A stretch of 64,000 nucleotides of DNA from Thalassobaculaceae bacterium. Its GTDB lineage: Bacteria > Pseudomonadota > Alphaproteobacteria > Thalassobaculales > Thalassobaculaceae. Where the stretch lies: positions 4,508,616-4,572,615 of the forward strand of contig OZ245843.1 of the NCBI GenBank assembly GCA_965228875.1. Reading direction: 5' to 3'. Under the pieces are notes generated by a model that was not told the DNA's origin, did no database searches, and saw nothing but the letters and a program-made list of their open reading frames with translations. Shown here piece after piece: positions 1 to 64,000 of this stretch. Numbering within the stretch: position 1 is the first letter of the stretch; each line of letters begins with the position of its first letter. The translations under genes were made by a program, and so were the position numbers.

Positions 1-324
1 GACCTGGTGCTCCGTGACGAACCGGCCCCGGCTTTCGTGAAGATCGACGTGGAAGGGGCGGAGGGCCTGGTGGTCGACGGGGCCCGGCGGCTGATTGCCG
101 GGGAGCGAACCCGGTTCCTGGTCGAGATCCATCCCGACCTGCTGGAAACCTTCGCCACCACTCAGGCGCAGATTCTCCAGGCGTTTCCGGCCGACCGCTG
201 GCGCGCGCGCCTGCTGCGCGAGGACGGCAGCACCGACGACGTCGCGCCCGAGGACTACGCCCGCGAGGCGGTACGCGCCGACAACTACATGATCGTCTTC
301 GAGCCTCTGGCCCTGACGGCGTGA
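1..324 (+). CDS. FkbM-family methyltransferase, C-terminal part (5' truncated by window)
   Basis: FVKIDVEGAE...VEIH motif typical of FkbM methyltransferases; the frame is open from base 1. Confidence 0.75.
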   Translation, partial: DLVLRDEPAPAFVKIDVEGAEGLVVDGARRLIAGERTRFLVEIHPDLLETFATTQAQILQAFPADRWRARLLREDGSTDDVAPEDYAREAVRADNYMIVFEPLALTA

Positions 325-349
325 GGGCGTGCGGGTTGATGGAGGATCG

Positions 350-378
350 TTGACAGCGGGGACGGCAGCTTATATACA
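350..378 (+). promoter_or_regulatory. Putative sigma70 promoter of the rpmH operon
   Basis: TTGACA (350-355), 17-nt spacer, TATACA (373-378), upstream of rpmH. Confidence 0.6.
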
Positions 379-427
379 CCCGCGCTCTCTATTCGAGCAG
401 CAACAGTCGACGTGACGGAGGCTTCCC

Positions 428-562
428 GTGAAGCGCACTTATCAACCGAGCGTTCTCGTCCGCAAGCGCCGCCACGGCTTTCGCTCCCGCATGGCCACGG
501 TCGGCGGTCGCCGGGTGATCCGAGCCCGTCGGGCGAAGGGCCGCAAGCGCCTGTCCGCGTAG
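428..562 (+). CDS. rpmH: 50S ribosomal protein L34
   Basis: Manually translated, not in the ORF track: GTG start, [52 protein letters not shown] upstream. Confidence 0.97.
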
Positions 563-605
563 GGTCGCGCCGCGACCGACGCCATCCGGGCCGGAGGGTG
601 ACCGC

Positions 606-965
606 ATGCGCGCGTCCGGCTCCGCAAAGCTAGACATCCTGCCCGCCAGGAAGGATTTCCTGGCCGCCGCGCGTGCGCGAAAGGCGGTGATGCCGGGTCT
701 TGTCCTGCAGATGCGCCGGCGCGCCGAGGCGGACGGCCCGGCCCGGGTCGGCTACACCGCCAGCCGCAAGGTCGGCAACGCCGTCATCCGCAATCGGGCC
801 CGCCGCCGTCTACGCGCCGCGGTCAACGACGTTCTGGCCGGACGCGCGGCGCCGGGCCACGACTACGTGCTGATCGCCCGGGCTGCGACCGCCGGTCGCC
901 CTTACGACGCCCTGCTGAACGACTTATCTGTCGCCCTCGACCGTATCGAGAAGAAGAGCAGGTGA
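606..965 (+). CDS. rnpA: Ribonuclease P protein component
   Basis: [27 protein letters not shown] motif; follows rpmH. Confidence 0.95.
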
Positions 966-1288
966 TGGCACAGGCCCCGGTCCGGTGGATGGTTCGATGC
1001 GTCGTCCTGGCGCCGATCCACCTGTATCGCTACCTGCTTGCCCCGTTTTTCGCCGGTAGCTGCCGCTACGCCCCGAGCTGCTCGGCCTATGCCGTGGAGG
1101 CGATTGGGACACACGGGGTCTTGCGTGGCGGCGCCCTAGCCCTTAGACGCATCGCCAGATGTAATCCGTGGGGAGGATCGGGTGTCGACCCGGTGCCGCC
1201 GCTCGCCGCGAGCGACCCCCGCACCATGACAGCCTATCCGGTCCGACCGGATGCGGCTCCTGCCAGCACCGACGGAAGCGTGCGATGA
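965..1288 (+). CDS. yidD: Membrane protein insertion efficiency factor YidD
   Basis: [10 protein letters not shown]...[17 protein letters not shown]; lies between rnpA and yidC. Confidence 0.93.
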
Positions 1289-3033
1289 GCGACCAGAAGA
1301 ACATGATCCTCGCGATCGCCCTGTCCGTGGTGATCCTGATCGGCTTTCAATTCTTCGCCGCCGAGTTCGGTCTGACGCCGACACCGCCGGCGCCGCAGCC
1401 GCAGCAGCAGGCCGCCGGTCAGTCCGATGCGACCAGCACGGCGCCGGTGCCGCCCTCGGACAGTGCGTCGCCCACCCAGCTTCCGGCGATCGCCGCCGGC
1501 GGCCAGATCGACCGGGAGGCCGCCCTGGCGGCCACACCGCGGATCCAGATCCGCACGCCGACCATCGACGGCTCGATTTCGCTCGTGGGCGCGCGCATCG
1601 ACGATGTGGTGCTGACGCAGTACCGCGAGACCCTGGACCCGGCGAGCGACAACATCCACCTGCTGGAACCGACGAACTACGTCCGGCCCTACTACGCCGA
1701 GTTCGGCTGGGTGGCCGCGCCCGGCACCGAGATCGAGCTGCCCGGTCCGAAGACCGTCTGGCAGACCGACGGGACCGAACTGACCCCGTCCTCGCCGGTG
1801 ACCCTGACCTGGACCAGCGGCCAGGGCCTGACGTTCACGCGGACCATCGCGATCGACGACGGCTACATGTTCACCGTCTCCGACACCGTCGCAAACGACG
1901 GATCCGAGGCGCGGGAGCTGTTCCCCTACGGCCTGTTGAGCCGTGGCGGCACGCCGGAGACGACCGGGTTCTACATTCTGCACGAGGGTCCGCTCGGCGT
2001 TTTCGACCAGACGCTGACCGAGGTGGACTACAGCGATCTCGCCGAAGACGGCGGCCAGGAGGCGAGGTCCGTCGGCGGCTGGGTCGGCATCACCGACAAG
2101 TACTGGCTGGCCGCCCTGGTTCCCGATCAGGCGGCGGACTGGTCCTATAACTTCCGTCACTCCATCCGTAACCAGGACGACCGCTACCAGGTCGACTACC
2201 TGGGCGCAGCGGCCGCGGTGCCGCCGGGCGGCGAGGCGGCGTCGACGACGCATTTCTTCGCCGGCGCCAAGCGGCTGACGCTGCTCGATCGCTACGAGGA
2301 GGAACTCGGCGTCTCGAATTTCGACCTGGCGATCGATTTCGGCTGGTTCTACTTCCTGACCAAGCCGTTCTTCCTCGCCCTGACCTGGCTGCACGGGATC
2401 ATGGGCAATTTCGGCCTCGCCATCCTGGCTCTGACCGTGGTCATCAAGCTGGTCTTCTTCCCGCTCGCCAACAAGTCGTACCGCTCGATGGCGAAGATGA
2501 AGGAACTGACGCCGAAGCTGCAGGAAATGCGGGAGAAGTACGGCGACGATCGCCAGCGCCTGAACGAGGAGATGATGGCGCTGTACAAGCGGGAGAAGGT
2601 CAACCCGGCCGCCGGCTGCCTGCCGATCCTGATCCAGATTCCGGTCTTCTTCGCCCTCTACAAGGTCCTGTTCGTCAGCATCGAGATGCGCCACGCGCCG
2701 TTCTATGGCTGGATTCAGGATCTCTCCGCTCCGGACCCGACCACCATCTTCAACCTGTTCGGCGTGATCCCCTGGGACCCGCCGCAGATGCTGATGATCG
2801 GCGCCTGGCCCATCATCATGGGCGCCACCATGTTCCTGCAGCAGAAGCTGAACCCGCAGCCGGCCGACCCCGTGCAGGCCAAGGTGTTCATGTTCCTGCC
2901 GCTGCTGTTCACCTTCCTGCTGTCCAGTTTCGCGGCCGGGTTGGTCATCTACTGGACATGGAACAACCTGCTGTCGATCCTGCAGCAGTGGGTCATCATG
3001 CGCCGCATGGGCGTCAAGAACGCTCTGGCGTGA
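1285..3033 (+). CDS. yidC: Membrane protein insertase YidC
   Basis: [15 protein letters not shown]-terminal [43 protein letters not shown] overlap with yidD. Confidence 0.97.
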
Positions 3034-3046
3034 CCGGCGGCGATCG

Positions 3047-3697
3047 GTGAGCGACGCGATCGATACCCCGGACCCGACGGAGCTGGAAGCGGCGCGCGTC
3101 CTGTTCGCCCAGGAGTGCCGGTTCGTCGCCGCCTCCGCGACGGTTCCGCAGCTGCCGGCGGAAACCCTGCCCGAGGTCGCCTTCGCCGGCCGTTCCAATG
3201 TCGGCAAGTCGAGCCTGGTGAACGCCCTGACGGGACGCCGGACCCTGGCCCGGACCTCGAACACGCCCGGGCGGACCCAGGAGGTGATCTTCTTCGACCT
3301 CGGCGGGCGCATGATGCTGGTCGACCTGCCGGGCTACGGCTACGCCAAGGTGTCCAAGGCCAAGCAGGCGATCTGGACGGAGACCCTGTTCGCCTATCTG
3401 CGCGGACGCACCACCCTGCAGCGCGTCTCGCTCCTCATCGACGGCCGCCACGGCCTGAAGGACGGCGACGCGGTGGCCATGGACCTGCTGGACAAGGCGG
3501 CGCTGTCCTACCAGGTGGTCCTGACCAAGACGGACAAGGTGAAGCCGCCGGCACTGGCCGCGATGATGGAGGCAACCGCCGCCGCGCTGTCGCGCCGCCC
3601 CGCCGCCCATCCGGTGGTGATGGCGACCAGCAGCGAGACAGGCGTCGGCATCGCCGAACTGCGTGCCGAACTGGCCCGCTTCGCCAACCCGGCCTGA
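3047..3697 (+). CDS. engB: Ribosome biogenesis GTPase YihA/EngB
   Basis: GRSNVGKSS, TPGRT, DLPGYG, TKTDK G-motifs. Confidence 0.95.
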   Translation: MSDAIDTPDPTELEAARVLFAQECRFVAASATVPQLPAETLPEVAFAGRSNVGKSSLVNALTGRRTLARTSNTPGRTQEVIFFDLGGRMMLVDLPGYGYAKVSKAKQAIWTETLFAYLRGRTTLQRVSLLIDGRHGLKDGDAVAMDLLDKAALSYQVVLTKTDKVKPPALAAMMEATAAALSRRPAAHPVVMATSSETGVGIAELRAELARFANPA

Positions 3698-3712
3698 ACC
3701 GACAGCCTTCCG

Positions 3713-4849
3713 TCAGGCGGGCGACAGCGGTGCCGGGTCCTGGCCCTGGTCCTGGCCGGTGTTTGCCAGGTAGGCCCTGTTGCGCTTGCGGATCTCCGCC
3801 GCGGCATCGTCATAGAGGAACGGCAGGAAGGCGTAGCGCCGACCGCGGGTCACGGGTTTCACCTCGTGCAGCAGAGAGCACGAGAAGATGACGGCGCTGC
3901 CGCTCGACGCCTTGTAGGTCAGCGGTCCGTATTCCGGGAACCAGATCTCCCCGCCCTCGTAGTCCTCGGCGTTCAGGTTGATGCTGACGGCGAAGCGCCG
4001 ATGGGCGGTTCCGAGCTGCGTGTTGTCCCGGTGCATGCTGAAGAAGCCCTTGTCGCGCTCGTCGTAGCAGCCGATCACGAAGCGCTCGATCCGGCTGGCG
4101 TCGAAGGAGAAGGCCTTGCGGATCTCCGGGACGACCCGGGCGAACAGGTGTCGCTGGATGCGGCCGCGCAGACGGTCGTCGTGGATCCAGCAGTCCTGGC
4201 GGCGTTTCATGCGTGGATTGTCGATGGCCCGCGTCAACCCGCCTTCGTCCCGCATGAAGCCGCTCGGCACGCCGCCATTGGCCTCGTAGAGCGCCATCAG
4301 CTCGCCGCAGAACGCCCGGTCGAACACTTCCGGCACAATCAGGATCGGCGCCTGGAGGCTCATCGCCGTCGGTGCCGGTGCCGGCGGCAGCGCGGTCACG
4401 GCCCGCTCCACACGGTCGGCGAAGCTGTCGAGCGGGGTCGCCGGTATCAGCGTGTCCAGACGGAGATTCCGGCGGACGGTCATCGCCGCCACGGCGAGGG
4501 GAGCCGTCCCGCCGTTCGCCGGCTCGGGGCCGACCATGGAGAATTGACGGTGGATCCTCCGTTCGTAGTCCCAGAACACCACATAGCGGTCGATCAGCGG
4601 CTGCAGCCGGCCCTCCGCCCGGTCGCGGGGATCGGCGGAGACCACGAAGCAGAACAGGTTGTGGCGCTTGAGCATCGGCTGCATAGCCGCCAGCGTCTCG
4701 ACCATCCGGGCCCCGAGGTCCGATCCGGCGCTCCCGAGGAAGACCAGCAGGTGGTCGACACCGCCGAGGGAATCGTAGTCGAACCTCTCTCCATGGCTGG
4801 AGGCGGTGGAGAACGTCGGCAAAAAATCGCCACGCTCGATCGCGGGCAT
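3713..4849 (-). CDS. Redoxin-like domain fused to a 2OG-Fe(II) oxygenase
   Basis: N-terminal AhpC/TSA-like region (GDFLPTFS...FVVSAD); C-terminal HRD...LLHEVKPVTRGRRYAFLPF; start chosen at MPAIERG. Confidence 0.8.
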   Translation of the reverse strand: MPAIERGDFLPTFSTASSHGERFDYDSLGGVDHLLVFLGSAGSDLGARMVETLAAMQPMLKRHNLFCFVVSADPRDRAEGRLQPLIDRYVVFWDYERRIHRQFSMVGPEPANGGTAPLAVAAMTVRRNLRLDTLIPATPLDSFADRVERAVTALPPAPAPTAMSLQAPILIVPEVFDRAFCGELMALYEANGGVPSGFMRDEGGLTRAIDNPRMKRRQDCWIHDDRLRGRIQRHLFARVVPEIRKAFSFDASRIERFVIGCYDERDKGFFSMHRDNTQLGTAHRRFAVSINLNAEDYEGGEIWFPEYGPLTYKASSGSAVIFSCSLLHEVKPVTRGRRYAFLPFLYDDAAAEIRKRNRAYLANTGQDQGQDPAPLSPA

Positions 4850-4930
4850 GGATGCGGCTCCGGGCTGGTCGTTGCGGCGCTGGTTCCCGATAGATGTCAG
4901 TCGGATCCGGGCGCGGTTCAAGGGGGATCT

Positions 4931-4959
4931 TTGCGCCCGCCGCGCGGCCGCTCTATAAC
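4931..4959 (+). promoter_or_regulatory. Putative sigma70 promoter of argB
   Basis: TTGCGC, 17-nt spacer, TATAAC. Confidence 0.5.
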
Positions 4960-4994
4960 CGCAGGCCAGTTGACGAACGGAGGGGACCAGGGCG

Positions 4995-5906
4995 ATGAAC
5001 TCAAAGCCGATCGACCTCAAGCGGCGGGCCGAATGGCTGTCGAAGGCGGGCATCCTGACCGAGGCGCTCCCCTATATGCGCCGCTACTCCGGCAAGACCG
5101 TCGTCATCAAGTATGGCGGGCACGCCATGGGGGACGACGATCTGGCGCTGAAGTTCGCGGCCGACATGGTGCTGCTCCAGCAGGTGGGCATGAATCCGGT
5201 CGTGGTCCACGGCGGCGGGCCGCAGATCGGTCGGATGCTCGAGCGCCTCGCGATCAAGAGCGAATTCGTCGACGGTCTTCGGGTGACCGACCAGGCGACG
5301 GTCGAGATCGTCGAGATGGTACTGTCCGGCGCGATCAACAAAGGCATCGTCGCCGCCATCAATCAGGCCGGCGGCCGCGCCATCGGACTGTCCGGCAAGG
5401 ATGGCGGCCTGATCCGGGCCGACAAGCTGCGCCGCACCAAGGTCGACCCGGACAGCAACATCGAGAAGGTTCTGGATCTGGGCTTCGTCGGCGAGCCGAC
5501 GACGGTCGACGGCTCGCTGCTGAGGTCGCTGGTCTCGCAGGATCTGATCCCCGTGGTGGCACCGATCGGTCTCGGCCCGCAGGGGGAGACCTTCAACATC
5601 AACGCCGATACCGCCGCCGGCGCCGTCGCCGCGGCGGTCGACGCCAGTCGTTTCCTCCTGCTGACCGATGTCGAGGGCGTCCTCGACAAGGACCGGAGGC
5701 TCATCCCGGAACTGACGGTCGGCGAGGCCCGCGGACTGATCGCCGACGGCACCATCTCCGGCGGTATGATTCCCAAGATCGAGACCTGCATGGCGGCGGT
5801 CGAAGGCGGGGCGGAAGGCGCGGTCATCATCGACGGCCGGGTGCAGCACGGCGTGCTTCTGGAGCTGTTCACCAGCCACGGCATGGGAACCTGGATCCGC
5901 GGCTGA
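4995..5906 (+). CDS. argB: Acetylglutamate kinase
   Basis: [38 protein letters not shown]. Confidence 0.97.
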
Positions 5907-5946
5907 CGGGACCGGCCGCTGGGGTGGCGCGGCAGGCGCGGGAGAC

Positions 5947-7188
5947 CTACGCGCCTTCGCTGCCGTCGAACATGCCGAGCTGCCAGACCATGTCGTCTTC
6001 CGACAGCGGGTAGGTATCGCGGACCGCCCGGAGCATGTCGCGGTCGGAGATGTAGGCGAGGCGCAGCTGAAGCTGCTCGGCGAACGCCATGCTGAGACCG
6101 GCCTTCCACGACAGCGCGGTCACGGCCTTGGCGCTGCCCGAGTTCAGGATCGAGTGTACGGTCGGGTCCTTGTAGCCCGTCCGCACGGCGATCGCCGAGA
6201 TGACCTTGGCCCGCCGACCCGAGGCGACCGCCTTGGCCAGTTCCTCCTCCGACAGTCCGCCGCCGGCCGGCTCGGCGGTACCGCCGCCTTCCTCCAGCCG
6301 CTGCGCCATCACCGCCTGAAGATGTCGGGACGTGGCGGCATCCAGGTCGGAACGTTTCGAGAGCTGTTCGACCAGGGCGCTGGCGACGAACTCCGACAGC
6401 CGGCCGATCTGACGGCCCGCCAGTTTCGGCCGGGCGACCAGCGGGGCGTGCCAGTCGGGCTTGGCGGGCGCATCCTCGATCAGCCGGTCCAGGGTCTCCT
6501 CGCGGATCTGCGCCGACTCGTTGCCGAGCAGGACGGCGATCGCCGCGTCGTCGCCGCTGGAGGCGATGGCATCGGTTACCGTCGACGACACGCCGCGGCG
6601 GCGCGAGATCGCGCTGACCGAACCGGCGTTGCCGGGGGCCTGGATGATGTCCACCAGGACGTCGTCGCTGAGCAGGCTCGAATGCTCCAGCACCGGGCCG
6701 GCGACCTCGATCGCGGTGTCGCGGGCGAGCACCTCGATCACGCCGCTGATGACCTCGGGCGGGGCGCTGTCGACGTCCTTGATCGACTCCGCCAGCCGGG
6801 CGCGGACCTTGGCCGCCGTATCGAGGGCCAGGGCCTCGAGAACCCCGATCGTCAGCGTCCGCTGCTGGCCGCGGCGCTCGTCGATCACGTCGGGAGCCAG
6901 GACGCCGATCTTCTCCGCCACGGCGCCGCGCACGCCATCGTCCTCATCCTGGGCCAGGAAGTCGTCGGCCTGGCGCGGGGTGTTCACGTTGGCGGCGACG
7001 ACCCGGCGTACCGTGGCGTCGACATCCTCGGCCAGAAAGAACAGCAGCTCCGGCGGAACGTCGTTCCGACCGGCCAGCGCGCAACGCTCGGTCACGCTGC
7101 CGTTGCGGGCGATCTGCATCGCCTGCGCCAGTGTCTGCTGGTTGGTCGACTGGTCGGCCGCGCGGCGGCGCGGTGTCGGTTTGCTCAC
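5947..7188 (-). CDS. DUF2336-family (HEAT-like) protein
   Basis: LARDTAIEVAGPVLEHSSLLSDDVL and LLGNESAQI patterns typical of alphaproteobacterial DUF2336. Confidence 0.75.
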   Translation of the reverse strand: MSKPTPRRRAADQSTNQQTLAQAMQIARNGSVTERCALAGRNDVPPELLFFLAEDVDATVRRVVAANVNTPRQADDFLAQDEDDGVRGAVAEKIGVLAPDVIDERRGQQRTLTIGVLEALALDTAAKVRARLAESIKDVDSAPPEVISGVIEVLARDTAIEVAGPVLEHSSLLSDDVLVDIIQAPGNAGSVSAISRRRGVSSTVTDAIASSGDDAAIAVLLGNESAQIREETLDRLIEDAPAKPDWHAPLVARPKLAGRQIGRLSEFVASALVEQLSKRSDLDAATSRHLQAVMAQRLEEGGGTAEPAGGGLSEEELAKAVASGRRAKVISAIAVRTGYKDPTVHSILNSGSAKAVTALSWKAGLSMAFAEQLQLRLAYISDRDMLRAVRDTYPLSEDDMVWQLGMFDGSEGA

Positions 7189-7194
7189 GGTTTC

Positions 7195-8895
7195 CTACCC
7201 AGACGGTTTGTCGGCGGAACCGGCGGTGCCGACCGCAGCGGCGATCCGGTACCAGCCTTTCCCACCATGTTTGATTTCGTACATCACCGCATCGGCCCGC
7301 TCAATCAGCTGTTCTCGGGTCTCTCCGGACCCCGGAGCGAAGACCGCCATGCCGATGGACAGGCCGACCGGAAACTCCGGTGCGCCGGAATACTGCAGCA
7401 GTTCTTTGCCGGTCTCCAGGATCCATTCCGCCCGCGCCGGCGCGCCGGCGGTATCGACCCCCTCCAGCCACAGAGCGAACTCGTCGCCGCCGAGCCGGGC
7501 GATCAGGTCGCCCTCCACCGCCTGGCGCTTGAGGATGTCCGACAGGTGGATCAGCGCCTGATCGCCGACCTGGTGGCCCTTGGTGTCGTTGACCTTCTTG
7601 AAGTTGTCGAGATCGACATAGGTCAGCACGCCCGGCGCGCCGCCGTCGTTCGCGAGGCGCCTGGCGATCGCGTCGTCGAAGGCGCGGCGGTTCAGCAGCC
7701 CGGTCATGGCGTCCGTGGTCGACAGCCGCTCGAGGTGCTGGTGGGCGGCGGCCTGGTGCAGGGCGATCCCGAGCTGGTCGGAGAGGTTGGCGATCAGCCG
7801 CCCGTCCTCTTCGTCCCAGTCGGCGGTGTCGCCGGCGCGCCAGAGCATGACCGCGCCGTTGATCTCGTGGTGATGGGAGAGCTGATGGGCGAGTACCGCG
7901 CCCGACTCGTAGGCTTCGATCACCGGTTCCCGGCTTGCGGTGATCGCCTCCCGCATGACCTCGAACACATCGTCGGGAAGCGGCACGCCGACCGCGGCCG
8001 CCAGCGACATGCCCGTTCCGGGCAGGATGCGGTACACCGAGCAGCCGTCGGCATTGCCGCCGCGGAATACCGCCTCGGCGGCGATCGCCAGCATACTGTC
8101 CGGGTCGGTCTCGTCGCGGATCGCCCGCATGATGTGGGCCGTCAGGCGCTGGCGGGCGCCGACGCGGGCCAGTTCCAGATCGCGCTGCCGGTCGGCGGTG
8201 ACGTCCCGGCACACACCCCGCGCGCCGGCCCAGGCGCCGTCGGCGCCGAACAGCGGAGCGGCGGCGGTCTCCAGCCGCGCCTCGCCGCCGTCGGCCCGCC
8301 GGAAGTTGATCTCCACCCCCTGGCGCGGCTCCCGGGTCTGGAACGGGCTGTCGATGGCGACACCCGGCGGCGCGACGAGGAAGCTGTCGGCCCTGCGGCC
8401 GATCAGTTCGTCCGCCTTCCAGCCGAGCCCGCCATGGGGGGTGACGAACGCGAACTTGCCGTCGGCGCCGGTCTCCCAGGCCAGGTCGGCGGAGATCTCC
8501 ACGAGGTCGCGGTAGCGCTGGCGGGAATCGACCAGGGCGGAGCGCAGGTTGCGGTCGACCGACACGTCGCGGCCGATGAGCAGGACCGCGCCGGTATCGT
8601 CGACCGGGAGGGCGGAGAAGCTTGTCGAAACCGCCGCATCGGCCTTCGGCGTGACGATGACCGCGGAGATCCCGCGGGCGGACTCGCGGGCCGCGTCGAT
8701 CAGGGCGGCGATGTCGGGCAGGTCGTGCAGGCGTCGGGCCAGGTCGGCGCCGGCCATGTTGCGGGCGGCGACTCCCCCGTCCGCGTCGATGAGGATCACC
8801 GGGCCGTCCGCCAGGGCAAAGGGACCGGTGGAGACCAGGCGTTTGACCAGAGTCTCGTCCGTCGCTGTGTCGATCGACTCGCCTGGATCGATCAT
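7195..8895 (-). CDS. PAS-GAF-GGDEF diguanylate cyclase
   Basis: PAS (DLAWETGADGKFAFV), GAF, DAMTGLLNRR, DLDNFKKVNDTKGH, RLGGDEF. Confidence 0.92.
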   Translation of the reverse strand: MIDPGESIDTATDETLVKRLVSTGPFALADGPVILIDADGGVAARNMAGADLARRLHDLPDIAALIDAARESARGISAVIVTPKADAAVSTSFSALPVDDTGAVLLIGRDVSVDRNLRSALVDSRQRYRDLVEISADLAWETGADGKFAFVTPHGGLGWKADELIGRRADSFLVAPPGVAIDSPFQTREPRQGVEINFRRADGGEARLETAAAPLFGADGAWAGARGVCRDVTADRQRDLELARVGARQRLTAHIMRAIRDETDPDSMLAIAAEAVFRGGNADGCSVYRILPGTGMSLAAAVGVPLPDDVFEVMREAITASREPVIEAYESGAVLAHQLSHHHEINGAVMLWRAGDTADWDEEDGRLIANLSDQLGIALHQAAAHQHLERLSTTDAMTGLLNRRAFDDAIARRLANDGGAPGVLTYVDLDNFKKVNDTKGHQVGDQALIHLSDILKRQAVEGDLIARLGGDEFALWLEGVDTAGAPARAEWILETGKELLQYSGAPEFPVGLSIGMAVFAPGSGETREQLIERADAVMYEIKHGGKGWYRIAAAVGTAGSADKPSG

Positions 8896-9049
8896 GCCCC
8901 TACCTTATGCGATGATCGCCGGGTCACCGGCCGGTGTCTGACGGTCATGGCAGAGCCGCCGCGATCGGTCCAGTGCATTCGTGGCAGATTTGTTGAAGCA
9001 ACGGCCGCTGGAGCGGCCGGCAATGGGGGGCGACTTGACACGAGAGACC

Positions 9050-9736
9050 ATGGATCCGGACACCATCGATTGCTGGATCTTCGACCTGGACAACACTCTG
9101 TATCCGGCGCGCTCGAACCTGTTCGTCCAGGTGTCCGCCCGCATGACCGAGTTCATCAAGGCGCGGTTCGACCTGGACCACGAGCCGGCCCGCGAACTGC
9201 AGCGCGACCTGTTCCGCCGTCACGGAACCACCCTGCGTGGGCTGATGTCGGAACACGGCGTCGACCCCCACCCGTTCCTGGACTTTGTGCACGACATCGA
9301 CGTCAGCGTCATCGATCCGGCCCCGGAACTCGACCGACTGCTCTCCCGGCTGCCGGGGCGCAAGGTGATCTACACCAACGGCTCGGTCGGCCATTTCGAG
9401 CGCGTCGCCGGTCGTCTCGGCGTCGACCATCACTTCGAGCATGTGTTCGACATCGTCGCCTCGGATTTCACGCCGAAGCCGGATCCGGTTCCGTACGACC
9501 GGCTGGTCGATCTGCTGGCGCTGGAACCGGCGCGTTCGGCGATGGTCGAGGACATGGCGAAGAACCTGAAGCCCGCCGCCGATCTCGGCATGACCACAGT
9601 CTGGCTGAAGAGCGATTACGACTGGGCGACCGACGGTGCCGACCAACCCCATGTCCACCACGTGGCCGAGGACGTGGTCAGCTTCCTCGGATCCGTGCTC
9701 GACGGGCAGGACGGCGGTGGCGCCGCGCCGCGTTGA
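9050..9736 (+). CDS. Pyrimidine 5'-nucleotidase (HAD superfamily)
   Basis: WIFDLDNTLY, HGTTLRGL, PKP, MVEDMAKNL; usual neighbour of dapD. Confidence 0.88.
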   Translation: MDPDTIDCWIFDLDNTLYPARSNLFVQVSARMTEFIKARFDLDHEPARELQRDLFRRHGTTLRGLMSEHGVDPHPFLDFVHDIDVSVIDPAPELDRLLSRLPGRKVIYTNGSVGHFERVAGRLGVDHHFEHVFDIVASDFTPKPDPVPYDRLVDLLALEPARSAMVEDMAKNLKPAADLGMTTVWLKSDYDWATDGADQPHVHHVAEDVVSFLGSVLDGQDGGGAAPR

Positions 9737-9761
9737 CAGTCATCCGACCCGCCTCCATTGT
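9733..9761 (+). promoter_or_regulatory. Putative sigma70 promoter of dapD
   Basis: TTGACA, 17-nt spacer, CATTGT, overlapping the upstream stop codon. Confidence 0.4.
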
Positions 9762-9806
9762 GCCGCGACCTGAGGAAACCCGACCTTTCGACAAGAGCCG
9801 AGACCC

Positions 9807-10667
<861 letters not shown>

Positions 10668-10674
10668 GAGCAAG

Positions 10675-11871
10675 GTGAGCGAGATGTCGGCATCCCCCCA
10701 GGCCGGCGCGCGGACATCCGGCGAGGACTCTCGTCTAGACCCTGTGGACGTTGCCGCCCGGCTGATCCGCTGCCCGAGCGTGACGCCGGAGGACGGTGGC
10801 GCGCTCGACCTGCTGCAGTCGCTGCTGGAGCCGATGGGCTTCGTCTGCCACCGCCTGCGGTTCGAGGCGGAGGGGACGGATCCGATCGACAACCTCTACG
10901 CCCGGCGCGGCGGCGATGGCCCGCATCTCTGCTTCGCCGGCCACACCGACGTGGTCCCGGTCGGCGACGCGGCCGCCTGGAGCCGGGGGCCGTTCGACGG
11001 AACCGTTGCCGAGGAACGTCTCTGGGGGCGTGGTGCCGCCGACATGAAGGGGGGCATCGCCGCCTTCGTCGCCGCGGTCGACCGCCATCTGGCGGGTGGC
11101 GGCGGTGCGGGCTCGATCAGCCTCCTCATCACCGGCGACGAGGAGGGTCCCGCCGTCAACGGCACCACCAGGGTGCTGGACTGGATGGAGGCCAACGGCG
11201 AGATCCCCGACATGTGCATCGTTGGCGAGCCGACCAATCCGAACGCCATGGGCGACATGATGAAGATCGGTCGGCGCGGCAGCTTCACCGGCCGACTTGT
11301 CGTGCGCGGAACCCAGGGCCACGTCGCCTATCCGCATCTGGCGGACAACCCGGTGAACGGACTGCTCCGTCTGCTGGAGCCGTTCGCGCACGGGACGCTG
11401 GACGAGGGGACGGCGCACTTCCCGCCGACCACCCTGTCGGTGACGACGGTCGATGTCGGCAATCCGGCGACCAACGTGATCCCGGCCGAAGCGCGGGCGA
11501 CCTTCAACGTCCGTTTCAACGACGCCCACAGCTCGGCCTCGCTGGAAAAGATGTTCCGCGACAGCTTCGATCAGAAGGGTGTGCGCTACGACCTGGAGAC
11601 CGAGTGCTCGGGCGAGAGTTTCGTGACCGAACCGGGCGCGCTCTCCGAGCTCGTGTCGGACGCGGTGGCCGAGGTGACCGGTCGTCGGCCGGAACTGAGT
11701 ACCACCGGCGGAACCTCCGACGCGCGCTTCATCAAGCGGCTCTGCCCGGTGGTGGAGTTCGGGCTGGTCGGCCAGACGATGCACAAGGTCGACGAGAACG
11801 TCGCGGTCGCCGATGTCCGGGCGTTGACCGACATCTACGCGGCCATTCTCGACCGCGCGCTCGGCGGCTAG
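10675..11871 (+). CDS. dapE: Succinyl-diaminopimelate desuccinylase
   Basis: [45 protein letters not shown]. Confidence 0.96.
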
Positions 11872-11875
11872 GGCC

Positions 11876-12454
11876 GTGGCGCTGCCGCCTGTCCCCAGCC
11901 AGACCGAGGTGGCGGCCTCCGTCTACGGGACGTGGCGCCTTTTCCTCGGCGACCGCGGCGGACTCGGCTTCTTCGGAACCGGCCGCACGGCTTTCTGGCG
12001 GGCCTGCTGGGTGCTGGCGGCGGTACTGCCCATCAACCTGCTGATCTACCTGATCCAGCTTGTCAGCCTCGACCGGCCGGTGGTGCTGGGATCGCTGGCG
12101 CTGCTCGGTTTCGCGGTGGTGATCGCCTGGTTCGGCTATGCCCTGCTCGTGCACTACGTACTGCCGTGGATCGACCGCCAGGAGCGGTACCACGACTACA
12201 TGATCCCGGAGTTCTGGTCGTCGCTGCCGACGGTGGTGATCCAGTTCCTGGCCATCGCCCTCGACGAGACGGGTTTGCTGCCGGGGTCGACCGGAGAGGT
12301 CCTGACCATAGCATCGTTCGGCGCGGCGCTGTGGCTGCGTGCCCAGATCATCCGCCTGTCGCTCGACGTGACCTACGGCCAGGCCGTGGCGCTGGTGATC
12401 GGCAGCCTGGTGTTCCACGCGGTGATCGCCGGCGTCCTGATCCCCAGCCTCTGA
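11876..12454 (+). CDS. Hypothetical integral membrane protein
   Basis: About five hydrophobic segments; starts 4 nt after dapE. Confidence 0.7.
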   Translation: MALPPVPSQTEVAASVYGTWRLFLGDRGGLGFFGTGRTAFWRACWVLAAVLPINLLIYLIQLVSLDRPVVLGSLALLGFAVVIAWFGYALLVHYVLPWIDRQERYHDYMIPEFWSSLPTVVIQFLAIALDETGLLPGSTGEVLTIASFGAALWLRAQIIRLSLDVTYGQAVALVIGSLVFHAVIAGVLIPSL

Positions 12455-12497
12455 CCCCGGTCTTGCCTGTCGGCCCAGGGCGGCACCCCGGCGGGCC

Positions 12498-12953
12498 CTA
12501 TCCGGGCAGCGTGCCGGTCAGCACGTAGCGCAGGATGTCGACCACCTGCTCCGGCGTTTCGGCAACGGCCAGGGCGGCGCCGTCCACCTCCTTGAGGGCG
12601 TGGGTGTGCTCCGGCGCGTGCAGCACCACCAGCGGCGTACCAAGGGCGGCCGCGTAGCCGGCGTCGAAAGCCGCGTTCCACTGCTTGTACTTGTCGCCGA
12701 AGCGGACGACGACGACATCGGCCTGCTCGATCAGGGTGCGGGTGCGGATGGCGTTCAGCTTGGCGCCCTTGTGGTCTTTCCAGAACCCCTTGTCCTCGGC
12801 GCCGAGGATGGCCACGCCGCAATCGTCGCTGGCCGCGTGGTCGGTCACCGGCGCGGAGAACGCGACGTCCAGGCCGGCGGCCTCCGCCCCGGTCTCGATC
12901 ACGTCGCGCCAGTCGGTGTGGATTTCGCCGGACAGATAAACGGACAGGGTCAC
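12498..12953 (-). CDS. YtoQ-family protein (nucleoside deoxyribosyltransferase-like)
   Basis: VYLSGEIHTDWR, RFGDKYKQWNAAFDAG, HALKEVD. Confidence 0.85.
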   Translation of the reverse strand: MTLSVYLSGEIHTDWRDVIETGAEAAGLDVAFSAPVTDHAASDDCGVAILGAEDKGFWKDHKGAKLNAIRTRTLIEQADVVVVRFGDKYKQWNAAFDAGYAAALGTPLVVLHAPEHTHALKEVDGAALAVAETPEQVVDILRYVLTGTLPG

Positions 12954-13032
12954 AGGTGACCTCCTGATGATTGCTGTGATGCGGGTGGCTTAGCACATTC
13001 GGGCGGGATCAGTCAGCGCGGGTCGGCCCCTG

Positions 13033-14259
13033 TTGCCAGACCGGTCCGGCCCTGCGACCATCGCGCGAGGACGAGGCGATCCGATGCCGGGGACCATGAC
13101 CTTCCACAAGGGACAGCAACGCCCCCTGCTGGCGCACGAGCGGCGGCAGATCGTCGGTTCGGCGGCGGTTCAGCCGATGGCGGCGGCTTTGCCTGCACGG
13201 CCTCATCCCCCGCAACCCCATCCCCTTCAGCCCAATCCTCTTCCGGCCCACCCGCTGCGGTCGGGCGCCAATCAACTGTCGGGCGGGTTTGTGCAGGCCG
13301 CGCAGTCCGCTGCCCATTCCGCAGCTCAGCCCGTTGTCCATCCTGCGGTCCATCCCCTGGTGGCGCGGCCGCTGCTGCCGCATGAGCGCCGGGCCGTGGG
13401 TGTGGGGCCGGCGACGCCGTCTGTGGTGCTTCCGGCCCTGGTGCCGCGCAGCCGCGCCCTGAGCCTGCCGGCGCGCCCGGTGGGGATGGCCGAGGCCGAT
13501 CCGCGTGCCGAAGCGACGGTTCGTCGCGCCGCCACCGAACGGAACGGCGAGGCCCGCATGCTGATGCGCGCCTTCGCCCAGACCAGCGGCCGGCTGCTGG
13601 ACCTGGGCGTCGCCATGATCGATGCGGCCGGCAGCCGCGCCCGACGCACACCGGCGGAGGAGAGCCGGCGCGGCGGCGACCGGGCGGTTCCCGGATACCG
13701 GAAGTACATGCACGGCACACTGCTGGATGTGCTGGAAACCGCACGGTACGGCCACTCTCTGGACCCGAACCGGCCGGGAGCCGACGCGCCGTCCTACCGC
13801 CGGTTCATGGGCGGTACGCTGGTCGATCTCTTCGAGAAGATGCAGGGCGAGCGGGAGCCGGGGATCGACCGGGACGACCCCTCGGGAGATGGGGCCGGCG
13901 GCGCGCATGCGCGCCAGAAACCGTCGCGGCTGCGCCGGGCGATGCACGGGACGCTCGTCGACCTGTTCGATGCCATGGCCGAACGGCGGGCCGCCGACGA
14001 GGCTGCCGACGTGGCCAGTGGCGACCGCGGCGGGCGGCGGCCGCTGACGGAAGCGGCGCGGCCACGGTCGATGTCGCTGGACACCGGCATGAAGGCTTTG
14101 GAGGAGCCGGCGTCCCAGAAGCGCGTCGACAACGGTGCCGAGCGCAAGGTCTCCGACAACCTGTCGCGCACGTCGTCGGAGCAGAGCCACGAGGTCGACG
14201 CGGTGTCGTCGCGCTCCCGCGCCTCGACCATGGGCGCCTCGGTCGCCGACATCGATTAG
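13033..14259 (+). CDS. Hypothetical low-complexity protein with internal repeats; true start may be further downstream
   Basis: 408-aa ORF converging on the end of the T6SS operon; repeated RPLLxHERR (2x) and M[HG]GTL[LV]D[VL][LF] (3x) support coding. Confidence 0.55.
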   Translation: MPDRSGPATIARGRGDPMPGTMTFHKGQQRPLLAHERRQIVGSAAVQPMAAALPARPHPPQPHPLQPNPLPAHPLRSGANQLSGGFVQAAQSAAHSAAQPVVHPAVHPLVARPLLPHERRAVGVGPATPSVVLPALVPRSRALSLPARPVGMAEADPRAEATVRRAATERNGEARMLMRAFAQTSGRLLDLGVAMIDAAGSRARRTPAEESRRGGDRAVPGYRKYMHGTLLDVLETARYGHSLDPNRPGADAPSYRRFMGGTLVDLFEKMQGEREPGIDRDDPSGDGAGGAHARQKPSRLRRAMHGTLVDLFDAMAERRAADEAADVASGDRGGRRPLTEAARPRSMSLDTGMKALEEPASQKRVDNGAERKVSDNLSRTSSEQSHEVDAVSSRSRASTMGASVADID

Positions 14260-14266
14260 TGCCTCG

Positions 14267-14668
14267 TCAGACCAGGGTCATGGTGTTGAACTGACCCGGG
14301 ACCAGCGACATGCCGACCATGTTGCCGAAGAACCCGTTCTGAAAGGTCGGATGCAGCATCTTGGTCGCCGGGATCCCCTCGAACAGGACCGTGAAGCTGG
14401 CGAGGAAGTTCCAGCTCGGTCCCATGACCAGTCCGGAGAGAATCCCGAGTTCGACGCCCCCGTCGTCGCCCTGGGTCAGCGGAACCATGCTGAGCATGTG
14501 GTGCGCCGGCATGGCCCAGATCGTGATGTTGACGCAGAAGTCCACCGCGGTGATCCGCATGCCCAGGTTGGGATAGGGGATCGGTACCGGCACGATGATC
14601 GGCGTCAGGCAGACGTCCGGGAACATGATGTCCAGTTCGATCGGCGAGTTGACGTTGTTGAAGACCAT
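14267..14668 (-). CDS. DUF4150 PAAR-like spike tip protein (TagD-like)
   Basis: FPDVCLTP...PIPYPN, GDDGGV.LGILSG.VMGP, FTVLFEG.PATK, QN motifs. Confidence 0.9.
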   Translation of the reverse strand: MVFNNVNSPIELDIMFPDVCLTPIIVPVPIPYPNLGMRITAVDFCVNITIWAMPAHHMLSMVPLTQGDDGGVELGILSGLVMGPSWNFLASFTVLFEGIPATKMLHPTFQNGFFGNMVGMSLVPGQFNTMTLV

Positions 14669-14718
14669 GGCGGTGTCCTGACGGGCGTGGACGGATTGCG
14701 GTCTCGCTGCGGCGGCGG

Positions 14719-15222
14719 TCAGCTCAACTGGATGCGGTCGGCCTCCAGCCGCATCTCCTTGCGGGCCGACATGAGGTGGTGGTGCGCGCGGGTGGTCAGC
14801 ACGTCACGAGCCTGGATCATCCAGCAGTCGGCGCTGGCGATCGCCGTGCGCGCAACCAGGGTGAGGCCGTCGATCGCGGTCTGGGTCAGACGTTGGGCGA
14901 CGATGGACACGGTGCCGAGCGGGGCCGACAGCGCAATCCCGCCGGCGGCCGCCAGCGACAGCCGGTCTCCCGCCCGGATCTCCAGGTCGCCCGCGGCCTC
15001 GACCGTCACCGGCGCGCCGTCCGGGCGCTCGAGCACCGACAGGATGTAGCGGTCACCCCCCTCCGGGTCGTCCCAGACCAGGACTCGGTCGCCCACCTCG
15101 GGGCGCACCAGGCAGCCGACAGCGCGTCGGGCCAGGCGGCCGTCATCGAGCACGGCCACCCCGTCGGCCAGCCGGTCGACCGTCCGGGCGGCGCCGCGTG
15201 TCAGGGTGAGGGTCTCGGTCAT
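14719..15222 (-). CDS. DUF3540 protein (TagC-like)
   Basis: ARRAVGCLVRPEVGDRVLV...YILSVLER and C-terminal RLEADRIQLS; start MTETL overlaps the upstream stop. Confidence 0.85.
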   Translation of the reverse strand: MTETLTLTRGAARTVDRLADGVAVLDDGRLARRAVGCLVRPEVGDRVLVWDDPEGGDRYILSVLERPDGAPVTVEAAGDLEIRAGDRLSLAAAGGIALSAPLGTVSIVAQRLTQTAIDGLTLVARTAIASADCWMIQARDVLTTRAHHHLMSARKEMRLEADRIQLS

Positions 15223-16238
15223 GGTCGTCCTCCATCGGGGGCGGGGATGAAAGGGGTGAAGCGTTTGGCCTCGCGTCGCGGCGGCGGTTCGTCGCGCCGT
15301 CGCCCGCGTCGGGACCCGGTGAAGTCCGCCCGCGTCAGGACGGCGTCGTCGAACGAGGCGAGGTCGAGGCTGGTGTCGCCGAAATCGGCATCGCTCAGGT
15401 CGGCGCCATCGAACAGGGTCTTCTCGAGCATGGCGCCGGAGAGCCGGGCACCGAACAGCGTCGCATCGACGAAGTTCGACGCCTTGGCCCGGGCACCGGA
15501 CAGGTCGGCCGCCGTCAGATCGGCCCCGGTGAACAGGCTGTAGCTTATGTCGGCCTCGCGGAAGGAGGTGCCGCGGGCCCTGGCCTGTGTGGCGTTCAGG
15601 CCTCCGAGGGCGGCGCCGTCGAACCGGACGCCGGACAGGTCGGCGCCGGTCGCGGTGACCTGGCTCCACGCCACGCCGGACAGGTCCAGCCCGGCCAGGT
15701 CCGACTTGGTGAGCAGCAACCGCACCGCCCGAAGACCGCGAAGCCCCACCGCCGGTCGAAGGTTCAGCGCGGACAGGGCGACGGTGTCGAACTGCGCGCT
15801 GTCGAAGCTGGTTCCGGCGACAGACCCGTCATGGATCGCGGCGCGGGCCCAGCGCGATCCGTCGAGCGTCGCCGACGCCAATGACGACCGGACCACCGAG
15901 AGACGCTCGGCGAAGACCCCGTCCAGCCGGCCCTCTGTCAGGTCGCTGTTCAGGATCGCCGTATTGGTCATCCGGGCGCCGGCGAGCCGGGCGCCGGTGA
16001 GCGTGCAGCTCTCGAACACGGCACCGTCGAGACTGCAGTCGGTGAGGTCCGCACCCACGAGGTTGCAATGCGAGAAGATCGTGCCCGGTCCCGCCGTCAG
16101 CCGGCGCAGGACGGTCCCGGCGAGGCTGCAGCCCTGGAGCACTGCCCCGGTCCAGTCCTGGCCGGACACGTCCACGCCGTCGAGCACCGCCCCTTCGACC
16201 GGGATCGCCAGGCGGGCGAGTTCGGGCACGTCGATCAC
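15219..16238 (-). CDS. Pentapeptide repeat protein (TagB-like)
   Basis: Long A(D/N)LxG-type repeats (GADLTAADLSGA, GADLSDADFG). Confidence 0.88.
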   Translation of the reverse strand: MIDVPELARLAIPVEGAVLDGVDVSGQDWTGAVLQGCSLAGTVLRRLTAGPGTIFSHCNLVGADLTDCSLDGAVFESCTLTGARLAGARMTNTAILNSDLTEGRLDGVFAERLSVVRSSLASATLDGSRWARAAIHDGSVAGTSFDSAQFDTVALSALNLRPAVGLRGLRAVRLLLTKSDLAGLDLSGVAWSQVTATGADLSGVRFDGAALGGLNATQARARGTSFREADISYSLFTGADLTAADLSGARAKASNFVDATLFGARLSGAMLEKTLFDGADLSDADFGDTSLDLASFDDAVLTRADFTGSRRGRRRDEPPPRREAKRFTPFIPAPDGGRP

Positions 16239-18823
16239 GTCCCGATCTCCAGCACCGCCGCCTGCTGCGGGTCGAAGCGGGCGCGGGACAGATCGGTCTT
16301 GGTCAGGTCCACCTCGAGCAGCGTGGCACCGACCAGGTTGGCGCCGCGAAGGTCGGTGTCGTCAAAGCTGGCCTTGCGCAGGTTGGCGTCCATCAGGTCG
16401 GCGCCGGCGAACCGGCAACGGGCGAGGTCGGCGCCGCCGAAGAGAGTTCGCCGCAGACTGGCGCCACGGAAGTCGCCGCCCGCCAGCACCGTCCTCGACA
16501 GGTCGGCGCCGGCCAGGTCAGTACCGAGGGCGGAGGCATCGGGCAGTTCCGCCCCGCTCCAGCCCGACCCGGACCCCGACGCCCGGTCCAGGACCACCGC
16601 CGGAAGGGCGTTGCGTCCGGCGACGCGCAGGCCGCGAATGTCGGCTCCGGCGAACGACACGCCCCGGCCGTCGCATTCCGACAGGGCGAACCGCTCGAAC
16701 CGGGCCCGCTCGAAGACGGCACCGTCGAGCCGGCAGTTGTGGGCGACGCCGAGGGCGAACGTCGCGCCGCTGGCGTCGACGCCGGACAGATCGGCATCGA
16801 CCAGCGCCACCTGTCGGAGCGCGGCGCCGGCCAGCGAGGCGCCCGCCAGGGTCAGTTTCGTCCAGCTGCCGTCGGTCAGGGTTGCGCGGTCGAACCGGGC
16901 CGCTGGCGCAGACAGGGCGTCTGTGGCGGCGCCGTTCAGGGTCGCGTCGGTGAAGTCCGTCCGGGAGGCCGATGCACCGCCGAGGTTCGCGGCGTCGAGA
17001 ACGGCGGCAGTGAACCGCGCGTCGTCCAGAATCGCCTCCGTGAGGACCGCGCCGCGCAGGATGGCGGAGGACAGGTCGGCGCCGCGCAGGTCCGCCCGCT
17101 CGAGCAGAGTGCCGCTCAGATCGCGCTTCGACAGATCCAGACCCGAGAGATCGGCGCCGGCGAGATCGCGCCCGGCAAGCGACACGCCGTCGGCAAGCCA
17201 GGTCCGCACCCGCTCCCTCAAGGCCGATCGCAGCGCGGCGGAGGGGGCGGCATTCGGCTTGAGCGCCCGCCGCGACAGCTGGCGTGGCAGACGGGCGGCG
17301 GCCTCGCCCCGGATGGCGGCGGCCCGGGTGGTATCCGCCGCGGCGGCACGCGGGTCGGGCAGCGCGAGTTCGGCCGCGTCCAGGGCGGCGGCGACGACGG
17401 CGAGGTCGTCCCGCTTCAGGTCCGCGGCGAGCGCATCGCGGGCGCGCCGCATTTCCGCTTCCGCCCGTTCGGCCTCGGCCCTGGCGCGGGCAGCTTCGGA
17501 GTCGAGCCTGTCGATCATCGCGCCGATGTCGATCTCGGTGGCGGCACGCGCCCGTGGCGAGACGAAGGTCGCCGGGTCGATCGTCGGCGCCGGCGGCGGC
17601 TCCGTCCGGGGGGCCTGGCCCATGCGCGCCCGCGCCCTGTCCTCCTGTGCCGCGGCGATCTCCGCCAAGCGCGCCTCGGCCGCGGCCAGGGCACCGGCGT
17701 CCTCGGCCGCCTCGCGCTCGAGCGTGGCCGCATCCTTGGCCGGGCGCAGCGGCGACCAGTCGAGGGCGAGGCGGGTCCGTCCCTCGGGCGACAGGCGCGC
17801 GCGCAGGGCGGCCTCGTAATGGTCGGCCGGCCGGGGGACGTCGCGGGCATCCTCATAGGCCAGAAGCAGGCCCGAGACGTCGGCGGCATCGCTGTCGCCG
17901 ACCGGAGCGATGCCGTGGAAGACGATCAGCACCATCTCCCGGTCGGGCAGGAAGACGACGGTGTCGAGCGTCATCTCGATCTCGGCGAAGGGGCCGTGCG
18001 GATCGTGGGGACCGTCGCCGAACAGCAGTGCCGACCGGGCGCGCAGCGGCGGCAACCGGCCCTCGATCACCGGCCGGGTCGGGTGCATCCCCTCCAGGCG
18101 ATAGGGCTCTCCGGGCTCGAACGGTCGTCCGGCCCACTGATCGGGCGCGGTGACGTTGCGCAGCGTGGGATCGTGGTCGTCCGGCAGACCGGGGAACCGG
18201 GTCCGCGCCCAGGCGAGGTCGTAGGTGCCCGCCTTCTCGGCGCGCGGGCTCCAGGCGATGTCGATCGCCCCGAGGGCAGCGGGCGGCGGCCGGTTCGACG
18301 GCGACAGCAGCGGCCGACCGGGCCGCTCCAGCAGCGGCATCGGGCCGTGGGGCCGGCCCTTGGCGTCCAGGCCGATCCCGATCGGGTTGACCGGATCCGC
18401 CGGCCCGCCGAATGCGCTGGCGTAGGACAGGTCGGTGGGCGCGAGCGGTTTCGCCTCCCCCGGCACCGACAGGCCGAGCGGCGTGCGGCGCCACGTCCGC
18501 GCGCCGAACACCAGGACCCGTTTGTCGATATCGGCGATCCGCATCCGCGCCTCGCTCCGCACGGCCCAGGCATCGTCCGGCGGGGGATGGGCGCTGCCGA
18601 CGACCATCGCTTCCGCCCGTGCCTTGGGGAATCCTTCGTCCAGCGCCTTGGGGCCACCCTCGGGCAGGGCCTGGGACAGGGGCCAGATCTTGCGCTCGTC
18701 GAGCGGCGCGTCCGGGGCGTCGATCGGCGCCGCCATGAGGGCGCCGACCGCCAGCCGGTGACCGCGCGGGTCGCCGAGCGGGCGGGCGATCACGCCAATC
18801 TGGAACGGTTTCACGATGTGCAC
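16235..18823 (-). CDS. DUF2169 adaptor fused to pentapeptide repeats (TagAB-like)
   Basis: LDEGFPKARAE, DKRVLVFGARTW, AFGG..DPVNPIG.G, RAEKAGTYD..W, LEGMHP, LDTVVFLPD; C-terminal pentapeptide repeats. Confidence 0.9.
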   Translation of the reverse strand: MHIVKPFQIGVIARPLGDPRGHRLAVGALMAAPIDAPDAPLDERKIWPLSQALPEGGPKALDEGFPKARAEAMVVGSAHPPPDDAWAVRSEARMRIADIDKRVLVFGARTWRRTPLGLSVPGEAKPLAPTDLSYASAFGGPADPVNPIGIGLDAKGRPHGPMPLLERPGRPLLSPSNRPPPAALGAIDIAWSPRAEKAGTYDLAWARTRFPGLPDDHDPTLRNVTAPDQWAGRPFEPGEPYRLEGMHPTRPVIEGRLPPLRARSALLFGDGPHDPHGPFAEIEMTLDTVVFLPDREMVLIVFHGIAPVGDSDAADVSGLLLAYEDARDVPRPADHYEAALRARLSPEGRTRLALDWSPLRPAKDAATLEREAAEDAGALAAAEARLAEIAAAQEDRARARMGQAPRTEPPPAPTIDPATFVSPRARAATEIDIGAMIDRLDSEAARARAEAERAEAEMRRARDALAADLKRDDLAVVAAALDAAELALPDPRAAAADTTRAAAIRGEAAARLPRQLSRRALKPNAAPSAALRSALRERVRTWLADGVSLAGRDLAGADLSGLDLSKRDLSGTLLERADLRGADLSSAILRGAVLTEAILDDARFTAAVLDAANLGGASASRTDFTDATLNGAATDALSAPAARFDRATLTDGSWTKLTLAGASLAGAALRQVALVDADLSGVDASGATFALGVAHNCRLDGAVFERARFERFALSECDGRGVSFAGADIRGLRVAGRNALPAVVLDRASGSGSGWSGAELPDASALGTDLAGADLSRTVLAGGDFRGASLRRTLFGGADLARCRFAGADLMDANLRKASFDDTDLRGANLVGATLLEVDLTKTDLSRARFDPQQAAVLEIGT

Positions 18824-18833
18824 GGCCGTCCCC

Positions 18834-21281
18834 TCACATCAGCATCTTGATGACGTTGATCTCGAGGTCGAGCACCGCCTTGATCGAGATGTGGACCCCC
18901 ATGCTCATATCGAGACTGTCGGTCATCGACATGCCGAGCCGGGTCGCCATGGTCATGTCCATCGAGCTGCCGATATGCATGTTCATGTTGTCGCCGATGC
19001 CGATGGACATGCCGTCGCCCAGATGCATGCTCATCTGGTCTCCGAGATGCATGCTCATGGCGTCGCCCAGATGCATGCTCATCTGATCGCCGAGATGCAT
19101 GCTCATGGCGTCGCCCAGGTGCATGCTCATCTGGTCTCCCAGATGCATGTTCATCGCGTTGCCGAGATGCATGCTCTCCTGGTTGCCCAGGTGCATGCTG
19201 GCGGCGTCGCCTAGATGCATGCTCTCCGCCTCCCCGATATGCGCCGACAGGTTGTTGCCGATGTGGACGGAAGTCGACATCGCGATGCTGATCGAGGCGG
19301 CGACGCCGATATGCATCGACGCCTGGTTGCCGAGATGGACCGACGCGGCGTCACCGAGGTGGGCCGAGGCCGCGTCGCCGAGATGCATGCTCGTCGCGTT
19401 GCCGATATGGGTCGAGTCGGCGTTGCCGATGTGCAGGTTGGTCTGGTTGCCGTGATGGTGCGAGGTCGGGTTGCCGTAGGCGATCGAGAGGTTGTGCTCG
19501 CCGTAGCTGCGGTGGAAGTCGTAGCTGTTGCCGTAGATGATGGAAACGTTGGAGTAGGGGCCGCCGCCGACGGTCGACTTGGCCTCGGCCTCGGAGAAGA
19601 CCGTGTTCACCTCCGACGCGCGGTCGGACGTCGGGCCGATCTGGACGTGGACGTTGGCGCCGACCGAGGCGTTTTTCATCGGTCCGCAGTTGCGGTTGTC
19701 CATGGTTCCGTCGATCACGAACTGCATCGTTCCGACCTGATAGGACGAGGTGTCGCCGATCGTGGTGTGCGGGATGTCGACCGCCGGCGCGTTGATCGCC
19801 CCGTGGGACCAGATCATGCCGACGATCTCCGGCACCATCGAGAGGCCGGTCGCGGGGCCGACCAGCACCACGGCGCCGATCTCCGGCGCGGTCTGCATCC
19901 CGGCGCCAAGGCGCACCCAGTACGGCGTGCCCCGGTCCCAGGGAAACTCGACATAGACGCCGTAGGTCCAGATTTCGAACTCGCTGCTCTGGGTGGCGTC
20001 GTACTGCGGCGGCGGGATCAGCTCGACCGGTTCCATGCAGGCGCCGGGGTCCCACGGCGCCGGGCTGTCGCCGGGACCCCGGACCACGGTGGCGATCGAC
20101 GGGCCGAAGTAGATGGTGTCGAACGGATCCCGCACCGTGCCGAAGGGGTGGCTCGGCGGGTTGCCGGTGAAGCGCACGATGTGGACGCCGTCCTCGTCGG
20201 ACTCCACCGACATCTGGCTGATGACGAAGTCCTGCCCGTCCAGTTCCCTGCGCGGATGGTTGGTGACGGTGAAGACGTGGCCGGCGAGCATCCCGAAGGC
20301 GGTCGACGTGCCGGTCAGGCTCTCGGCGTCGAAGCGGACGGATTCCGCCGCCCGCCGGTTCGACATGTCGGCCCAGTCCGCACTGGTCTCGACGTCGTAG
20401 AGGAGCACCCGCTCGAAGCTGACGGTCTGGTTGTAGCGGTCGTTCTCGAGGATCGTCGCCTTGGCGCTGGGCGCGGTGGAGACCCGCTGTCCCATGGTCG
20501 ACATGATCGTCTTGCCGGTCTGGGGCGTCAGCTGCTGCTGATAGCTGTAGGCGAGGATCAGGTCGTCGCTCGGCCGCGTGTCGTCGAGCGAGAACAGCGC
20601 GCGCAGCTTCTGCGGCTGGTCGTCGGGGGCGTTCGGCGTGTAGCAGTCGGCATAGGCCTCGGCGTTGTCGGCCAGCACGAGGACATGCTCGCAGCCGGCG
20701 GTCTGCGGCGTCTGCTTGAAGAAATAGAAGATGCCGGTGCGCTGCATCAGCTGGGAGATGAAGGACAGGTCGGTTTCGCCGTTCTGCAGCCAGTCGTGCT
20801 TCTCGATGGTGGTCATCGGATTGCGGTAGCTGGTCTCGAAGGCGATGCCGTGACGGTCGAGCACGGCGGCGATGACGTCGGGCACCGTGACGTTGACATA
20901 GAGCTCGTACTTGTTGGCCAGGGCCAGACGCCACAGGGCCGGGCGCATGTCGACCTCGTAGGTCACCTCGCCGGTGGAGCGCAGGGCGGTGACGATGCCG
21001 TTGACATAGACGCGGGTCTCGCCGCCCGACAGGGTGTTCGGCGCCGCGCCGGACGCGTGTCGGGGGCCGACATAGGCGAAGGTCACCGGAGAGCCGACGA
21101 CGTCGGAGAAGTCGGCGTTGGCGTCGGCGCCGGCCAGCGACAGGGTGTAGAGGAACGGCGCGGAGATCTGCTCCTGGCCCTGCACGGAGATCAGACGGAA
21201 GGCGGTCGCATCGATCGAGCCCGGCCAATGCACGAGCACCAGGGGCGTGTTCGGCGGCGGCGGTGGGGGCAGGTCGCTCAT
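18834..21281 (-). CDS. vgrG: T6SS spike protein VgrG (divergent), with a His/Met-rich octapeptide C-terminal beta-helix
   Basis: GQEQISAPFLYTL, QNGETDLSFISQLMQRTGIFYFF, OB-fold VEFPWD..WVRL..PEIG; start MSDLPPPP overlaps the tssG stop. Confidence 0.9.
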   Translation of the reverse strand: MSDLPPPPPPNTPLVLVHWPGSIDATAFRLISVQGQEQISAPFLYTLSLAGADANADFSDVVGSPVTFAYVGPRHASGAAPNTLSGGETRVYVNGIVTALRSTGEVTYEVDMRPALWRLALANKYELYVNVTVPDVIAAVLDRHGIAFETSYRNPMTTIEKHDWLQNGETDLSFISQLMQRTGIFYFFKQTPQTAGCEHVLVLADNAEAYADCYTPNAPDDQPQKLRALFSLDDTRPSDDLILAYSYQQQLTPQTGKTIMSTMGQRVSTAPSAKATILENDRYNQTVSFERVLLYDVETSADWADMSNRRAAESVRFDAESLTGTSTAFGMLAGHVFTVTNHPRRELDGQDFVISQMSVESDEDGVHIVRFTGNPPSHPFGTVRDPFDTIYFGPSIATVVRGPGDSPAPWDPGACMEPVELIPPPQYDATQSSEFEIWTYGVYVEFPWDRGTPYWVRLGAGMQTAPEIGAVVLVGPATGLSMVPEIVGMIWSHGAINAPAVDIPHTTIGDTSSYQVGTMQFVIDGTMDNRNCGPMKNASVGANVHVQIGPTSDRASEVNTVFSEAEAKSTVGGGPYSNVSIIYGNSYDFHRSYGEHNLSIAYGNPTSHHHGNQTNLHIGNADSTHIGNATSMHLGDAASAHLGDAASVHLGNQASMHIGVAASISIAMSTSVHIGNNLSAHIGEAESMHLGDAASMHLGNQESMHLGNAMNMHLGDQMSMHLGDAMSMHLGDQMSMHLGDAMSMHLGDQMSMHLGDGMSIGIGDNMNMHIGSSMDMTMATRLGMSMTDSLDMSMGVHISIKAVLDLEINVIKMLM
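18960..19470 (-). repeat. Coding 24-bp tandem repeat (8-aa unit SMHLGD[AQ]M) in the vgrG 3' end
   Basis: + strand AGATGCATGCTCAT recurs with a 24-nt period; 18 H-[LI]-G units counted in the protein; boundaries approximate. Confidence 0.9.
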
Positions 21282-22321
21282 GGGGTCGCCGCCGCCGACG
21301 GCCCTCGGCTGTAGACGGCGATCCGCGCCTCCAGCGTCGGCCGGCCGGAGCGTCGGGCGCGCAGCCACGACCCGCGCCCCAGCACCGCCGTACCGATCGC
21401 CGCTGTCGACACGCCCTCGGCGACGACGCTCAGGTGCATGTCGACCACGACGGTCTCGTCGGCGACGAACTGGACCAGTTCGGCGAAGGCCCGGACCTGC
21501 GACTCGTCGCGGGCGATCCGGCGCAGGTGCCCGGCGGTGGCCGGCCCGACATCCAGGCGGACGGCGGAGGTGTGGTCCCGCGCCCGTCGGCCGATCGCTG
21601 CCCCGTGCCCGAGGATGCCGTTGCGGCCGTGGCGCCGGCCGATGGCGGTGCGGTCGCGCCGGTCGATGGGCAGCCAGCGCGGCGCCAGCGGTTTCAGGCG
21701 AACCGGCACGTCCCCGCCGAGCCAGCCGGCCACCGTGCGCTCGATCACCGCGGCGCTGCGCGGTGGCCCGGCGAGCATGCCGGCGAAAGGCAGCAGGACC
21801 TCGTCGGCGGCGCCGAGCCGCCCGGCCAGGCCGGGGCCGAGCAGGCCGAGCCAGGCCCGCAGCGCTACCAGATGCGGCAGATGGGTCGGCCGGTCGTCCC
21901 ACAATCCGGGCCGGTGGGTCTGGCGCAGTGCGTGAAACAGCTCGATCAGACGATGATTGAAGATATCCAGGAACGCTGCCGGCGCGGCGTTGCCCACCCG
22001 CTCCTGGTCGAGGACGAAATCGGTATAGGGTTCCGGCAGGGCGCCATGGTGGCCCGCCAGGCTGAGAGCGGCGACCCGCAGGGTCACGGTGTCGTCCTCT
22101 CCCGCCGGCAGCTCGATGCCGTCGACATCCGCCGGCACGAATCCGCGGCTGACGCGCGCGCCCAAGGCGAGGTCGCGGGCCCCGCCGAGCCGGTCCGCCA
22201 TGCGCGGATCGGCCAGCGCCCGGCGCAGCAGCCGGATCGCCTGGAACATGTCGAACCGCCGCGGCTCCGCCCGCAGCCAGTCGATCAGAGGCTCGCGCGA
22301 GCCCCAGCCAAAATCGGCCAT
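21278..22321 (-). CDS. tssG: T6SS baseplate TssG
   Basis: FDMFQAIRLL, LSLAGHHGALPEPYT, FLDIFNHRL; start MADFGWG. Confidence 0.9.
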   Translation of the reverse strand: MADFGWGSREPLIDWLRAEPRRFDMFQAIRLLRRALADPRMADRLGGARDLALGARVSRGFVPADVDGIELPAGEDDTVTLRVAALSLAGHHGALPEPYTDFVLDQERVGNAAPAAFLDIFNHRLIELFHALRQTHRPGLWDDRPTHLPHLVALRAWLGLLGPGLAGRLGAADEVLLPFAGMLAGPPRSAAVIERTVAGWLGGDVPVRLKPLAPRWLPIDRRDRTAIGRRHGRNGILGHGAAIGRRARDHTSAVRLDVGPATAGHLRRIARDESQVRAFAELVQFVADETVVVDMHLSVVAEGVSTAAIGTAVLGRGSWLRARRSGRPTLEARIAVYSRGPSAAATP

Positions 22322-24102
22322 CGGTGCCACTCGCCTTCCCGTCGCACGGAATAGAGGTTGGTCTGGGTGACGGTGTTCGCCGCCGCGTAGAGGGAGAAGA
22401 AATGCCGGAGTACGGCGCTGAACAGCACCGCGCTGGCGCCGACGAACTCGCTCTCGTCCAGGGTGAGGTCGATCGCCAGCCCGCGCGCGAAACCGGGCCA
22501 GACCGCGTCGTGCACCGGGGCGGCGAAGGGCCGGGTCGACAGATGCGCGATCGCGTTGATCTGTCGGGTGTCGACCCGGTCCCCCGCCTGGGCGTAGAGC
22601 CGCAGGATCCCCCGCAGCGCCCGCAGAGTCCGGGCGTCGTCGTCCGTCAGCGACAGGCGGTTCAGCGCCAGGTGCGAGACCAGTGGCCATAGCGCGCCGT
22701 CCTTGTCGCTGGGCCAGATCGGCATGGTCGGGCGCTGAAGCGCGACCAGCCGCTCGATCGGCTTGGTGCCGTCATAGGCCATCACCGCGTGGACCGGGAG
22801 CTGGCGGGGCAGGTCCCGGTTGGTGCACAGGGTCACCGCCTGGGCGAAGTCCTGGGGCGGCCGGTCGAGGCGGAACCGCCGGTCGTGGAACGACAGGAGC
22901 ACGTCGGTGCCCGGCACGCCGGGGCGGCCGCTGGTCACCCGGCGCGCCGTCCACAGGACCTGGGACGGATCCTCACCCACCGCGCGGTCCGGTCCGAAAT
23001 AGGGGGCGGTGCGCTGCGGCGCGGCCCCGGGACCGCTCGACACCGTGACGCTCTCGATGGCGTGGATCTCGGTGTGCCGCATGTCGCCGCCGTCGGGGAT
23101 GAGCGGATACTCGTAGGCGGTGTGGTCGAGGCGGATCGGATCGGTGGTGCGCCGGAACAGGTTGACCAGCGGGACGCAATGCAGCTTGAGGTCGTCGGTG
23201 GTCAGGGTCGGGACCTGCGGCGGCATCCGGTCAAAACCGATGACGATCTCCAGCGGCTCGCCTCCCGGCCGCCGCTCCAGTCCGTACAGGTCGAAGAACA
23301 GGAACTTGTCGGGAAACAGGAAGTACTCGTGCACCAGCCGGAAGGCCGGATGCACCCGCAGGTCGTCGGGCAGGAGGCATTCCCCGTCGCCGAAACCGAC
23401 CGGTCGCAGATCCCGGCGCGGGTCCAGCGGCACCCGGGTGCCGTCGCCGGCCACCAGCTCGATCCGGTTGACCCGGCAGGACAGGTACTCGTACAGGGCC
23501 GCCCGGTTCCGCCAGTCGCCGCCGAGGAACACGCGCAGCCGGCTCAGGTCGAGCATGCTCAACGGTTTCGCGCCCCGCTTCGACAGCCGCAGCCGCAGCA
23601 GGGTCGGCGAATCGTCCCAATGCCGCGCCATCGGCGTCGTTCCGGTCTCGCACCACTCGACCGTGTCGAGGCCGACCGGGTTCAGCACCACCGGCGCTGT
23701 CGTGCGGAAACGGACCGTATCGCCGTCCGCCGTTTCCGCGATCACCGGCGCACCGCGGTCCAGGGCGATGCCACCGGTCATGGCGGCGTCGAACATGTCC
23801 GGCTGGATCTCGGCGACGGTGAAGCTCGGGATCGGTCGGGTGAGCTGCGGGTAGAGAATTTCGAGCAGGCCGAGCGGGATCTCGTGCGCGGCGTTGTCGA
23901 GATTCATCTGCAGCCGGCCGGTCAGCATGGCGAAGGCCTGCAGCATCAGCTCGACCTGCGGGTCGTTGCTGCGGCCCGCCGCGAGCTCCAGGCGGTCGGC
24001 CACGTTGGGGAAGCGCCCGCCGAACCGTGCGGCCGCGGTTCGCAGGTAGCCCAGTTCCCGCTCGAAATAATCGAGCAGCCGCTCGTCGTCGCCGACGATC
24101 AT
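22285..24102 (-). CDS. tssF: T6SS baseplate TssF
   Basis: LLDYFERELGYLR, DPQVELMLQAFAML, EYFLFPDKFLF, CVPLVNLF, CTNRDLP, FFSLYAAANT. Confidence 0.95.
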   Translation of the reverse strand: MIVGDDERLLDYFERELGYLRTAAARFGGRFPNVADRLELAAGRSNDPQVELMLQAFAMLTGRLQMNLDNAAHEIPLGLLEILYPQLTRPIPSFTVAEIQPDMFDAAMTGGIALDRGAPVIAETADGDTVRFRTTAPVVLNPVGLDTVEWCETGTTPMARHWDDSPTLLRLRLSKRGAKPLSMLDLSRLRVFLGGDWRNRAALYEYLSCRVNRIELVAGDGTRVPLDPRRDLRPVGFGDGECLLPDDLRVHPAFRLVHEYFLFPDKFLFFDLYGLERRPGGEPLEIVIGFDRMPPQVPTLTTDDLKLHCVPLVNLFRRTTDPIRLDHTAYEYPLIPDGGDMRHTEIHAIESVTVSSGPGAAPQRTAPYFGPDRAVGEDPSQVLWTARRVTSGRPGVPGTDVLLSFHDRRFRLDRPPQDFAQAVTLCTNRDLPRQLPVHAVMAYDGTKPIERLVALQRPTMPIWPSDKDGALWPLVSHLALNRLSLTDDDARTLRALRGILRLYAQAGDRVDTRQINAIAHLSTRPFAAPVHDAVWPGFARGLAIDLTLDESEFVGASAVLFSAVLRHFFSLYAAANTVTQTNLYSVRREGEWHRWPILAGARASL

Positions 24103-24124
24103 GCGTCACTCCCGGTCGTCGCCA

Positions 24125-24598
24125 TCACCGTCTCCGCGGTCCGCCGCGCCGGTCGACGGCCACCGCCACCTCGAATCGCGCCGGACGGACATGGTGCTCC
24201 ATCCGGACGCCGCCCGATACCGTCAGACGGAGGATCGAGGGGTCGTCGCGATCCATTTCCGCGTCAACCCGGGGCGAGAGAATGCGTGGCTCGAACGCCG
24301 CGACCGTGCGGGTCGCCGCATCGACGATCTCGGGTGCGACCTTGCCCCGGTCCATCGGATCGCCGCGCAGCTGCGGCATGCCGTAATTGGCCAGCGTCCG
24401 ATCGACGGAGGCCGCCTGTCTGCAGGTGACCGGGCTGCGCGTGCCAAACACCCGCTCGAGATTCAGCATGATGCTCGAGACCAGGGAATCCAGGTCCAGA
24501 ACCCGGCCATGGGTCGGCGCGGCGTCGCGATCCGCGACGTCGCCGAGACGGTCCAGCACCGGAACCCGGGCGGGGTAGACTTCCTGCCGCGCCGGCAT
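24125..24598 (-). CDS. tssE: T6SS baseplate TssE (gp25-like)
   Basis: PVLDRL, NLERVFGTR, NYGMP, AFEPRI; lies between hcp and tssF. Confidence 0.85.
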   Translation of the reverse strand: MPARQEVYPARVPVLDRLGDVADRDAAPTHGRVLDLDSLVSSIMLNLERVFGTRSPVTCRQAASVDRTLANYGMPQLRGDPMDRGKVAPEIVDAATRTVAAFEPRILSPRVDAEMDRDDPSILRLTVSGGVRMEHHVRPARFEVAVAVDRRGGPRRR

Positions 24599-24658
24599 CT
24601 CAGGCCGCCGCGGGTCCGGCGTGTCCGATCATCGCCGACAACCGGGTCATCGCAATCC

Positions 24659-25168
24659 CTAGGCGGCGTTCTTGTTGGTCGCCAGGTTCCATTCGAAGGC
24701 GGTCTGAGCGGTGTTGGTCGCGGTGTCGATGGTCTGCGTGTAGTAGGTCCAGCTGATGGCCGAGAAGTTGATGGTGAAGGTCTCGGTCGGCATGTCGCCG
24801 GGGTTGGCCTGCATGCTCATCGAGGAGATCAGCGGGTTGGTGAGCTGGATCTCCATGATCTTCTGCAGCTGGAAGCCGTCGAGCGCGCCGCCGTTGCGGG
24901 CCAGCACGATCTTGGTGGTGCCGATGCTGCTGCCCTGCAGGCAGGCCTGGTAGAGCTTCGTCGAGCTGGCGTCCATGTATTTGACGCACGCCAGGTCCTG
25001 AATGTTCGGCTTGCCGGAGGTGCGGGCCGTATTGCTGACATCCGTGGTGATCTGCATCGAGAAGCCCTGGCTGAGCGACAGCAGCTGGACCCACTCGCTG
25101 TAGCCGTCGATCTGCGACTCGCCCTTGATGGTTTTTCCGCCGTCGGCCTGCAAAAGAATGACGTCCAC
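24659..25168 (-). CDS. hcp: T6SS tube protein Hcp
   Basis: IKGES.IDGY.EW, DLACVKYMDASSTKLYQAC..G, PTETFTINFSAISWTY, WNLATNK. Confidence 0.95.
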   Translation of the reverse strand: MDVILLQADGGKTIKGESQIDGYSEWVQLLSLSQGFSMQITTDVSNTARTSGKPNIQDLACVKYMDASSTKLYQACLQGSSIGTTKIVLARNGGALDGFQLQKIMEIQLTNPLISSMSMQANPGDMPTETFTINFSAISWTYYTQTIDTATNTAQTAFEWNLATNKNAA

Positions 25169-25210
25169 CGAAGTTCTCCCTTGTCTCTAACTGTCGGTCC
25201 GCGGTCCGGA

Positions 25211-27592
25211 TCAGGCGCCGGCGGGCGGCATCTTGACCACGAGGCGAATGGAAACGGCGATCTCCTCGAGCTGGAAATGCGGCCGGATGTAGACGGTGGA
25301 GGTGTACACGCCGGGCGACCCTTCGACCGGATAGACGTCGACCCTGGCTTCGCGCAGCGGTCGAGCGGCCTTGAGGGTCTGGGACGCGGTGTCGTCCTCC
25401 AGCACGTAGTTGGAGATCCAGCGCGACAGGTAGGCCCGGATGTTGTCCTCCGTCATGGCCGAACCGATCTTCTTGCGCAGCATCTCCTTGATGTAATGGG
25501 CGAACCGCGAGGCCACGAGCATGTAGGGCAGGCTGGCGGAGAGCTTTGCGTTGCCGGTGGCGTTGGGGTTGTCGTAGGCGACCGGCTCGTTGATCGTCTG
25601 CCCGCCGAAGAACACGGCGTCGCGCTTGTTCTTCTCGTGACACAGGGCGATGAACCCGAGATCGGACAGTTCCTTCTCCCGCCGATCGGTCAGCGCGATC
25701 TCGGTCGGGCATTTGATCGCGATGTCGCCGTCGCCGGTCTTGAAGTTGTACAGGGGCAGGTTCTCGACCATGCCGCCGGCCTCGACGCCGCGGAACGACG
25801 CCGGCCAGTAGTACAGCGCGAAGGCGTTGGTGATCCGCTCGGCCAGAGCGAACGCGGCGTTGCCCCACAGGAACTTGGCGTTGTCCGGCCCGGCCTCGCC
25901 GGCGACCTCCTCGTTGAAGTCGAAGCCGTCGGCCGGGTTGTTCTCCGGGTCGTAGGGCGCGCGGAGCAGGAAACGCGGCAGCGTCAGGGAGACGTAGCGC
26001 GAATCTTCGGCGTTGCGGAAATCGGAGAACGCGACGATGCCCGCCTCCAGACTCTCGAAGATCGAGGCGAGTTCGCGCGGCTTGGCGAGATCGGTGAAGG
26101 ACTCCAGGTCGAACAGATCAGGCGCCGCCCCGGACAGCATCGGCGCATGGGCCATCGAGGCGATGTGGGCGAGGTATTCCAGCATGTTCTGGTCCGGCAT
26201 CGAGCGGCCGAAGTAGTGGTCCAGCACCAGCATGCTGAACGGATGTCCGCCGTAGGTGCCGAACTCGCTCTCATAGACCTTCTTGAAGAGCTCGCTCTGC
26301 TCCCAGTCGAACATGCCGCCCTTTTCCATGTCCTTGCGCAGGTCGTCGAGCGTGACGTCCAGCACCTTTATCTTCAGGTACAGGCCGGTCGGGGTGAGAG
26401 ACACCAGATGCCAGAGCTGGCGCCAGCGCGACTCCACCTCCTGGAACTCCGGACTGTGCAGGATGAGGTTGAGCTGCTCGTTCAACTTCTTGTCGAGGGT
26501 CGCGAGCTCGGAGACCATGCGCTGGGCCGCGCCGTGCTCGGAATGGGTCTGGGCGGCAAGGTCCGGATCGACCACCCGTTCCAGATAGGTTTTCAGCATC
26601 TCGATCGCCCGACCCTCCTGGTCCGGCGTGCGTGCGAGGCCGGCGGCGAACAGCTTTTCCAGGATCGTGCGATCCTCCGGCTTCTTCTGCCGGGCCCCCG
26701 GTTCGGCGGCGGCCGGCGTCAGCTCCCAGTCCGCGGCCTCGCGACGGGCGGTCGCCCTGGTGAGTGCCGCGGCGGTCTGTTCGGCGGCGACCCGGGCGGG
26801 ATAGCTGTCGTCGCCGCCCTCGACCGCGGCCTGGGCGGCATCCGCCTTCTCCTTGGCGGCGGCTTCGGCCGCGGCGGCCTTGGCCTGGTTGTCCTTGAGC
26901 AGGGCGTCCAGCTTCGCCTGGGCGGCATCGAGATCGGCCTGCAGCTTGTCCTTGGCGTCGCCGTCTGGGGTTTCGGCGATCATGCCGGTCAGCGAATGGA
27001 TCTGGGCCCGCAGGCCCGTCACCGCCGCCGAACGGTGGGCCAGGCCGTTGACGCGGGCCTCCGCCGCTTCGAAGGTGGCACGCAGGGTGCCCGCCGGATC
27101 CTTGTCCTCGTCGGCGTCGGCGTTCGGATCGGGGTGGCAGAGCTTGCCGAGGAAACTCGCGACCTCCTCGCGCCCGTCGATCTTGGTCAGCAGGTTGCGC
27201 ATGTCGGTGCGGGCCCGGAACTCGCCGGCGAGATCGGGGATGTTGCGCAGCACCTGTGCCGGTGTCAGATCGTCGAGCTTCTCGATCGTCAGGTCGACCG
27301 CCATGCGGCTGCCGTCGTCCTTGATGCGATCGGGGACCGCCACGGACACGGTCGGCGCGAACCGCATCATGACGTCGTTGAAGTTGTCTTTGCTGATCTC
27401 GACGAAACTGCGCTGGGCGAGCGGTGCGCGTCCCTCCGTCTTGCCGGAGAAGTCGCCCATCACCCCGACGATGAAGGGCAGCATCTCCATCGCGATTGCG
27501 CCTTCGGTTTCAACGTCGTAGGTGATGTGAACCCGGGGCCCCGCCGGCCCGACCGGACCCCCGTCAAGCTCGTGCTGGAAGTTCTTCTTCAT
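25211..27592 (-). CDS. tssBC: Fused T6SS sheath protein TssB-linker-TssC (VipA-VipB)
   Basis: N-terminal PRVHITYDVET..LPFIVGVMGDFSG (TssB) and C-terminal ILHSPEFQEVESRW, VYESEFGTYGGHPF, LWGNAAF, KCPTEIALTDRREKELS, SRFAHYIK, RPHFQLEE (TssC) in one uninterrupted frame. Confidence 0.92.
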   Translation of the reverse strand: MKKNFQHELDGGPVGPAGPRVHITYDVETEGAIAMEMLPFIVGVMGDFSGKTEGRAPLAQRSFVEISKDNFNDVMMRFAPTVSVAVPDRIKDDGSRMAVDLTIEKLDDLTPAQVLRNIPDLAGEFRARTDMRNLLTKIDGREEVASFLGKLCHPDPNADADEDKDPAGTLRATFEAAEARVNGLAHRSAAVTGLRAQIHSLTGMIAETPDGDAKDKLQADLDAAQAKLDALLKDNQAKAAAAEAAAKEKADAAQAAVEGGDDSYPARVAAEQTAAALTRATARREAADWELTPAAAEPGARQKKPEDRTILEKLFAAGLARTPDQEGRAIEMLKTYLERVVDPDLAAQTHSEHGAAQRMVSELATLDKKLNEQLNLILHSPEFQEVESRWRQLWHLVSLTPTGLYLKIKVLDVTLDDLRKDMEKGGMFDWEQSELFKKVYESEFGTYGGHPFSMLVLDHYFGRSMPDQNMLEYLAHIASMAHAPMLSGAAPDLFDLESFTDLAKPRELASIFESLEAGIVAFSDFRNAEDSRYVSLTLPRFLLRAPYDPENNPADGFDFNEEVAGEAGPDNAKFLWGNAAFALAERITNAFALYYWPASFRGVEAGGMVENLPLYNFKTGDGDIAIKCPTEIALTDRREKELSDLGFIALCHEKNKRDAVFFGGQTINEPVAYDNPNATGNAKLSASLPYMLVASRFAHYIKEMLRKKIGSAMTEDNIRAYLSRWISNYVLEDDTASQTLKAARPLREARVDVYPVEGSPGVYTSTVYIRPHFQLEEIAVSIRLVVKMPPAGA

Positions 27593-27599
27593 CCCATCC

Positions 27600-27830
27600 C
27601 CCGTCGCTCGGCGCCGATCTTTGATTGGAGTTCGGATCGCCTTCTTCAAGCGTCGAAATCCTCGCAATCGCAAGCTGCTAGCTTATGATTGCAGATAACT
27701 CACAAAACATTACGGCTTGGGTGATACTTCGTCAATTTGGAAGAATCGCGAGTGGCGAGAATAGATTAACGCATACAATGAATCAGTGTGAATCTCTGCA
27801 CGTCGATCCGGGTCGCGCCCATAGGGACGG
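27600..27830 (-). promoter_or_regulatory. AT-rich intergenic region, probable promoter for the tssBC-hcp-baseplate-vgrG operon
   Basis: Marked drop in GC relative to flanking genes; no clear consensus identified. Confidence 0.45.
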
Positions 27831-29033
27831 TCAGGGCTGACGGTCGGAGTTCCGGTTGGCGTAGTCGAGCAGGTCGAGGACCTTGAGGCCGCCGGCGTCG
27901 TAGCGCATCAACTCGCGGTACAGCTCGTTGAACGGCGTCCGGCCCCAGGTGATCGCCCGTTTGACCAGATGGGGCACGGGACTGTGCGGCTCGGTCTTGA
28001 GCAGGAAGTCCGCGGCCTCCTCGAGGCGGCGGTAGGCATCTTCGCGGGTCAGGATGTGGGCACGGACCGCGGACTCGGTGCTGCGGATCGAACCGGCATC
28101 GCCGCCGCCGGCGGGTGGCGCACCCGCCGATCCCGCGCCCACCACCCCCGCGCCCGCCGCGTCCGAGGCATCGCCGTCCACCGTGTCCCCGGTGCCGTCA
28201 TCCCCGGCATCGGACATGAACACGATACCGCCGCGGTCGCGGTACAGGCCGTCGACGAAGCTGAAGATGCGGTGCGCGGTTGTGCGCAGCGGTTCGTGAA
28301 GCCGGGGCTCGCGGTCTCCCCATCGGGTGCGTCGCCAGTCCCAGAGGTTGTCGACCTCCTGCATCGCCAGCTCGGCGTCGCCGCGGGTGCGGCCGAGCAC
28401 GTCCAGCGGCGTGTCGGCGACATTCTCCAGGTAGAGGTCGATCGGGCCGGCCTCGTTCGACCCGCCCCCACGCTCGCGGCGGGCGGCGATGATCTCGCTC
28501 AGACGCTCGGCATTGCGCCAGTCGGACCAGGTCAACGGCGGACGGTCCCCGTGTTCGGGGCGCGTCAGCGGCACTAGGCTCATCGCCGGCACGATGAAGT
28601 GATCGATCCAGCGCTGCGGCGCGATCCGGGGCTCCACGTCGTCGTCGCGGATCCGCGGATGCACCGTGTCCCAAAACTCCGTGGCGATCATCCGGAACAG
28701 GGCGGACCCGGCGGCGGTGCCACGGAAGCCGTGCAGGTGCGTCAGCGACTCCAGGAGCCAGGCGCTGACCTGCAGGTCCTTCGTACGCTCGCTCAGCAGC
28801 TCCAGGCACAGGGCCTTCACCCGCGGCCAGTTGGCGCGGCGCGGCGAGGTCGCGGAATCGCCGCCGGACTCGCTCTCCACCATCCGCGCCTTGCGGATCT
28901 CGCGGAACGCCAGGTCGTAGAACAGGGATTCGCCGGACGGCTCGTCCTCCTGGATCGGCCGCAGCAGGTCGGCCACGGGGAGACCGAGTTCCGGGGCGAT
29001 CGTGTCCAGGCCTGCGCTCTCGACCATGCTCAT
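27831..29033 (-). CDS. tssA: T6SS TssA (short ImpA_N type)
   Basis: LLRPI..PSGE.L.YD, RTKDLQVSAWLLE, FWDTVHP; C-terminal REDAYRRLEEAADFL..EPHSPVP. Confidence 0.92.
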   Translation of the reverse strand: MSMVESAGLDTIAPELGLPVADLLRPIQEDEPSGESLFYDLAFREIRKARMVESESGGDSATSPRRANWPRVKALCLELLSERTKDLQVSAWLLESLTHLHGFRGTAAGSALFRMIATEFWDTVHPRIRDDDVEPRIAPQRWIDHFIVPAMSLVPLTRPEHGDRPPLTWSDWRNAERLSEIIAARRERGGGSNEAGPIDLYLENVADTPLDVLGRTRGDAELAMQEVDNLWDWRRTRWGDREPRLHEPLRTTAHRIFSFVDGLYRDRGGIVFMSDAGDDGTGDTVDGDASDAAGAGVVGAGSAGAPPAGGGDAGSIRSTESAVRAHILTREDAYRRLEEAADFLLKTEPHSPVPHLVKRAITWGRTPFNELYRELMRYDAGGLKVLDLLDYANRNSDRQP

Positions 29034-29061
29034 CGTCGGCAATCCTCGCTGCGCGCCACCT

Positions 29062-32000
29062 CTATCCTCCCGTCGTCGCCGTGGGTTGCGACGGCAGGGC
29101 GGGCGCCGATACCGGGAAGTTCGGCAGGACCATCGGCACTTCCTTGCCGGTCGCGTCCCGGCCCGTCAATCCCAGAGCGATGTAGAGCTGCGCCGTCTGC
29201 GACCGGGTCGTCGTGTTGCCGGCGGCGTCGGCCGAACTCCGGTTGGTCGCCACCTTGAAGGCCAACGTGTTGGGATCCCGGCCTTTCGGCGCCAGCGCGA
29301 AGGCGCTTGCCGGGGCCTGGTTGGCCAGCATCAGCCGCAGCAGCGACCAAGGGTCGCCCGCGGGCACGGGCGCGAAGGTCACCGAGCGGTCGGACCAGCT
29401 GTAGCCGTTACCGCTCGCCGGCGCGACGGGCCCGTTCTTGGGCCACCGGAAGCCAACCGAGACCGGCGTGCCGAGGGCCCAGGCGAGGTTGCTCACGGCG
29501 ATCGGGTAGACCGCGCTCTCGCTGCCGGCGGTGACGGTCCATTCCAGTACCTGATCGGCCCCGGCGGCGCCGGCGAGGTCGAGGCGGAAGCTCGGGGCGA
29601 CCGTGACCGCCGGGACCGGTCCATTGGCGACCTGCGGCACCAGCGCACCAAGCAGATCCAGCGATGCCTTCAACCGGTCGAGGAAACCGGCGGCATCTGC
29701 CGTGCGCGCGCCGGTCTTCGCCAGGAATGCCAGTTCCTTGCGGGCTTCCGGCAACACGGAGGCGAGCTGGCTGGTCGCGGCACGCACGGTCTCCGGCGGG
29801 ATCGGCGGGGGCGGCCGGCGCGCCGACGGCGGCGCGTTGGGCGAGGCCGCGGGTGCAAACGGGAAATAGGGACTGAGGTCGTTCTCGAAGAGGGAGACGA
29901 TCTTGTCGTAGTTGCCCTCGACCTGTCCCTCGTCAAGCTCGGCACAGCGCCGGTCGATGTCGTCCAGCAGGGTGGCGAACTCCTGGGAGAACAGGTCGGT
30001 CACCGGCGGCGGTGTCACCTTGGCAAGGTCGTCGAGACAGCTCTCGCCGGTCATCGCCAGCAGCGGCGAGGCGAAGAAGCTCTCCAGCTCGCCGAGGGTG
30101 TTGCCTCTCTTCACGCCGTTCTCGTACTCGGTCAGCGTGACCAGCGTGGCGTTCCAGCGGGTCAGTGTCGCCTGCTCTCCCGGCGACAGGGCGCTGGCGC
30201 CGTTGCGCAGGTAGGCGACGGCGGGCTGGGCGTAGCTCCGGGCGACGGTCGAGACCCGGCCACGGGCCGCGGCGAGGTAGTTCGCCAGCGCCGAGGCGTT
30301 TCCGACGCGGTAGGCGAAGGTCGTCGCCGTCTCGCCGCCGTCCCAGAGACTCCACGGCACCTCCGGGTCGTACTGGGTGCCGGCGGCGCGATGGTACACC
30401 CGGTCGGCGGCGTCCAGGATCGCGGCGGCGTTCTCGCGGTTGGCGGCGGCGAAATCGCCGGCGGTCGAAACGTTCTGGAATTTCAGCAGGACTCCCTGGA
30501 CCTCCTGGATCGGGACAAGGGCGCCCTGCAGGCTGACCGCGGCCGCGCCGAGCGCCGCCTCCTCGGCCGCGGCGTCGCCGGGAGCCACCGGCCGGGTGAT
30601 CGTCTGCGCCGTCGCGAGCCGGGCGTCCATCGCATCGACCAGCCCGCGCCCCGCCATCGCCGTCAGCGCGGAGCGGAGTTCCGGGGTCAGGTCGCCGCCG
30701 CCGTCATTCAGGGAGGCGACGAAGGCGTCGTAGTCGCCGTAGAGGTCGAGAACCGCCTGCAGACCCTCGGCCTCCCAGTTCATGAAGGTCCCGTCGGCGA
30801 GAACCGTCCGGATCGCCAGCCCGGACGCGGGCCGGAAGAAATCGGCGGCGGTCAGGGAGGCGAGCTGGGTGCGGAAGGCGGCGACCGGCGGGCTGAGTAC
30901 CGGGGGCTCGCCGTCATCGTTGCCGGCCAGGAGCGGGACGGGCGCGGGCGCGACCGGATACCGGAAGGGGGAGATCGCGCCGGCGACCGCCGTGGCGCGG
31001 CCGTCGAGCGCGGTTGCGAGGGCGTCGGCGGCACCTTCGCCAAGGATAAGCGACTTGCGGACCTGCGGCAGGAGCGCCGCCAGCGCCAGTTCGTCGGCGG
31101 TCGCGGAACCCGAGCCGGCGAGGGTCTCGGCCAGGCTGTCGAGATCGGCCGAGAGCCGTCGGGCGGTTCCGGAAACCACCTGCGCCGGATCGGCACGGGC
31201 GGTCATCACCCGTGCCAGCGTCCGATTGACCTTCTCGAGCTGGGCAACCACCGCGAAGCCGGTGCCCGGCGGGCGGGCGAGGGCCGGTGCGGCGGCGACG
31301 ATCTTCGGGCCGAGGCGGCCGGCGACTCCGGCGAGGTCGAAACGCACACCTTCCGCCGCTACGCCGACCGCGGCGGCGATCCGTCGGGCCGTCGCCGGCG
31401 ACATCAGCGGCAGCTTGACCCGATAGGTCCGGTGCAGCAGGCCCTGGATCGCCAGCGGATCGACGGTCAGCGTTTCGAGCCGGGCGGCGCGGATCGTCTG
31501 CACGTCCTGCTCGACGGCGAGGGCGTCGGCGATCCAGGCGGTCATGGCGGCGACCGCGTTGTCCCCGGACAAGCCGGTCGGAGTCTGCAGCAGCGCGCCC
31601 GAGCGGCGGAAGGCGTCCGAGACGATCTGCGGGCCGACGCTGTGGGCGAGCCGATCGCTCACCGCTGGATTGAGCACCCCGTCGAGGCCGAACAGCAGGC
31701 TGACCGGGTTGAACACGCTCGTCGAGGGGATCCGGTCCAGTTCTGTCAGCGCGGCCGTCATCCGGGTCGCCTGGACCGCCCGCTCGCTCGCCGTGCCCGA
31801 CGGGGCGGCGAGAGCGGCGTCCAGTTCGCGGATCGTCGACGTCATGGCGGCGGTCGACCGGTCGAGATCCCGCCAGCCCAGGAGCGCCGCGGCCAGGGTG
31901 GCGACGGCGAGACCGGCGAAGATCGCCGCCGACCGGTTGCGGCGAAGGCGCTGCCGCGCGACCACGCGACGACTGGGCGCGGCGATGCCGACCTCGTCAG

Positions 32001-33108
32001 CGATGCGGCCGTCGAACAGGTCGGCCAGCAGGATCGGGCGGGAAGCGTCGTCGACGCTGGCACGCGGCACCCGGCTGTCGGGCCGGGCCGAACCGCTCGC
32101 ATAGATGCCGCGCAGCCAAGGCACGTCGCGGGCGGCACTCTCCTGGAACACCGGCGTGAGAACCCGCCGCAGCGGCGCGGCGAGGGCACGGGTCACGGCC
32201 CCGAGGGCCAGCACCGCTTCGCGTCGGTCTGGCACGCCGTCGTCGCGGGCCAGGAGCAGTGTCGGCTGCGCGGACTCGAAGGCCGCCGCGATGCGGTTCA
32301 CGGCATCGTCGATCTGCGCGCCGTCGTAGGTGGCGTCCAGCGACTGTGCGTTCGACCAGCCGACCGTCTGTCCCCGCCTCGCGCCGACGACGTGATGGAC
32401 CAGCGCGTCGAAACCCGGAACGGCGTCGTAGCCTGCGACCACGACGTAGACCGGCAGTCGCCGGCCGGCGCGCTCCTGAAGTCGGGCGATGCGCCGCGCC
32501 GCGCCCTCGCCAAGAGCGGCGAGTCCGCCGTCCTCAAGCGCTTCGGGGCCGGTCAGTCGACTGGCGGCGACGCTCAGCACCACGGCATCGACCGGCCGGG
32601 TCGGGCGCCAGTCCAGCAGCAGGCTGATCAAACCGTCCCACTCCTCCTCGGGCGATCCGGCCTCGCCGGCGGCCGCCACCAGGGGGATATCGGTCGTATC
32701 CAGCAGGGCGATCCGGCGGAGCACCTGCCAGCGCCGGTCGCCGCCCGTGTCGGCGGCCGGGTCGCGGGGCAGCTCGGCACGCACGAGATCGAGATTCCCG
32801 CCGCCGGCGGCGTCCCCGATCACCAGCGCGACCGCCCGGCTGGAGGCGACCGCGGGCGGCGGGCTGGAGGCGCGTCGGCGGTCGCGCCCGCGCCACCAGC
32901 CACGGGGCAGCAGTCGCGTGGGTCCGAGTCCGACGAACCGGCGGATCAGCAGCCAGACGACCCTGGCGATCAGGATCAGGACGACGGCGGCGACCGCGCC
33001 GACGACGGCGAGGACAATCGGATCGCCGAGCCATCCCGAGAGACTGCGCCAGGGATCGTCCCAGTCGATCAGCGCCAGGGACTGCAGGAGGTTGGTGAGG
33101 GGCTGCAT
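29062..33108 (-). CDS. tssM: T6SS membrane complex TssM/IcmF-like protein (divergent)
   Basis: WRPTRPVDAVVL, RLPVYVVV..D.VPGF, TVGWS, WLRGIYASG, DLF; TM followed by a long helical region and a C-terminal beta domain (GDPWSLLRL). Confidence 0.85.
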   Translation of the reverse strand: MQPLTNLLQSLALIDWDDPWRSLSGWLGDPIVLAVVGAVAAVVLILIARVVWLLIRRFVGLGPTRLLPRGWWRGRDRRRASSPPPAVASSRAVALVIGDAAGGGNLDLVRAELPRDPAADTGGDRRWQVLRRIALLDTTDIPLVAAAGEAGSPEEEWDGLISLLLDWRPTRPVDAVVLSVAASRLTGPEALEDGGLAALGEGAARRIARLQERAGRRLPVYVVVAGYDAVPGFDALVHHVVGARRGQTVGWSNAQSLDATYDGAQIDDAVNRIAAAFESAQPTLLLARDDGVPDRREAVLALGAVTRALAAPLRRVLTPVFQESAARDVPWLRGIYASGSARPDSRVPRASVDDASRPILLADLFDGRIADEVGIAAPSRRVVARQRLRRNRSAAIFAGLAVATLAAALLGWRDLDRSTAAMTSTIRELDAALAAPSGTASERAVQATRMTAALTELDRIPSTSVFNPVSLLFGLDGVLNPAVSDRLAHSVGPQIVSDAFRRSGALLQTPTGLSGDNAVAAMTAWIADALAVEQDVQTIRAARLETLTVDPLAIQGLLHRTYRVKLPLMSPATARRIAAAVGVAAEGVRFDLAGVAGRLGPKIVAAAPALARPPGTGFAVVAQLEKVNRTLARVMTARADPAQVVSGTARRLSADLDSLAETLAGSGSATADELALAALLPQVRKSLILGEGAADALATALDGRATAVAGAISPFRYPVAPAPVPLLAGNDDGEPPVLSPPVAAFRTQLASLTAADFFRPASGLAIRTVLADGTFMNWEAEGLQAVLDLYGDYDAFVASLNDGGGDLTPELRSALTAMAGRGLVDAMDARLATAQTITRPVAPGDAAAEEAALGAAAVSLQGALVPIQEVQGVLLKFQNVSTAGDFAAANRENAAAILDAADRVYHRAAGTQYDPEVPWSLWDGGETATTFAYRVGNASALANYLAAARGRVSTVARSYAQPAVAYLRNGASALSPGEQATLTRWNATLVTLTEYENGVKRGNTLGELESFFASPLLAMTGESCLDDLAKVTPPPVTDLFSQEFATLLDDIDRRCAELDEGQVEGNYDKIVSLFENDLSPYFPFAPAASPNAPPSARRPPPPIPPETVRAATSQLASVLPEARKELAFLAKTGARTADAAGFLDRLKASLDLLGALVPQVANGPVPAVTVAPSFRLDLAGAAGADQVLEWTVTAGSESAVYPIAVSNLAWALGTPVSVGFRWPKNGPVAPASGNGYSWSDRSVTFAPVPAGDPWSLLRLMLANQAPASAFALAPKGRDPNTLAFKVATNRSSADAAGNTTTRSQTAQLYIALGLTGRDATGKEVPMVLPNFPVSAPALPSQPTATTGG

Positions 33109-33109
33109 C

Positions 33110-34015
33110 TCAGGTGTCCAGGCGCGTGGGGCCGTCGGCCGGCGCGGTTACCGACAGAGATGCGACCGACAGGCCGGCGCCCAGGTCCGAGCGGACGGAC
33201 GCGAGGATCAGGGCCGAGGCGATCAGGAATGCGACGAGGACGGCCCAGGCGCCACGCACCCAGGGGCGCGCGGATGCCGGGGCGGATGTGGGCGAACCGG
33301 CGACGACATGGCCATAGGCGGCGGGTGTCAGTCGGGAGTCCGTCGCGTCGCCGCCGCCGTGGGCGACGGCGATGAAGGTGCGCAGGCGGTCGACCACCCG
33401 GCCGAACGCATCGGGGAAGAACCGAAGCCGGCCGCGAAAGCCGAGGGCCAGGACCGTGAGGTAGACCATGGCGAGGTCGCCGTTGGCTCGGGTGCGCGGC
33501 GCGCTGTCGAGGGCGGCGATCATGTCGAGCAGGCGGTCGCCGGCGGCCCGAGACCCGAACAGGCGCGCCTCCAGCAGATGCCCGAGCCAACCGCCGCCGC
33601 CGACCTCGAACTCGAGGATGTCGTCGGCAAGCGCCGCCATGGCGTAGTAGGCGTCGCGCCGCCAGGTCGCCGAGGCGGGTGTCACGCCCGCTCGCTCCAT
33701 GCGCGCCGACAGGTCCGCTGCAAGCTGGTCGGCGACATTGCTCAGCCGTTCGGCCGACGCACCGGTCGGTCGGTCCGCGCCACCGGAGCCGGACAGGGCG
33801 ACGGCGGCGATCGCATCCGCGTCCGACATTCGGGCCAGATCACCGCCGGACGAGAGCAGGTCGCGGGCCACGAGCACCCGGGCGCCGAACGCCCGCAGGT
33901 CGGCCAACAGGTCTCCTTCACTTGAGCGGTCCCCGTCCACCCGTGCATTCCTCTCCGTCGTGCCAAGACTATGTGCCTGACTATGCACTCTATTGTTGAT
34001 CGAAGTATCGGGCAA
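33110..34015 (-). CDS. tssL: T6SS TssL/DotU (no OmpA domain); start uncertain
   Basis: YAMAALADDIL, W..HLLEARLFGSRAAGD, VYLTVLALGFRGR, C-terminal TM. Confidence 0.88.
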   Translation of the reverse strand: MPDTSINNRVHSQAHSLGTTERNARVDGDRSSEGDLLADLRAFGARVLVARDLLSSGGDLARMSDADAIAAVALSGSGGADRPTGASAERLSNVADQLAADLSARMERAGVTPASATWRRDAYYAMAALADDILEFEVGGGGWLGHLLEARLFGSRAAGDRLLDMIAALDSAPRTRANGDLAMVYLTVLALGFRGRLRFFPDAFGRVVDRLRTFIAVAHGGGDATDSRLTPAAYGHVVAGSPTSAPASARPWVRGAWAVLVAFLIASALILASVRSDLGAGLSVASLSVTAPADGPTRLDT

Positions 34016-34022
34016 TGCCGGG

Positions 34023-34661
34023 CTATTTTGTCGTTTGTACGGTTATTGCCTTGGATTTTTTCGCTTCAGGGGCGAGCGGGACTGCGATCAGGGGGTGATC
34101 GTAGCGGCCCGCGAGGGCATTGGCCGCAGCCTCGGCGTCGCCGCCCGTCGCATAGTCGCCGACGGTGACCATTGACCAGACCCGTCCCCCGGAGCCGGTG
34201 GCCTTGCGGACCATTGCCGCCAGACCGTCCGCCGACAGCCGTCGGGCAAGGGTGTCCGCCGGGGCCTCGTGCAGAAAGAGGTCGACGCGGACCGTCCAGC
34301 GCCAGCCGTCGGTCCCGGCCTGTGAGTCGGCCTGTGCGCCTGGAACGGGCGGGACGGCCGGCACGGGAATCGGCGGCGTGGCATCGGTGATCAGGGGAGG
34401 CGGAGGCGGTGGGCCGGATGCCTTCCCCTTGGCGTCGGCCGGCGCCATTCCCGCGGTTTCGGCGGTGTTGCTCCCGCTCCGCGCGGGCGCGGTCGCCGAG
34501 CCTGTCGCCCCGTCCGTCACCGGGGCCTGGGTCGGTGCCGGAGCGATCTGAGCGGTCACCGCCGCCCCCGCCAGGGCGCCGACGAACAGGACGGCAACCT
34601 TCTGCAGTCCCTTGCGTTTCAGAAGCGGTTGCTTGGGCACGACCGGCGGACTGATCTTCAT
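34023..34661 (-). CDS. Membrane-anchored SPOR-domain protein
   Basis: N-terminal TM, Pro/Ala linker, WTVRVDLF...WSMVTVGDYATGGDAEAAANAL SPOR-like pattern. Confidence 0.65.
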   Translation of the reverse strand: MKISPPVVPKQPLLKRKGLQKVAVLFVGALAGAAVTAQIAPAPTQAPVTDGATGSATAPARSGSNTAETAGMAPADAKGKASGPPPPPPLITDATPPIPVPAVPPVPGAQADSQAGTDGWRWTVRVDLFLHEAPADTLARRLSADGLAAMVRKATGSGGRVWSMVTVGDYATGGDAEAAANALAGRYDHPLIAVPLAPEAKKSKAITVQTTK

Positions 34662-34776
34662 GCGGTTATCCCGGCAACGGGTCGGTGGCGGGTCGTTTCA
34701 TCATACAGCGAGACCGCTTGATTGTAATTCTCGGTCAAATAGAGTGGATTGACCGTACCTCTGACCTGCTGGACCG

Positions 34777-36498
34777 ATGCCTGTCTCTGTCGCCGCCGCC
34801 AAGCACATCACCGAAGGCCTGCTGCGCAGCGGCCGCTCGGCGGATGCCGTGGTGGCGGCCAACCGTCTCCTGGGCCTGGCGCCGCGGGATGTCGGCGCAT
34901 TGCGGCTGGCGGCCGAGGCGCGGCTCGCCGCGGGGGATGCGCCCGCGGCGAGCGACCCGATCCGCCGTGCCCGGGCCATCGACCCGTCCTGTCCCCGTCT
35001 CATGGCCCTGGAGGCCCGCAGCCTTGCGGGCGCGGCGGATCCGCAGCCGGCCCTCGGCCTGTTTGCGTCCGCGCTGGCGGCGGCGCCGGAGGACGACGAG
35101 GTCCGCCTGTCGGCGCTCGCATTCCTCCTCGCGCGTGACGAGCCGGCGCGCGCCTGGGAGGTTGCGGAGCCGCTGGTCGCGGTCGGCCGTCAGACCGAGC
35201 CGTCGGCGCTCGAACTCATGGCGGCGGCGGCCGAACGGGCGGACCGGGACGAGGCGGCCGCGGCGCTGTGGTCGCGTCTGGTCGACCTGGCGCCGGAGCG
35301 ACCGGCGGGCCATGCCGGACTTGGCCGGCTGGCCGCACGGTCTGGCCGACCTGTCGAGGCGCTCGACCGGTTCGAAGCGGCGCTGCTGGCCGCGCCGACG
35401 GATCTCGGCGTTCTGGCAACGGTCGCGGCCGCGGCCGTCGATGCCGAGGCCTCCGATCGCGCTTCGGATCTCATCGCCCGGCTTGAAACCCTGCTGCCGG
35501 CTCATCCGGCGCCGCACCGGCTGGCGGCACGGCTTGCCGGGCGTGCAGGCGATCCGGCGGCGGCGGTGGATCACCTGCTGCGGGCTCTCGACCGCACCGC
35601 GGACGATTCGACGCTATACGTCGCATTGGCCGAGGCCCTGGGACGTCAAGGGCTGTGGGCGGATGCGCTGCGCGCCCTCGACACCGCGCCGGCGGCGTTG
35701 CGCCGGCATCCGATCGGCCGCAAGGCGCGGTTGGCGGCGGCGCTCGGTGCGGGCGACGCTTCCGCCTGGCCGGCCTATGTCGGCGCTGACGGACCGCCGG
35801 ACATCTCCGCCGCCGGCCCGGTGACGGTCATGGCTGCGAGCGATGTCCGCGAATTCCTGGTCCTGAGCCGGTGGCTGCCGGCTCTGTCGGCACGTGTCGG
35901 TGCGGTGACGCTCGCGGTCGACCGACCGCTGCATCGCCTGGCGGCCCGGTTGCCGGGGGTGGCGCGCGTGGCGGATGGCGGCCCGGGAGAGACGGGCGGC
36001 GCCCGTCTCGACATGCGCTGCCTGCCACTGTTCGGTGTCCCCGACCCCCACATGCGGCCGAAACTGGATGCCGGTCGGGTGGCGGCATGGCGGCGGCGGA
36101 TCGGCGGCGGACGCCTTATCGGCGTGGTCTGGGACGCGCCGGGGCCGGTGCTCGACGCGCCGTATCCGCGCGACCGGCTGGCGCTCCTGACCGCGCTGGC
36201 CCGGTCCGAGGGCGTGCCGGTGGCGGTCCAGTGGGGCCTGGCGCCCGAGGCCGCCCGCGCGCTCGGCATCGTTCCCGCCGCCGATGCGGCGACGGATTTC
36301 GACGACCTCGTGCATCTTCTGGCGGCGATGGACACCGTCATCGGCGTCGACGGCGCGGCGCTGCATCTGGCGGCCCTGGCCGGGGTTCCGACGGTCCTGA
36401 CCGCCGACACGGCAGAATCCTGGTGGTGGCGGCTGCCGGACCTCAGCGCGATTGCGCGCGCGACCCCCGATGCGCTTCGGCCGGGCAGGGCGGCATGA
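34777..36498 (+). CDS. TPR-repeat protein with a degenerate GT-B (GT9-like) C-terminal domain
   Basis: TPR-like helices, then IGVVW and DFDDLVHLLAAMDTVIGVDGAALHLAALAGVPT. Confidence 0.7.
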   Translation: MPVSVAAAKHITEGLLRSGRSADAVVAANRLLGLAPRDVGALRLAAEARLAAGDAPAASDPIRRARAIDPSCPRLMALEARSLAGAADPQPALGLFASALAAAPEDDEVRLSALAFLLARDEPARAWEVAEPLVAVGRQTEPSALELMAAAAERADRDEAAAALWSRLVDLAPERPAGHAGLGRLAARSGRPVEALDRFEAALLAAPTDLGVLATVAAAAVDAEASDRASDLIARLETLLPAHPAPHRLAARLAGRAGDPAAAVDHLLRALDRTADDSTLYVALAEALGRQGLWADALRALDTAPAALRRHPIGRKARLAAALGAGDASAWPAYVGADGPPDISAAGPVTVMAASDVREFLVLSRWLPALSARVGAVTLAVDRPLHRLAARLPGVARVADGGPGETGGARLDMRCLPLFGVPDPHMRPKLDAGRVAAWRRRIGGGRLIGVVWDAPGPVLDAPYPRDRLALLTALARSEGVPVAVQWGLAPEAARALGIVPAADAATDFDDLVHLLAAMDTVIGVDGAALHLAALAGVPTVLTADTAESWWWRLPDLSAIARATPDALRPGRAA

Positions 36499-36965
36499 CC
36501 GGACCGCTGGCCACGCGACGTGTGGTTCTGGCCGCATTCGCCACTGTCCCGGTCGCCGGCTGTTCGCTGGTCGACGACCTGCTGCCGAACAACAGCCTCG
36601 ACAGCATCGCCCTGACGATCGCGCCGAAGGTGAACGACGACACGCCGCTCGCCGTCGACTTCGTCTATGTCGCCGACGCCCAACTCGTGACCGCGCTGAC
36701 CGCGCTGACGGCGGTCCAGTGGTGGCAGCAGCGTGCCGATCTTGCGCTCGCCAATCCCACCACCCTGACGGTCGAGAGTTATGAAGTCTCGCCGGGGCAG
36801 GTACCGCCGGTTGTGACCCTGCCGGAAAGCGCCGGCGACGCGGTCGCGATCTTCGTCTTTGCGGTCTATCAGACGCCCGGCGCCCATCGCGCCCGTCTGG
36901 AGAACTACTCCGACGCGGTTGTGGCGCTCGGAACCAAGTCCTTCACCGTCAGTGGATCCACGTGA
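36495..36965 (+). CDS. tssJ: TssJ-like T6SS lipoprotein
   Basis: MTGPLATRRVVLAAFATVPVAG-C lipobox; VNDDTPLAVDFVYV, YEVSPGQ, FVFAVYQTPG.HR; directly upstream of tssK. Confidence 0.75.
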   Translation: MTGPLATRRVVLAAFATVPVAGCSLVDDLLPNNSLDSIALTIAPKVNDDTPLAVDFVYVADAQLVTALTALTAVQWWQQRADLALANPTTLTVESYEVSPGQVPPVVTLPESAGDAVAIFVFAVYQTPGAHRARLENYSDAVVALGTKSFTVSGST

Positions 36966-37017
36966 TGCTTCGCCTTCCTTCCGCCGCCGCCATGACCCGA
37001 CGCGAAAGGCCGCACGC

Positions 37018-38385
37018 ATGAGCCGCTACGACGAAGACCTGCCGGACGCGGTGGCGTGGGCCGACGGCCTGCATCTCCTGCCACAGCATTTCCAGCTCGA
37101 GCAGAGCCGCACCGAAGGGCTGGTGCTGGCGGCGCGGCAGGACCTCAACGTCTTCCACTATGGAGTGACGCGGTTCGAGGCCGATATGGAAGCGGCGAAA
37201 ACCGGACTGTTCACCGTTCTCTCCATCGACGCGGTGATGCCCGACGGTACGGCGATCCGCCGCTCCGTCGAGCAGGACGAGGCGCTGCGCCTGGACCTGT
37301 CCTCGGCGCTTGGCGAGCTCAAGGTCGATACCGACTACACGCTGGTCCTGTCGGTCCCCGCGCGCCTGACGGGCATGGGCAATGGCGAAGGGCGGCTCGC
37401 TACTTACCAGGGACCCGCGGTGATCGACCAGATCGCTGGCGACGTCAGCGAGCGCGTGGTCCGCGCGCGGCCGCGCATCGCCCTGAAGCTGAAGGGGGAG
37501 GTCGGGACCAGCGAGGTGACGCTGGACCTGATCCGCTTCCGGCTGGTCGACGGGCAGGTGCGGGTTCTGGACTACATTCCGCCGACGCGGGCGGTGACCG
37601 TCGCCTCGCCGATCGGACGGCTGGTCGACAGCGCCCTCGGCCGGATGCGGGCCAAGGCGCGGGGCGTCGTCGAGACCCGAACGCTGAGCGACAGCGGCCC
37701 CGTGGCGGCGATGCAGCTTCGCCTGGCGCTCGCCGCGCTGGTCGGACCGTTGCTCGACCTGGAGGTGCTGCTGGCGACGGGGGCGGCGCATCCTCTGGAT
37801 CTGTACCGGTCGATGGCGCGCGGCCTCGGGCCGTTGACGGCGCTGGTCGGGGCGGCGGTTGAGGACCGGCTGCCGGTCTACGACCACGACGACCCGCGCG
37901 GCGGCTTCGACACGGTGATCGGGCGGATCGACGCGCTGCTCGACCGGGTCCAACTGGCCTATCGCACGCTGGCTTTCCGCCGCGACGGCGGGGGCTGGGA
38001 ACTGGCGCTGGATGACCAGGCGTTCTCGGAGCTGTCCAGGTCGCGCGGCGAGGCAGGGCTGCTGATCGGCCTGTTCACGCCGGGCACCATGGAGACCGAG
38101 CGGGTCGACCGGTGGATGCGCGACGCCATCGTCTCCTCGGCGGAGCGCATTGGCGACCTGCAGCGTGCCCGGTCGCTCGGCCTGCAGCGCACGGGGGTCG
38201 ATTCCGACCCGGAGACCGGCATCCTGCCGCCGAGCGGAGTGCTGATGTACGCGCTGCACGACTGGGTCGATGTGCTGTCGGCCTCGCAGAGCAGAATTCT
38301 ACGGATTGAGGGCAATGCCGGCGATCCGGCACGGGTGGCGACCCCGACGTCGATCGTGATTTTCATCCCGACCCAAGGCTCCTGA
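37018..38385 (+). CDS. tssK: T6SS baseplate TssK
   Basis: VAWADGLHLLPQHFQ, AVMPDGT, DYIPP, HPLDLY, PVYDHDDP. Confidence 0.92.
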   Translation: MSRYDEDLPDAVAWADGLHLLPQHFQLEQSRTEGLVLAARQDLNVFHYGVTRFEADMEAAKTGLFTVLSIDAVMPDGTAIRRSVEQDEALRLDLSSALGELKVDTDYTLVLSVPARLTGMGNGEGRLATYQGPAVIDQIAGDVSERVVRARPRIALKLKGEVGTSEVTLDLIRFRLVDGQVRVLDYIPPTRAVTVASPIGRLVDSALGRMRAKARGVVETRTLSDSGPVAAMQLRLALAALVGPLLDLEVLLATGAAHPLDLYRSMARGLGPLTALVGAAVEDRLPVYDHDDPRGGFDTVIGRIDALLDRVQLAYRTLAFRRDGGGWELALDDQAFSELSRSRGEAGLLIGLFTPGTMETERVDRWMRDAIVSSAERIGDLQRARSLGLQRTGVDSDPETGILPPSGVLMYALHDWVDVLSASQSRILRIEGNAGDPARVATPTSIVIFIPTQGS

Positions 38386-38528
38386 CACGCTGCCGTCCAA
38401 GCCCATCGTACAGTTCGAGCTGGCCTTGCCCAGTCGAAATAGGGTGGGCGGGGAGCGCTGCGGGGGCGGTTCGCCGACCGGGACCGGGGCGCCGGCGAAC
38501 CCGATCCCGTGACTTCCGGAGAACGAGG

Positions 38529-38987
38529 ATGGACGATCTCAACGATTATCGGGCCGCGTCGGGGCGGCTCGTCCCGGTCTGGACGCTGGAGATCCAGACG
38601 CTTCCCGAGGATACCAACCGCATCCTTGACGCCGTGATGGCGGTTCATCCGCTCGGCTTCGGCCGCTATCAGCGCAACGCCAGCATTTCCGCCGTCGGCA
38701 GGGAGACGGCGCAGCCGGAACCCGGATCGACCACCACCACCCATGTCGACGGGTTCGTGGCGGGCAGTACCGAGACCTATCCAATGGTCGAACTGAAGAT
38801 CTCGATCGAGCGTGACCTCAAGGCGCTGGCCAGGGTCATGGATGCCGTTATCCATGCCCACCACTACGAGGAGCCGGTGATCTTCGTGCGCGAGGACTGG
38901 GCCAGCCGCGCGGCCTATGACCCGAACAGCGACAATCCAAATCGCTGGTGGAACAACGGTCGGGGTCTGCCCGAACGCCTCGACTGA
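38529..38987 (+). CDS. Hypothetical protein with a NIF3/YqfO PII-like domain
   Basis: VMDAVIHAHHYEEPVI resembles the HPYEEP motif. Confidence 0.6.
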   Translation: MDDLNDYRAASGRLVPVWTLEIQTLPEDTNRILDAVMAVHPLGFGRYQRNASISAVGRETAQPEPGSTTTTHVDGFVAGSTETYPMVELKISIERDLKALARVMDAVIHAHHYEEPVIFVREDWASRAAYDPNSDNPNRWWNNGRGLPERLD

Positions 38988-39057
38988 CCCGCAGAGGCAA
39001 CCGACCGGCCTTTGGCGCGGTTGTCGGGCGACATTGCAAATCATTGAAAATGCGCGC

Positions 39058-39159
39058 GAAACGAGAGAAGGCCTGGAGACGGATCTCCAGGCCTTCAGCT
39101 ACTCGCATTTCGAACCGGGCATCAGGTGGGGAGAGGGGGACGTGCCCCGATCCGAAAGC
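39058..39159 (-). ncRNA. Candidate small RNA with a C-rich loop and intrinsic terminator
   Basis: Promoter upstream; 5' stem GCTTTCGGATCGGGGCA/TGCCCGGTTCGAAATGC enclosing CCCCCTCTCCCC; perfect 13-bp terminal hairpin. Confidence 0.65.
39067..39096 (-). terminator. Rho-independent terminator hairpin
   Basis: GAAGGCCTGGAGA-N4-TCTCCAGGCCTTC followed by TCTCGTTTC on the minus strand. Confidence 0.7.
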
Positions 39160-39165
39160 ACTTTC

Positions 39166-39194
39166 AACGTAGGCGTTCTTTCTGTAATGTGCAA
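39166..39194 (-). promoter_or_regulatory. Sigma70-type promoter for the candidate sRNA
   Basis: Minus strand TTGCAC, 17-nt spacer, TACGTT, preceded by an A/T tract (AAACAAAAATTTCTA). Confidence 0.6.
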
Positions 39195-39229
39195 TAGAAA
39201 TTTTTGTTTCAGATCGAAAGGCTGAAGCG

Positions 39230-39463
39230 GTGAAACGGAGAGTGTTTGCACGCCGCCGCCACGCCGAGATCGTAGCCCGTCGGTGGCTGCGGATCGCGAC
39301 ATGGGTGGGGGCGCCCCTGGCCGTCACGGCACTGGTCTGGGAGGTCATGCAGGGGGGCGGCATGCCCACGCTGGGTGCGGTGGCGTTCGCCGTCGTGGCG
39401 TTCGCCTACACCGTCAGCCTGGTCCGGATCCACGATCTCACCGGCGAGTGGACGTTCTTCTGA
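39230..39463 (+). CDS. Small two-TM hypothetical protein
   Basis: 77-aa ORF with two hydrophobic segments. Confidence 0.5.
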   Translation: MKRRVFARRRHAEIVARRWLRIATWVGAPLAVTALVWEVMQGGGMPTLGAVAFAVVAFAYTVSLVRIHDLTGEWTFF

Positions 39464-39505
39464 CGCGTGGCCGTCCAGGGCCGTGACCGGAGGGCAGGTC
39501 GGCCG

Positions 39506-40231
39506 TCAGCTCTCGGCCTTGCGGCGGTTCCGGCGGGCCAACTGGTTCAGCGCCTCGACGGCAACCGAGAAGCCGATGGCCGCGTAGAGATAGCCGCGCG
39601 GGATGTGGAAATGCAGGCCGTCGGCGACCAGCGCCACGCCGATCAGCATCAGGAAGGACAGGGCCAGCATCTTCGCCGTGGGATGGCGTTGGATGAAGGT
39701 GGAGATCGGACCGGCGGCCGCCATCATGACGCCGATCGAGATGATGACCGCCGCGATCATCACTTCCACGTGCTCGACCATGCCGACGGCGGTCAGGATC
39801 GAGTCGATGCTGAACACCAGGTCCAGCGCCATGATCTGGGCGACCACGAGGCCGAACCCGGCGGCGACGACGGCGCCCGGGCCGTGATCCTCCTCCTCGC
39901 CTTCGACCGCCTTGTGGATCTCCAGGGTCGCCTTGGCCAGCAGGAACACGCCGCCGAGCATGAGGATGATGTCGCGCCAGGACACGTCCTGCCCCAGAAC
40001 TGAGAACGCCACCGCGGTCAGCCCGATGACCCATGTAATGACGAACAGCAGCGCGATGCGCATCACCAGTGCGCCGGCGAGGCCGATCGTCCGTCCGAGG
40101 GCGCGCTGATGCTCCGGCAGCCGGTTGGCGATGATCGACACGAAGATCACGTTGTCGATGCCGAGCACGATCTCCATCAGTGTCAGCGTCAGAAAGCTGG
40201 CCCAGATCGCGGGGTCGAGGAGGAGGTCCAT
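39506..40231 (-). CDS. TerC-family membrane protein
   Basis: LMEIVLGIDN, DLVFSIDSILTAVGM, IPRGYLYAAIGFS. Confidence 0.92.
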   Translation of the reverse strand: MDLLLDPAIWASFLTLTLMEIVLGIDNVIFVSIIANRLPEHQRALGRTIGLAGALVMRIALLFVITWVIGLTAVAFSVLGQDVSWRDIILMLGGVFLLAKATLEIHKAVEGEEEDHGPGAVVAAGFGLVVAQIMALDLVFSIDSILTAVGMVEHVEVMIAAVIISIGVMMAAAGPISTFIQRHPTAKMLALSFLMLIGVALVADGLHFHIPRGYLYAAIGFSVAVEALNQLARRNRRKAES

Positions 40232-40239
40232 GGCAGGTG

Positions 40240-40860
40240 TCAGCCCGTGGGGGTGCGCCAGGGATAGGCCCCGGCGTAGTCGGCCTCGAATGTGGCGAGC
40301 GTATCGGCATGCGCAAGGGTCAGGTCGATATCATCCTTGCCGCCGACCAGGCATTCCTTGACGAACGGATCAATGTCGAACCCGAAACTCTCGGGGTCGT
40401 TGGCCAGGCGCACGGTCTGACGTTCCAGGTCGACGGTCAGCGGTGCCGACGGATCGGCCTCGGCCATCGCCCAGATCCGCTCGATGGTCTCGATCGGCAG
40501 GACGATCGGCAGCAGTCCGTTCTTCGCACAGTTCGAGCGGAAGATGTCGCCGAAGCTCGGGGCGATAATGCAACGGAACCCGGAATCGGCGAGCGCGTAG
40601 ACCGCGCCCTCGCGGCTCGACCCGCCGCCGAAATTGCGGTCGGCCACCAGGATCTCGGCACCCGCGAACTGCGGTTGGTTCAGCGGGAAATCATCGCGCA
40701 GGGAGCCGTCGGCATTCCGGCGCAGGTCGTGGAAGAGATAGTTGTCGTAGCCGTCGGAGCGCGGCTTGCGCAGGAAGCGGCCGGGCTGCAGCTGGTCGGT
40801 ATCGACATTGGCCAGCCGCAGCGGCAGCACGGTCGAGGCGAGCTTGGTGAACGGTTCCAT
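40240..40860 (-). CDS. leuD: 3-isopropylmalate dehydratase-like small subunit
   Basis: NVDTDQ, NFGGGSSREGA, PSFGDIFRSNC.KNGLLP. Confidence 0.88.
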   Translation of the reverse strand: MEPFTKLASTVLPLRLANVDTDQLQPGRFLRKPRSDGYDNYLFHDLRRNADGSLRDDFPLNQPQFAGAEILVADRNFGGGSSREGAVYALADSGFRCIIAPSFGDIFRSNCAKNGLLPIVLPIETIERIWAMAEADPSAPLTVDLERQTVRLANDPESFGFDIDPFVKECLVGGKDDIDLTLAHADTLATFEADYAGAYPWRTPTG

Positions 40861-42263
40861 CACGCCTCTCCCAGCCTGCGGACGTCGGTGATGGTGCCCG
40901 TCACCGCGGCCGCGGCGGCCATGGCCGGGCTCATCAGGTGGGTGCGCGACCCCGGCCCCTGGCGGCCGCGGAAGTTGCGGTTGGTGGTCGACGCGCAACG
41001 CTCGCCCGGCGGCACCATGTCGCCGTTGGTGGCTGCACACATGGAACAGCCGGATTCCAGCCACTCGGCGCCGGCGCCCGTGAAGATCCTGTCCAGCCCC
41101 TCGGCCTCGGCCTGGCGTTTCACGCCGGAAGAGCCGGGGACGATCATGGTCGGCACGGCCGTGCGGCGATCCTTCATCACGGCGGCAGCGGCCCGAAGGT
41201 CCTCGATCCGCGCGTTGGTGCAGGAGCCGATGAACACCCGGTCGACGGCCAGCCCGTCCAGCGGCGCGCCGGGGGTGAGACCCATGTAGTCGACTGCCTT
41301 CTCGTATGTCGCCCGCCGGCCCTCGTCCGCTTCCCCGGACGGGTCGGGCACCGACGCGGTCACCGGCAGGGCGTGCTCCGGGCTGGTGCCCCAGGTCACG
41401 GTCGGGGCGATCTCGTCGGCATGGATCTGAACTTCGCGGTCGAACGCGGCGCCGTCGTCGCTCTTCAGGCCGCGCCAGAACGCGACCGCGGCATCCCAGT
41501 CGGCGCCCTTCGGCATGTAGCGGCGGCCCTCGAGCCAGGCGATGGTCGTGTCGTCCGGCGCGATCATGCCGGCTCGGCCGCCGGCCTCGATGGACATGTT
41601 GCACACGGTCATCCGGGCTTCCATGGAGAGGTCCCGGATCGCCTCGCCGGCGTATTCGATGACGTGGCCGGCGGCTCCGTCGGCGCCGATCCTGGCGATG
41701 ATCGCGAGGATCAGGTCCTTGGCCGTGACGTGGTCGCCGAGCCGACCGTCCACGGTGATCCGCATGGTCCTCGGCCGTTTCTGCCAGAGTGTCTGCGTAG
41801 CGAGCACATGGCTCACCTCGGACGCGCCGATGCCGAAGGCCAGCGCCCCGAACGCCCCGTGGGTCGAGGTGTGGCTGTCGCCGCAGACCAGCACGATGCC
41901 GGGCTGGGTGAGGCCGAGTTCGGGTCCGACCACGTGGACGATGCCCTGGTCCGGGTCGCCGATCCCGAACTGGCGGATGCCGTGGGCCTGGCTGAACTCG
42001 TCGAGCAGGCGGATCATCGTGGCGATCTCCGGCTCGTCCGGCCCGGCGTCGCGGTTGCGGGTCGGCACGTAGTGGTCGGCGATGGCGAAGGTCAGGTCGG
42101 GCCGGCGCACCTTGCGGCCTTCCAGGGCCAGCTTCTCGAAGGCGTGGAACGAACCTTCATGGGCGAGGTGCCGGTCGATCCACAGCAGCGTCTGCCCGTC
42201 GTCGCGGGCGGTGACGGTGTGGGCGCGCCAGATCTTTTCGAAGAGGGTCAGGGACTCGGTCAT
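40860..42263 (-). CDS. leuC: 3-isopropylmalate dehydratase-like large subunit
   Basis: [50 protein letters not shown]. Confidence 0.9.
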
Positions 42264-42308
42264 GGCGACGAGAGTAGCCGGGTTGGAGGGGAGGGCAAGG
42301 GGGCGGCG

Positions 42309-42824
42309 TCATTCCTTCACGGCCATCGGTATCCCGGCGACCACCAGCTCGACCCGGTCCGCGCGTTCCGCGATCCGTTGGTGCAGGCGGCCGGCGTGGT
42401 CTCGGAACTCACGGGCCATCGCGTGCTCCGGCACGATGCCGAAGCCGACCTCGTTGGAGACCAGGATCGCCGGCCCCGTAGGCGCGTCGGTCCAGGTGAG
42501 CAGGGCGGCGGTGGCGGCCTCGATGTCGCGGCCGTGGACCATCAGGTTGGTCAGCCAGGTGGTCAGGCACTCGACGAGGACGATCCGTCCCAACCGGGCC
42601 TCGCGGGCCAGGATGGCGGCGAGATCGAGCGGCTCCTCCACCGTCAGCCATCCGTGGGCGGCCCGGTCCTCGCGGTGCCGGGCGATGCGTTCGGCCATCT
42701 CGTCATCCACCGCTTGCGCCGTGGCGAGGTAGACGACCTCCAAACCCGCCTCCCGGGCGAGCGCTTCGGCCCGGCGCGACTTGCCGGACCGGGCCCCGCC
42801 CAGGATCAGGGTGAGGCTGGTCAA
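42309..42824 (-). CDS. cobU: Adenosylcobinamide kinase / phosphate guanylyltransferase
   Basis: GGARSGKS, EMAERIARH, LVSNEVGFGIVP, REFRD.AG. Confidence 0.93.
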   Translation of the reverse strand: MTSLTLILGGARSGKSRRAEALAREAGLEVVYLATAQAVDDEMAERIARHREDRAAHGWLTVEEPLDLAAILAREARLGRIVLVECLTTWLTNLMVHGRDIEAATAALLTWTDAPTGPAILVSNEVGFGIVPEHAMAREFRDHAGRLHQRIAERADRVELVVAGIPMAVKE

Positions 42825-43978
42825 AGGGCCGCCGCCGTGCCGAGCAAGGCGGTGGATTCATGGGCGAACATGCCGCCATTGCCATGGGCGAGGCCGATGG
42901 TGGCGCCCTCGACCTGCCGCTCGCCGCACTCGCCGCGCAGCTGGCGCACCGCCTCCACCGAAGTGAAGATGCCGAGCATGCCCGGATGGGTGCAGGACAG
43001 CCCGCCGCCATAGGTGTTGAACGGCAGCGCGCCGCCGGGCCGCAGCCTGCCGTCGCTAACGAAGGCCCCGCCCTCGCCCTTGGGGCAGAAGCCGAGATCT
43101 TCCAGCAGCATGACGGCGTTGATGGTGAAGGCGTCGTAGACCTGGACCACGTCCACATCCGCAGGTGTCAGCCCGGCCATGGCGAATGCCTCGCGCCCGC
43201 TCTGCACCGCCGCCGTGGTGGTGAGCGACGGCATCATCGAATACTGGCGGTGGGTATGCCCGCCGGCGCAGCCCAGCAGGTAGACCGGAGCCTGTTTCAG
43301 GTCCTTCGCCCGGTCCGCCCGTGTCATGACGATGGCGCCGCCGCCGTCGGTCACCAGGCAGCAGTCGCGCACGGTCAGCGGGTCGCAGACCATGCGGGAA
43401 CCGAGCACGTCGTCCACGCTCAGCGGATCGCGCATGAATGCCTCGTCGTTCATCCCGGCCCACATCCGCGCGGCGACGGCGACCTCGGCGAGTTGCTCGC
43501 GGGTGGTGCCGTTCTCGTACATGTGCCGGGCGGCGGACATCGCATAGCCGGCGATCGGCGCGCGCAGGCCGTAGGGCTTCTCGTAGGGCAGGTTCTCAGC
43601 TCCGGACGGCGAGTGGAGCTTGCCGGACGCCGTGCGCTGGTTCGAGCCGTAGACGATCAGCGCCACGTCGCAGAGCCCGTTCTCCAGCGCCAGCGTGGCG
43701 GTCTGCATCTGGATCACCGCCGAGGAGCCGCCGACGATGGTGGCCTCGGAATAGCGCGGTTGGATGCCGAGATATTCGGCATAGGTCAGGGCCGGGAACA
43801 CGGAATGCATGGAGACGGCGAACAGCCCGTCCACATCCTTGAGCGTCAGCCCGGCATCGGCCAGCGCGGCGCGGGCGGCGTCGGCGGCGATCTCCATGTG
43901 GCTGTAGCCCGGCGCCTCGCCCAGATGGGCGGTGGAGGCGCCGACGATGGCGGTCTTGCCGCGATGGGACCAGGTCAT
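42821..43978 (-). CDS. Thiolase-like protein (SCP-x/Ltp2 type)
   Basis: DCCLVTDGGGA, YDAFT, NTYGGGLS.THPG, EAVRQLRG; GGSS at the usual catalytic Cys position. Confidence 0.88.
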   Translation of the reverse strand: MTWSHRGKTAIVGASTAHLGEAPGYSHMEIAADAARAALADAGLTLKDVDGLFAVSMHSVFPALTYAEYLGIQPRYSEATIVGGSSAVIQMQTATLALENGLCDVALIVYGSNQRTASGKLHSPSGAENLPYEKPYGLRAPIAGYAMSAARHMYENGTTREQLAEVAVAARMWAGMNDEAFMRDPLSVDDVLGSRMVCDPLTVRDCCLVTDGGGAIVMTRADRAKDLKQAPVYLLGCAGGHTHRQYSMMPSLTTTAAVQSGREAFAMAGLTPADVDVVQVYDAFTINAVMLLEDLGFCPKGEGGAFVSDGRLRPGGALPFNTYGGGLSCTHPGMLGIFTSVEAVRQLRGECGERQVEGATIGLAHGNGGMFAHESTALLGTAAAL

Positions 43979-44388
43979 GCGCCGCCTCCCAGGTCTGCAC
44001 TGGTGGGCGCCGCATCGAAGACGACGACGGTCCGGCCGTCCTGCTCGGCGAGGCGGGCGGTGACGGCCATGCCGATGGCGACCTCGGTCGGGGCCATGCC
44101 CTCGACCCGGCTCATCATCCGCACGCCCTCCTCCAGATCGACCAGGCAGACGTTGTAGTCGCCGCCCCGCTCCGGCTTGCGCCGCACCACGGTGGTCGAG
44201 TGAACGGTCCCCTTGCCGCTGGGCGCCACCCAGTCGAACGCCTCGGCGCCGCAGGTCGGGCACATGACGCGCGGCTGGAAGATATGGGTGTCGCAGGAAC
44301 CGCAGCGCTGAATGCGCCAGTCCCCGGCCTCCAGATAAGCGAAGTAGGCGGCGTCGGGGCCGCCGGGAGCGGGCTTGGCGTCGGGCAT
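43975..44388 (-). CDS. DUF35 Zn-ribbon/OB-fold protein
   Basis: QRCGSC...PRVMCPTCG, SGKGTVHS, VDLEEGVRMMS. Confidence 0.9.
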   Translation of the reverse strand: MPDAKPAPGGPDAAYFAYLEAGDWRIQRCGSCDTHIFQPRVMCPTCGAEAFDWVAPSGKGTVHSTTVVRRKPERGGDYNVCLVDLEEGVRMMSRVEGMAPTEVAIGMAVTARLAEQDGRTVVVFDAAPTSADLGGGA

Positions 44389-44426
44389 GCGGTCTCCTCC
44401 TGATTATCTTTCTTTGCTTCCAACAC

Positions 44427-44539
44427 GTCTCCCCGGCCTCGTGCCGGGGTCCAGGGTGGGGGTCGCTGGGGCGCCGGGCCCTGTGCCTCGATTGCTCCAG
44501 CAAGCGTCCGTCTGGGTCCCGGCACGAGGCCGGGAAGAC
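44427..44539. repeat. REP-like extragenic palindromic element
   Basis: 28-bp inverted arms GTCTCCCCGGCCTCGTGCCGGGGTCCAG / CTGGGTCCCGGCACGAGGCCGGGAAGAC with 3 mismatches; each arm is itself a hairpin. Confidence 0.75.
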
Positions 44540-44560
44540 CGTGATGTGTCTTTCAGGGCG

Positions 44561-46105
44561 TCAAACCACCCGCCCCTGCGCCCTTGCCCGCGGGTCCCCG
44601 ACCGCGACCGCCATGCCGTCGGCGTCGACCGAGATGGTCTGGCAGACCGCCATCATCGGGTCCCTGACCGCATTGACGGTCAGGTTCAGGCCAAGCTCCG
44701 CCGCAACCGCCTTCGCCGTGTCGGCGATGTCCGGATCGCACATCATCTGGTCCTCCTCGGCGTGGATGCGGGCTTCGCGCACCGCCTTCTCCAGCGGGAT
44801 CTCGCGGCCGAGATGGTGGAACAGGATCTGTGTCAGGGCGGTGACGATGCGGGTGGCACCCGAGGCGCCGATCGCCATGGCCGCGCGGCCGCCCTCGAAC
44901 AGCAGGGTCGGCATCATCGACGAGGCCGGGCGCTTGCCGCCGACCACCGAGTTGGCGCTGCCCTCCCAGGCGTGGAACAGCCGCATCTGGTTGTTCAGGA
45001 GGATGCCGGTGCCGGGCACGACCACGGCGGAGTGGTTGTTGTTGGAGAAGGTGATGCAGGCGGCGTTGCCGATCGCATCCATGGCGCAGAGGCTGGTGGT
45101 CTCGCCGCTTTCGCCGCCGGGGGCGATGGGCGAGGGGACGAAGGCCGGATCGCCGAGCCCCTGGCGGCGGGCGGTGAAGATCGCCAGCATCGCCTCGGCC
45201 AGGGCCTTGGTGCGGCCCTTCTCGGTGTCCGGCACGCCGGCGGCGTCGAGGGCGGCGAGACCCCTAGCGACCATGAAGCCGGTCGAGGGCGGCCCCATGG
45301 TGGCGAAGCTGCGGCCCCGGTAGCTGCCGCCCGCCGGCGCGCGCCGGACCACGTGGTAGCTGGCCAGGTCGTCGGCGGTCATGAAACCGCCATGGGCCGC
45401 CATCTCGGCGACGATCCTCGTCGCCAACTCGCCCTCGTAGAAGGCGCGCGGACCTTCCTCGGAGACCAGTTCCAGGCTGTCGGCATAGTCCGACATGTCC
45501 ATGCGATCGCCGGGCTGGAAGAGCGTCCTGCCGTCCTTCAGCAGCATGGCGGCGGTGGCCGGCATGTAGGACAGCATCGACTCGGTGCGCTTCATCCGCA
45601 GGGCCGCCTTCGGCGCCACGTTGAAACCGTTGCGGGCGATGCGGATCGCCGGCGCCATCACCGACTTCAGCGGCATCCGCCCGAAGGTGTCCAGCGCCCG
45701 GCACAGGCCGGCCGCCGCCCCGGGGACGGCGACGGAGCGGTGGCCGATCTCGTTCGCCTTGTCCTTGACCAGGATGGTGTAGTCACCCAACGGGTTGACC
45801 GACTGGAACAGCTCGTACTTGGCATTGACCGGCGCGGTGCCCATGAAGTCGAAGGTGGTGGTCGTCTTGGTCCGGGCATGGTGGACGGTCATGAAACCGC
45901 CGGCGCCGAGCCCGCTGTCCAGCGGCTCGACCACGCCCATGGCGAAGGCCGTGGCGATCACCGCGTCGATGGCGTTTCCTCCCCGCTCCAGGATCTCGAC
46001 CCCCGCCTCGGCAGCGTCGGGATTGCCGCAGGCGACGGCGCCGAGTTTCATGGGCGCGCGCTCGAAGCCAACCCAGTCGGCGTTCGGGTCAAAACCGTCG
46101 GGCAT
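44561..46105 (-). CDS. Gamma-glutamyltransferase-family Ntn hydrolase (no signal peptide)
   Basis: GGNAIDA, VVEPLDSGLGAGGF, VAVPG, ETTSL..D..GNA, GKRPASSM.PT, DPR. Confidence 0.88.
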   Translation of the reverse strand: MPDGFDPNADWVGFERAPMKLGAVACGNPDAAEAGVEILERGGNAIDAVIATAFAMGVVEPLDSGLGAGGFMTVHHARTKTTTTFDFMGTAPVNAKYELFQSVNPLGDYTILVKDKANEIGHRSVAVPGAAAGLCRALDTFGRMPLKSVMAPAIRIARNGFNVAPKAALRMKRTESMLSYMPATAAMLLKDGRTLFQPGDRMDMSDYADSLELVSEEGPRAFYEGELATRIVAEMAAHGGFMTADDLASYHVVRRAPAGGSYRGRSFATMGPPSTGFMVARGLAALDAAGVPDTEKGRTKALAEAMLAIFTARRQGLGDPAFVPSPIAPGGESGETTSLCAMDAIGNAACITFSNNNHSAVVVPGTGILLNNQMRLFHAWEGSANSVVGGKRPASSMMPTLLFEGGRAAMAIGASGATRIVTALTQILFHHLGREIPLEKAVREARIHAEEDQMMCDPDIADTAKAVAAELGLNLTVNAVRDPMMAVCQTISVDADGMAVAVGDPRARAQGRVV

Positions 46106-46241
46106 CTCGGAATCCTCCAGGAAGGGCCGCCCCTTGACGCGGGACCGGCAAAGGCTAGACAAACCGTACGCACATACACAAGGTCCCTTCGCCGCCCCGT
46201 CCGGTGTCGGCCGTCCCTGAAACAGCCAGTCGAGGCCTATC

Positions 46242-47237
46242 GTGAGCGAAGCGCCCACCGTCCTGCTGATCGGCAAGAACTCGATCCGCCGCGCCGACTT
46301 CCTGGCCGAGCACACCGAGAGCGATATCCGGTTCATCTCCTGCGACGCGGCCGAGGAGCCGGAGCGGCTTGAGCAACTGATGCCGGAGGCGGACGTGCTG
46401 GTCGGCGGCGGCCGGGTGAAGGTGCCGGCCTCGAACCGGCTCAAGCTCTATCAGATCCCGTTCACCGGCTACGACTGGATCACGGCCAAGGACCTGCCCA
46501 AGGGCGTGCTGTTCTGCAACACCCACGAGCACGAGACCACCATCGCCGAGCATATTCTGGCCGGCATGCTGGAGTTCCAGACTGGTCTGATGCGCGATAC
46601 CCACCCGGTGATGGTCGAGAAGTCGTTCAACGGCCGCTCGATCTCCGCCGGACCGTTCCACCGCGAGATGCGCGGCTGCACGGTTGGCATCGTCGGCTAC
46701 GGCCATATCGGCCGCGAGGTCGCCCGGCGCTGCAAGGCGTTCGACATGCGGGTCCTGGCGGTCAGCCGCACGGTGCGTGACGAGCCGGGACTGGTGGACG
46801 ACTACCGCAGCGTCGCCGACGGACTGGAGTGGCTGTGCCGGGAGAGTGACTTCGTCATCGTGTGCGCGCCGCTGGACGACACCACCCGCGGCATGATCGG
46901 CGCCGCTCAGTTCAGGGCGATGAAGCCCGACGCGGTGATCTGCAATGTCGGCCGCGGCGAGGTGATAGACGAGGCGGCGCTGTACGAGGCGCTGTCCTCC
47001 AAGCGCATCCGCGGCGGCATCATCGATGTCTGGTACGTCTACCCGTCCAAGGACGATCCGAACCCCTGGCCGTCGCGCTTCCCGTTCCAGAAGCTCGACA
47101 ACGTGATCCTGTCGCCGCACAACTCTGCCTGGACCGAGCCGATGACCACCCGGCGCTGGCTGTTCGTCGCCAAGCAACTGGACCGGTTCGCGCGGGGCGA
47201 GACGCTGGAGAACGTGTGCTTCGAGGGCGAGGCCTAA
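46242..47237 (+). CDS. D-isomer-specific 2-hydroxyacid dehydrogenase
   Basis: GIVGYGHIG, NVGRG, DVW, LSPHNS. Confidence 0.9.
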   Translation: MSEAPTVLLIGKNSIRRADFLAEHTESDIRFISCDAAEEPERLEQLMPEADVLVGGGRVKVPASNRLKLYQIPFTGYDWITAKDLPKGVLFCNTHEHETTIAEHILAGMLEFQTGLMRDTHPVMVEKSFNGRSISAGPFHREMRGCTVGIVGYGHIGREVARRCKAFDMRVLAVSRTVRDEPGLVDDYRSVADGLEWLCRESDFVIVCAPLDDTTRGMIGAAQFRAMKPDAVICNVGRGEVIDEAALYEALSSKRIRGGIIDVWYVYPSKDDPNPWPSRFPFQKLDNVILSPHNSAWTEPMTTRRWLFVAKQLDRFARGETLENVCFEGEA

Positions 47238-47995
47238 CCCCACACCGCCTTGCGGATCAGGTTGGCGCCCATCACCGCCATCGCCAGGAACACGGCCTGA
47301 CGGAAGCGGGTCTGCGGCAGGTACCGGCGGACCCGCGTGCCCAGCGCCATCGCCGCCAGGGCCGCGACCAGGGCGGCGGCCGAGAGCGGCAGGGTCTCGG
47401 CGGTGATCCCGCCATTGGCCCAGATCGCCGTCACCCAGACCAGTCCGGTCAGGAAGAAGGACAGCCCGACGCCCTGGACGTACTCGTCGCGCGTCAGATC
47501 GAGGCTGGCGAGATAGACCGCGATCACGATGCCCTGGCTGCCCGTCATGCCGCCGATCACCCCGGAGATCAGGCCGACCGGCACCGACAGCATGCCCTCG
47601 CGCCGGCGTGGGATCGCCGGGATGGCGCCCGTCACCTGCATCGCGGCATTGGCGATCAGCAGCGTGCCGAGCCCGACCTGCATCCAACGCGGGTCGACGG
47701 CGAACAGGATCTCGGTCCCGATCCAGAGCCCGACCGACGCGGCGGCGTTGAGCAGGCCGAACCGCCGCGCGAGCGCGCCCATGGCCCCGACCTGGACCAC
47801 CTGCCACAGGTTCGAGATCAGCAGCGGGACGATGAGAATCCCGATCGCCATGCGCAGGTCGATGGCGTTGGCGAGGATCGCCATGGCGATGGTCGGCAGG
47901 CCGAGCCCGACGATCCCCTTGACCCCGCCCCCGATCGCGAAGGCGAACGCGGTCAGCAGGATGAGCGTCGGTGTGGGCAGGATCAGGTCGGGCAT
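47234..47995 (-). CDS. TauE/SafE-family (sulfite exporter-like) permease
   Basis: GGVKGIVGLGLP and SGVIGGMTG motifs; about 8 TM segments. Confidence 0.85.
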   Translation of the reverse strand: MPDLILPTPTLILLTAFAFAIGGGVKGIVGLGLPTIAMAILANAIDLRMAIGILIVPLLISNLWQVVQVGAMGALARRFGLLNAAASVGLWIGTEILFAVDPRWMQVGLGTLLIANAAMQVTGAIPAIPRRREGMLSVPVGLISGVIGGMTGSQGIVIAVYLASLDLTRDEYVQGVGLSFFLTGLVWVTAIWANGGITAETLPLSAAALVAALAAMALGTRVRRYLPQTRFRQAVFLAMAVMGANLIRKAVWG

Positions 47996-48078
47996 GCTCG
48001 GTCAGCCGGAGGTCGGTGGTTCAGCCGGCGCGTCACGGCGCATAGGCCCGGGCCGGCGTTTCTGCTATTTCGGGCCGC

Positions 48079-48843
48079 ATGGTTCTTGAGATTCACGAGA
48101 CGGGGTTCGACGCCGGCCGGATCGAGGCGGTCCGGGTGGCGTTGATGCGGGACGGGTTGGATCCCGGCGCCAACGGCTTCCTGCACTTCGCCTCGGCACC
48201 GGGCGGCTCGGCCAAGCGGACGATCTTCAATATGCTGGCCCGCCTGTTCTGGGAAGGCCCAATCGTGCCGCTGTACCGGGCCGCCTACGGCACCGAACCA
48301 CTGCTTCTCGTCAGCTATTCCGGGATCCGACAGCACCGCGGGGGCGGTGCCGCGACGCGCGTGTCCTGGCACCTGGACGCGAATTTCGTCGGGTTCGGCG
48401 GCCGGTTCCTGACCAGTTGGGTCCCGCTCGTCGAGGTCGGCACGCGGGCACCGGGTCTGGAGTTCTGCGTGCCCCGCGATCCGATGGAACCGACGGCGGT
48501 CGCTGAAGCCTGGCGCGGCGTGCCGCTGGACGATCAGGGCCGGAAGGTGCTGGACGACAGCAGGATACCCGGCTTCCTTGGGGAAGCGAGCGAGCGGTTC
48601 GCCCTGCGGCTCTCGCCCGGCGGTTACGCGGCGTTCGACCAGTTCGTTCTGCACCGCACCCAGATCGCGGATGGCATGAACGAAGACCGTCTGGCGGTCG
48701 AGTTTCGGGCCTGCGACCGTGACGATCCCGCCCCCGACCTGCCGCCCGAGGTCCGCCGGGAGGTGGTCGCCATGTGGCTGGACCGCTCGAGCGGAGGACT
48801 CACCATCGGTCCGCTGACGGCGGCGACCGGCGACGCGTCCTGA
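48079..48843 (+). CDS. PhyH-like Fe(II)/2OG dioxygenase
   Basis: WHLD, TSWVPL, GLEF, PGG..FDQFVLHRT, RLAVEFR. Confidence 0.7.
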   Translation: MVLEIHETGFDAGRIEAVRVALMRDGLDPGANGFLHFASAPGGSAKRTIFNMLARLFWEGPIVPLYRAAYGTEPLLLVSYSGIRQHRGGGAATRVSWHLDANFVGFGGRFLTSWVPLVEVGTRAPGLEFCVPRDPMEPTAVAEAWRGVPLDDQGRKVLDDSRIPGFLGEASERFALRLSPGGYAAFDQFVLHRTQIADGMNEDRLAVEFRACDRDDPAPDLPPEVRREVVAMWLDRSSGGLTIGPLTAATGDAS

Positions 48844-48850
48844 GCGCCGC

Positions 48851-49480
48851 TCAGGCGGTCGCCTTCTCCATCAGGAACCAGGTGACGTCGTCGGCCGGGA
48901 AGGCCGGATCCCGGTGGTACTGGAAGCCGTAGTCGATCAGCCGCAGATCGGGGAAGCGGTCCAGCATCTCGCCGGCGAAGTCGCGTTTGAACAGCCGCTC
49001 GCCATGGCCGCGATAGGGGATCGTGACGGGGCTCGGGTTGTAGTACTCGGACACCAGGATCAGCCGCGAGGCGGCAGCGTGCAGGTTGTCGTACACCGTT
49101 GCCAGCGCGTCCGGGTTGATGTGGATCAGAACACCGGAGCAGAAGGCCAAGTCGAAGCGCCGGGTCACATGGCGTTCCAGGATCGATCCGTGATGCACCT
49201 CGACGCCGTCGAGCGCGTTCAGAACCTCGACCGCCCGGGCGTTGATTTCGATGGCGGCGAGGTCGATCTCCGGCAGCAGGTGACGCAGCGCCACCAGGTT
49301 GATGCCGACATTCGGTCCGAACTCGACCGCCGAGGAGACGCCGCCCGCGCGCTTGAGCGCGTTGGAGAACAGATGGGTGCGCGACGCCAGAAGTGCCGCT
49401 CCCCGGTTGCGCTCGACATAGTCGTCGCCGAACGCGCCGCTCCAGAACGCTTCCTGCTCGGTGCGCCACCCTGTGGTCAT
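48851..49480 (-). CDS. Pseudaminic acid biosynthesis-associated methyltransferase
   Basis: EQEAFWSGAFGDDYVERN, GVLIHINP, EYYNPSP, YRGH..LFKRDFAG. Confidence 0.88.
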   Translation of the reverse strand: MTTGWRTEQEAFWSGAFGDDYVERNRGAALLASRTHLFSNALKRAGGVSSAVEFGPNVGINLVALRHLLPEIDLAAIEINARAVEVLNALDGVEVHHGSILERHVTRRFDLAFCSGVLIHINPDALATVYDNLHAAASRLILVSEYYNPSPVTIPYRGHGERLFKRDFAGEMLDRFPDLRLIDYGFQYHRDPAFPADDVTWFLMEKATA

Positions 49481-50241
49481 CGCTTTCCTCCCGCGATCCG
49501 GTCCTCGTAGCGCCGCTGTTTCTGATCGACGCCGGCGTTCAGTGTGCGCCATTCCGGGTGAGCGTCCAGCAGGGCGACGACATCGCGCCAGCCGAACCCC
49601 GGACTGACCGGTGTCAGCGCCTCCAGGATGTGGACGAGCAGCGCGTAGTCCGACCGCTCGTCCAGTGTCCAGCGGTAGCCGCTGAGATCCTCCGGAGCCG
49701 GGTAGCCGGCGGTGCGGAACCGCTCGGGCTGGCGATACAGGAACGGCATCACGTGTTCGCGGTCGTAGCCGTCGCTCGCCTCCGCGTTGGCCGCGCGTAG
49801 CGCCGCCATCGATGCGACCTCGACGTCGAGGCCGATCGGCCAGGTTCGCGGGAAGCTGTTGGTGGCGTAGTCGACCGGCGGGTCGCTGTCCTCGAACACG
49901 CCGATCACCGCGTCGATCAGCGCCGGATCGGTCAGCGGGCAGTCGCCGGTCAGCCGCACGGCGGCGTCGGCGCCGACGCTCTCCGCCGCGGCCACGAACC
50001 GGTCGAGCACGTCGTGTTCGGAGCCTCGGAAAAACGCCACGCCTTCGGCCTGAGCCAGGGCCGCGACCGGATCGTCGTCGGCGTTCGTCGTGGTCGCGAT
50101 GCAGATCGCATCGACGCGTCTCGCCCGGCGCACCCGTGCGATCTGGTGCGCCAGCATCGGTCGCCCGGCGGCGGGGAGCAGCACCTTTCCCGGCAGACGG
50201 GTCGAGGTCATGCGGGCCTGGATCACGGCGGCGACGGTCAC
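49477..50241 (-). CDS. SpsF/PseF-like cytidylyltransferase
   Basis: IQARMTSTRLPGKVL, RGSEHDVLDRF, RLTGDCPL.DP, REHV, RWTLD. Confidence 0.9.
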   Translation of the reverse strand: MTVAAVIQARMTSTRLPGKVLLPAAGRPMLAHQIARVRRARRVDAICIATTTNADDDPVAALAQAEGVAFFRGSEHDVLDRFVAAAESVGADAAVRLTGDCPLTDPALIDAVIGVFEDSDPPVDYATNSFPRTWPIGLDVEVASMAALRAANAEASDGYDREHVMPFLYRQPERFRTAGYPAPEDLSGYRWTLDERSDYALLVHILEALTPVSPGFGWRDVVALLDAHPEWRTLNAGVDQKQRRYEDRIAGGKR

Positions 50242-50315
50242 GAGCTTCTCCTTTGCGCCGCCGAGGTTAGCACGTGGGCGTCGCGTCCAACCCGTCGAGC
50301 GACTAGGCTCTGGCG

Positions 50316-50780
50316 ATGGACGAACCGCCGCCCCTGAGCCTGCGTCGCGCGACCGCGGCTGATTCCGCGGATCTGCTGGCCTGGCGCAACGATCCGCTGA
50401 CCCGCGCGAACTCGCGGAACACCCAAGCCGTTGCACCGGACGGGCACGAGGCCTGGCTGGCGCGCGTGTTGGCGGACGCGAATCGGCGGCTGTGGATCGG
50501 CGAGTTGGCGGGCGCCACCGTCGGCACGGCGTCGGCGGTCCGGGATCTGCGGGGCGCGGTCGAGATCTCCGTCACCGTCGCCCCCGAGGCAAGAGGTCGC
50601 GGGATCGCCACCCGGTTGGTGCGGGCGGCGGTGGCAGAGGCCCGGCGCCTCTGGCCCGGCGCGCCGATCCGGGCGGAGATCAAGCCGGACAACCGGGCCA
50701 GCCGGGCCGTGTTCGAGGCTTGCGGCTTCACTCTGGTGGGCGATCGCGGCGACCTGCTGGACTATTCCCTGGCCGAGTGA
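50316..50780 (+). CDS. GNAT acetyltransferase (PseH-like)
   Basis: LLAWRNDP..R..S, H.AW, RGRGIA, DNRASRAVFEACGF. Confidence 0.8.
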   Translation: MDEPPPLSLRRATAADSADLLAWRNDPLTRANSRNTQAVAPDGHEAWLARVLADANRRLWIGELAGATVGTASAVRDLRGAVEISVTVAPEARGRGIATRLVRAAVAEARRLWPGAPIRAEIKPDNRASRAVFEACGFTLVGDRGDLLDYSLAE

Positions 50781-51910
50781 TGGCCGCCGCTTCGCTCGGC
50801 GACGGCGTGGGCGACGACCTGGGCAATGGTGCGGGCGACCCGGTCGGCGCCGCGTCCGTCGACCAGTTCGCGGGCCCTGAGGCCGAGAGCGCGCCGGCGG
50901 TGGTCGTCACCGATAAGGTCGGCGATGGTGTCCGCCAGCGTGGAGCCGTCCACGCTGTCCCACGGGCCGATATCGATCCCGCCGCCTCGGTCGGCCAGGG
51001 CGGCGGCCGGTCCGGTCTCGGTCTCGTTCTGGGCCCCGACGATCATCGGCACGCCGAGCGCGGCCATCTCCAGCAGGGTCGACCCGGCGGCCGAGACGGC
51101 GAGATCGACCCCGCGCAGCAGTCCGGCCATGTCGCGAACGTCGTGGCGGACGTCGATGCGGAGATGCAGGTCGGCGGCATGCTCCTGCAAGGCAGTGACC
51201 GCAGGGTTCGCCGCGCCGGCGACCACGACGATCTCCGGATCCGCCGCCGGCCGCTGCACCGCCAGGCGCTCCGCCGCCCGCGCGGCCGCATTGAGGGCAA
51301 GCCGGGTGTATTCCTTGGGGTCGGCACCGCCCATCAGGATCAGCAGACGAATACCGGCGTCGGTCTCGACGAAGCGGTCGTGCGCGTCGTTGCGGAACTC
51401 GCGGCGCAGCAGGGCCCATTGCGGCCCCAGGCACAGACGCGCCGCGGTCTTGCCGGCATACAGGGCCGGGTCGGCGTGCAGGTTCTGGTTCACCACCAGC
51501 GCACCCGGGTAGGCGGCGCGGTGACCCATGTCGTCGACCGTGACAAGCGGCACGCCGGCATCCGCGACCGCGGCCAGGTCGCTATCGGCGATGCCCAGGC
51601 CGTCGGCAACCACCGCCGCCGCGTCGTCGATCAGGTCCTCGGGCGGCCAGGATTCGTGCAGCATCACCTCGGCGCCCTCGTCGTGGTAACGCTCGGCGAT
51701 GGCGGGCGGCAGGGCGGTGCAGGCGAGGCGGACGCGGCCTCCGGCGGCGATCCAGCTCTGTGCCAGGGCCAGACAGCGCATCACGTGCCCGATGCCGATG
51801 CTCGGTCCGCCATCGGCCCGGATCACCAGCCTCTCCCCGTTCAAGGGAACGGATTGCGGTTCGGCTTCAATTGCGGCGGCGGGAAGGGTATCGTCTGGCG
51901 GCCGAATCAC
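50762..51910 (-). CDS. pseG: UDP-diacetamido-trideoxy-altropyranose hydrolase PseG; start uncertain
   Basis: [49 protein letters not shown]. Confidence 0.85.
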
Positions 51911-51939
51911 TTGTATTGCCCGGTCGGAGGACGTTGTGG

Positions 51940-53004
51940 GTGCAGGGCGAGATTAGCATAGCCGGACGCCGGATCGGACCCGGACATCCGCCCTACATCG
52001 TTGCCGAGATGTCGGGGAACCATAACGGCGACATCAACCGGGCGTTCCGCATCCTCGAGGCCGCGAGGCGGGCGGGGGCCGACGCGGTCAAGCTACAGAC
52101 CTACACCGCCGATACCATCACCATCGACCACGACGGTCCGGAGTTCCTGATCCATGGCGGGCTGTGGGACGGTCGCCGGCTTCACGAGTTGTACGAGGAG
52201 GCGCACACGCCCTGGGACTGGCACGGGCCGATCTTCGCGAAGGCACGCGAACTCGGGATCACGGTGTTTTCCGCCCCGTTCGATCCGACCGCGGTCGACC
52301 TTCTGGAGAGCCTGGACGCCCCGGCCTACAAGATCGCCAGTCAGGAGGTGGTCGACCTGCCGCTGATCCGCCGGGTGGCGGCGACCGGCAAGCCGATGGT
52401 GATCTCCACCGGCATGGCCAGCCTGGAGGAGATCCGCGAGGCCGTCGACGCCGCACGCGGGGCCGGTGCCGAGGAGATTGTCGTCCTGCACTGCGTCAGC
52501 GCCTATCCGGCGCCGCCGGAGGAAGCCAATCTGCGGACCATCGCCGATCTCGCCGGCCGGCTCGGCGTGGTCACGGGCCTGTCCGACCACACCATGGACA
52601 CCACCGTCGCCACGCTGTCGGTGGCGATGGGGGCGTGTCTGATCGAGAAGCACGTCACGCTCGCCCGCGCCGATGGCGGCGTCGACAGCGCCTTCTCCCT
52701 GGAGCCGGAGGAACTCGCCCGGCTGGTGCGCGACACCCGGATCGCCCATGCCGCTCTCGGTGCGCCGGCCTATCGGCCGACCCGGTCGGAGGAGGCCGGG
52801 CTGAAGTTCCGCCGCTCGCTCTACGTCGTCGCCGACATCGGTGCCGGCGAGCCGCTGACGCAAGCCAACATCCGCTCGATCCGGCCCAGTCTCGGACTGC
52901 CGCCGAAGCACCTCGACGTCGTGCTCGGCCGGGTGGCGGCACGCGATCTGAAGCGCGGAGAACCGCTGGCCGCCGAGATGATCGTGGGCGGCATCGACGC
53001 CTGA
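51940..53004 (+). CDS. pseI: Pseudaminic acid synthase
   Basis: [56 protein letters not shown] before the GTG. Confidence 0.93.
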
Positions 53005-53005
53005 T

Positions 53006-54814
53006 ATGAACACGCCGCAGGAGATCCTGGAACGGGCGGCGGCCCTGCAGATGAGCGGACGGGCCGAGCAGGCGATTCCGCTCTACGCCTTCCTGCTGAA
53101 GTCCAACCCCAACCATCCCGAACTGCTGCACCGGCTCGGGATGGCGCTGTACCAGATTGGCCGCCACGAGGCTGCCGAGCAGATGATCGCCGGCGCCATC
53201 GAACGCAGTCCGGGCGAGGCCGGTTACCGACACAATCACGGCGTCGTCCTGCAGGCGCTGGACCGCCTCGACGACGCGGTGGCCGCCTACGAGGCCGCGC
53301 TGCACCGCGATCCGGTGCGCGCCGACACGCTGGCGGTGCTGGGCGGCATCCTGGCCATCGGTCCGCGGCGCGCGGAAGGTGTGGCGATGCTGCACCGCGC
53401 CGCCGTCCTGATGCCGGCCGGCGACGAGATCTGGACCCGGATCGCCAACCATATGAACACGGTCTCGGATCTTCGGGCGGCCGAGCGGTTCCGACGCCAC
53501 GCCCTGGCCGCGGCACCGGGCAACCCGGAGCGCTGGGTCTCGCACGCCCTGGCGCTTATGGACCTTGAAATGGGCGAAGATGCGATGCGGCGGTTCCGGG
53601 CGGCGGCGGCCATCGCCCCGACCCATGTCGAGGCCTACAACCATCTGGCCTGGCTGCAGACGGCGCGACTGATGATCCGCGAGGCACGGGTCGGTTTCGC
53701 CCGTGCCCTGGCCGCACGCCCCACGCTGGCGTCGGCCCGCGCCGGGCTGGCGGAGGCGGCGTTCGCCGCCGGCGACGCGCAGGGGGCAATCCGACACATG
53801 CGGGAGGCGCTGGAGATCGCGCCCGGCGAGATCCACTACCGCTTCCGGCTGGGGATCCAGCAGCTCTCGATCGGCGAGATGGAGGACGGCTGGGCGAACT
53901 ACGCCTATCTGCGGAGGAAGTCGGGGGCAGTGCGCCGGGATCCGCGGATCACCCAGTGGCTCGGAGAACCGTCGGCGGACAACACGCTGCTGATCGCCGC
54001 CGACCAGGGAGTCGGGGACGAACTGCTGCATGCCTGCTGCATCGCCGACGCGGCACGCGACGTGGGCCGGATCGTGATCGAGTGCGACGCGCGCATCGTC
54101 GCCCTGATGCGGCGCAGCTTTCCCTACGCCTACGTCCACGCCTACCACCGTGTCGGCGACCGGAACCTTCCGGAACACCTGTACGACTGGGTCCCGGAGG
54201 AGTGGTGGCCCGACCATTTCGCCGACGGCGCGGCGCTTCTGGGAAAGTATCGCGGCACCCCGGCGCAGGCCGATGCGGCGGCCAGTCCCTGGCTGAAGCC
54301 AGATCCGGTGCGGGTGGAGGAGATGCGGGAGAAGCTCGCGGCGCTCGGCGACGGCCCGAAAATCGGCGTCGCCTGGCGCAGCCGCCGCCTGACCACGTTC
54401 CGCGCGGCGCACTATCCTGGTTTCTCGCCGTTCAGCGAACTGTTCAAGGTTCCCGGCGCCACCTTCGTGTCACTGCAGTACGGTGTCGGCTGGCAGGACG
54501 AGATCCGCGCTTCGGGGGCGCCCGTGGCGACGATCGACGGGCTCGACACCACCGACGATATCGACGGGGTGTTCGCGCTGGTCGAGGCACTGGACCTGGT
54601 GATCTGCCCGTCCAGCACGGTCGGTTGGATCGGCGCCTCGCTCGGCAAGCCGGTCTGGCTGCTCTACAACACGCCGGTCTTTCTCGAATACGGCACCGAC
54701 CGTTTCCCCGGCTTTCCGACGATCCGCTGCTTCCGCAAGACCCAGATCGACCCCTGGCGGGCGCTGATGCGCCGGGTCGCCCGGGCGCTGGCCACCCACC
54801 TGGCTCAGGTCTGA
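53006..54814 (+). CDS. TPR + GT-B protein, FlmG-like nonulosonate glycosyltransferase candidate
   Basis: TPRs, then W.Y..R, DQGVGDEL, KIGVAWRS, FVSLQYG, LDLVI, GASLGKPVW; 1 nt after pseI. Confidence 0.7.
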   Translation: MNTPQEILERAAALQMSGRAEQAIPLYAFLLKSNPNHPELLHRLGMALYQIGRHEAAEQMIAGAIERSPGEAGYRHNHGVVLQALDRLDDAVAAYEAALHRDPVRADTLAVLGGILAIGPRRAEGVAMLHRAAVLMPAGDEIWTRIANHMNTVSDLRAAERFRRHALAAAPGNPERWVSHALALMDLEMGEDAMRRFRAAAAIAPTHVEAYNHLAWLQTARLMIREARVGFARALAARPTLASARAGLAEAAFAAGDAQGAIRHMREALEIAPGEIHYRFRLGIQQLSIGEMEDGWANYAYLRRKSGAVRRDPRITQWLGEPSADNTLLIAADQGVGDELLHACCIADAARDVGRIVIECDARIVALMRRSFPYAYVHAYHRVGDRNLPEHLYDWVPEEWWPDHFADGAALLGKYRGTPAQADAAASPWLKPDPVRVEEMREKLAALGDGPKIGVAWRSRRLTTFRAAHYPGFSPFSELFKVPGATFVSLQYGVGWQDEIRASGAPVATIDGLDTTDDIDGVFALVEALDLVICPSSTVGWIGASLGKPVWLLYNTPVFLEYGTDRFPGFPTIRCFRKTQIDPWRALMRRVARALATHLAQV

Positions 54815-55758
54815 GAGGGGGAGGGCGGCGCGGTGACCTTCTTGCCGCGCACGGTCTCGCGGTAGGTGATGTAGAGCCCGCTGGAGATTATGACGCCGGC
54901 GCCGACGAACATCCAGACATCGGGGAACGTGCCGAACACGAAGTAGCTGAGTGCGATCGCCATCACCAGCTGACCGTAGTTGAACGGCGCCAGGACCGAG
55001 GCCTCGCCATACTGGAAGGCGCGGATCACGAAGTAGTGGCCGAGCCCGCCGATCAGGCCGAGCAGGGCGAACAGGCCGGTGTCCAGAAGCGACACCGGCG
55101 TCACCCAGTAGAACGGCAGGGCCAGCGACGAGATCACCGCGCCGACGATGGCGATGTAGGTGATCGAGGTCTCGGGCGGATCGGCGGCCGAGAACTTACG
55201 GGTGAAGATCTGATAGGTCGCGTAGCAGAACGCCGTCCCCAGGACCAGGATCATGGCCCAGTGCGCCTCGCCGCCGCCGGGTCGGATAATGATGAGAGCA
55301 CCGACGAAACCGACGGCGACCGCCGTCCAGCGCCGCACGCCGACCGCCTCTCCGAGGAACGGGGCGGCGAGCGCCGTGACGATCAGCGGCGAGATGAAGT
55401 TGATCGCGCTCGCCGTCGGTACATCGATGAAGCGCAGGGCGGTGAAGAAGCAGACCGTCGCCGCGAACATCAGGACCGAGCGGATGATGTGAACCCCCGG
55501 GCGACTGGCCCGCAGCAGCGACAGCCCGCGCGTCGGCATGAACATCGCCAGCACGAAGACCAGATGTCCGGCATAGCGGGCCCACACCACCTGGACCGTG
55601 TGGTAGTCGCCGGACAGGAACTTGGCGGCGACGTTCATGAACGGCAGCAGGTTGATGGCCAGCGCCATGAACAGGATCGCCCGCATCGCGTCCTGGGCCG
55701 GAGCGGCCGGTCGCGAAGATGACGGTCGCGGGGATGTCGTCGGGGAGGTTGTTACCAT
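54805..55758 (-). CDS. DMT/EamA-family transporter
   Basis: 10-TM pattern, LGEAVGVRRW, IIIRPG, ASVLAPFNY. Confidence 0.9.
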   Translation of the reverse strand: MVTTSPTTSPRPSSSRPAAPAQDAMRAILFMALAINLLPFMNVAAKFLSGDYHTVQVVWARYAGHLVFVLAMFMPTRGLSLLRASRPGVHIIRSVLMFAATVCFFTALRFIDVPTASAINFISPLIVTALAAPFLGEAVGVRRWTAVAVGFVGALIIIRPGGGEAHWAMILVLGTAFCYATYQIFTRKFSAADPPETSITYIAIVGAVISSLALPFYWVTPVSLLDTGLFALLGLIGGLGHYFVIRAFQYGEASVLAPFNYGQLVMAIALSYFVFGTFPDVWMFVGAGVIISSGLYITYRETVRGKKVTAPPSPSQT

Positions 55759-55865
55759 GGCAACAGACTAGCCCAGGCGTATGCTGCGGTGCACCCCGCG
55801 ATCCGGATCTTCCGTGTTGCCGTGACGGCAGCTATCGTCGCGTCTCTGTTTTCAGGGAGGTGCAT

Positions 55866-56534
55866 ATGGGAGCGCGGACATTGCGGTTCGACACGCCGGG
55901 CGGCGCGGTCGAGGTTGCGGCGACAGCGTGTGTCGTCGCCGGTTGGACCGGGCGCGACAGGGCCGCGATCGACCACCACATCGAGGAACTCGCCGAGATC
56001 GGCGTGCCGGGGCCGAGCACCGTCCCGCTGTACTATCGCGTGGCGGTCGAGCAGCTGACCCAGGACACCCGCGTCCAGGTGCTCGGCGGCGACAGTTCCG
56101 GCGAGGTGGAGCCGGTCCTGGTCGCGACGGAGGCCGGCCTTCTGCTGACCGTCGGTTCGGACCATACCGACCGCAAGGTGGAGACCTATTCCATCGCCGT
56201 CTCCAAGCAGATGTGTCCGAAGGTTCTCGGCACCGCCGCCTGGCCGGTGTCGCTCGACGACGATCTCGACGCCCTCGTCCTGCAGTCCGTGGCGACGATC
56301 GGCGGCGAGGAGGTGGTGTATCAGAGCGGCACGTTCGCCCTGATCCGTCCGCTGCGCGACCTGGTCGCGGGCTTTGGCGGTCTCGCGCCGGGCACGGTCA
56401 TGCTGTGCGGGACCGTGCCGGTCACCGGCGGCATCCGCCCGGCGGATCGTCTTGCCCTGTCGATCTCCGATCCGGACGGCGACCGCACCCTGAGCCATGC
56501 CTATGACATCGAAACCCTTGCGGTGGTGAGCTGA
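55866..56534 (+). CDS. DUF2848-family protein (FAH-like)
   Basis: AGWTGRD..AIDHHIEEL, SSGEVE, VGSDHTDR, SKQMCPK. Confidence 0.85.
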   Translation: MGARTLRFDTPGGAVEVAATACVVAGWTGRDRAAIDHHIEELAEIGVPGPSTVPLYYRVAVEQLTQDTRVQVLGGDSSGEVEPVLVATEAGLLLTVGSDHTDRKVETYSIAVSKQMCPKVLGTAAWPVSLDDDLDALVLQSVATIGGEEVVYQSGTFALIRPLRDLVAGFGGLAPGTVMLCGTVPVTGGIRPADRLALSISDPDGDRTLSHAYDIETLAVVS

Positions 56535-56537
56535 ACC

Positions 56538-57893
56538 ATGACTTTCGCGCCGAAGACCCCGATCGCCGAGATCCTGACCGCGCTGGATACCGGCGAGGCC
56601 ACGGCCACGGCTCTGCTGGACACCGCGCTCGGGCGGGCAAAGGACCCCGCCGGCGAGGGCGCGCGGGTGTTCACCGCCCTGATGGAGAGCAGCGCCCGGG
56701 CCGAGGCGGCGGCGAGCGACGGGCTGCGGAAGGCCGGGGTGCCGCCCCGCGCGCTTGAGGGGCTTCCGATCTCGATCAAGGATCTGTTCGACGTCAGGGG
56801 CGCGGTCACGACCGCCGGCTCCAAGGTGCTGGCGGGCGAACCGCCGGCGGAGGCCGACGCGCCGGTGATCGCCCGGCTGCGCGCCGCCGGAGCGGTCCTG
56901 GTCGGGCGCACCAACATGACCGAGTTCGCCTATTCCGGTCTCGGCATCAATCCGCATTACGGGACGCCGGCCAACGCGTGGGATCGGGCGTCCAAGCGGA
57001 TTCCCGGCGGATCGTCCTCCGGGGCGGCGGTCAGCGTGACCGACGGCATGGCGGCGGTCGGGCTCGGCACCGACACCGGCGGGTCGGTGCGTATTCCTTC
57101 CGGATTGTGCGGCCTCGCCGGCTTCAAGCCGACCCAGAGCCGGGTGCCGATCGCCGGGGCGGTGCCGCTGTCGACGTCGCTCGACAGCATCGGCCCGCTG
57201 GCGCCGACGCTGGAGTGCTGTGCCCGGGTCCATCAGGTGCTCGCCGGCGAGCCGGTGCGGCCGATCCCGGCGTTGCCGGTGCGCGGCCTGCGTCTCGCGG
57301 TGCCCCGGGAGTTCGTTCTGGACGACCTGGACGCGCCGACGGCGGCGGCGTTCAGTGCGGCGCTGACCAGGATCTCCGAGGCGGGCGCCACGGTGATCGA
57401 CCTGTCGGTTCCTGAACTTCTGGAGCTGCCGGTCGTGAACGCCAAGGGTGGCTTCACCGCGCCGGAGAGCTACGCCCTGCATGAGCGTCACATCCTGCGC
57501 GATCCAGATGCCTTCGATCCCCGTGTCATCTCCCGCATGCGCCGCGCCGGCGAGCAGTCGGCCGCCGAATACTACGCCCTCGTCAACGCCCGCGCGGACA
57601 TCCAGGCGCGGGTGGCGGCCAGGACCTCCGCGTTCGACGCCGTGCTGATGCCGACGACGCCGCGAATCGCGCCACCGATCGCCGAACTGGACGGTGACGA
57701 CGCCGCCTATGGGACGGTGAATCTTCTGATGCTGCGGAACTGTTCAGTCGGAAACTTCCTCGACCGGTGCGCCGCCACCTTCCCGGTCAACGAGCCCGGA
57801 TCAGCTCCGGTGGGGCTGATGGTGATGGGCGAGACCCTGGCGGACGACCGGACGCTGGCCGTCGCCCAGGGTCTGGAGATGCTGTTCCAGTAA
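56538..57893 (+). CDS. Amidase-signature family amidase
   Basis: ISIKDLFD, GGSSSG, GTDTGGSVRIP. Confidence 0.93.
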   Translation: MTFAPKTPIAEILTALDTGEATATALLDTALGRAKDPAGEGARVFTALMESSARAEAAASDGLRKAGVPPRALEGLPISIKDLFDVRGAVTTAGSKVLAGEPPAEADAPVIARLRAAGAVLVGRTNMTEFAYSGLGINPHYGTPANAWDRASKRIPGGSSSGAAVSVTDGMAAVGLGTDTGGSVRIPSGLCGLAGFKPTQSRVPIAGAVPLSTSLDSIGPLAPTLECCARVHQVLAGEPVRPIPALPVRGLRLAVPREFVLDDLDAPTAAAFSAALTRISEAGATVIDLSVPELLELPVVNAKGGFTAPESYALHERHILRDPDAFDPRVISRMRRAGEQSAAEYYALVNARADIQARVAARTSAFDAVLMPTTPRIAPPIAELDGDDAAYGTVNLLMLRNCSVGNFLDRCAATFPVNEPGSAPVGLMVMGETLADDRTLAVAQGLEMLFQ

Positions 57894-58016
57894 GGTCTGC
57901 ATGTAACATAGTTTCGCCGGTTCAAGGGGTTGCGAAATTTTCCTTGCGACCCAAAGTGGGAGTCGTACGCTTTGAAGTCCGGGAACCCATCCCGGAGACG
58001 TCGAAAGGAGGTTCGA

Positions 58017-58184
58017 ATGACAGCATTTGATCGGATCGACTCCCTGCGCGCCCGCCATGCCTGGCTCGAGGAGAAGTTGGAGAACGAATCCGGACGACCT
58101 TTACCCGACGATGTCGCAGTCCACGACCTGAAGCGTCAGAAACTGGCGGTCAAGGACGAGATCGCGCGACTGGAGCGCGTCTAG
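58017..58184 (+). CDS. DUF465 (YdcH-like) small coiled-coil protein
   Basis: LRARH..LE....E..RPLPD.....LKRQKLAVKDEI; AAGGAGG RBS. Confidence 0.85.
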   Translation: MTAFDRIDSLRARHAWLEEKLENESGRPLPDDVAVHDLKRQKLAVKDEIARLERV

Positions 58185-58261
58185 CCGAGGACAGTCCACC
58201 CTGCCAGTTTCGTCCAGCCCGCTCGCCATTCACCGCTTGGGCGATCGGGCTGGCCTCCCGG

Positions 58262-58293
58262 GCCCGCCTTTCACAGGAAAGGCGGGCTTCGTT
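58262..58293 (+). terminator. Rho-independent terminator
   Basis: GCCCGCCTTTC-ACAG-GAAAGGCGGGC followed by TTCGTT. Confidence 0.7.
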
Positions 58294-58406
58294 ATGTCGG
58301 AACCTCCGCCCACGCGTCCCTTCTCGCCGCCACCCACGGTCTTGCCCCGGAGGCCTGGCGGGTGGACAGTGAACGCGACGACAATCGGCCGCCAGGAGTT
58401 CACCCG

Positions 58407-59543
58407 ATGACCACGCCGCCACCCGCCAGGGTTGGAGACCCCGCCGCTGCGATCGATACGCCCGCTCTGGTCATCGACCTCGACGCGTTCGAGCGCAATC
58501 TCGACCGCATGGCGGCGTTCGCCCGCGAGACCGGTGTGCGCATCCGTCCGCACGCCAAGACCCACAAGTCGCCGATGGTCGCCAGACTGCAGGTCGAGCG
58601 CGGCGCCGTCGGACAGTGCTGTCAGAAGGTCGCCGAGGCCGAGATCCTGGTCGATGCCGGGATCACCGATGTTCTGGTCTCCAACCAGATCGTCGGCACC
58701 GCCAAGGTCGCACGGCTGGCGGCGCTGGCCCGGCGTGCCCGGATCGGGGTGTGCGCCGACGATCCGGTTCAGGTCGACGCCTATGCCGCCGCCGCACGCG
58801 CCTATGGGGTGGAGTTGCATGTGCTGGTCGAGATCGACGTCGGCGCCGCGCGCTGCGGCGTCGCGCCGGGAGCGCCGGCGGTCGACCTGGCCCGGCGGAT
58901 CGCGGCGGCGGACGGTCTGAGTTTCGACGGCGTGCAGGCCTATCACGGCGCGGCGCAACACATCCGCGGCTTCAACGAGCGCCGGGCGGCGATCGGCAAG
59001 GCCGGCGAGGCGGTGGCCGCGACGGTCGACGCGCTTGCCGGGGCTGGGCTGGAGTGCCGGACCATCGGCGGTGCCGGCACCGGCAGCTTCCGCTTCGAGA
59101 CCGCGACAGGGCTGTGGAACGAGCTTCAGCCCGGTTCCTACTGCTTCATGGACGCGGACTACGGCCGCAACCTCGGCGAGGACAACAGCGAGGGACTGGA
59201 GTTCGAACACGCGCTGTTCGTCGCCGCTACGGTGATGAGTGCCGCCGGAGCGGGGCGCGCTGTGGTCGATGCCGGTCACAAGGCCTCGGCCATCGACAGC
59301 GGCCTGCCGACGGTCTGGCAGCGCCGCGACACCGACTACGTCTCCGCCTCCGACGAGCACGGCAAGCTGTCGCTGGGCGCCGCGGCGTCCCCGATCGCGC
59401 TCGGCGACCGGGTCTGGCTGGTTCCTGGCCACGTGGATCCGACCGTCAACCTGCACGACTGGTATGTCGGGGTGCGCGGCGGTCTCGACGCTGGCTACGT
59501 TGAGAGCCTCTGGCCGGTGGCGGCGCGCGGGGCGATGACCTGA
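58407..59543 (+). CDS. DSD1-family PLP enzyme (D-threonine aldolase / D-serine dehydratase-like)
   Basis: TPALVIDLD, RPHAKTHK, QAYHG, GAGTG, ELQPGSY.FMD, DEHG, PGHVDPTVNLHD. Confidence 0.9.
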   Translation: MTTPPPARVGDPAAAIDTPALVIDLDAFERNLDRMAAFARETGVRIRPHAKTHKSPMVARLQVERGAVGQCCQKVAEAEILVDAGITDVLVSNQIVGTAKVARLAALARRARIGVCADDPVQVDAYAAAARAYGVELHVLVEIDVGAARCGVAPGAPAVDLARRIAAADGLSFDGVQAYHGAAQHIRGFNERRAAIGKAGEAVAATVDALAGAGLECRTIGGAGTGSFRFETATGLWNELQPGSYCFMDADYGRNLGEDNSEGLEFEHALFVAATVMSAAGAGRAVVDAGHKASAIDSGLPTVWQRRDTDYVSASDEHGKLSLGAAASPIALGDRVWLVPGHVDPTVNLHDWYVGVRGGLDAGYVESLWPVAARGAMT

Positions 59544-59592
59544 ACGTCGGCGCGCGTTGACAGCCGCGCGGCAACGCGCCAAATCCTGGGAT

Positions 59593-60042
59593 ATGGATCA
59601 GATGTCACCCGAGGCGCCCGAGCGCGCGATCGACGCGGAGCAGGCGGAGCTCATCGACGAATTCGCCTTCTTCGACGACTGGATGCAGCGCTACGAGTAC
59701 CTCATCGACCTCGGCCGCAAGCTGCCGCCGCTGGACGACGCCTACAAGCGGGACGCCTTCAAGCTGAAGGGCTGCCAGAGCCAAGTCTGGCTCGCCGGGG
59801 AGAAGCGCGGCGACCGGCTGGTGTTTCACGCCATCAGCGACGCCGCCATCGTCTCCGGGATCATCGCCCTGCTGCTCCGGGTCTACTCGAACCGCACGCC
59901 GTCGGAGATCGTCGCGACCGAGCCGGACTTCATTCCGGCTATCGGGCTGGACGCGCATCTGTCGCCGACCCGCAAGAACGGTCTCGGGGCCATGCTCAAG
60001 GCGATCAAGGAGCGCGCCCGGGCCGAGCTCGAGGCGGCGTAG
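59593..60042 (+). CDS. sufE: Fe-S cluster sulfur acceptor SufE
   Basis: DDWMQRYEYLIDLG, GCQSQVW, SDAAIVSG, LSPTRKNGL. Confidence 0.92.
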   Translation: MDQMSPEAPERAIDAEQAELIDEFAFFDDWMQRYEYLIDLGRKLPPLDDAYKRDAFKLKGCQSQVWLAGEKRGDRLVFHAISDAAIVSGIIALLLRVYSNRTPSEIVATEPDFIPAIGLDAHLSPTRKNGLGAMLKAIKERARAELEAA

Positions 60043-60051
60043 GCGGCGACG

Positions 60052-60498
60052 ATGACGGCCGAGGCCCCCGTTCTCGACACCGTGTATCAGGACCGGCTGC
60101 TCGCGCTGGCCGATCCGATCGCCGCTGACGGTCGCGTCGTCGAGAATCCCGATGCCGAGGCTACGGCGGTGAGCCGCGCCTGCGGCAGCCGGGTGGCGAT
60201 CCAGGTGCGGTTCGACGGCGATACGGTCGTCGACTACGGCCAGCGGGTGGAGGCCTGCGCGCTCGGTTCCGCCGCGGCGTCGGCCGTCGGCGCCGCCGTG
60301 ATCGGCGCCCGTGTCGACGAGGTGCGTCAGGCGGGGGCGGCGATGGACGCGATGCTGAAGCGGGGCGGACCGCCGCCGGTCGGACGGTTCGCGGCGCTGT
60401 CGGCGCTGGAACCGGCCCGCGCCTTCGCCAACCGCCATGCCTCGGTCCTGCTCACGTTCAAGGCGCTGGAGAAGGCGTTCAGGGCGACCGGCAGGTGA
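60052..60498 (+). CDS. NifU-N/IscU-like scaffold protein
   Basis: SRACGS, ACALGSAAAS, RHASVLLTF. Confidence 0.8.
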   Translation: MTAEAPVLDTVYQDRLLALADPIAADGRVVENPDAEATAVSRACGSRVAIQVRFDGDTVVDYGQRVEACALGSAAASAVGAAVIGARVDEVRQAGAAMDAMLKRGGPPPVGRFAALSALEPARAFANRHASVLLTFKALEKAFRATGR

Positions 60499-60508
60499 GT
60501 ACGCCGCC

Positions 60509-61837
60509 ATGACCGACGCCCGGCGGGCCCGCCTGCTCGACGGCCCGATCCTGCCGACCCTGGCCGGGCTCGCGGCGCCCAACATCGCCGCTTCCTTCAT
60601 CCAGTCCTCGATCAGCATCGTCGAGGGCGCCTATCTCGGTCTGCTCGGCACCGTGGAACTGGCCGGCGTCGCCCTGGTCTTTCCGCTTTTCATGCTGACG
60701 ACCATGTATTCCTCCGGGGCCATCGGCGGCGCGGTGGCGGGGATGACGGCGCGGGCTCTCGGCGCCGACGACCGGGCGCGATCCGAGACGATCCTGCGCG
60801 CGGCACTGCTGGTCGCCCTCGCCATGTCGCTCGTCATGGCGTCTCTGGTCCTGTCCCTCGGTGTCCCGTTCTTCCGGCTGCTGGGCGGGGCGGGCGCGGT
60901 TCTCGACACCGCGGAGGCCTACGCCAGCCGACTGTTCGCCGGCATCGCCGCCATCTGGCTGTTCAACATGACCGCCAGCGTGCTGCGCGGGTCCGGAGAC
61001 ACGTTGCGGCCGGCCCTGGGGCTCACGCTGATCCTTGCGGTGCACGCGGCGGCATCGTGGCTGCTGATCGTGAAACTGGAGCTGGGGGTCGCCGGCGCCG
61101 GTCTGGCGCTGCCGGTCGCCTATGCGGCGGGGACGGTCTTCCTCGCGGTCTGGGTGCTGGGCGGCCGCGCCGCCGTCCGGCTCCGGGCAGGACCGGTGAC
61201 ATGGGGCGTTCTCGGCCCGCTGCTGCGCCAGGGCGGCCTCGCCGCGGTCCAGTCGACGTTGACCGTCGCCATGGCGCTGATCGTGACGGCGATCGTCGGC
61301 CGGCTCGGGGTCCACTGGCTCGCCGGCTACGGCATCGGCGTGCGCCTCGAGTTTCTGATGATCCCGATCATCTTCGGCGTCGGCGGCGCGCTGATCCCCA
61401 TGGTCGGCGTCAATGTCGGCGCCGGCCGGCGGGAACGGGCGATCCGCGTCGCCTGGACCGGGGTTGCCGTGGCGGCGGCCGCGATCGGGTCGTTCGGGCT
61501 CATCTTCGCGCTGCAGCCGGAGTGGTGGAGCCGCCTGTTCACCACCGAGCCGCAGACCCTGGCGGCGACGGCCCTCTACTTGCGCATCGTCGGGCCGTTC
61601 TACGTGTTCTTCGCCCTGGGGCTGTGCCTGTACTTCGCCAGCCAGGGGCTGGATTCGCTGATCTGGCCGGTGATCGGCACCGCCCTGCGCCTGCTGATCG
61701 TGCTCGGCGGCGGCGCCCTGCTGGTGGCGAGTGACGCGGCCACCCCGCAGGCGGTCTTCGCCGTCGTTGCGGGTGCGATGGCGGTGTATGGCCTGTTCAT
61801 CGCCGCGGCACTGCGCCTCGGACCCTGGCGGGCCTGA
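60509..61837 (+). CDS. MATE-family efflux transporter
   Basis: LAGVALVFP, LRGSGDT..P, AGYGIGVRLEFL, VGVNVGAG. Confidence 0.9.
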   Translation: MTDARRARLLDGPILPTLAGLAAPNIAASFIQSSISIVEGAYLGLLGTVELAGVALVFPLFMLTTMYSSGAIGGAVAGMTARALGADDRARSETILRAALLVALAMSLVMASLVLSLGVPFFRLLGGAGAVLDTAEAYASRLFAGIAAIWLFNMTASVLRGSGDTLRPALGLTLILAVHAAASWLLIVKLELGVAGAGLALPVAYAAGTVFLAVWVLGGRAAVRLRAGPVTWGVLGPLLRQGGLAAVQSTLTVAMALIVTAIVGRLGVHWLAGYGIGVRLEFLMIPIIFGVGGALIPMVGVNVGAGRRERAIRVAWTGVAVAAAAIGSFGLIFALQPEWWSRLFTTEPQTLAATALYLRIVGPFYVFFALGLCLYFASQGLDSLIWPVIGTALRLLIVLGGGALLVASDAATPQAVFAVVAGAMAVYGLFIAAALRLGPWRA

Positions 61838-61840
61838 CGC

Positions 61841-63364
61841 CTACCGTCGCAGCCGGATGACGAACATCAGCGGCAGCACCGCGAAGGATGTCAGGGTGAA
61901 GGCATAGAACGCGTTGAGGTAGCCGATCATCGCCGCCTGGCGGGCGATCTCGCCGGACAGCCCGGCGAGCGCCCCGGCACTGTCCAGCGACCACACCCGG
62001 AACAGCGACTCCTGGAACAGCATCGCCTCGTTGGTCGGGCGGGCGTTCGCGGTCAACTCGGCATAGTTCACCCGGGCACCGTTGAGGGCGATGGCGATGG
62101 CGATCGAGATGTAGATCGAACTGCCGAAGTTCCGCACCAGATGGAAGATGGCCGTCGCCTCGGCGGTCTTCTCCCGCGGCAGAGTGTTGAAGGTGACGAT
62201 CGTCAGTGGCACCCAGACCAGACCGACGCCGAGCCCCTGCAGCGCGCTGGTCCAGAGCACGTCGAAGGTGGTCAGGTTGATGCTGAATTGCGACATGTAC
62301 CAGCCGGCCACGCCCTGGAGCCCGAATCCCAGGATCAGCAGCGGTCGCGGGTCGAGCTTGTTGCCCCAGAACATGAAGAAGAACCCGAGCAGCGTGCCGA
62401 CGCCGCGCGCGCCGAGGATCAGGCCGATGATCGAATCCGGATAGCCCCGCACCCCCTGAAGCAGGGCCGGCAGCAGGGTCATGGGCGTGAAGTTCAGCAT
62501 GCCGAAGACGAACACCAGCACCAGGCCGATGGCGTAGTTGCGGTCGAGCAGCAGCTTGGGGTCGAGGAATGGCCGGTCGGCGGTCAGCGAGTGGGCGATG
62601 AACAGGTACAGCGCCAGGGCGGCCACCGCCGCGCAGAGCAGGATCGTCGTGCTGTCGAACCAGTCGAGCCGCTGGCCCTGATCCAGCATGAACTGGAAGG
62701 TGGCGATGAAGACGGCGAGCGTCAGGAAGCCGGTCCAGTCGAGATAGTTGGACGCCGCCTTGGAGCGGTCCTGGATGTAGAACAGCACCCCGGTGAGCGC
62801 CGCGAGGCCGCAGGGCACGATCATGAAGAACACCCAGCGCCAGTTGTAGACCTCCGACAGGTAGCCGCCGACCGTCGGCGCCAGAACCGGGCCGAGCACC
62901 ACGCCCATGCCGAACACCGCCATGGCGGAGCCCTGCTGATGCTTGGGGTAGCTGTCCATGACGATGGCCTGGCTGAGCGGCACCAGCGGGGCGCCGAACG
63001 CGCCCTGGAAAATGCGGGCGACCACCAGCAGCTCGAGGGACGGCGCCATGCCGCAGGCCAGCGAGGCCAGCGTGAAGCCGCTCACGCCCCAGATCAGGAT
63101 CGTGCGCCGGGAGAACCGGGCGGCCAGCCATCCGGTCATCGGCGTGGCGACGGCCGTGGCGATGATGTTGAAGGTCACCACAAGCGCGATCTGGTCGGTC
63201 GTCGCCGACAGCGCGCCCTGCATCTGCGGCAGCGACACGTTGGCGATGGTGACCGTCATCGCGTACAGCGCGGTCACCATGGTCAGCGTGGTCAGGATCA
63301 GGGCGCGGGTCAGAGCGTCCGGGCGGGCGTCTTCCGCGGGGTCGGCGATCGGTTCGGCGGTCAT
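61841..63364 (-). CDS. DHA2/EmrB-family MFS efflux transporter
   Basis: TIANVSLPQMQG, RIFQGAFGAPLVPLSQ, LGPVLAPTVGG, WRWVFF, RNFGSS. Confidence 0.92.
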   Translation of the reverse strand: MTAEPIADPAEDARPDALTRALILTTLTMVTALYAMTVTIANVSLPQMQGALSATTDQIALVVTFNIIATAVATPMTGWLAARFSRRTILIWGVSGFTLASLACGMAPSLELLVVARIFQGAFGAPLVPLSQAIVMDSYPKHQQGSAMAVFGMGVVLGPVLAPTVGGYLSEVYNWRWVFFMIVPCGLAALTGVLFYIQDRSKAASNYLDWTGFLTLAVFIATFQFMLDQGQRLDWFDSTTILLCAAVAALALYLFIAHSLTADRPFLDPKLLLDRNYAIGLVLVFVFGMLNFTPMTLLPALLQGVRGYPDSIIGLILGARGVGTLLGFFFMFWGNKLDPRPLLILGFGLQGVAGWYMSQFSINLTTFDVLWTSALQGLGVGLVWVPLTIVTFNTLPREKTAEATAIFHLVRNFGSSIYISIAIAIALNGARVNYAELTANARPTNEAMLFQESLFRVWSLDSAGALAGLSGEIARQAAMIGYLNAFYAFTLTSFAVLPLMFVIRLRR

Positions 63365-63466
63365 GGGGCCAGCTTATCGACTGACGCCGGCGATAACGAG
63401 AGGGCTGACGCGGCCGGGCGTGCGGCGCTAATCTCTGGGGCCAACCGATTTCCGGAGATCCTCGAC

Positions 63467-64000
63467 ATGGCCGACGCCGACCCCGCGCAGAGTGTTGCGA
63501 AACCCCACATCCGCGCGATGCCCGGCGGCGGCTTTCCGCCGACCCAGCGGGACTCGAAGTCGGGCATCGATCCGGCCGCGATCCGGCGGATGAACCTGAA
63601 CGAGTCGCCGTTCCCGCCGTCGCCGGTGGCCATCGCGGCGATGCAGGAGGCGGTGACGCGGGTGAACTACTACCCGGATCCCCAGTGGCGCGACCTGACG
63701 GCGGCGCTCGCGGCGCAGACCGGCCATCCGCAGGCGCGGATCGTCGTCGGCCACGGCTCCGACGAACTGATCGTCGCCGCCGGTCGCATCGCGCTGGCTC
63801 CGGGCGACGAGGTGGTGGTGCCGACCCCGTCCTTCCCGGGATACTCCAAATGCGCGGCGGTGAACGGCGCCACACTGGTTCCCGTCCGGGTGCGCCAGGA
63901 CGGGGCGGCGGACACCGACGGCATGCTGGCGGCGGTCACGCCGAAGACCCGTATCGTGTTCCTGGCGACGCCGAACAATCCGACGGGGGCGATGCTCACG
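63467..64000 (+). CDS. Histidinol-phosphate aminotransferase-like protein (3' truncated by window)
   Basis: Manual translation, not in the ORF track: MNLNESPFPPSP, NYYPD, GHGSDELI, PSFPGY, LATPNNPTG. Confidence 0.85.
   Translation, partial: MADADPAQSVAKPHIRAMPGGGFPPTQRDSKSGIDPAAIRRMNLNESPFPPSPVAIAAMQEAVTRVNYYPDPQWRDLTAALAAQTGHPQARIVVGHGSDELIVAAGRIALAPGDEVVVPTPSFPGYSKCAAVNGATLVPVRVRQDGAADTDGMLAAVTPKTRIVFLATPNNPTGAMLT

Follow-up and report, generated by a model that had tools for sequence, protein, structure and literature searches.

The 64,000-nucleotide stretch of a Thalassobaculaceae genome that we analyzed (the window) carries a 26-kb genomic island, at approximately positions 13,030 to 39,044, that holds a whole T6SS. 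The probable reading of this locus, in our view, is that of a horizontally acquired, complete contractile T6SS-i that is under purifying selection, would operate independently of ClpV and would build its sheath from a single chain with a helical-hairpin insert. This reading draws on directly observed properties of the locus and its relatives, namely gene content, intactness of the genes, selection, the joint pattern of sheath fusion and ClpV absence, and decay of the ClpV-docking helix.

Comparison with congener genomes delimits the island. DNA synteny ends at approximately 12,965–13,030 of the window and restarts at about 39,044; the congeners have no counterpart of the island at this site, and in three of them (G006, G009 and G003) its flanks lie ~170–230 bp apart. 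This empty site indicates that the island was acquired as a unit. Neither a tRNA nor flanking repeats were found at the island. Within a host genome of 4.96 Mb and 70% G+C, it forms one compact T6SS locus.

The genes are arranged in two divergent units, as the first-pass annotation of the sequence had it. By Pfam and NCBIfam analysis, the minus-strand unit (34,661 down to 14,267) encodes, in this order, a SPOR protein, tssL, tssM, tssA, a tssB-tssC fusion, hcp, tssE, tssF, tssG, vgrG, a DUF2169 gene with pentapeptide repeats, a pentapeptide-repeat gene, a DUF3540 gene and a DUF4150 PAAR-like gene, and the plus-strand unit (34,777–38,385) encodes a TPR protein and tssK. Twelve T6SS core functions are thus represented, the fused TssB+TssC being the sole sheath gene. 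The baseplate proteins TssE, TssF, TssG and TssK and also TssA score above the NCBIfam cut-offs, and Hcp, VgrG and the PAAR-like protein above those of Pfam; TssM, TssL, VgrG and Hcp fall below their own NCBIfam cut-offs. All genes are intact, and along the operon start codons overlap with stop codons. The first-pass annotation had listed tssA, tssB, tssC, hcp, tssE, tssF, tssG, vgrG, a PAAR gene, tssJ, tssK, tssL and tssM as present, which is correct for all of them except tssJ: the only PF12790 match in the genome lies in the canonical locus at 1.94 Mb, and no lipoprotein-like TssJ is found among the island translations. We also agree that FHA, PpkA and PppA domains are missing (Pfam, 20 island ORFs scanned) and that the island has no recognisable effector-immunity pair. 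Of the two genes at its edges, orf13033 is an island gene that converges with the PAAR gene and matches no Pfam or NCBIfam family; orf38529, which is not TssJ, has neither a family match nor a signal peptide, and DNA 81–83% identical to it is present at other genome positions in congeners.

Table. Features of the T6SS island, in coordinates of the window
Feature	Position	Strand	Match or basis
orf13033, Pro/Ala/Arg-rich, 3 copies of a ~14-aa motif (YRKYMHGTLLDVLE-like)	13084..14259	+	GC3 frame test, translation
PAAR-like tip (DUF4150 / Tox-PAAR-like), 133 aa, without toxin extension	14267..14668	-	PF13665, 109.3 bits
TvpC-type protein (DUF3540), 167 aa from ATG overlapping upstream stop	14719..15222	-	PF12059, 91.6 bits; naming after PMC13373197
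TvpB-type pentapeptide-repeat protein	15219..16238	-	PF00805, 118.1 bits
TvpAB-type protein, DUF2169 + C-terminal pentapeptide repeats	16235..18823	-	PF09937, 204.8 bits; PF00805, 135.2 bits
VgrG spike, 815 aa, ATG overlaps tssG stop (ATGA)	18834..21281	-	PF05954, 154 bits
TssG	21278..22321	-	TIGR03347, 200 bits, cut-off 143
TssF	22285..24102	-	TIGR03359, 531.6 bits, cut-off 260
TssE	24125..24598	-	TIGR03357, 72.4 bits, cut-off 53
Hcp tube protein	24659..25168	-	PF05638, 108.3 bits; NCBIfam 42 bits, below cut-off 58.9
Sheath gene, single chain TssB-linker-TssC (793 aa), with no second sheath gene in the island	25211..27592	-	
TssC part, residues ~303-793	25214..26686	-	residues 307-792 align to 9n4v_A residues 16-491 of 493
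Linker, residues ~166-302, 32% Ala	26687..27097	-	
TssB part, residues 1-165	27098..27592	-	aligns to chain 9n4v_B residues 3-146; TIGR03358 positions 10-143 of 160
TssA	27831..29033	-	TIGR03363, 222.2 bits, cut-off 161
Divergent TssM, 1348 aa, only cytoplasmic domain recognisable	29062..33108	-	PF14331, 116.2 bits
TssL (DotU), C-terminal membrane anchor	33110..33988	-	PF09850, 69.4 bits; GTG 33,988 or TTG 34,015 as start
SPOR-domain protein, 212 aa (membrane anchor or signal at the N-terminus, Pro-rich spacer, then SPOR domain), opening the minus unit	34023..34661	-	PF05036, 29.3 bits, cut-off 21
Divergent intergenic region between the two units, 115 bp	34662..34776		
TPR protein, doubtful glycosyltransferase-9-like C-terminal half	34777..36498	+	TPR_19, 44.8 bits; GT9, 21.6 bits, below cut-off 22
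TssK	37018..38385	+	TIGR03353, 167.6 bits, cut-off 100
orf38529, 152 aa, last island gene	38529..38987	+	

The sheath gene takes the place of tssB-tssC, flanked by tssA and hcp. It is a single open frame with no internal stop that matches both TIGR03358 (TssB; 129.6 bits, cut-off 97.25) and TIGR03355 (TssC; 549.7 bits, cut-off 271.5, model positions 17–473 of 473), and Pfam found no separate tssB or tssC gene among the island ORFs. The same frame is present in independent contigs, which upholds the fusion seen in the first pass: metagenome contigs from 4 studies show 0 indels across the gene, and two of the contigs span it whole. Among 26 population substitutions in the fused gene 24 are synonymous and none makes a stop, one of three in the linker changes the protein, and the island locus recurs nearly identical in metagenomes of ~12 studies. 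The fusion is no artefact and is not decaying; decay had been named in the first pass as something that would undo its interpretation.

In the AlphaFold monomer model (pLDDT 81, pTM 0.74), the TssC part superposes on solved TssC chains with target TM-scores of 0.84–0.92 and keeps a complete C-terminal domain. The linker is modelled as three long helices (residues 166–207, 212–258 and 264–287), a hairpin with pLDDT of 78–95, followed by a floppy, low-confidence segment at 289–302; it is ~100 aa longer than it would be if the closest solved pair (9n4v, chains A and B) were simply joined head to tail. The counterpart of the ClpV-docking helix is internalised in the TssC part (TILEKLF, model helix 310–319).

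No ClpV was found among the island ORFs by Pfam and profile searches. The first-pass statement that an AAA+ ClpV is missing is therefore valid for the island but not for the genome, whose sole ClpV (C1:1,930,290–1,932,956; 1183.8 bits, cut-off 885) belongs to a separate canonical T6SS 2.6 Mb away. When the external loci are restricted to those with 3 kb or more on each side, ClpV is encoded in the flanks of 0 of 5 fused versus 61 of 80 split loci (0 of 10 external fused loci when all flanks are counted), and in the class sample a ClpV above the cut-off occurs anywhere in the genome in 0 of 13 fused versus 36 of 66 other genomes, an association that rests on related genomes, with only 3 phylogenetically independent pairs and a sign test that is not significant. 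The best matches in Dyella monticola (4.9 Mb; 838 bits) and in a Holosporales MAG (815 bits) are only ClpB-level, below the cut-off of 885. Since ClpV is also missing nearby in 19 of 81 split loci and genome-wide in 30 of 66 non-fused genomes, its absence is not specific to the fusion.

ClpV is recruited via the helix at the N-terminus of TssC, whose residues 1–60 form a flexible stretch at the surface of the sheath, according to the available part of PMC5048182. In the island this helix reads TILEKLF, versus SLLDQI. Among split loci, the docking motif [LIMV][LIMV][DE] persists in 52 of 62 with ClpV and in 13 of 19 without it, and it persists in 3 of 12 fused proteins; the corresponding helix/core conservation ratios are 0.92, 0.79 and 0.63, and the low value of the fused group is reached in 0 of 2000 size-matched subsamples. 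Judged by sequence conservation, the ClpV-docking helix of TssC has specifically decayed in fused proteins. Together with the fusion-ClpV pattern and the lack of a description in the literature searched, this makes a differently recycled or single-shot sheath, as suggested in the first pass, a fair reading.

Fused sheaths are common and recurrent, with several origins rather than one clade. Both sheath parts are found in one protein in 124 of the 157 top homologues, in 10 of 160 external loci and, within the host's class, in 13 of the 79 other species that have a T6SS, those 13 all having small genomes; when checked from DNA, 13 of the 33 long-frame or ClpV-adjacent sheath loci of the class are fused, and the host genome itself has a second fused sheath locus. 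Many of these relatives are nearly linkerless, with 36–73 residues between the matched parts. According to the sheath trees, fusion has at least 5 origins; the branch of the window's sheath is long and is placed differently in different trees. In 24 of 147 split loci, a single stop is all that separates tssB and tssC, which share a frame.

The first-pass annotation had suggested that the co-occurring oddities of the island may mark an undescribed T6SS subtype. What remains of this proposal is that fusion and ClpV absence go together across genomes and that no description of a T6SS with a fused sheath and without ClpV was found in the literature searched. The oddities do not hang together as one such subtype, however: the sheath trees give at least five origins of the fusion, and the SPOR and TPR genes and the His/Met spike are lineage-specific extras. 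A single-chain sheath without the usual recycling motor is nevertheless widespread in nature, although its description was not found in that literature.

Among the membrane components, TssM is the most divergent: it scores 78.4 bits against TIGR03348 (cut-off 388), and BLASTP aligns its residues 152–336 to the genome's canonical TssM with 26% identity (E 1e-11) and its C-terminal region weakly (E 0.04). At the Walker A place it carries GDAAGGGN, which is degenerate relative to the consensus, as the first reading also had it. The TssL translation has no peptidoglycan-binding extension. The scores of TssM, TssL, VgrG and Hcp below their cut-offs and the missing TssJ leave room for a non-canonical or incomplete membrane complex. 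The T6SS of Acinetobacter is reportedly without TssJ. A non-canonical membrane complex is described for that system in the available part of PMC10564176. The extra SPOR gene noted in the first pass is real and, among the fused loci compared, recurs only in the flank of the Dyella locus. Of the reported TPR-glycosyltransferase gene, the TPR half stands and the other half matches weakly; the fold model is good for the TPR part only (residues 330–573 have pLDDT < 50 and are unusable), and the only relative found is a 97% variant of the protein itself.

The C-terminal prism of VgrG consists of ~21 octapeptide repeats, (L/I)G(D/N)xxSMH, with 9% His and 12% Met, in agreement with the His/Met tail described earlier. 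This composition is unique to the island VgrG; its relatives share the octapeptide period but are rich in Ser/Thr. The genes after vgrG, whose membership of an established module had escaped the first pass, are identifiable by domains and order as the published class III Tvp spike-chaperone set (PMC13373197). Serratia marcescens VgrG1-TvpAB-TvpB-TvpC-Paar1, as given in the accessible part of that paper, has identical gene order and domains, including a long-prism VgrG, and the island's DUF3540 protein corresponds to the long form of TvpC; the island differs in having no effector-immunity pair after the PAAR gene and in its His/Met-rich prism. In class III systems, the same source indicates, a TvpAB-TvpB-TvpC-PAAR pre-complex forms and is then handed over to VgrG. 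As to putative targeting of metals or of a eukaryotic host, also raised in the first pass, a single hint comes from the many fused relatives with small genomes of the Holosporales-endosymbiont type.

In the proposed mechanism, the sheath protomer would be one polypeptide composed of TssB, a helical-hairpin insert of ~135 aa and TssC. Because the TssB and TssC halves are full length, the fused protein should polymerise round the Hcp tube like a normal pair. A TssE-F-G-K/VgrG baseplate, docked to a TssL-TssM membrane complex without TssJ, would be the starting point of assembly; the insert would be located on the outer sheath surface, where the TssB C-terminus and the flexible TssC N-terminus emerge. 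The spike would be the long-prism VgrG with the DUF4150 PAAR-like tip, built with the class III Tvp chaperones, and the SPOR protein, encoded beside TssL, probably gives the peptidoglycan anchor that TssL lacks. ClpV would be unused by the system. Loss of the tssB stop, a one-substitution event in ~1/6 of split loci, may have been tolerated and repeatedly fixed because ClpV-less lineages need no free TssC N-terminal handle for docking or threading. The system presumably fires, and the contracted sheath might be cleared by ClpB, general proteostasis or dilution.

The bona fide ClpV of the host genome (1183.8 bits) and the docking-helix homologue that persists at model residues 310–319, preceded by the floppy segment, would be expected if the fused sheath were recycled in trans by the canonical-locus ClpV, making the system ClpV-dependent. 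We consider this unlikely, given that the helix is degraded (TILEKLF for SLLDQI, the motif being kept in only 3 of 12 fused proteins), that the docking segment is now internal instead of a free N-terminus, that ClpV occurs in 0 of 13 other fused genomes, with none above the cut-off in Dyella monticola, and that ClpVs are specific for their cognate systems, EAEC ClpV1 and ClpV2 not being interchangeable in the available part of PMC5048182. It is rather less probable still that the fusion is only genetic, with a two-chain sheath produced by cleavage in the floppy segment or by an internal start for TssC. The low-confidence segment 289–302 does lie directly before the TssC part in the model, but the confidently predicted helical hairpin (pLDDT 78–95) and the finding that only 1 of 3 population substitutions in the linker alters the protein suggest that the linker is part of the mature protein, and the 36–73 residues between the parts in many fused relatives leave little room for a processing site.

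There is little prospect, in our view, of the island being a silent or decaying remnant whose system does not fire: the missing TssJ, the lack of a recognised effector, and a TssM with a degenerate P-loop and a score far below the family cut-off point that way, whereas the intact genes with overlapping start and stop codons, the 24 synonymous substitutions among 26 in the sheath gene, the near-identity of the locus in metagenomes of ~12 studies and the non-canonical membrane complex of Acinetobacter (PMC10564176, part available) point to the opposite. Least credible of all is a role as a short, non-polymerising TssB-TssC accessory paralogue instead of the structural sheath. The canonical T6SS locus of the host does contain a partial TssC-like paralogue (C1:1,940,763–1,941,776), but the fused gene is full length at both ends and fills the tssB-tssC slot of an island with no other sheath gene and no ClpV; a truncated paralogue that has lost its polymerisation termini and lies beside sheath genes and ClpV was rejected on these grounds.

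Compared with known systems, the closest solved T6SS-i sheath pair is that of the Azotobacter vinelandii extended sheath-tube complex (9n4v), the TssC part being 52% identical to 9n4v_A by Foldseek (535.7 bits by sequence); other solved T6SS-i sheaths are P. aeruginosa TssB1/TssC1 (5n8n) and V. cholerae VipA/VipB (3j9g, 5ojq). The island shares with these pairs the folds and domain order of the sheath, as well as the baseplate, tube and TssA genes. It differs in that the sheath is a single chain, not two, with ~100 aa of additional helical insert, in that the ClpV-docking helix is internal and degraded, and in that the locus has neither ClpV nor TssJ. A single sheath of the phage/AFP/PVC type (T6SS-iv) was rejected, as phage and eCIS sheaths reach query TM-scores of only 0.21–0.27 with 9–13% identity and the chain consists of TssB and TssC.

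Francisella T6SS-ii (IglA/IglB) has no ClpV gene and relies on the general chaperone ClpB to take its sheath apart, according to the available part of PMC10433429, and is therefore a working precedent for ClpV-independent recycling; its two sheath proteins are separate and its lineage distant, whereas the island sheath is fused. The island itself is not a T6SS-ii: IglB scores 205.8 bits versus 535.7 for the T6SS-i sheath, and the core genes match T6SS-i models. The T6SS of Holosporales endosymbionts, such as Ca. Bodocaedibacter vickermanii (PMC8163844), belongs to the same sheath lineage as the island, and two Holosporales MAG loci (L036 and L079) encode sheaths 49–52% identical to that of the island. 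The available text of PMC8163844 describes the Holosporales T6SS as transcribed and names tssB and tssC, with 0 occurrences of ClpV and no mention of a fusion. The sheath+hcp mini-operons look alike, and many members of this group have a fused sheath. These endosymbionts have small genomes with scattered T6SS genes, whereas the island is compact and combines a long linker with a Tvp spike module.

The fusion of TssB and TssC reported for this T6SS by the first-pass annotation was confirmed, both as a single frame and in independent metagenome contigs. The interval 27,682-25,214 translates without a stop, giving a 793-residue protein when read from its ATG. This protein matches positions 10-143 of 160 in the TssB model and positions 17-473 of 473 in the TssC model. 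In alignments to 9n4v, which Foldseek identifies as the extended sheath-tube complex of Azotobacter vinelandii, residues 3-149 pair with the small subunit, and residues 307-792 cover positions 16-491 of the 493-residue large subunit, so that neither polymerising end is missing. A literature search with the PDB code 9N4V returned no paper. The linker (32% alanine) exceeds a direct head-to-tail join of the two 9n4v subunits by about 100 residues. In the AlphaFold model of the fused sheath (26 sequences; pLDDT 81, pTM 0.74) it is predicted to form three long helices (166-207, 212-258 and 264-287, mostly pLDDT 78-95), followed by a floppy stretch (289-302) and a short helix (310-319), and the modelled TssC part superposes on solved large subunits with target TM-scores of 0.84-0.92. 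The accessible text of PMC5048182 describes TssC residues 1-60 as flexible and located at the sheath surface, which argues for room at the TssB-TssC junction.

Nearly identical DNA is found in metagenome runs (aquatic, marine and coral) belonging to about a dozen studies. Contigs from four of these studies cover the sheath gene without a single insertion or deletion, two of them in a single piece, and among the substitutions listed inside the gene 24 of 26 are synonymous and none creates a stop. The fusion is neither an artefact nor a decaying gene. Faster evolution is suggested for the TPR gene, because its sole relative found, a variant on a metagenome contig, is 97% identical, as against only 2 amino-acid changes in the sheath gene across four runs.

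Since the window has a G+C content of about 70%, genes were picked by third-position G+C; they were named with Pfam and NCBIfam, and their starts are likely starts judged from the translations. The T6SS gene list of the first-pass annotation proved largely right, apart from tssJ, for which the only match in the genome falls in the canonical T6SS near 1.93 Mb. The minus-strand unit is tightly packed and several island genes have start/stop overlaps: tssG and vgrG share ATGA, as do the pentapeptide and DUF3540 genes. A promoter/terminator scan of the tssA-tssBC spacer found none. Recognisable similarity of TssM is limited to the cytoplasmic domain, and its Walker A motif, previously called decayed, does lack the lysine. 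SPOR and TPR domains were both recovered; the glycosyltransferase call for the TPR protein is weak, its C-terminal half being unusable in the fold model. In the accessible part of a 2026 review of T6SS accessory factors (PMC13584744), neither glycosyltransferase nor tetratricopeptide occurs, and "spor" matches only "sporulation".

Coordinates of the T6SS island, its features and related loci (window positions unless a contig or locus is named; G000:C1, contig of the window's own genome)
Feature	Coordinates	Strand	Description
Island	~13,030-39,044		about 26 kb
orf13033	13,084-14,259	+	inside the island, convergent with the PAAR gene; Pro/Ala/Arg-rich
Minus-strand unit	34,661 down to 14,267	-	SPOR-domain protein, TssL (DotU), TssM (1348 aa), TssA, 820-codon open frame with VipA, VipB and VipB_2 (fused sheath), Hcp, TssE, TssF, TssG, VgrG, DUF2169+pentapeptide, pentapeptide, DUF3540, DUF4150 PAAR-like
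Fused sheath gene	25,211-27,592	-	part of the minus-strand unit
Divergent unit		+	TPR protein, TssK
TPR protein	34,777-36,498	+	part of the divergent unit
orf38529	38,529-38,987	+	last island gene
Second fused locus	G000:C1:4,436,230-4,438,158 (L011:12230-14158)		about 72 kb upstream of the window; 643 aa, short linker
Partial TssC-like paralogue	G000:C1:1,940,763-1,941,776		adjoins the normal tssB/tssC/clpV of the canonical T6SS
TssL-TssM fusion, locus L118	L118:6242-8146		fused-sheath metagenome locus
TssL-TssM fusion, locus L136	L136:3299-5104		fused-sheath metagenome locus

The genes 3' of vgrG are an already known module. According to the accessible text of PMC13373197, the class III Tvp system of Serratia consists of TvpAB (DUF2169 and pentapeptide repeats), TvpB, TvpC (DUF3540) and a DUF4150 PAAR protein and accompanies long-prism VgrGs, and the island genes are this class III Tvp system. 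The His/Met octapeptide tail of VgrG noted earlier was borne out. The octapeptide period is common to the VgrGs of the window, the Dyella locus and the sheath locus L126; however, the latter two tails are Ser/Thr-rich, with His and Met at 1% or less, whereas the window tail contains 9% His and 12% Met. This composition, rich in His and Met, is genuine and specific to the lineage.

The genome is a single 4.96-Mb contig. An ortholog of the window sheath is present in none of 10 congeners, and DNA comparison places the end of congener synteny at about 13,000 and its restart at 39,044; in three congeners the flanks lie only 170-230 bp apart. Because synteny breaks at both ends, the whole system, together with orf13033, the SPOR gene, the TPR gene and orf38529, constitutes a 26-kb island. 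Its ends carry neither repeats nor a tRNA, and an Rfam search of 12,000-40,000 gave no match. Relatives in plasmid records are all below 60% identity, and all 12 of those listed matched in two pieces. Four congeners (G009, G006, G003 and G004) carry DNA 81-83% identical to orf38529 at unrelated places in their genomes, and this gene seems to have moved into or along with the island. The orf13033 product contains a motif of about 14 residues in three copies (YRKYMHGTLLDVLE-like) and has no family match in Pfam or NCBIfam; it is a candidate cargo or unrelated passenger.

The same genome encodes a second fused sheath, accompanied by Hcp, TssF, TssK and a long DotU protein, as well as by a divergent VgrG with a DUF4123 adaptor and a caspase-like (Peptidase_C14) protein. 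TssM and TssA were not recognised at this locus, and ClpV is absent within 10 kb on either side of its sheath gene. Separately, the partial TssC-like paralogue beside the canonical T6SS is a 617-codon open frame with 39- and 56-bit matches to parts of the TssC model.

An exhaustive homologue search among 1.84 billion representatives returned 7715 matches. Both sheath parts lie in one chain, at very variable spacing, in 124 of 157 proteins (the 150 best of these matches plus those from a separate search). Related loci were retrieved with an alignment query, a single-protein query having retrieved none, and fusion was called only by a stop-to-stop ORF in the DNA, since open-frame lengths that run across the tssB stop are unusable. 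By this approach, 5 of 80 species-representative loci (Dyella monticola, two Holosporales MAGs, an Algicola MAG and one unclassified MAG) and 5 of 80 metagenome loci are fused. Within the class of the window, the sheath type is present in 80 of 401 sampled species, and 13 of 33 long-frame or ClpV-adjacent sheath loci proved truly fused in DNA; all 13 genomes are 0.5-2.0 Mb in size with 32-48% G+C. Apparent fused loci beside ClpV (G295, G102, G097 and others) were rejected, because in all of them a stop codon separates tssB from tssC.

Mapped on a tree of 177 TssC domains, the DNA-verified labels require 11 state changes, at least five of them forced by well-supported branches, and fusion is therefore recurrent. 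The window sheath has a long branch of unsure placement; in another tree it falls in a 20-row clade with 99% support, in which 18 rows are fused. The tssB stop is all that separates the in-frame tssB and tssC genes of 24 of 147 split loci (e.g. L027, L035, L038 and L039), so a single substitution would fuse the sheath. Public records name fused proteins merely "sheath large subunit" or "ImpC", which creates an annotation blind spot.

In external loci that extend 3 kb or more to each side, ClpV flanks 0 of 5 fused versus 61 of 80 split sheaths, and it is found in none of the 10 fused loci when all flanks are counted. In the class sample, ClpV above the cut-off is present genome-wide in 0 of 13 fused genomes versus 36 of 66 others (Fisher p 1.5e-4, the genomes being related to one another). 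Dyella monticola and a Holosporales MAG gave matches at ClpB level only. An independent-pairs comparison of fusion and ClpV comprised only 3 pairs and is underpowered (sign test p 0.5-1). The remaining 30 of the 66 non-fused genomes with the sheath type, many of them 0.9-2 Mb, also lack ClpV above the cut-off, and ClpV-less T6SS are thus common in this class, fused or not. Since many split systems are without ClpV, its loss is the wider state, with fusion apparently nested inside. According to the accessible text of PMC5048182, ClpV docks on the helix with which TssC begins. The [LIMV][LIMV][DE] core of this helix is kept in 52 of 62 split sheaths with ClpV, 13 of 19 split sheaths without it and 3 of 12 fused sheaths, with TssC core conservation equal across the three groups; none of 2000 size-matched subsamples was as low as the fused group.

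For the window, the earlier statement that ClpV is missing applies to the locus and not to the genome, as the canonical T6SS, with its separate tssB and tssC, encodes a ClpV scoring 1183.8 bits (cut-off 885). This protein could in principle recycle the fused sheath in trans, but the accessible text of PMC5048182 argues against it, reporting that the ClpVs of different systems are not interchangeable. Most likely, the system goes through a normal firing cycle with its one-chain sheath; that the contracted sheath would be cleared without ClpV is our inference. The proposal of an undescribed, differently recycled T6SS survives in spirit for the sheath and ClpV. Its extension to all oddities as one subtype fails: fusion goes with ClpV absence, but SPOR, TPR and His/Met do not recur across fused loci, the His/Met tail being missing from the Dyella locus and L126. 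In the openly readable articles searched, mostly without their supplements, we found no account of a naturally occurring, full-length TssB-TssC fusion serving as the working sheath.

It can be speculated, though we regard this as rather unlikely in its full extent, that single-chain sheaths are a recurrent, unremarked state of ClpV-less T6SS whose junction became a free surface site for evolving new modules. One stop codon would have been lost once the TssC N-terminus was freed from its role as ClpV handle. The new modules would include helical hairpins, as in the window, and insertions between 30 and over 340 residues long, with kinase, WD40 or VWA domains appended N-terminally in some relatives; they could recruit another unfoldase (e.g. 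ClpB), tune contraction or dock partners. The His/Met-rich prism of the window VgrG would add a metal-binding or pH-sensing spike.

Several fused proteins (P0061, P0077, P0124, P0079 and others) bear long N-terminal extensions. These include a WD40 propeller, an FGE-sulfatase-like domain and a Ser/Thr kinase with VIT and VWA domains; other fused proteins have extensions of 300-800 residues without a family, and one 2151-aa chain combines two sheath units, TPR repeats, a kinase and the C-terminal part of TssK.

The Dyella locus and L126 share the window order (fused sheath, hcp, tssE-F-G, vgrG, tvpAB, tvpB), and a SPOR gene and a sigma-54 activator lie at the edge of the former. In L118 and L136, TssL (DotU) is joined to the cytoplasmic N-domain of TssM (602-635 aa), with neither a periplasmic TssM part nor TssJ, pointing to a membrane complex that is strongly reduced. 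The Holosporales fused loci are sheath+hcp mini-operons amid housekeeping genes, a layout that agrees with the published T6SS of Holosporales endosymbionts, reported as transcribed (PMC8163844); the accessible text of that paper mentions neither ClpV nor a fusion, and one supplement has no match for tssB, tssC or ClpV.

One-chain sheaths are common in endosymbiont-like bacteria and in some free-living ones, and ClpV is absent from the fused loci surveyed. They offer a handle on two open questions, namely how contracted sheaths are cleared in many ClpV-less T6SS, and why TssB and TssC stay apart when about one sixth of split loci are one substitution from fusion. The junction is a permissive surface site for inserts and may aid sheath tagging or engineering. 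The textbook T6SS has a two-protein sheath, in which the free N-terminal helix of the large subunit is offered to ClpV for recycling; the window has instead a natural one-chain sheath, maintained by selection, as the only sheath gene of its system.

Follow-up and report, generated by a model that had tools for sequence, protein, structure and literature searches.

The gene described here, tssBC, encodes a complete TssB and a complete TssC in one uninterrupted chain, and we consider it likely that its product is a genuine single-chain, ClpV-independent T6SS sheath protomer whose surface domain 3 is enlarged. In textbook accounts, T6SS sheaths are always built from two proteins and have a surface domain that serves ClpV recognition. 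The gene lies on the minus strand of the window, by which we mean the whole stretch of 64,000 nucleotides that was analyzed, and is composed of the following parts:

25211..27592, minus strand: tssBC, the proposed single-chain T6SS sheath protomer, a 793-aa ORF with its stop codon at 25211-25213
27140..27592, minus strand: TssB part (small sheath subunit), residues 1-151; TIGR03358
26675..27139, minus strand: insert or linker, residues 152-306, 155 aa, rich in Ala, Asp, Glu and Lys
26975..27088, minus strand: predicted linker helix 1, residues 169-206 (AF2)
26819..26959, minus strand: predicted linker helix 2, residues 212-258 (AF2)
26732..26803, minus strand: predicted linker helix 3, residues 264-287 (AF2)
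26666..26731, minus strand: low-confidence stretch, probably disordered, residues 288-309; pLDDT below 50 at residues 290-303 (AF2)
25214..26674, minus strand: TssC part (large sheath subunit), residues 307-793; N-terminal helices plus a gpW/gp25-like C-terminal domain; TIGR03355
27593..27830, minus strand: intergenic region between tssA and tssBC, 238 bp, of lower GC

The translation shows no internal stop, a terminal TGA ending the 793 residues. The families of the sheath subunits are TIGR03358 and PF05591 for TssB/VipA, and TIGR03355, PF05943 and PF18945 for TssC/VipB. A Pfam scan of the product located T6SS_VipA at residues 19-151 (E 6.2e-39), VipB at residues 363-667 (E 4.2e-108) and VipB_2 at residues 678-787 (E 9.7e-39); both NCBIfam profiles were matched over their cut-offs, TIGR03358 with 129.7 bits (cut-off 97.25; residues 19-151, profile positions 10-143 of 160) and TIGR03355 with 549.9 bits (cut-off 271.5; residues 326-789, profile positions 17-473 of 473), the last ~17 positions of the TssB profile being unmatched. 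These matches bear out an earlier note on this DNA, which had described a full TssB and a full TssC in one frame of ~793 aa, and its division of the gene also stands, with TssB at 27140-27592 and the insert at about 26675-27139. As a TssB, the protein agrees with the family profile but is not a stand-alone chain of ~160-190 aa with a free C-terminus. As a TssC, it scores over the profile cut-off, carries the VipB domain as well as the gpW/gp25-like one and has the fold of solved TssC chains (Foldseek on the AF2 model); the N-terminal helix recognised by ClpV is not free, the homologous segment lying internally, behind 306 residues.

The AF2 model of the product (m9ab20efe3994; mean pLDDT 89.7, pTM 0.84) was compared using Foldseek, giving an E value of 8.5e-37, a TM by target of 0.84 and 43% identity with TssC1 (5n8n_B), and 53% identity with 9n4v_A; the probability was 1.00 for 9n4v_A, 5urx, 3j9g (VipB) and 5mxn, and TssB1 (5n8n_A) was also among the matches. 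When PDB sequences were searched with phmmer, the TssC part reached 535.7 bits with 9n4v_A (A. vinelandii TssC) over residues 307-792, residue 307 aligning to residue 16 of that chain; the counterpart of the N-terminal part of TssC is thus kept from ~residue 16 onwards, directly after the insert, while the TssB part aligns to residues 3-146 of 9n4v_B, a chain of 187 aa. In the model, helices at residues 119-138 and 142-152 make up the TssB share of domain 3, and the TssC N-terminal helices span residues 310-319 and 323-341. In an alignment, 17 fused homologues begin at the start ATG at 27592, and GC3 is 0.89 in both the TssB part and the insert, and 0.91 in the TssC part. A consensus scan of 25100-27900 returned no sigma-70-like promoters and no terminators, and the composition profile gave no clear foreign-DNA signature. 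On the opposite strand, a 1195-aa frame at 24101-27688 is a chance long frame in high-GC DNA.

By profile coordinates, the insert adds ~141 residues beyond an end-to-end join of both profiles; 45 of its 155 residues are Ala. Its GC3 agrees with the earlier view of the linker as real GC3-rich coding sequence. The three linker helices are predicted with only moderate confidence (block pLDDT ~60-89), the second of them holding the peptide that the earlier note had quoted, found at about residues 214-250, and the low-confidence stretch at residues 288-309 directly precedes the TssC N-terminal helices. The Pfam scan found no family within the insert, nor in the long inserts of relatives P0005, P0007, P0010, P0011 and P0015; a phmmer search with residues 151-330 against the best 150 relatives matched only the window protein itself, and with regard to an origin by repeat expansion, a tandem-repeat search detected only two trivial short arrays in the insert DNA. 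A word-indexed search with residues 1-330, in which 8000 candidates were scored, gave the window protein as its sole match and was uninformative, probably because the low-complexity insert drew unrelated candidates. The insert is among the longest found at the TssB-TssC join: at least 100 extra residues, a length comparable to the 141 of the window, occur in 6 of 68 measured proteins, and the median across fused proteins is -2, so that most are end-to-end joins. The argument that simple stop-codon loss is unlikely runs two events together: the fusion, usually a plain junction, and the long insert, an addition found in a minority only. Most probably the long insert is a surface decoration particular to its lineage and under loose constraint; it sits at exactly the site used for fluorescent tagging of sheaths.

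Fused TssBC proteins form a large class, common in databases and almost undescribed in print. Relatives were collected by an exhaustive HMMER search, and TssB and TssC share one chain in 120 of the best 150 representatives of 50%-identity clusters; TIGR03355 and TIGR03358 were both matched by all 70 fused proteins tested. Related loci were sought with an alignment of 18 closer sequences, and a fused sheath was present in 19 of 80 reference-genome loci, from Alpha-, Beta- and Gammaproteobacteria. VipA and VipB also occur in one chain in ESM Atlas clusters, whose membership ranges from 73 to 281, and some metagenomic fused relatives carry extra N-terminal domains (WD40, TIR, kinase/VWA). The window protein has the layout of this class, a TssB followed by a complete TssC in one frame. 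FastTree analysis of 222 rows located it in a clade of 18 rows with support 98 (16 fused, none split, 2 unfused or partial), whereas a quick IQ-TREE analysis of 82 rows set it beside split Pseudomonas sequences, with a long branch of its own (1.36), the two placements thus being different; at least 4-5 changes between the fused and split states are seen in the trees. The fusion is therefore not rare, and the related protein TssCL is in print; of the possibility raised in the earlier note that the architecture might be common and already described, the first half is true, while the second is true only of TssCL, the one natural TssB-TssC fusion found in the searchable open literature (PMC9515649).

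Because tssB and tssC are adjacent and in that order in canonical clusters, and high-GC genomes yield chance long frames such as the antisense one mentioned above, we considered whether the two genes had been merged by a sequencing or assembly error, with a stop lost or a frameshift hidden. A contig of run X6, possibly the source run of this DNA, is identical to the window over 25100-27800; in run X8 a single metagenome contig spans all of this interval, and hence the entire gene, with 8 substitutions and no gaps, and pieces from runs X12 and X15 differ by substitutions only. Contigs of these 4 runs, belonging to 4 studies, thus show no stop and no listed indel. Given also the coding-like GC3 of the insert and the one-frame architecture shared with the relatives and reference loci counted above, an artefact is close to refuted and we give it hardly any credence. 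Of the 35 variant sites in tssBC, 29 are synonymous and 6 non-synonymous, none introducing a stop; the non-synonymous changes fall in codons 153, 159, 163, 294 and 295, all in the insert, and in codon 147. The gene evolves under purifying selection.

The genes surrounding tssBC are those of a T6SS cluster:

14267..14668, minus strand: PAAR-like protein (Pfam Tox-PAAR-like)
15219..16238, minus strand: pentapeptide-repeat protein
16235..18823, minus strand: DUF2169 and pentapeptide-repeat protein, following vgrG downstream; fused loci L020 and L025 have one at the same place
18834..21902 as listed, minus strand: vgrG (tssI); Phage_GPD match from residue 243; below NCBIfam cut-off
21278..22690 as listed, minus strand: tssG; over NCBIfam cut-off, family match from residue 142
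22285..24102, minus strand: tssF; over NCBIfam cut-off
24125..24598, minus strand: tssE; over NCBIfam cut-off
24659..25168, minus strand: hcp (tssD); recognised, below NCBIfam cut-off
27831..29042, minus strand: tssA; ImpA_N; TIGR03363 at 222.2 bits, cut-off 160.85
29062..33108, minus strand: divergent tssM, 1348 aa; recognised solely by its IcmF-related N-terminal domain; TIGR03348 at 78.4 bits, below cut-off
33110..34015, minus strand: tssL (DotU); below NCBIfam cut-off
34023..34661, minus strand: SPOR-domain protein, adjoining tssL
36859..38385, plus strand: tssK; TIGR03353 at 167.6 bits, cut-off 100

TssA, B, C, D, E, F, G, I, K, L and M are all encoded at 14267-38385, with TssA, E, F, G and K over their NCBIfam cut-offs and Hcp, VgrG, TssL and TssM recognised below them; tssBC is the only sheath gene, split tssB and tssC being absent from the cluster. 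The matches in tssG and vgrG begin well inside the listed frames, so their true starts are probably near 22267-22290 and near the tssG stop, respectively. The gene order tssA-[sheath]-hcp-tssE-tssF-tssG-vgrG is the usual one and recurs in the fused loci L020 and L025. Among the 23 window ORFs scanned, none encodes an AAA+ or Clp protein, clpV thus being absent, and no T6SS-SciN match, which would indicate tssJ, was found in the window, where small unassigned ORFs such as 38529-38987 remain; TssJ is also absent from roseobacter T6SS1 clusters according to the available text of PMC9515649. The lack of both genes and the sub-threshold TssM, TssL, Hcp and VgrG could be the marks of a decaying or silent cluster, a relic in which the fusion is tolerated as the sheath no longer works, and the cluster was found in none of 40 related genomes, 10 of them of the same genus. 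Nevertheless, the core genes present are all uninterrupted, the variants are mainly synonymous and the 6 that are not spare the conserved TssB and TssC cores; moreover, the gene order around fused sheaths is conserved in distant taxa and a fused gene is the only sheath in 15 genomes, making a relic quite improbable in our judgement.

When compared with the canonical two-chain T6SS-i TssB/TssC of A. vinelandii (9n4v) and the P. aeruginosa H1 TssB1C1 (5n8n), the window protein belongs to the same families and has the same fold, and the sheath genes of canonical systems are likewise located between tssA and hcp. It differs from them in being one polypeptide with ~141 extra residues within domain 3, in the TssC N-terminus that is not free, and in a cluster without clpV. 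Contractile phage, R-pyocin and eCIS sheaths, as described in the available text of PMC5807055, consist of one chain with surface domains inserted on a two-domain core and are not recycled by ClpV, and the sheaths of T4 (gp18) and PVC/AFP resemble the window protein in having a single chain per protomer. However, the Foldseek matches of the window model to phage and eCIS sheaths are only remote (E 3e-5 to 8e-3, TM by query 0.2-0.26) and the Pfam scan found no phage-sheath family in the protein; since by its sequence it is a fused T6SS-i TssB and TssC, its single chain arose secondarily and does not descend from phage-type sheaths. The Francisella T6SS-ii offers a different likeness, that of a T6SS without a dedicated ClpV, in which, going by the available text of PMC5481754 and PMC10433429, ClpB disassembles a sheath of IglA and IglB, setting a precedent for recycling by a general Hsp100 protein; its sheath has two chains and is far more distant (3j9o_B, 29% identity).

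TssCL is the closest published case. From the portions available of the original report (Front Microbiol 2022, PMC9515649), TssCL of roseobacter T6SS1 clusters is a natural protein of 1,684 aa in which VipA occurs twice and VipB once, a second VipB domain being unlisted there; its gene is an extra one in a cluster with tssA-H, where tssB and tssC are also present and intact. Its identity to the genuine sheath genes is low, and it is reported only from Alphaproteobacteria. By comparison, the window gene is the sole and complete sheath gene of its cluster, and its class extends to Beta- and Gammaproteobacteria. The precedent suggests that the window protein might be an accessory paralogue, building no sheath alone and co-assembling with, or regulating, split TssB and TssC encoded elsewhere, and the same genome does hold a TssCL-like paralogue (G000:C1:1940208-1941989), a 593-aa protein with weak VipA and VipB matches and without VipB_2, beside canonical tssB and tssC. 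Identity between both proteins is only ~20-23%, though, the window protein has three sheath domains over cut-offs, and genes for Hcp, baseplate, spike and membrane components are all present in its cluster; a role of this kind is therefore highly improbable.

The 4.96-Mb closed genome carries three T6SS clusters. One is canonical, with its own split tssB and tssC, and is of the Fha/PpkA/TagF type, resembling H1-T6SS; it bears a ClpV (G000:C1:1930290-1932956), the genome's only one over cut-off, ~2.58 Mb from the window cluster. Another has TssB and TssC in one chain of 643 aa with a short linker. This single ClpV could recycle the fused sheath in trans through the retained TssC N-terminal helix region, aligned from ~residue 16 of the A. 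vinelandii TssC, with the insert serving as a flexible leash; the predicted low-confidence stretch at residues 288-309, preceding the kept helix, would suit such a role. On the other hand, in all 15 genomes whose sole TssB frame is fused ClpV is lacking, from which it follows that the class works without it, and in H1-type systems, to which the canonical cluster is similar, the available text of PMC5807055 and PMC4632598 describes a ClpV-sheath interaction differing from direct VipB-helix binding. We thus regard recycling in trans as unlikely.

Across genomes, ClpV over cut-off was found in 3 of 19 with a fused sheath versus 42 of 60 with a split sheath, and the 3 ClpV-positive ones all hold a split TssB too. 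At the level of loci, a Clp-like ATPase ORF was present in none of the 12 fused loci that were 18 kb or longer, versus 34 of 43 split loci, the window cluster conforming to the fused class in this respect. Many of the genomes are MAGs, making ClpV absence in them weak evidence, and the comparison comprises just 3 independent fused/split contrasts, so that the test is without power and co-evolution of fusion and ClpV is unproven; in most pairings the nearest split relative is ClpV-less as well, hence ClpV loss may merely mark wider clades. A link between fusion and ClpV absence is plausible on these gene inventories. Substitution of ClpV by ClpB would be an analogy with Francisella only; a full-length ClpB-like match was absent in 6 of 16 ClpV-less fused-sheath genomes, all 6 being MAGs.

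Taken from the available text of PMC4632598, PMC5807055 and PMC10433429, the C-terminal helices of VipA/TssB and the N-terminal helices of VipB/TssC form the surface domain 3, the target of ClpV, in agreement with the outer ClpV-recognised domain invoked by the earlier note. Judging from the published structures, the join would link the TssB C-terminus to the TssC N-terminus, both within this T6SS-specific domain, and since the join lies there the 155-aa insert would enlarge domain 3 outside the sheath; the proposed location of the linker on the sheath surface follows from the same structures, AF2 setting three long helices at the join. The earlier note also suggested that the linker may mask or replace the ClpV site; the region matching the TssC N-terminus is, however, kept right behind the insert, and the closest split-sheath relatives are ClpV-less too. 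The predicted insert, three helices plus a disordered stretch, would leave the tube-facing handshake core of domains 1 and 2 untouched, and the fused protomer would polymerise and contract like an ordinary TssB/TssC pair. ClpV would act on the TssC N-terminal helix, and the lineage may have given up this dependence; with ClpV-dependent recycling lost, there would be no selection against joining of the genes or extra sequence at the join. Clearance of contracted sheaths might then fall to a general unfoldase, as it does to ClpB in Francisella, or to proteolysis or dilution.

A broader and rather tentative proposal is that fused TssBC marks lineages that abandoned ClpV: the split would be kept elsewhere since ClpV threads a free TssC N-terminus, the genes would re-fuse repeatedly once it is gone, and domain 3 would become an evolvable platform, on which the window insert might act as a functional surface coat, for example by spacing, bundling or anchoring sheaths or by docking partners.

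Fused proteins are annotated simply as "TssC", thus surveys requiring a separate tssB and clpV under-count T6SS of this kind. One-chain sheaths in ClpV-less clusters constitute a natural experiment on the reason for encoding the sheath in two genes, and on whether, and by what route, contracted sheaths are removed where ClpV is missing. For such tests the window gene is well suited, being complete, under purifying selection and located in a closed genome which also offers a canonical split cluster of the ClpV type and a fusion with a short linker for comparison.

The tssBC gene occupies the minus strand of the window, where 793 codons are open from 27592 to 25211 with the terminal stop as the sole one, and its ATG at 27592 aligned with the N-termini of 17 fused homologues. 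The protein is made up as follows:

Residues 19-151: T6SS_VipA, Pfam match
Residues 152-306: insert of 155 residues between the TssB and TssC parts
Residues 363-667: VipB, Pfam match
Residues 678-787: VipB_2, Pfam match

With the NCBIfam models, TssB (TIGR03358) scored 129.7 bits (cut-off 97.25) and TssC (TIGR03355) 549.9 bits (cut-off 271.5), the latter covering positions 17-473 of a 473-position profile. The insert (45 Ala, 16 Asp, 12 Glu, 11 Leu and 10 Lys) gave no family match in Pfam, and its GC3 of 0.89 is that of the flanking domains. The earlier note, which had described from the sequence a TssB and a TssC domain joined by a helical linker in one frame, was thus right in description and coordinates. 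A 1195-aa antisense frame across tssBC and hcp (window 24101-27688, plus strand) fails the codon-position GC filter and was rejected as a high-GC artefact and not a gene.

The listed sequencing runs that contain positions 26300-27700 number 20, come from 12 studies and are mostly aquatic and marine metagenomes. We compared 25100-27800 with contigs of four runs from four studies: in X6, which may be the source of the studied DNA, a single contig is identical throughout; in X8 a single contig spans the region and differs by 8 substitutions, without gaps; in X12 and X15 the region is covered piecewise, the differences being substitutions only. None of the four runs lists an insertion or deletion, and no stop arises at any of the 35 variant sites (29 synonymous, 6 non-synonymous), so natural populations carry the frame uninterrupted. 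The six replacements, at codons 147, 153, 159, 163, 294 and 295, fall within the insert or at its edge; purifying selection acts on the TssB and TssC domains, and the insert is more loosely constrained.

An AlphaFold2 model built on an 81-sequence alignment of fused homologues had a mean pLDDT of 89.7 and a pTM of 0.84. The insert was modelled as three long helices (169-206, 212-258 and 264-287; block pLDDT about 60-89), followed by low-confidence residues 288-309 and the TssC N-terminal helices 310-319 and 323-341. The top Foldseek matches were solved T6SS sheaths (5n8n_B, E 8.5e-37; 9n4v_A, 53% identity), followed by 5urx, 3j9g and 5mxn and then by TssB chains (5n8n_A), whereas phage and eCIS sheaths showed only remote similarity. 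At the sequence level, A. vinelandii TssC residues 16-491 aligned to 307-792 of the window protein, and residues 3-146 of the 187-aa A. vinelandii TssB to 3-149; the TssC N-terminal region is therefore kept, and the end of TssB has either diverged or been exchanged for other sequence. Domain 3 of the sheath, formed by TssB C-terminal and TssC N-terminal helices, is described in one publication as T6SS-specific and serving ClpV recycling (PMC4632598), and R-pyocin sheaths, in another, as having neither domain 3 nor recycling (PMC5807055). From this published topology the join would lie inside domain 3, on the sheath exterior. The proposal of the earlier note that the linker decorates the sheath surface and may mask or replace the ClpV site thus holds in part: surface exposure of the insert is probable, and a link to ClpV is plausible.

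The notion that such fusions are rare proved wrong. An exhaustive HMMER search over 1.84 billion cluster representatives (E up to 0.001) gave 7715 matches, and 120 of the 150 best representatives matched TssB and TssC in one chain; since this ranking favours two-domain proteins, the proportion is no frequency among all TssC. Both NCBIfam sheath models were matched by all 70 fused proteins scanned, and ESM Atlas clusters with VipA and VipB had 73, 169, 91 and 281 members. Among the best 80 loci of a survey of one-genome-per-species reference contigs, 19 were fused, 60 split and 1 cut by a contig end. The fused loci belong to Woeseiaceae, Dyella monticola, Holosporaceae and other alphaproteobacterial MAGs, Caedibacter, Arenicella, Psychrosphaera, Algicola, Thalassomonas, three Lysobacteraceae MAGs, a Thiotrichales MAG, Aliagarivorans marinus and Trinickia soli. 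A fusion of the window type was found in none of 40 relatives of the window genome, 10 of them of the same genus. In a genome from another family of the same class, a full TssB match (G039:C126:1482-1952) lies within a 647-aa open frame, which may be another fused sheath. Some metagenome cluster representatives carry large N-terminal additions on fused TssBC: a WD40 propeller (P0054), ImpA_N and TIR (P0063), FGE-sulfatase (P0070), or protein kinase, VIT and VWA (P0117); P0072 (2151 aa) contains TPR, a kinase and a TssK fragment besides two TssBC units. These five could be genuine sheath proteins with several domains, or read-throughs of gene calling.

What sets the window protein apart is the length of its insert. 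We counted residues in excess of an end-to-end join of the TssB and TssC profiles in profile coordinates for 68 fused proteins, 2 of the 70 being left out because another TssC stretch preceded their best one. The median was -2 (quartiles -20 and 28), with 36 proteins at 0 or below, 21 at 1-50, 5 at 51-99 and 6 at 100 or more, against 141 in the window protein; fusion is therefore usually a plain join, and a long helical insert a minority feature. No relatives of the insert sequence were detectable among the 150 best HMMER matches.

The surrounding T6SS cluster, in which neither ClpV nor TssJ was recognised, is arranged as follows:

Minus strand, upstream, leading to tssBC: SPOR protein (34023-34661), tssL, divergent 1348-aa tssM (29062-33108), tssA
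Minus strand, downstream of tssBC: hcp, tssE, tssF, tssG, vgrG
Minus strand, past vgrG: DUF2169/pentapeptide protein, pentapeptide protein, PAAR-like protein
Plus strand: tssK

The recognised part of TssM is an N-terminal IcmF-related domain only, and the SPOR (peptidoglycan-binding) protein adjoins tssL; together with the missing TssJ, this suggests a non-canonical membrane complex.

Three T6SS clusters are encoded in the genome, a single contig of 4.96 Mb. A canonical one at 1.92-1.95 Mb holds tssB (165 aa) and tssC (495 aa) as separate genes, the only ClpV over the cut-off in the genome (1183.8 bits), TssJ, Fha, TagF and a PpkA-like kinase. Between its tssA and FHA genes is a divergent 593-aa protein (G000:C1:1940208-1941989; L018:6209-7990) with weak VipA and VipB and without VipB_2; similar long frames adjoin canonical TssB in the relatives G004 and G012. 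About 72 kb before the window there is a second complete fusion (G000:C1:4436230-4438161; L016:2231-4162) of 643 aa, with a short linker and 36% identity to the window protein. Its cluster contains hcp, tssE, tssF, tssG, tssK, a 345-aa TssM-like fragment and a 469-aa TssL-like protein, with vgrG, DUF4123 and a caspase-domain (Peptidase_C14) protein upstream, and ClpV is absent from it.

The window cluster (34777-36498, plus strand) and the canonical cluster (L017:4311-6212) each encode a TPR protein whose C-terminus weakly resembles heptosyltransferases (Glyco_transf_9). A DUF2169/pentapeptide-repeat protein downstream of vgrG, usually followed by a second pentapeptide-repeat protein, is present in the window (15219-18823, minus strand), the canonical cluster (L017:7001-11339) and distant fused clusters (L020:18242-21912, L025:17867-20455), and may be a conserved spike-associated module. 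Four gammaproteobacterial fused clusters have a sigma-54-dependent activator gene immediately upstream of the sheath gene:

L020:7866-9272
L025:7298-8329
L055:8260-9360
L067:8179-9237

By contrast, window tssBC is preceded by tssA, with a 238-bp lower-GC spacer.

In a FastTree phylogeny of TssC domains (222 rows) the window protein falls in an 18-row clade (local support 98) with 16 fused, 0 split and 2 unfused or partial members. Kinship of the window cluster with fused clusters is supported by gene order, as L020 and L025 share tssBC-hcp-tssE-tssF-tssG-vgrG-DUF2169/pentapeptide. A smaller IQ-TREE run placed the window protein on a long branch beside split Pseudomonas sequences, a position that is probably unreliable. 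At least 5 changes between fused and split states are needed on the 222-row tree, and 4 on a 79-locus tree.

Among loci of at least 18 kb, an ORF for a Clp-like ATPase (E under 1e-50 against the ClpV of the window genome) was present within 10 kb in 0 of 12 fused loci vs 34 of 43 split loci. At the genome level, many of the genomes being MAGs, ClpV exceeded the cut-off in 3 of 19 with fused sheaths vs 42 of 60 with split sheaths; the three positives additionally have split TssB genes, and ClpV was absent from all 15 genomes with a fused frame as the sole TssB match. In these data, fusions therefore occur only where ClpV is absent. ClpV is also absent from 18 split-sheath genomes, mostly of clades that include fusions, and phylogenetically independent fused/split contrasts number only 3, most without a ClpV difference, so joint evolution of fusion and ClpV loss does not follow from these data. 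A ClpB-like protein (full-length match of at least 800 bits, under the ClpV cut-off) was found in 10 of 16 ClpV-less fused genomes and not in 6, all MAGs. Three Holosporaceae-like MAGs of 0.9-1.0 Mb (G043, G044 and G046; loci L027, L029 and L045) have a fused gene as their only sheath gene and gave no ClpV and no ClpB-like match (best E about 1e-5 to 1e-6); if they are complete, ClpB is ruled out as the recycler there.

One publication describes TssCL of roseobacter T6SS1 clusters, a long protein that contains VipA and VipB domains and is encoded next to normal tssB and tssC; its authors call it a new class confined to Alphaproteobacteria (PMC9515649). This description fits the 593-aa paralogue and not window tssBC. 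The open full-text literature searched contained nothing on a fused TssBC that serves as the only sheath, or on a tie to ClpV-less clusters. Window tssBC belongs to a widespread and essentially undescribed class of single-chain T6SS sheaths that lack ClpV, within which it is one of the members with a long insert.
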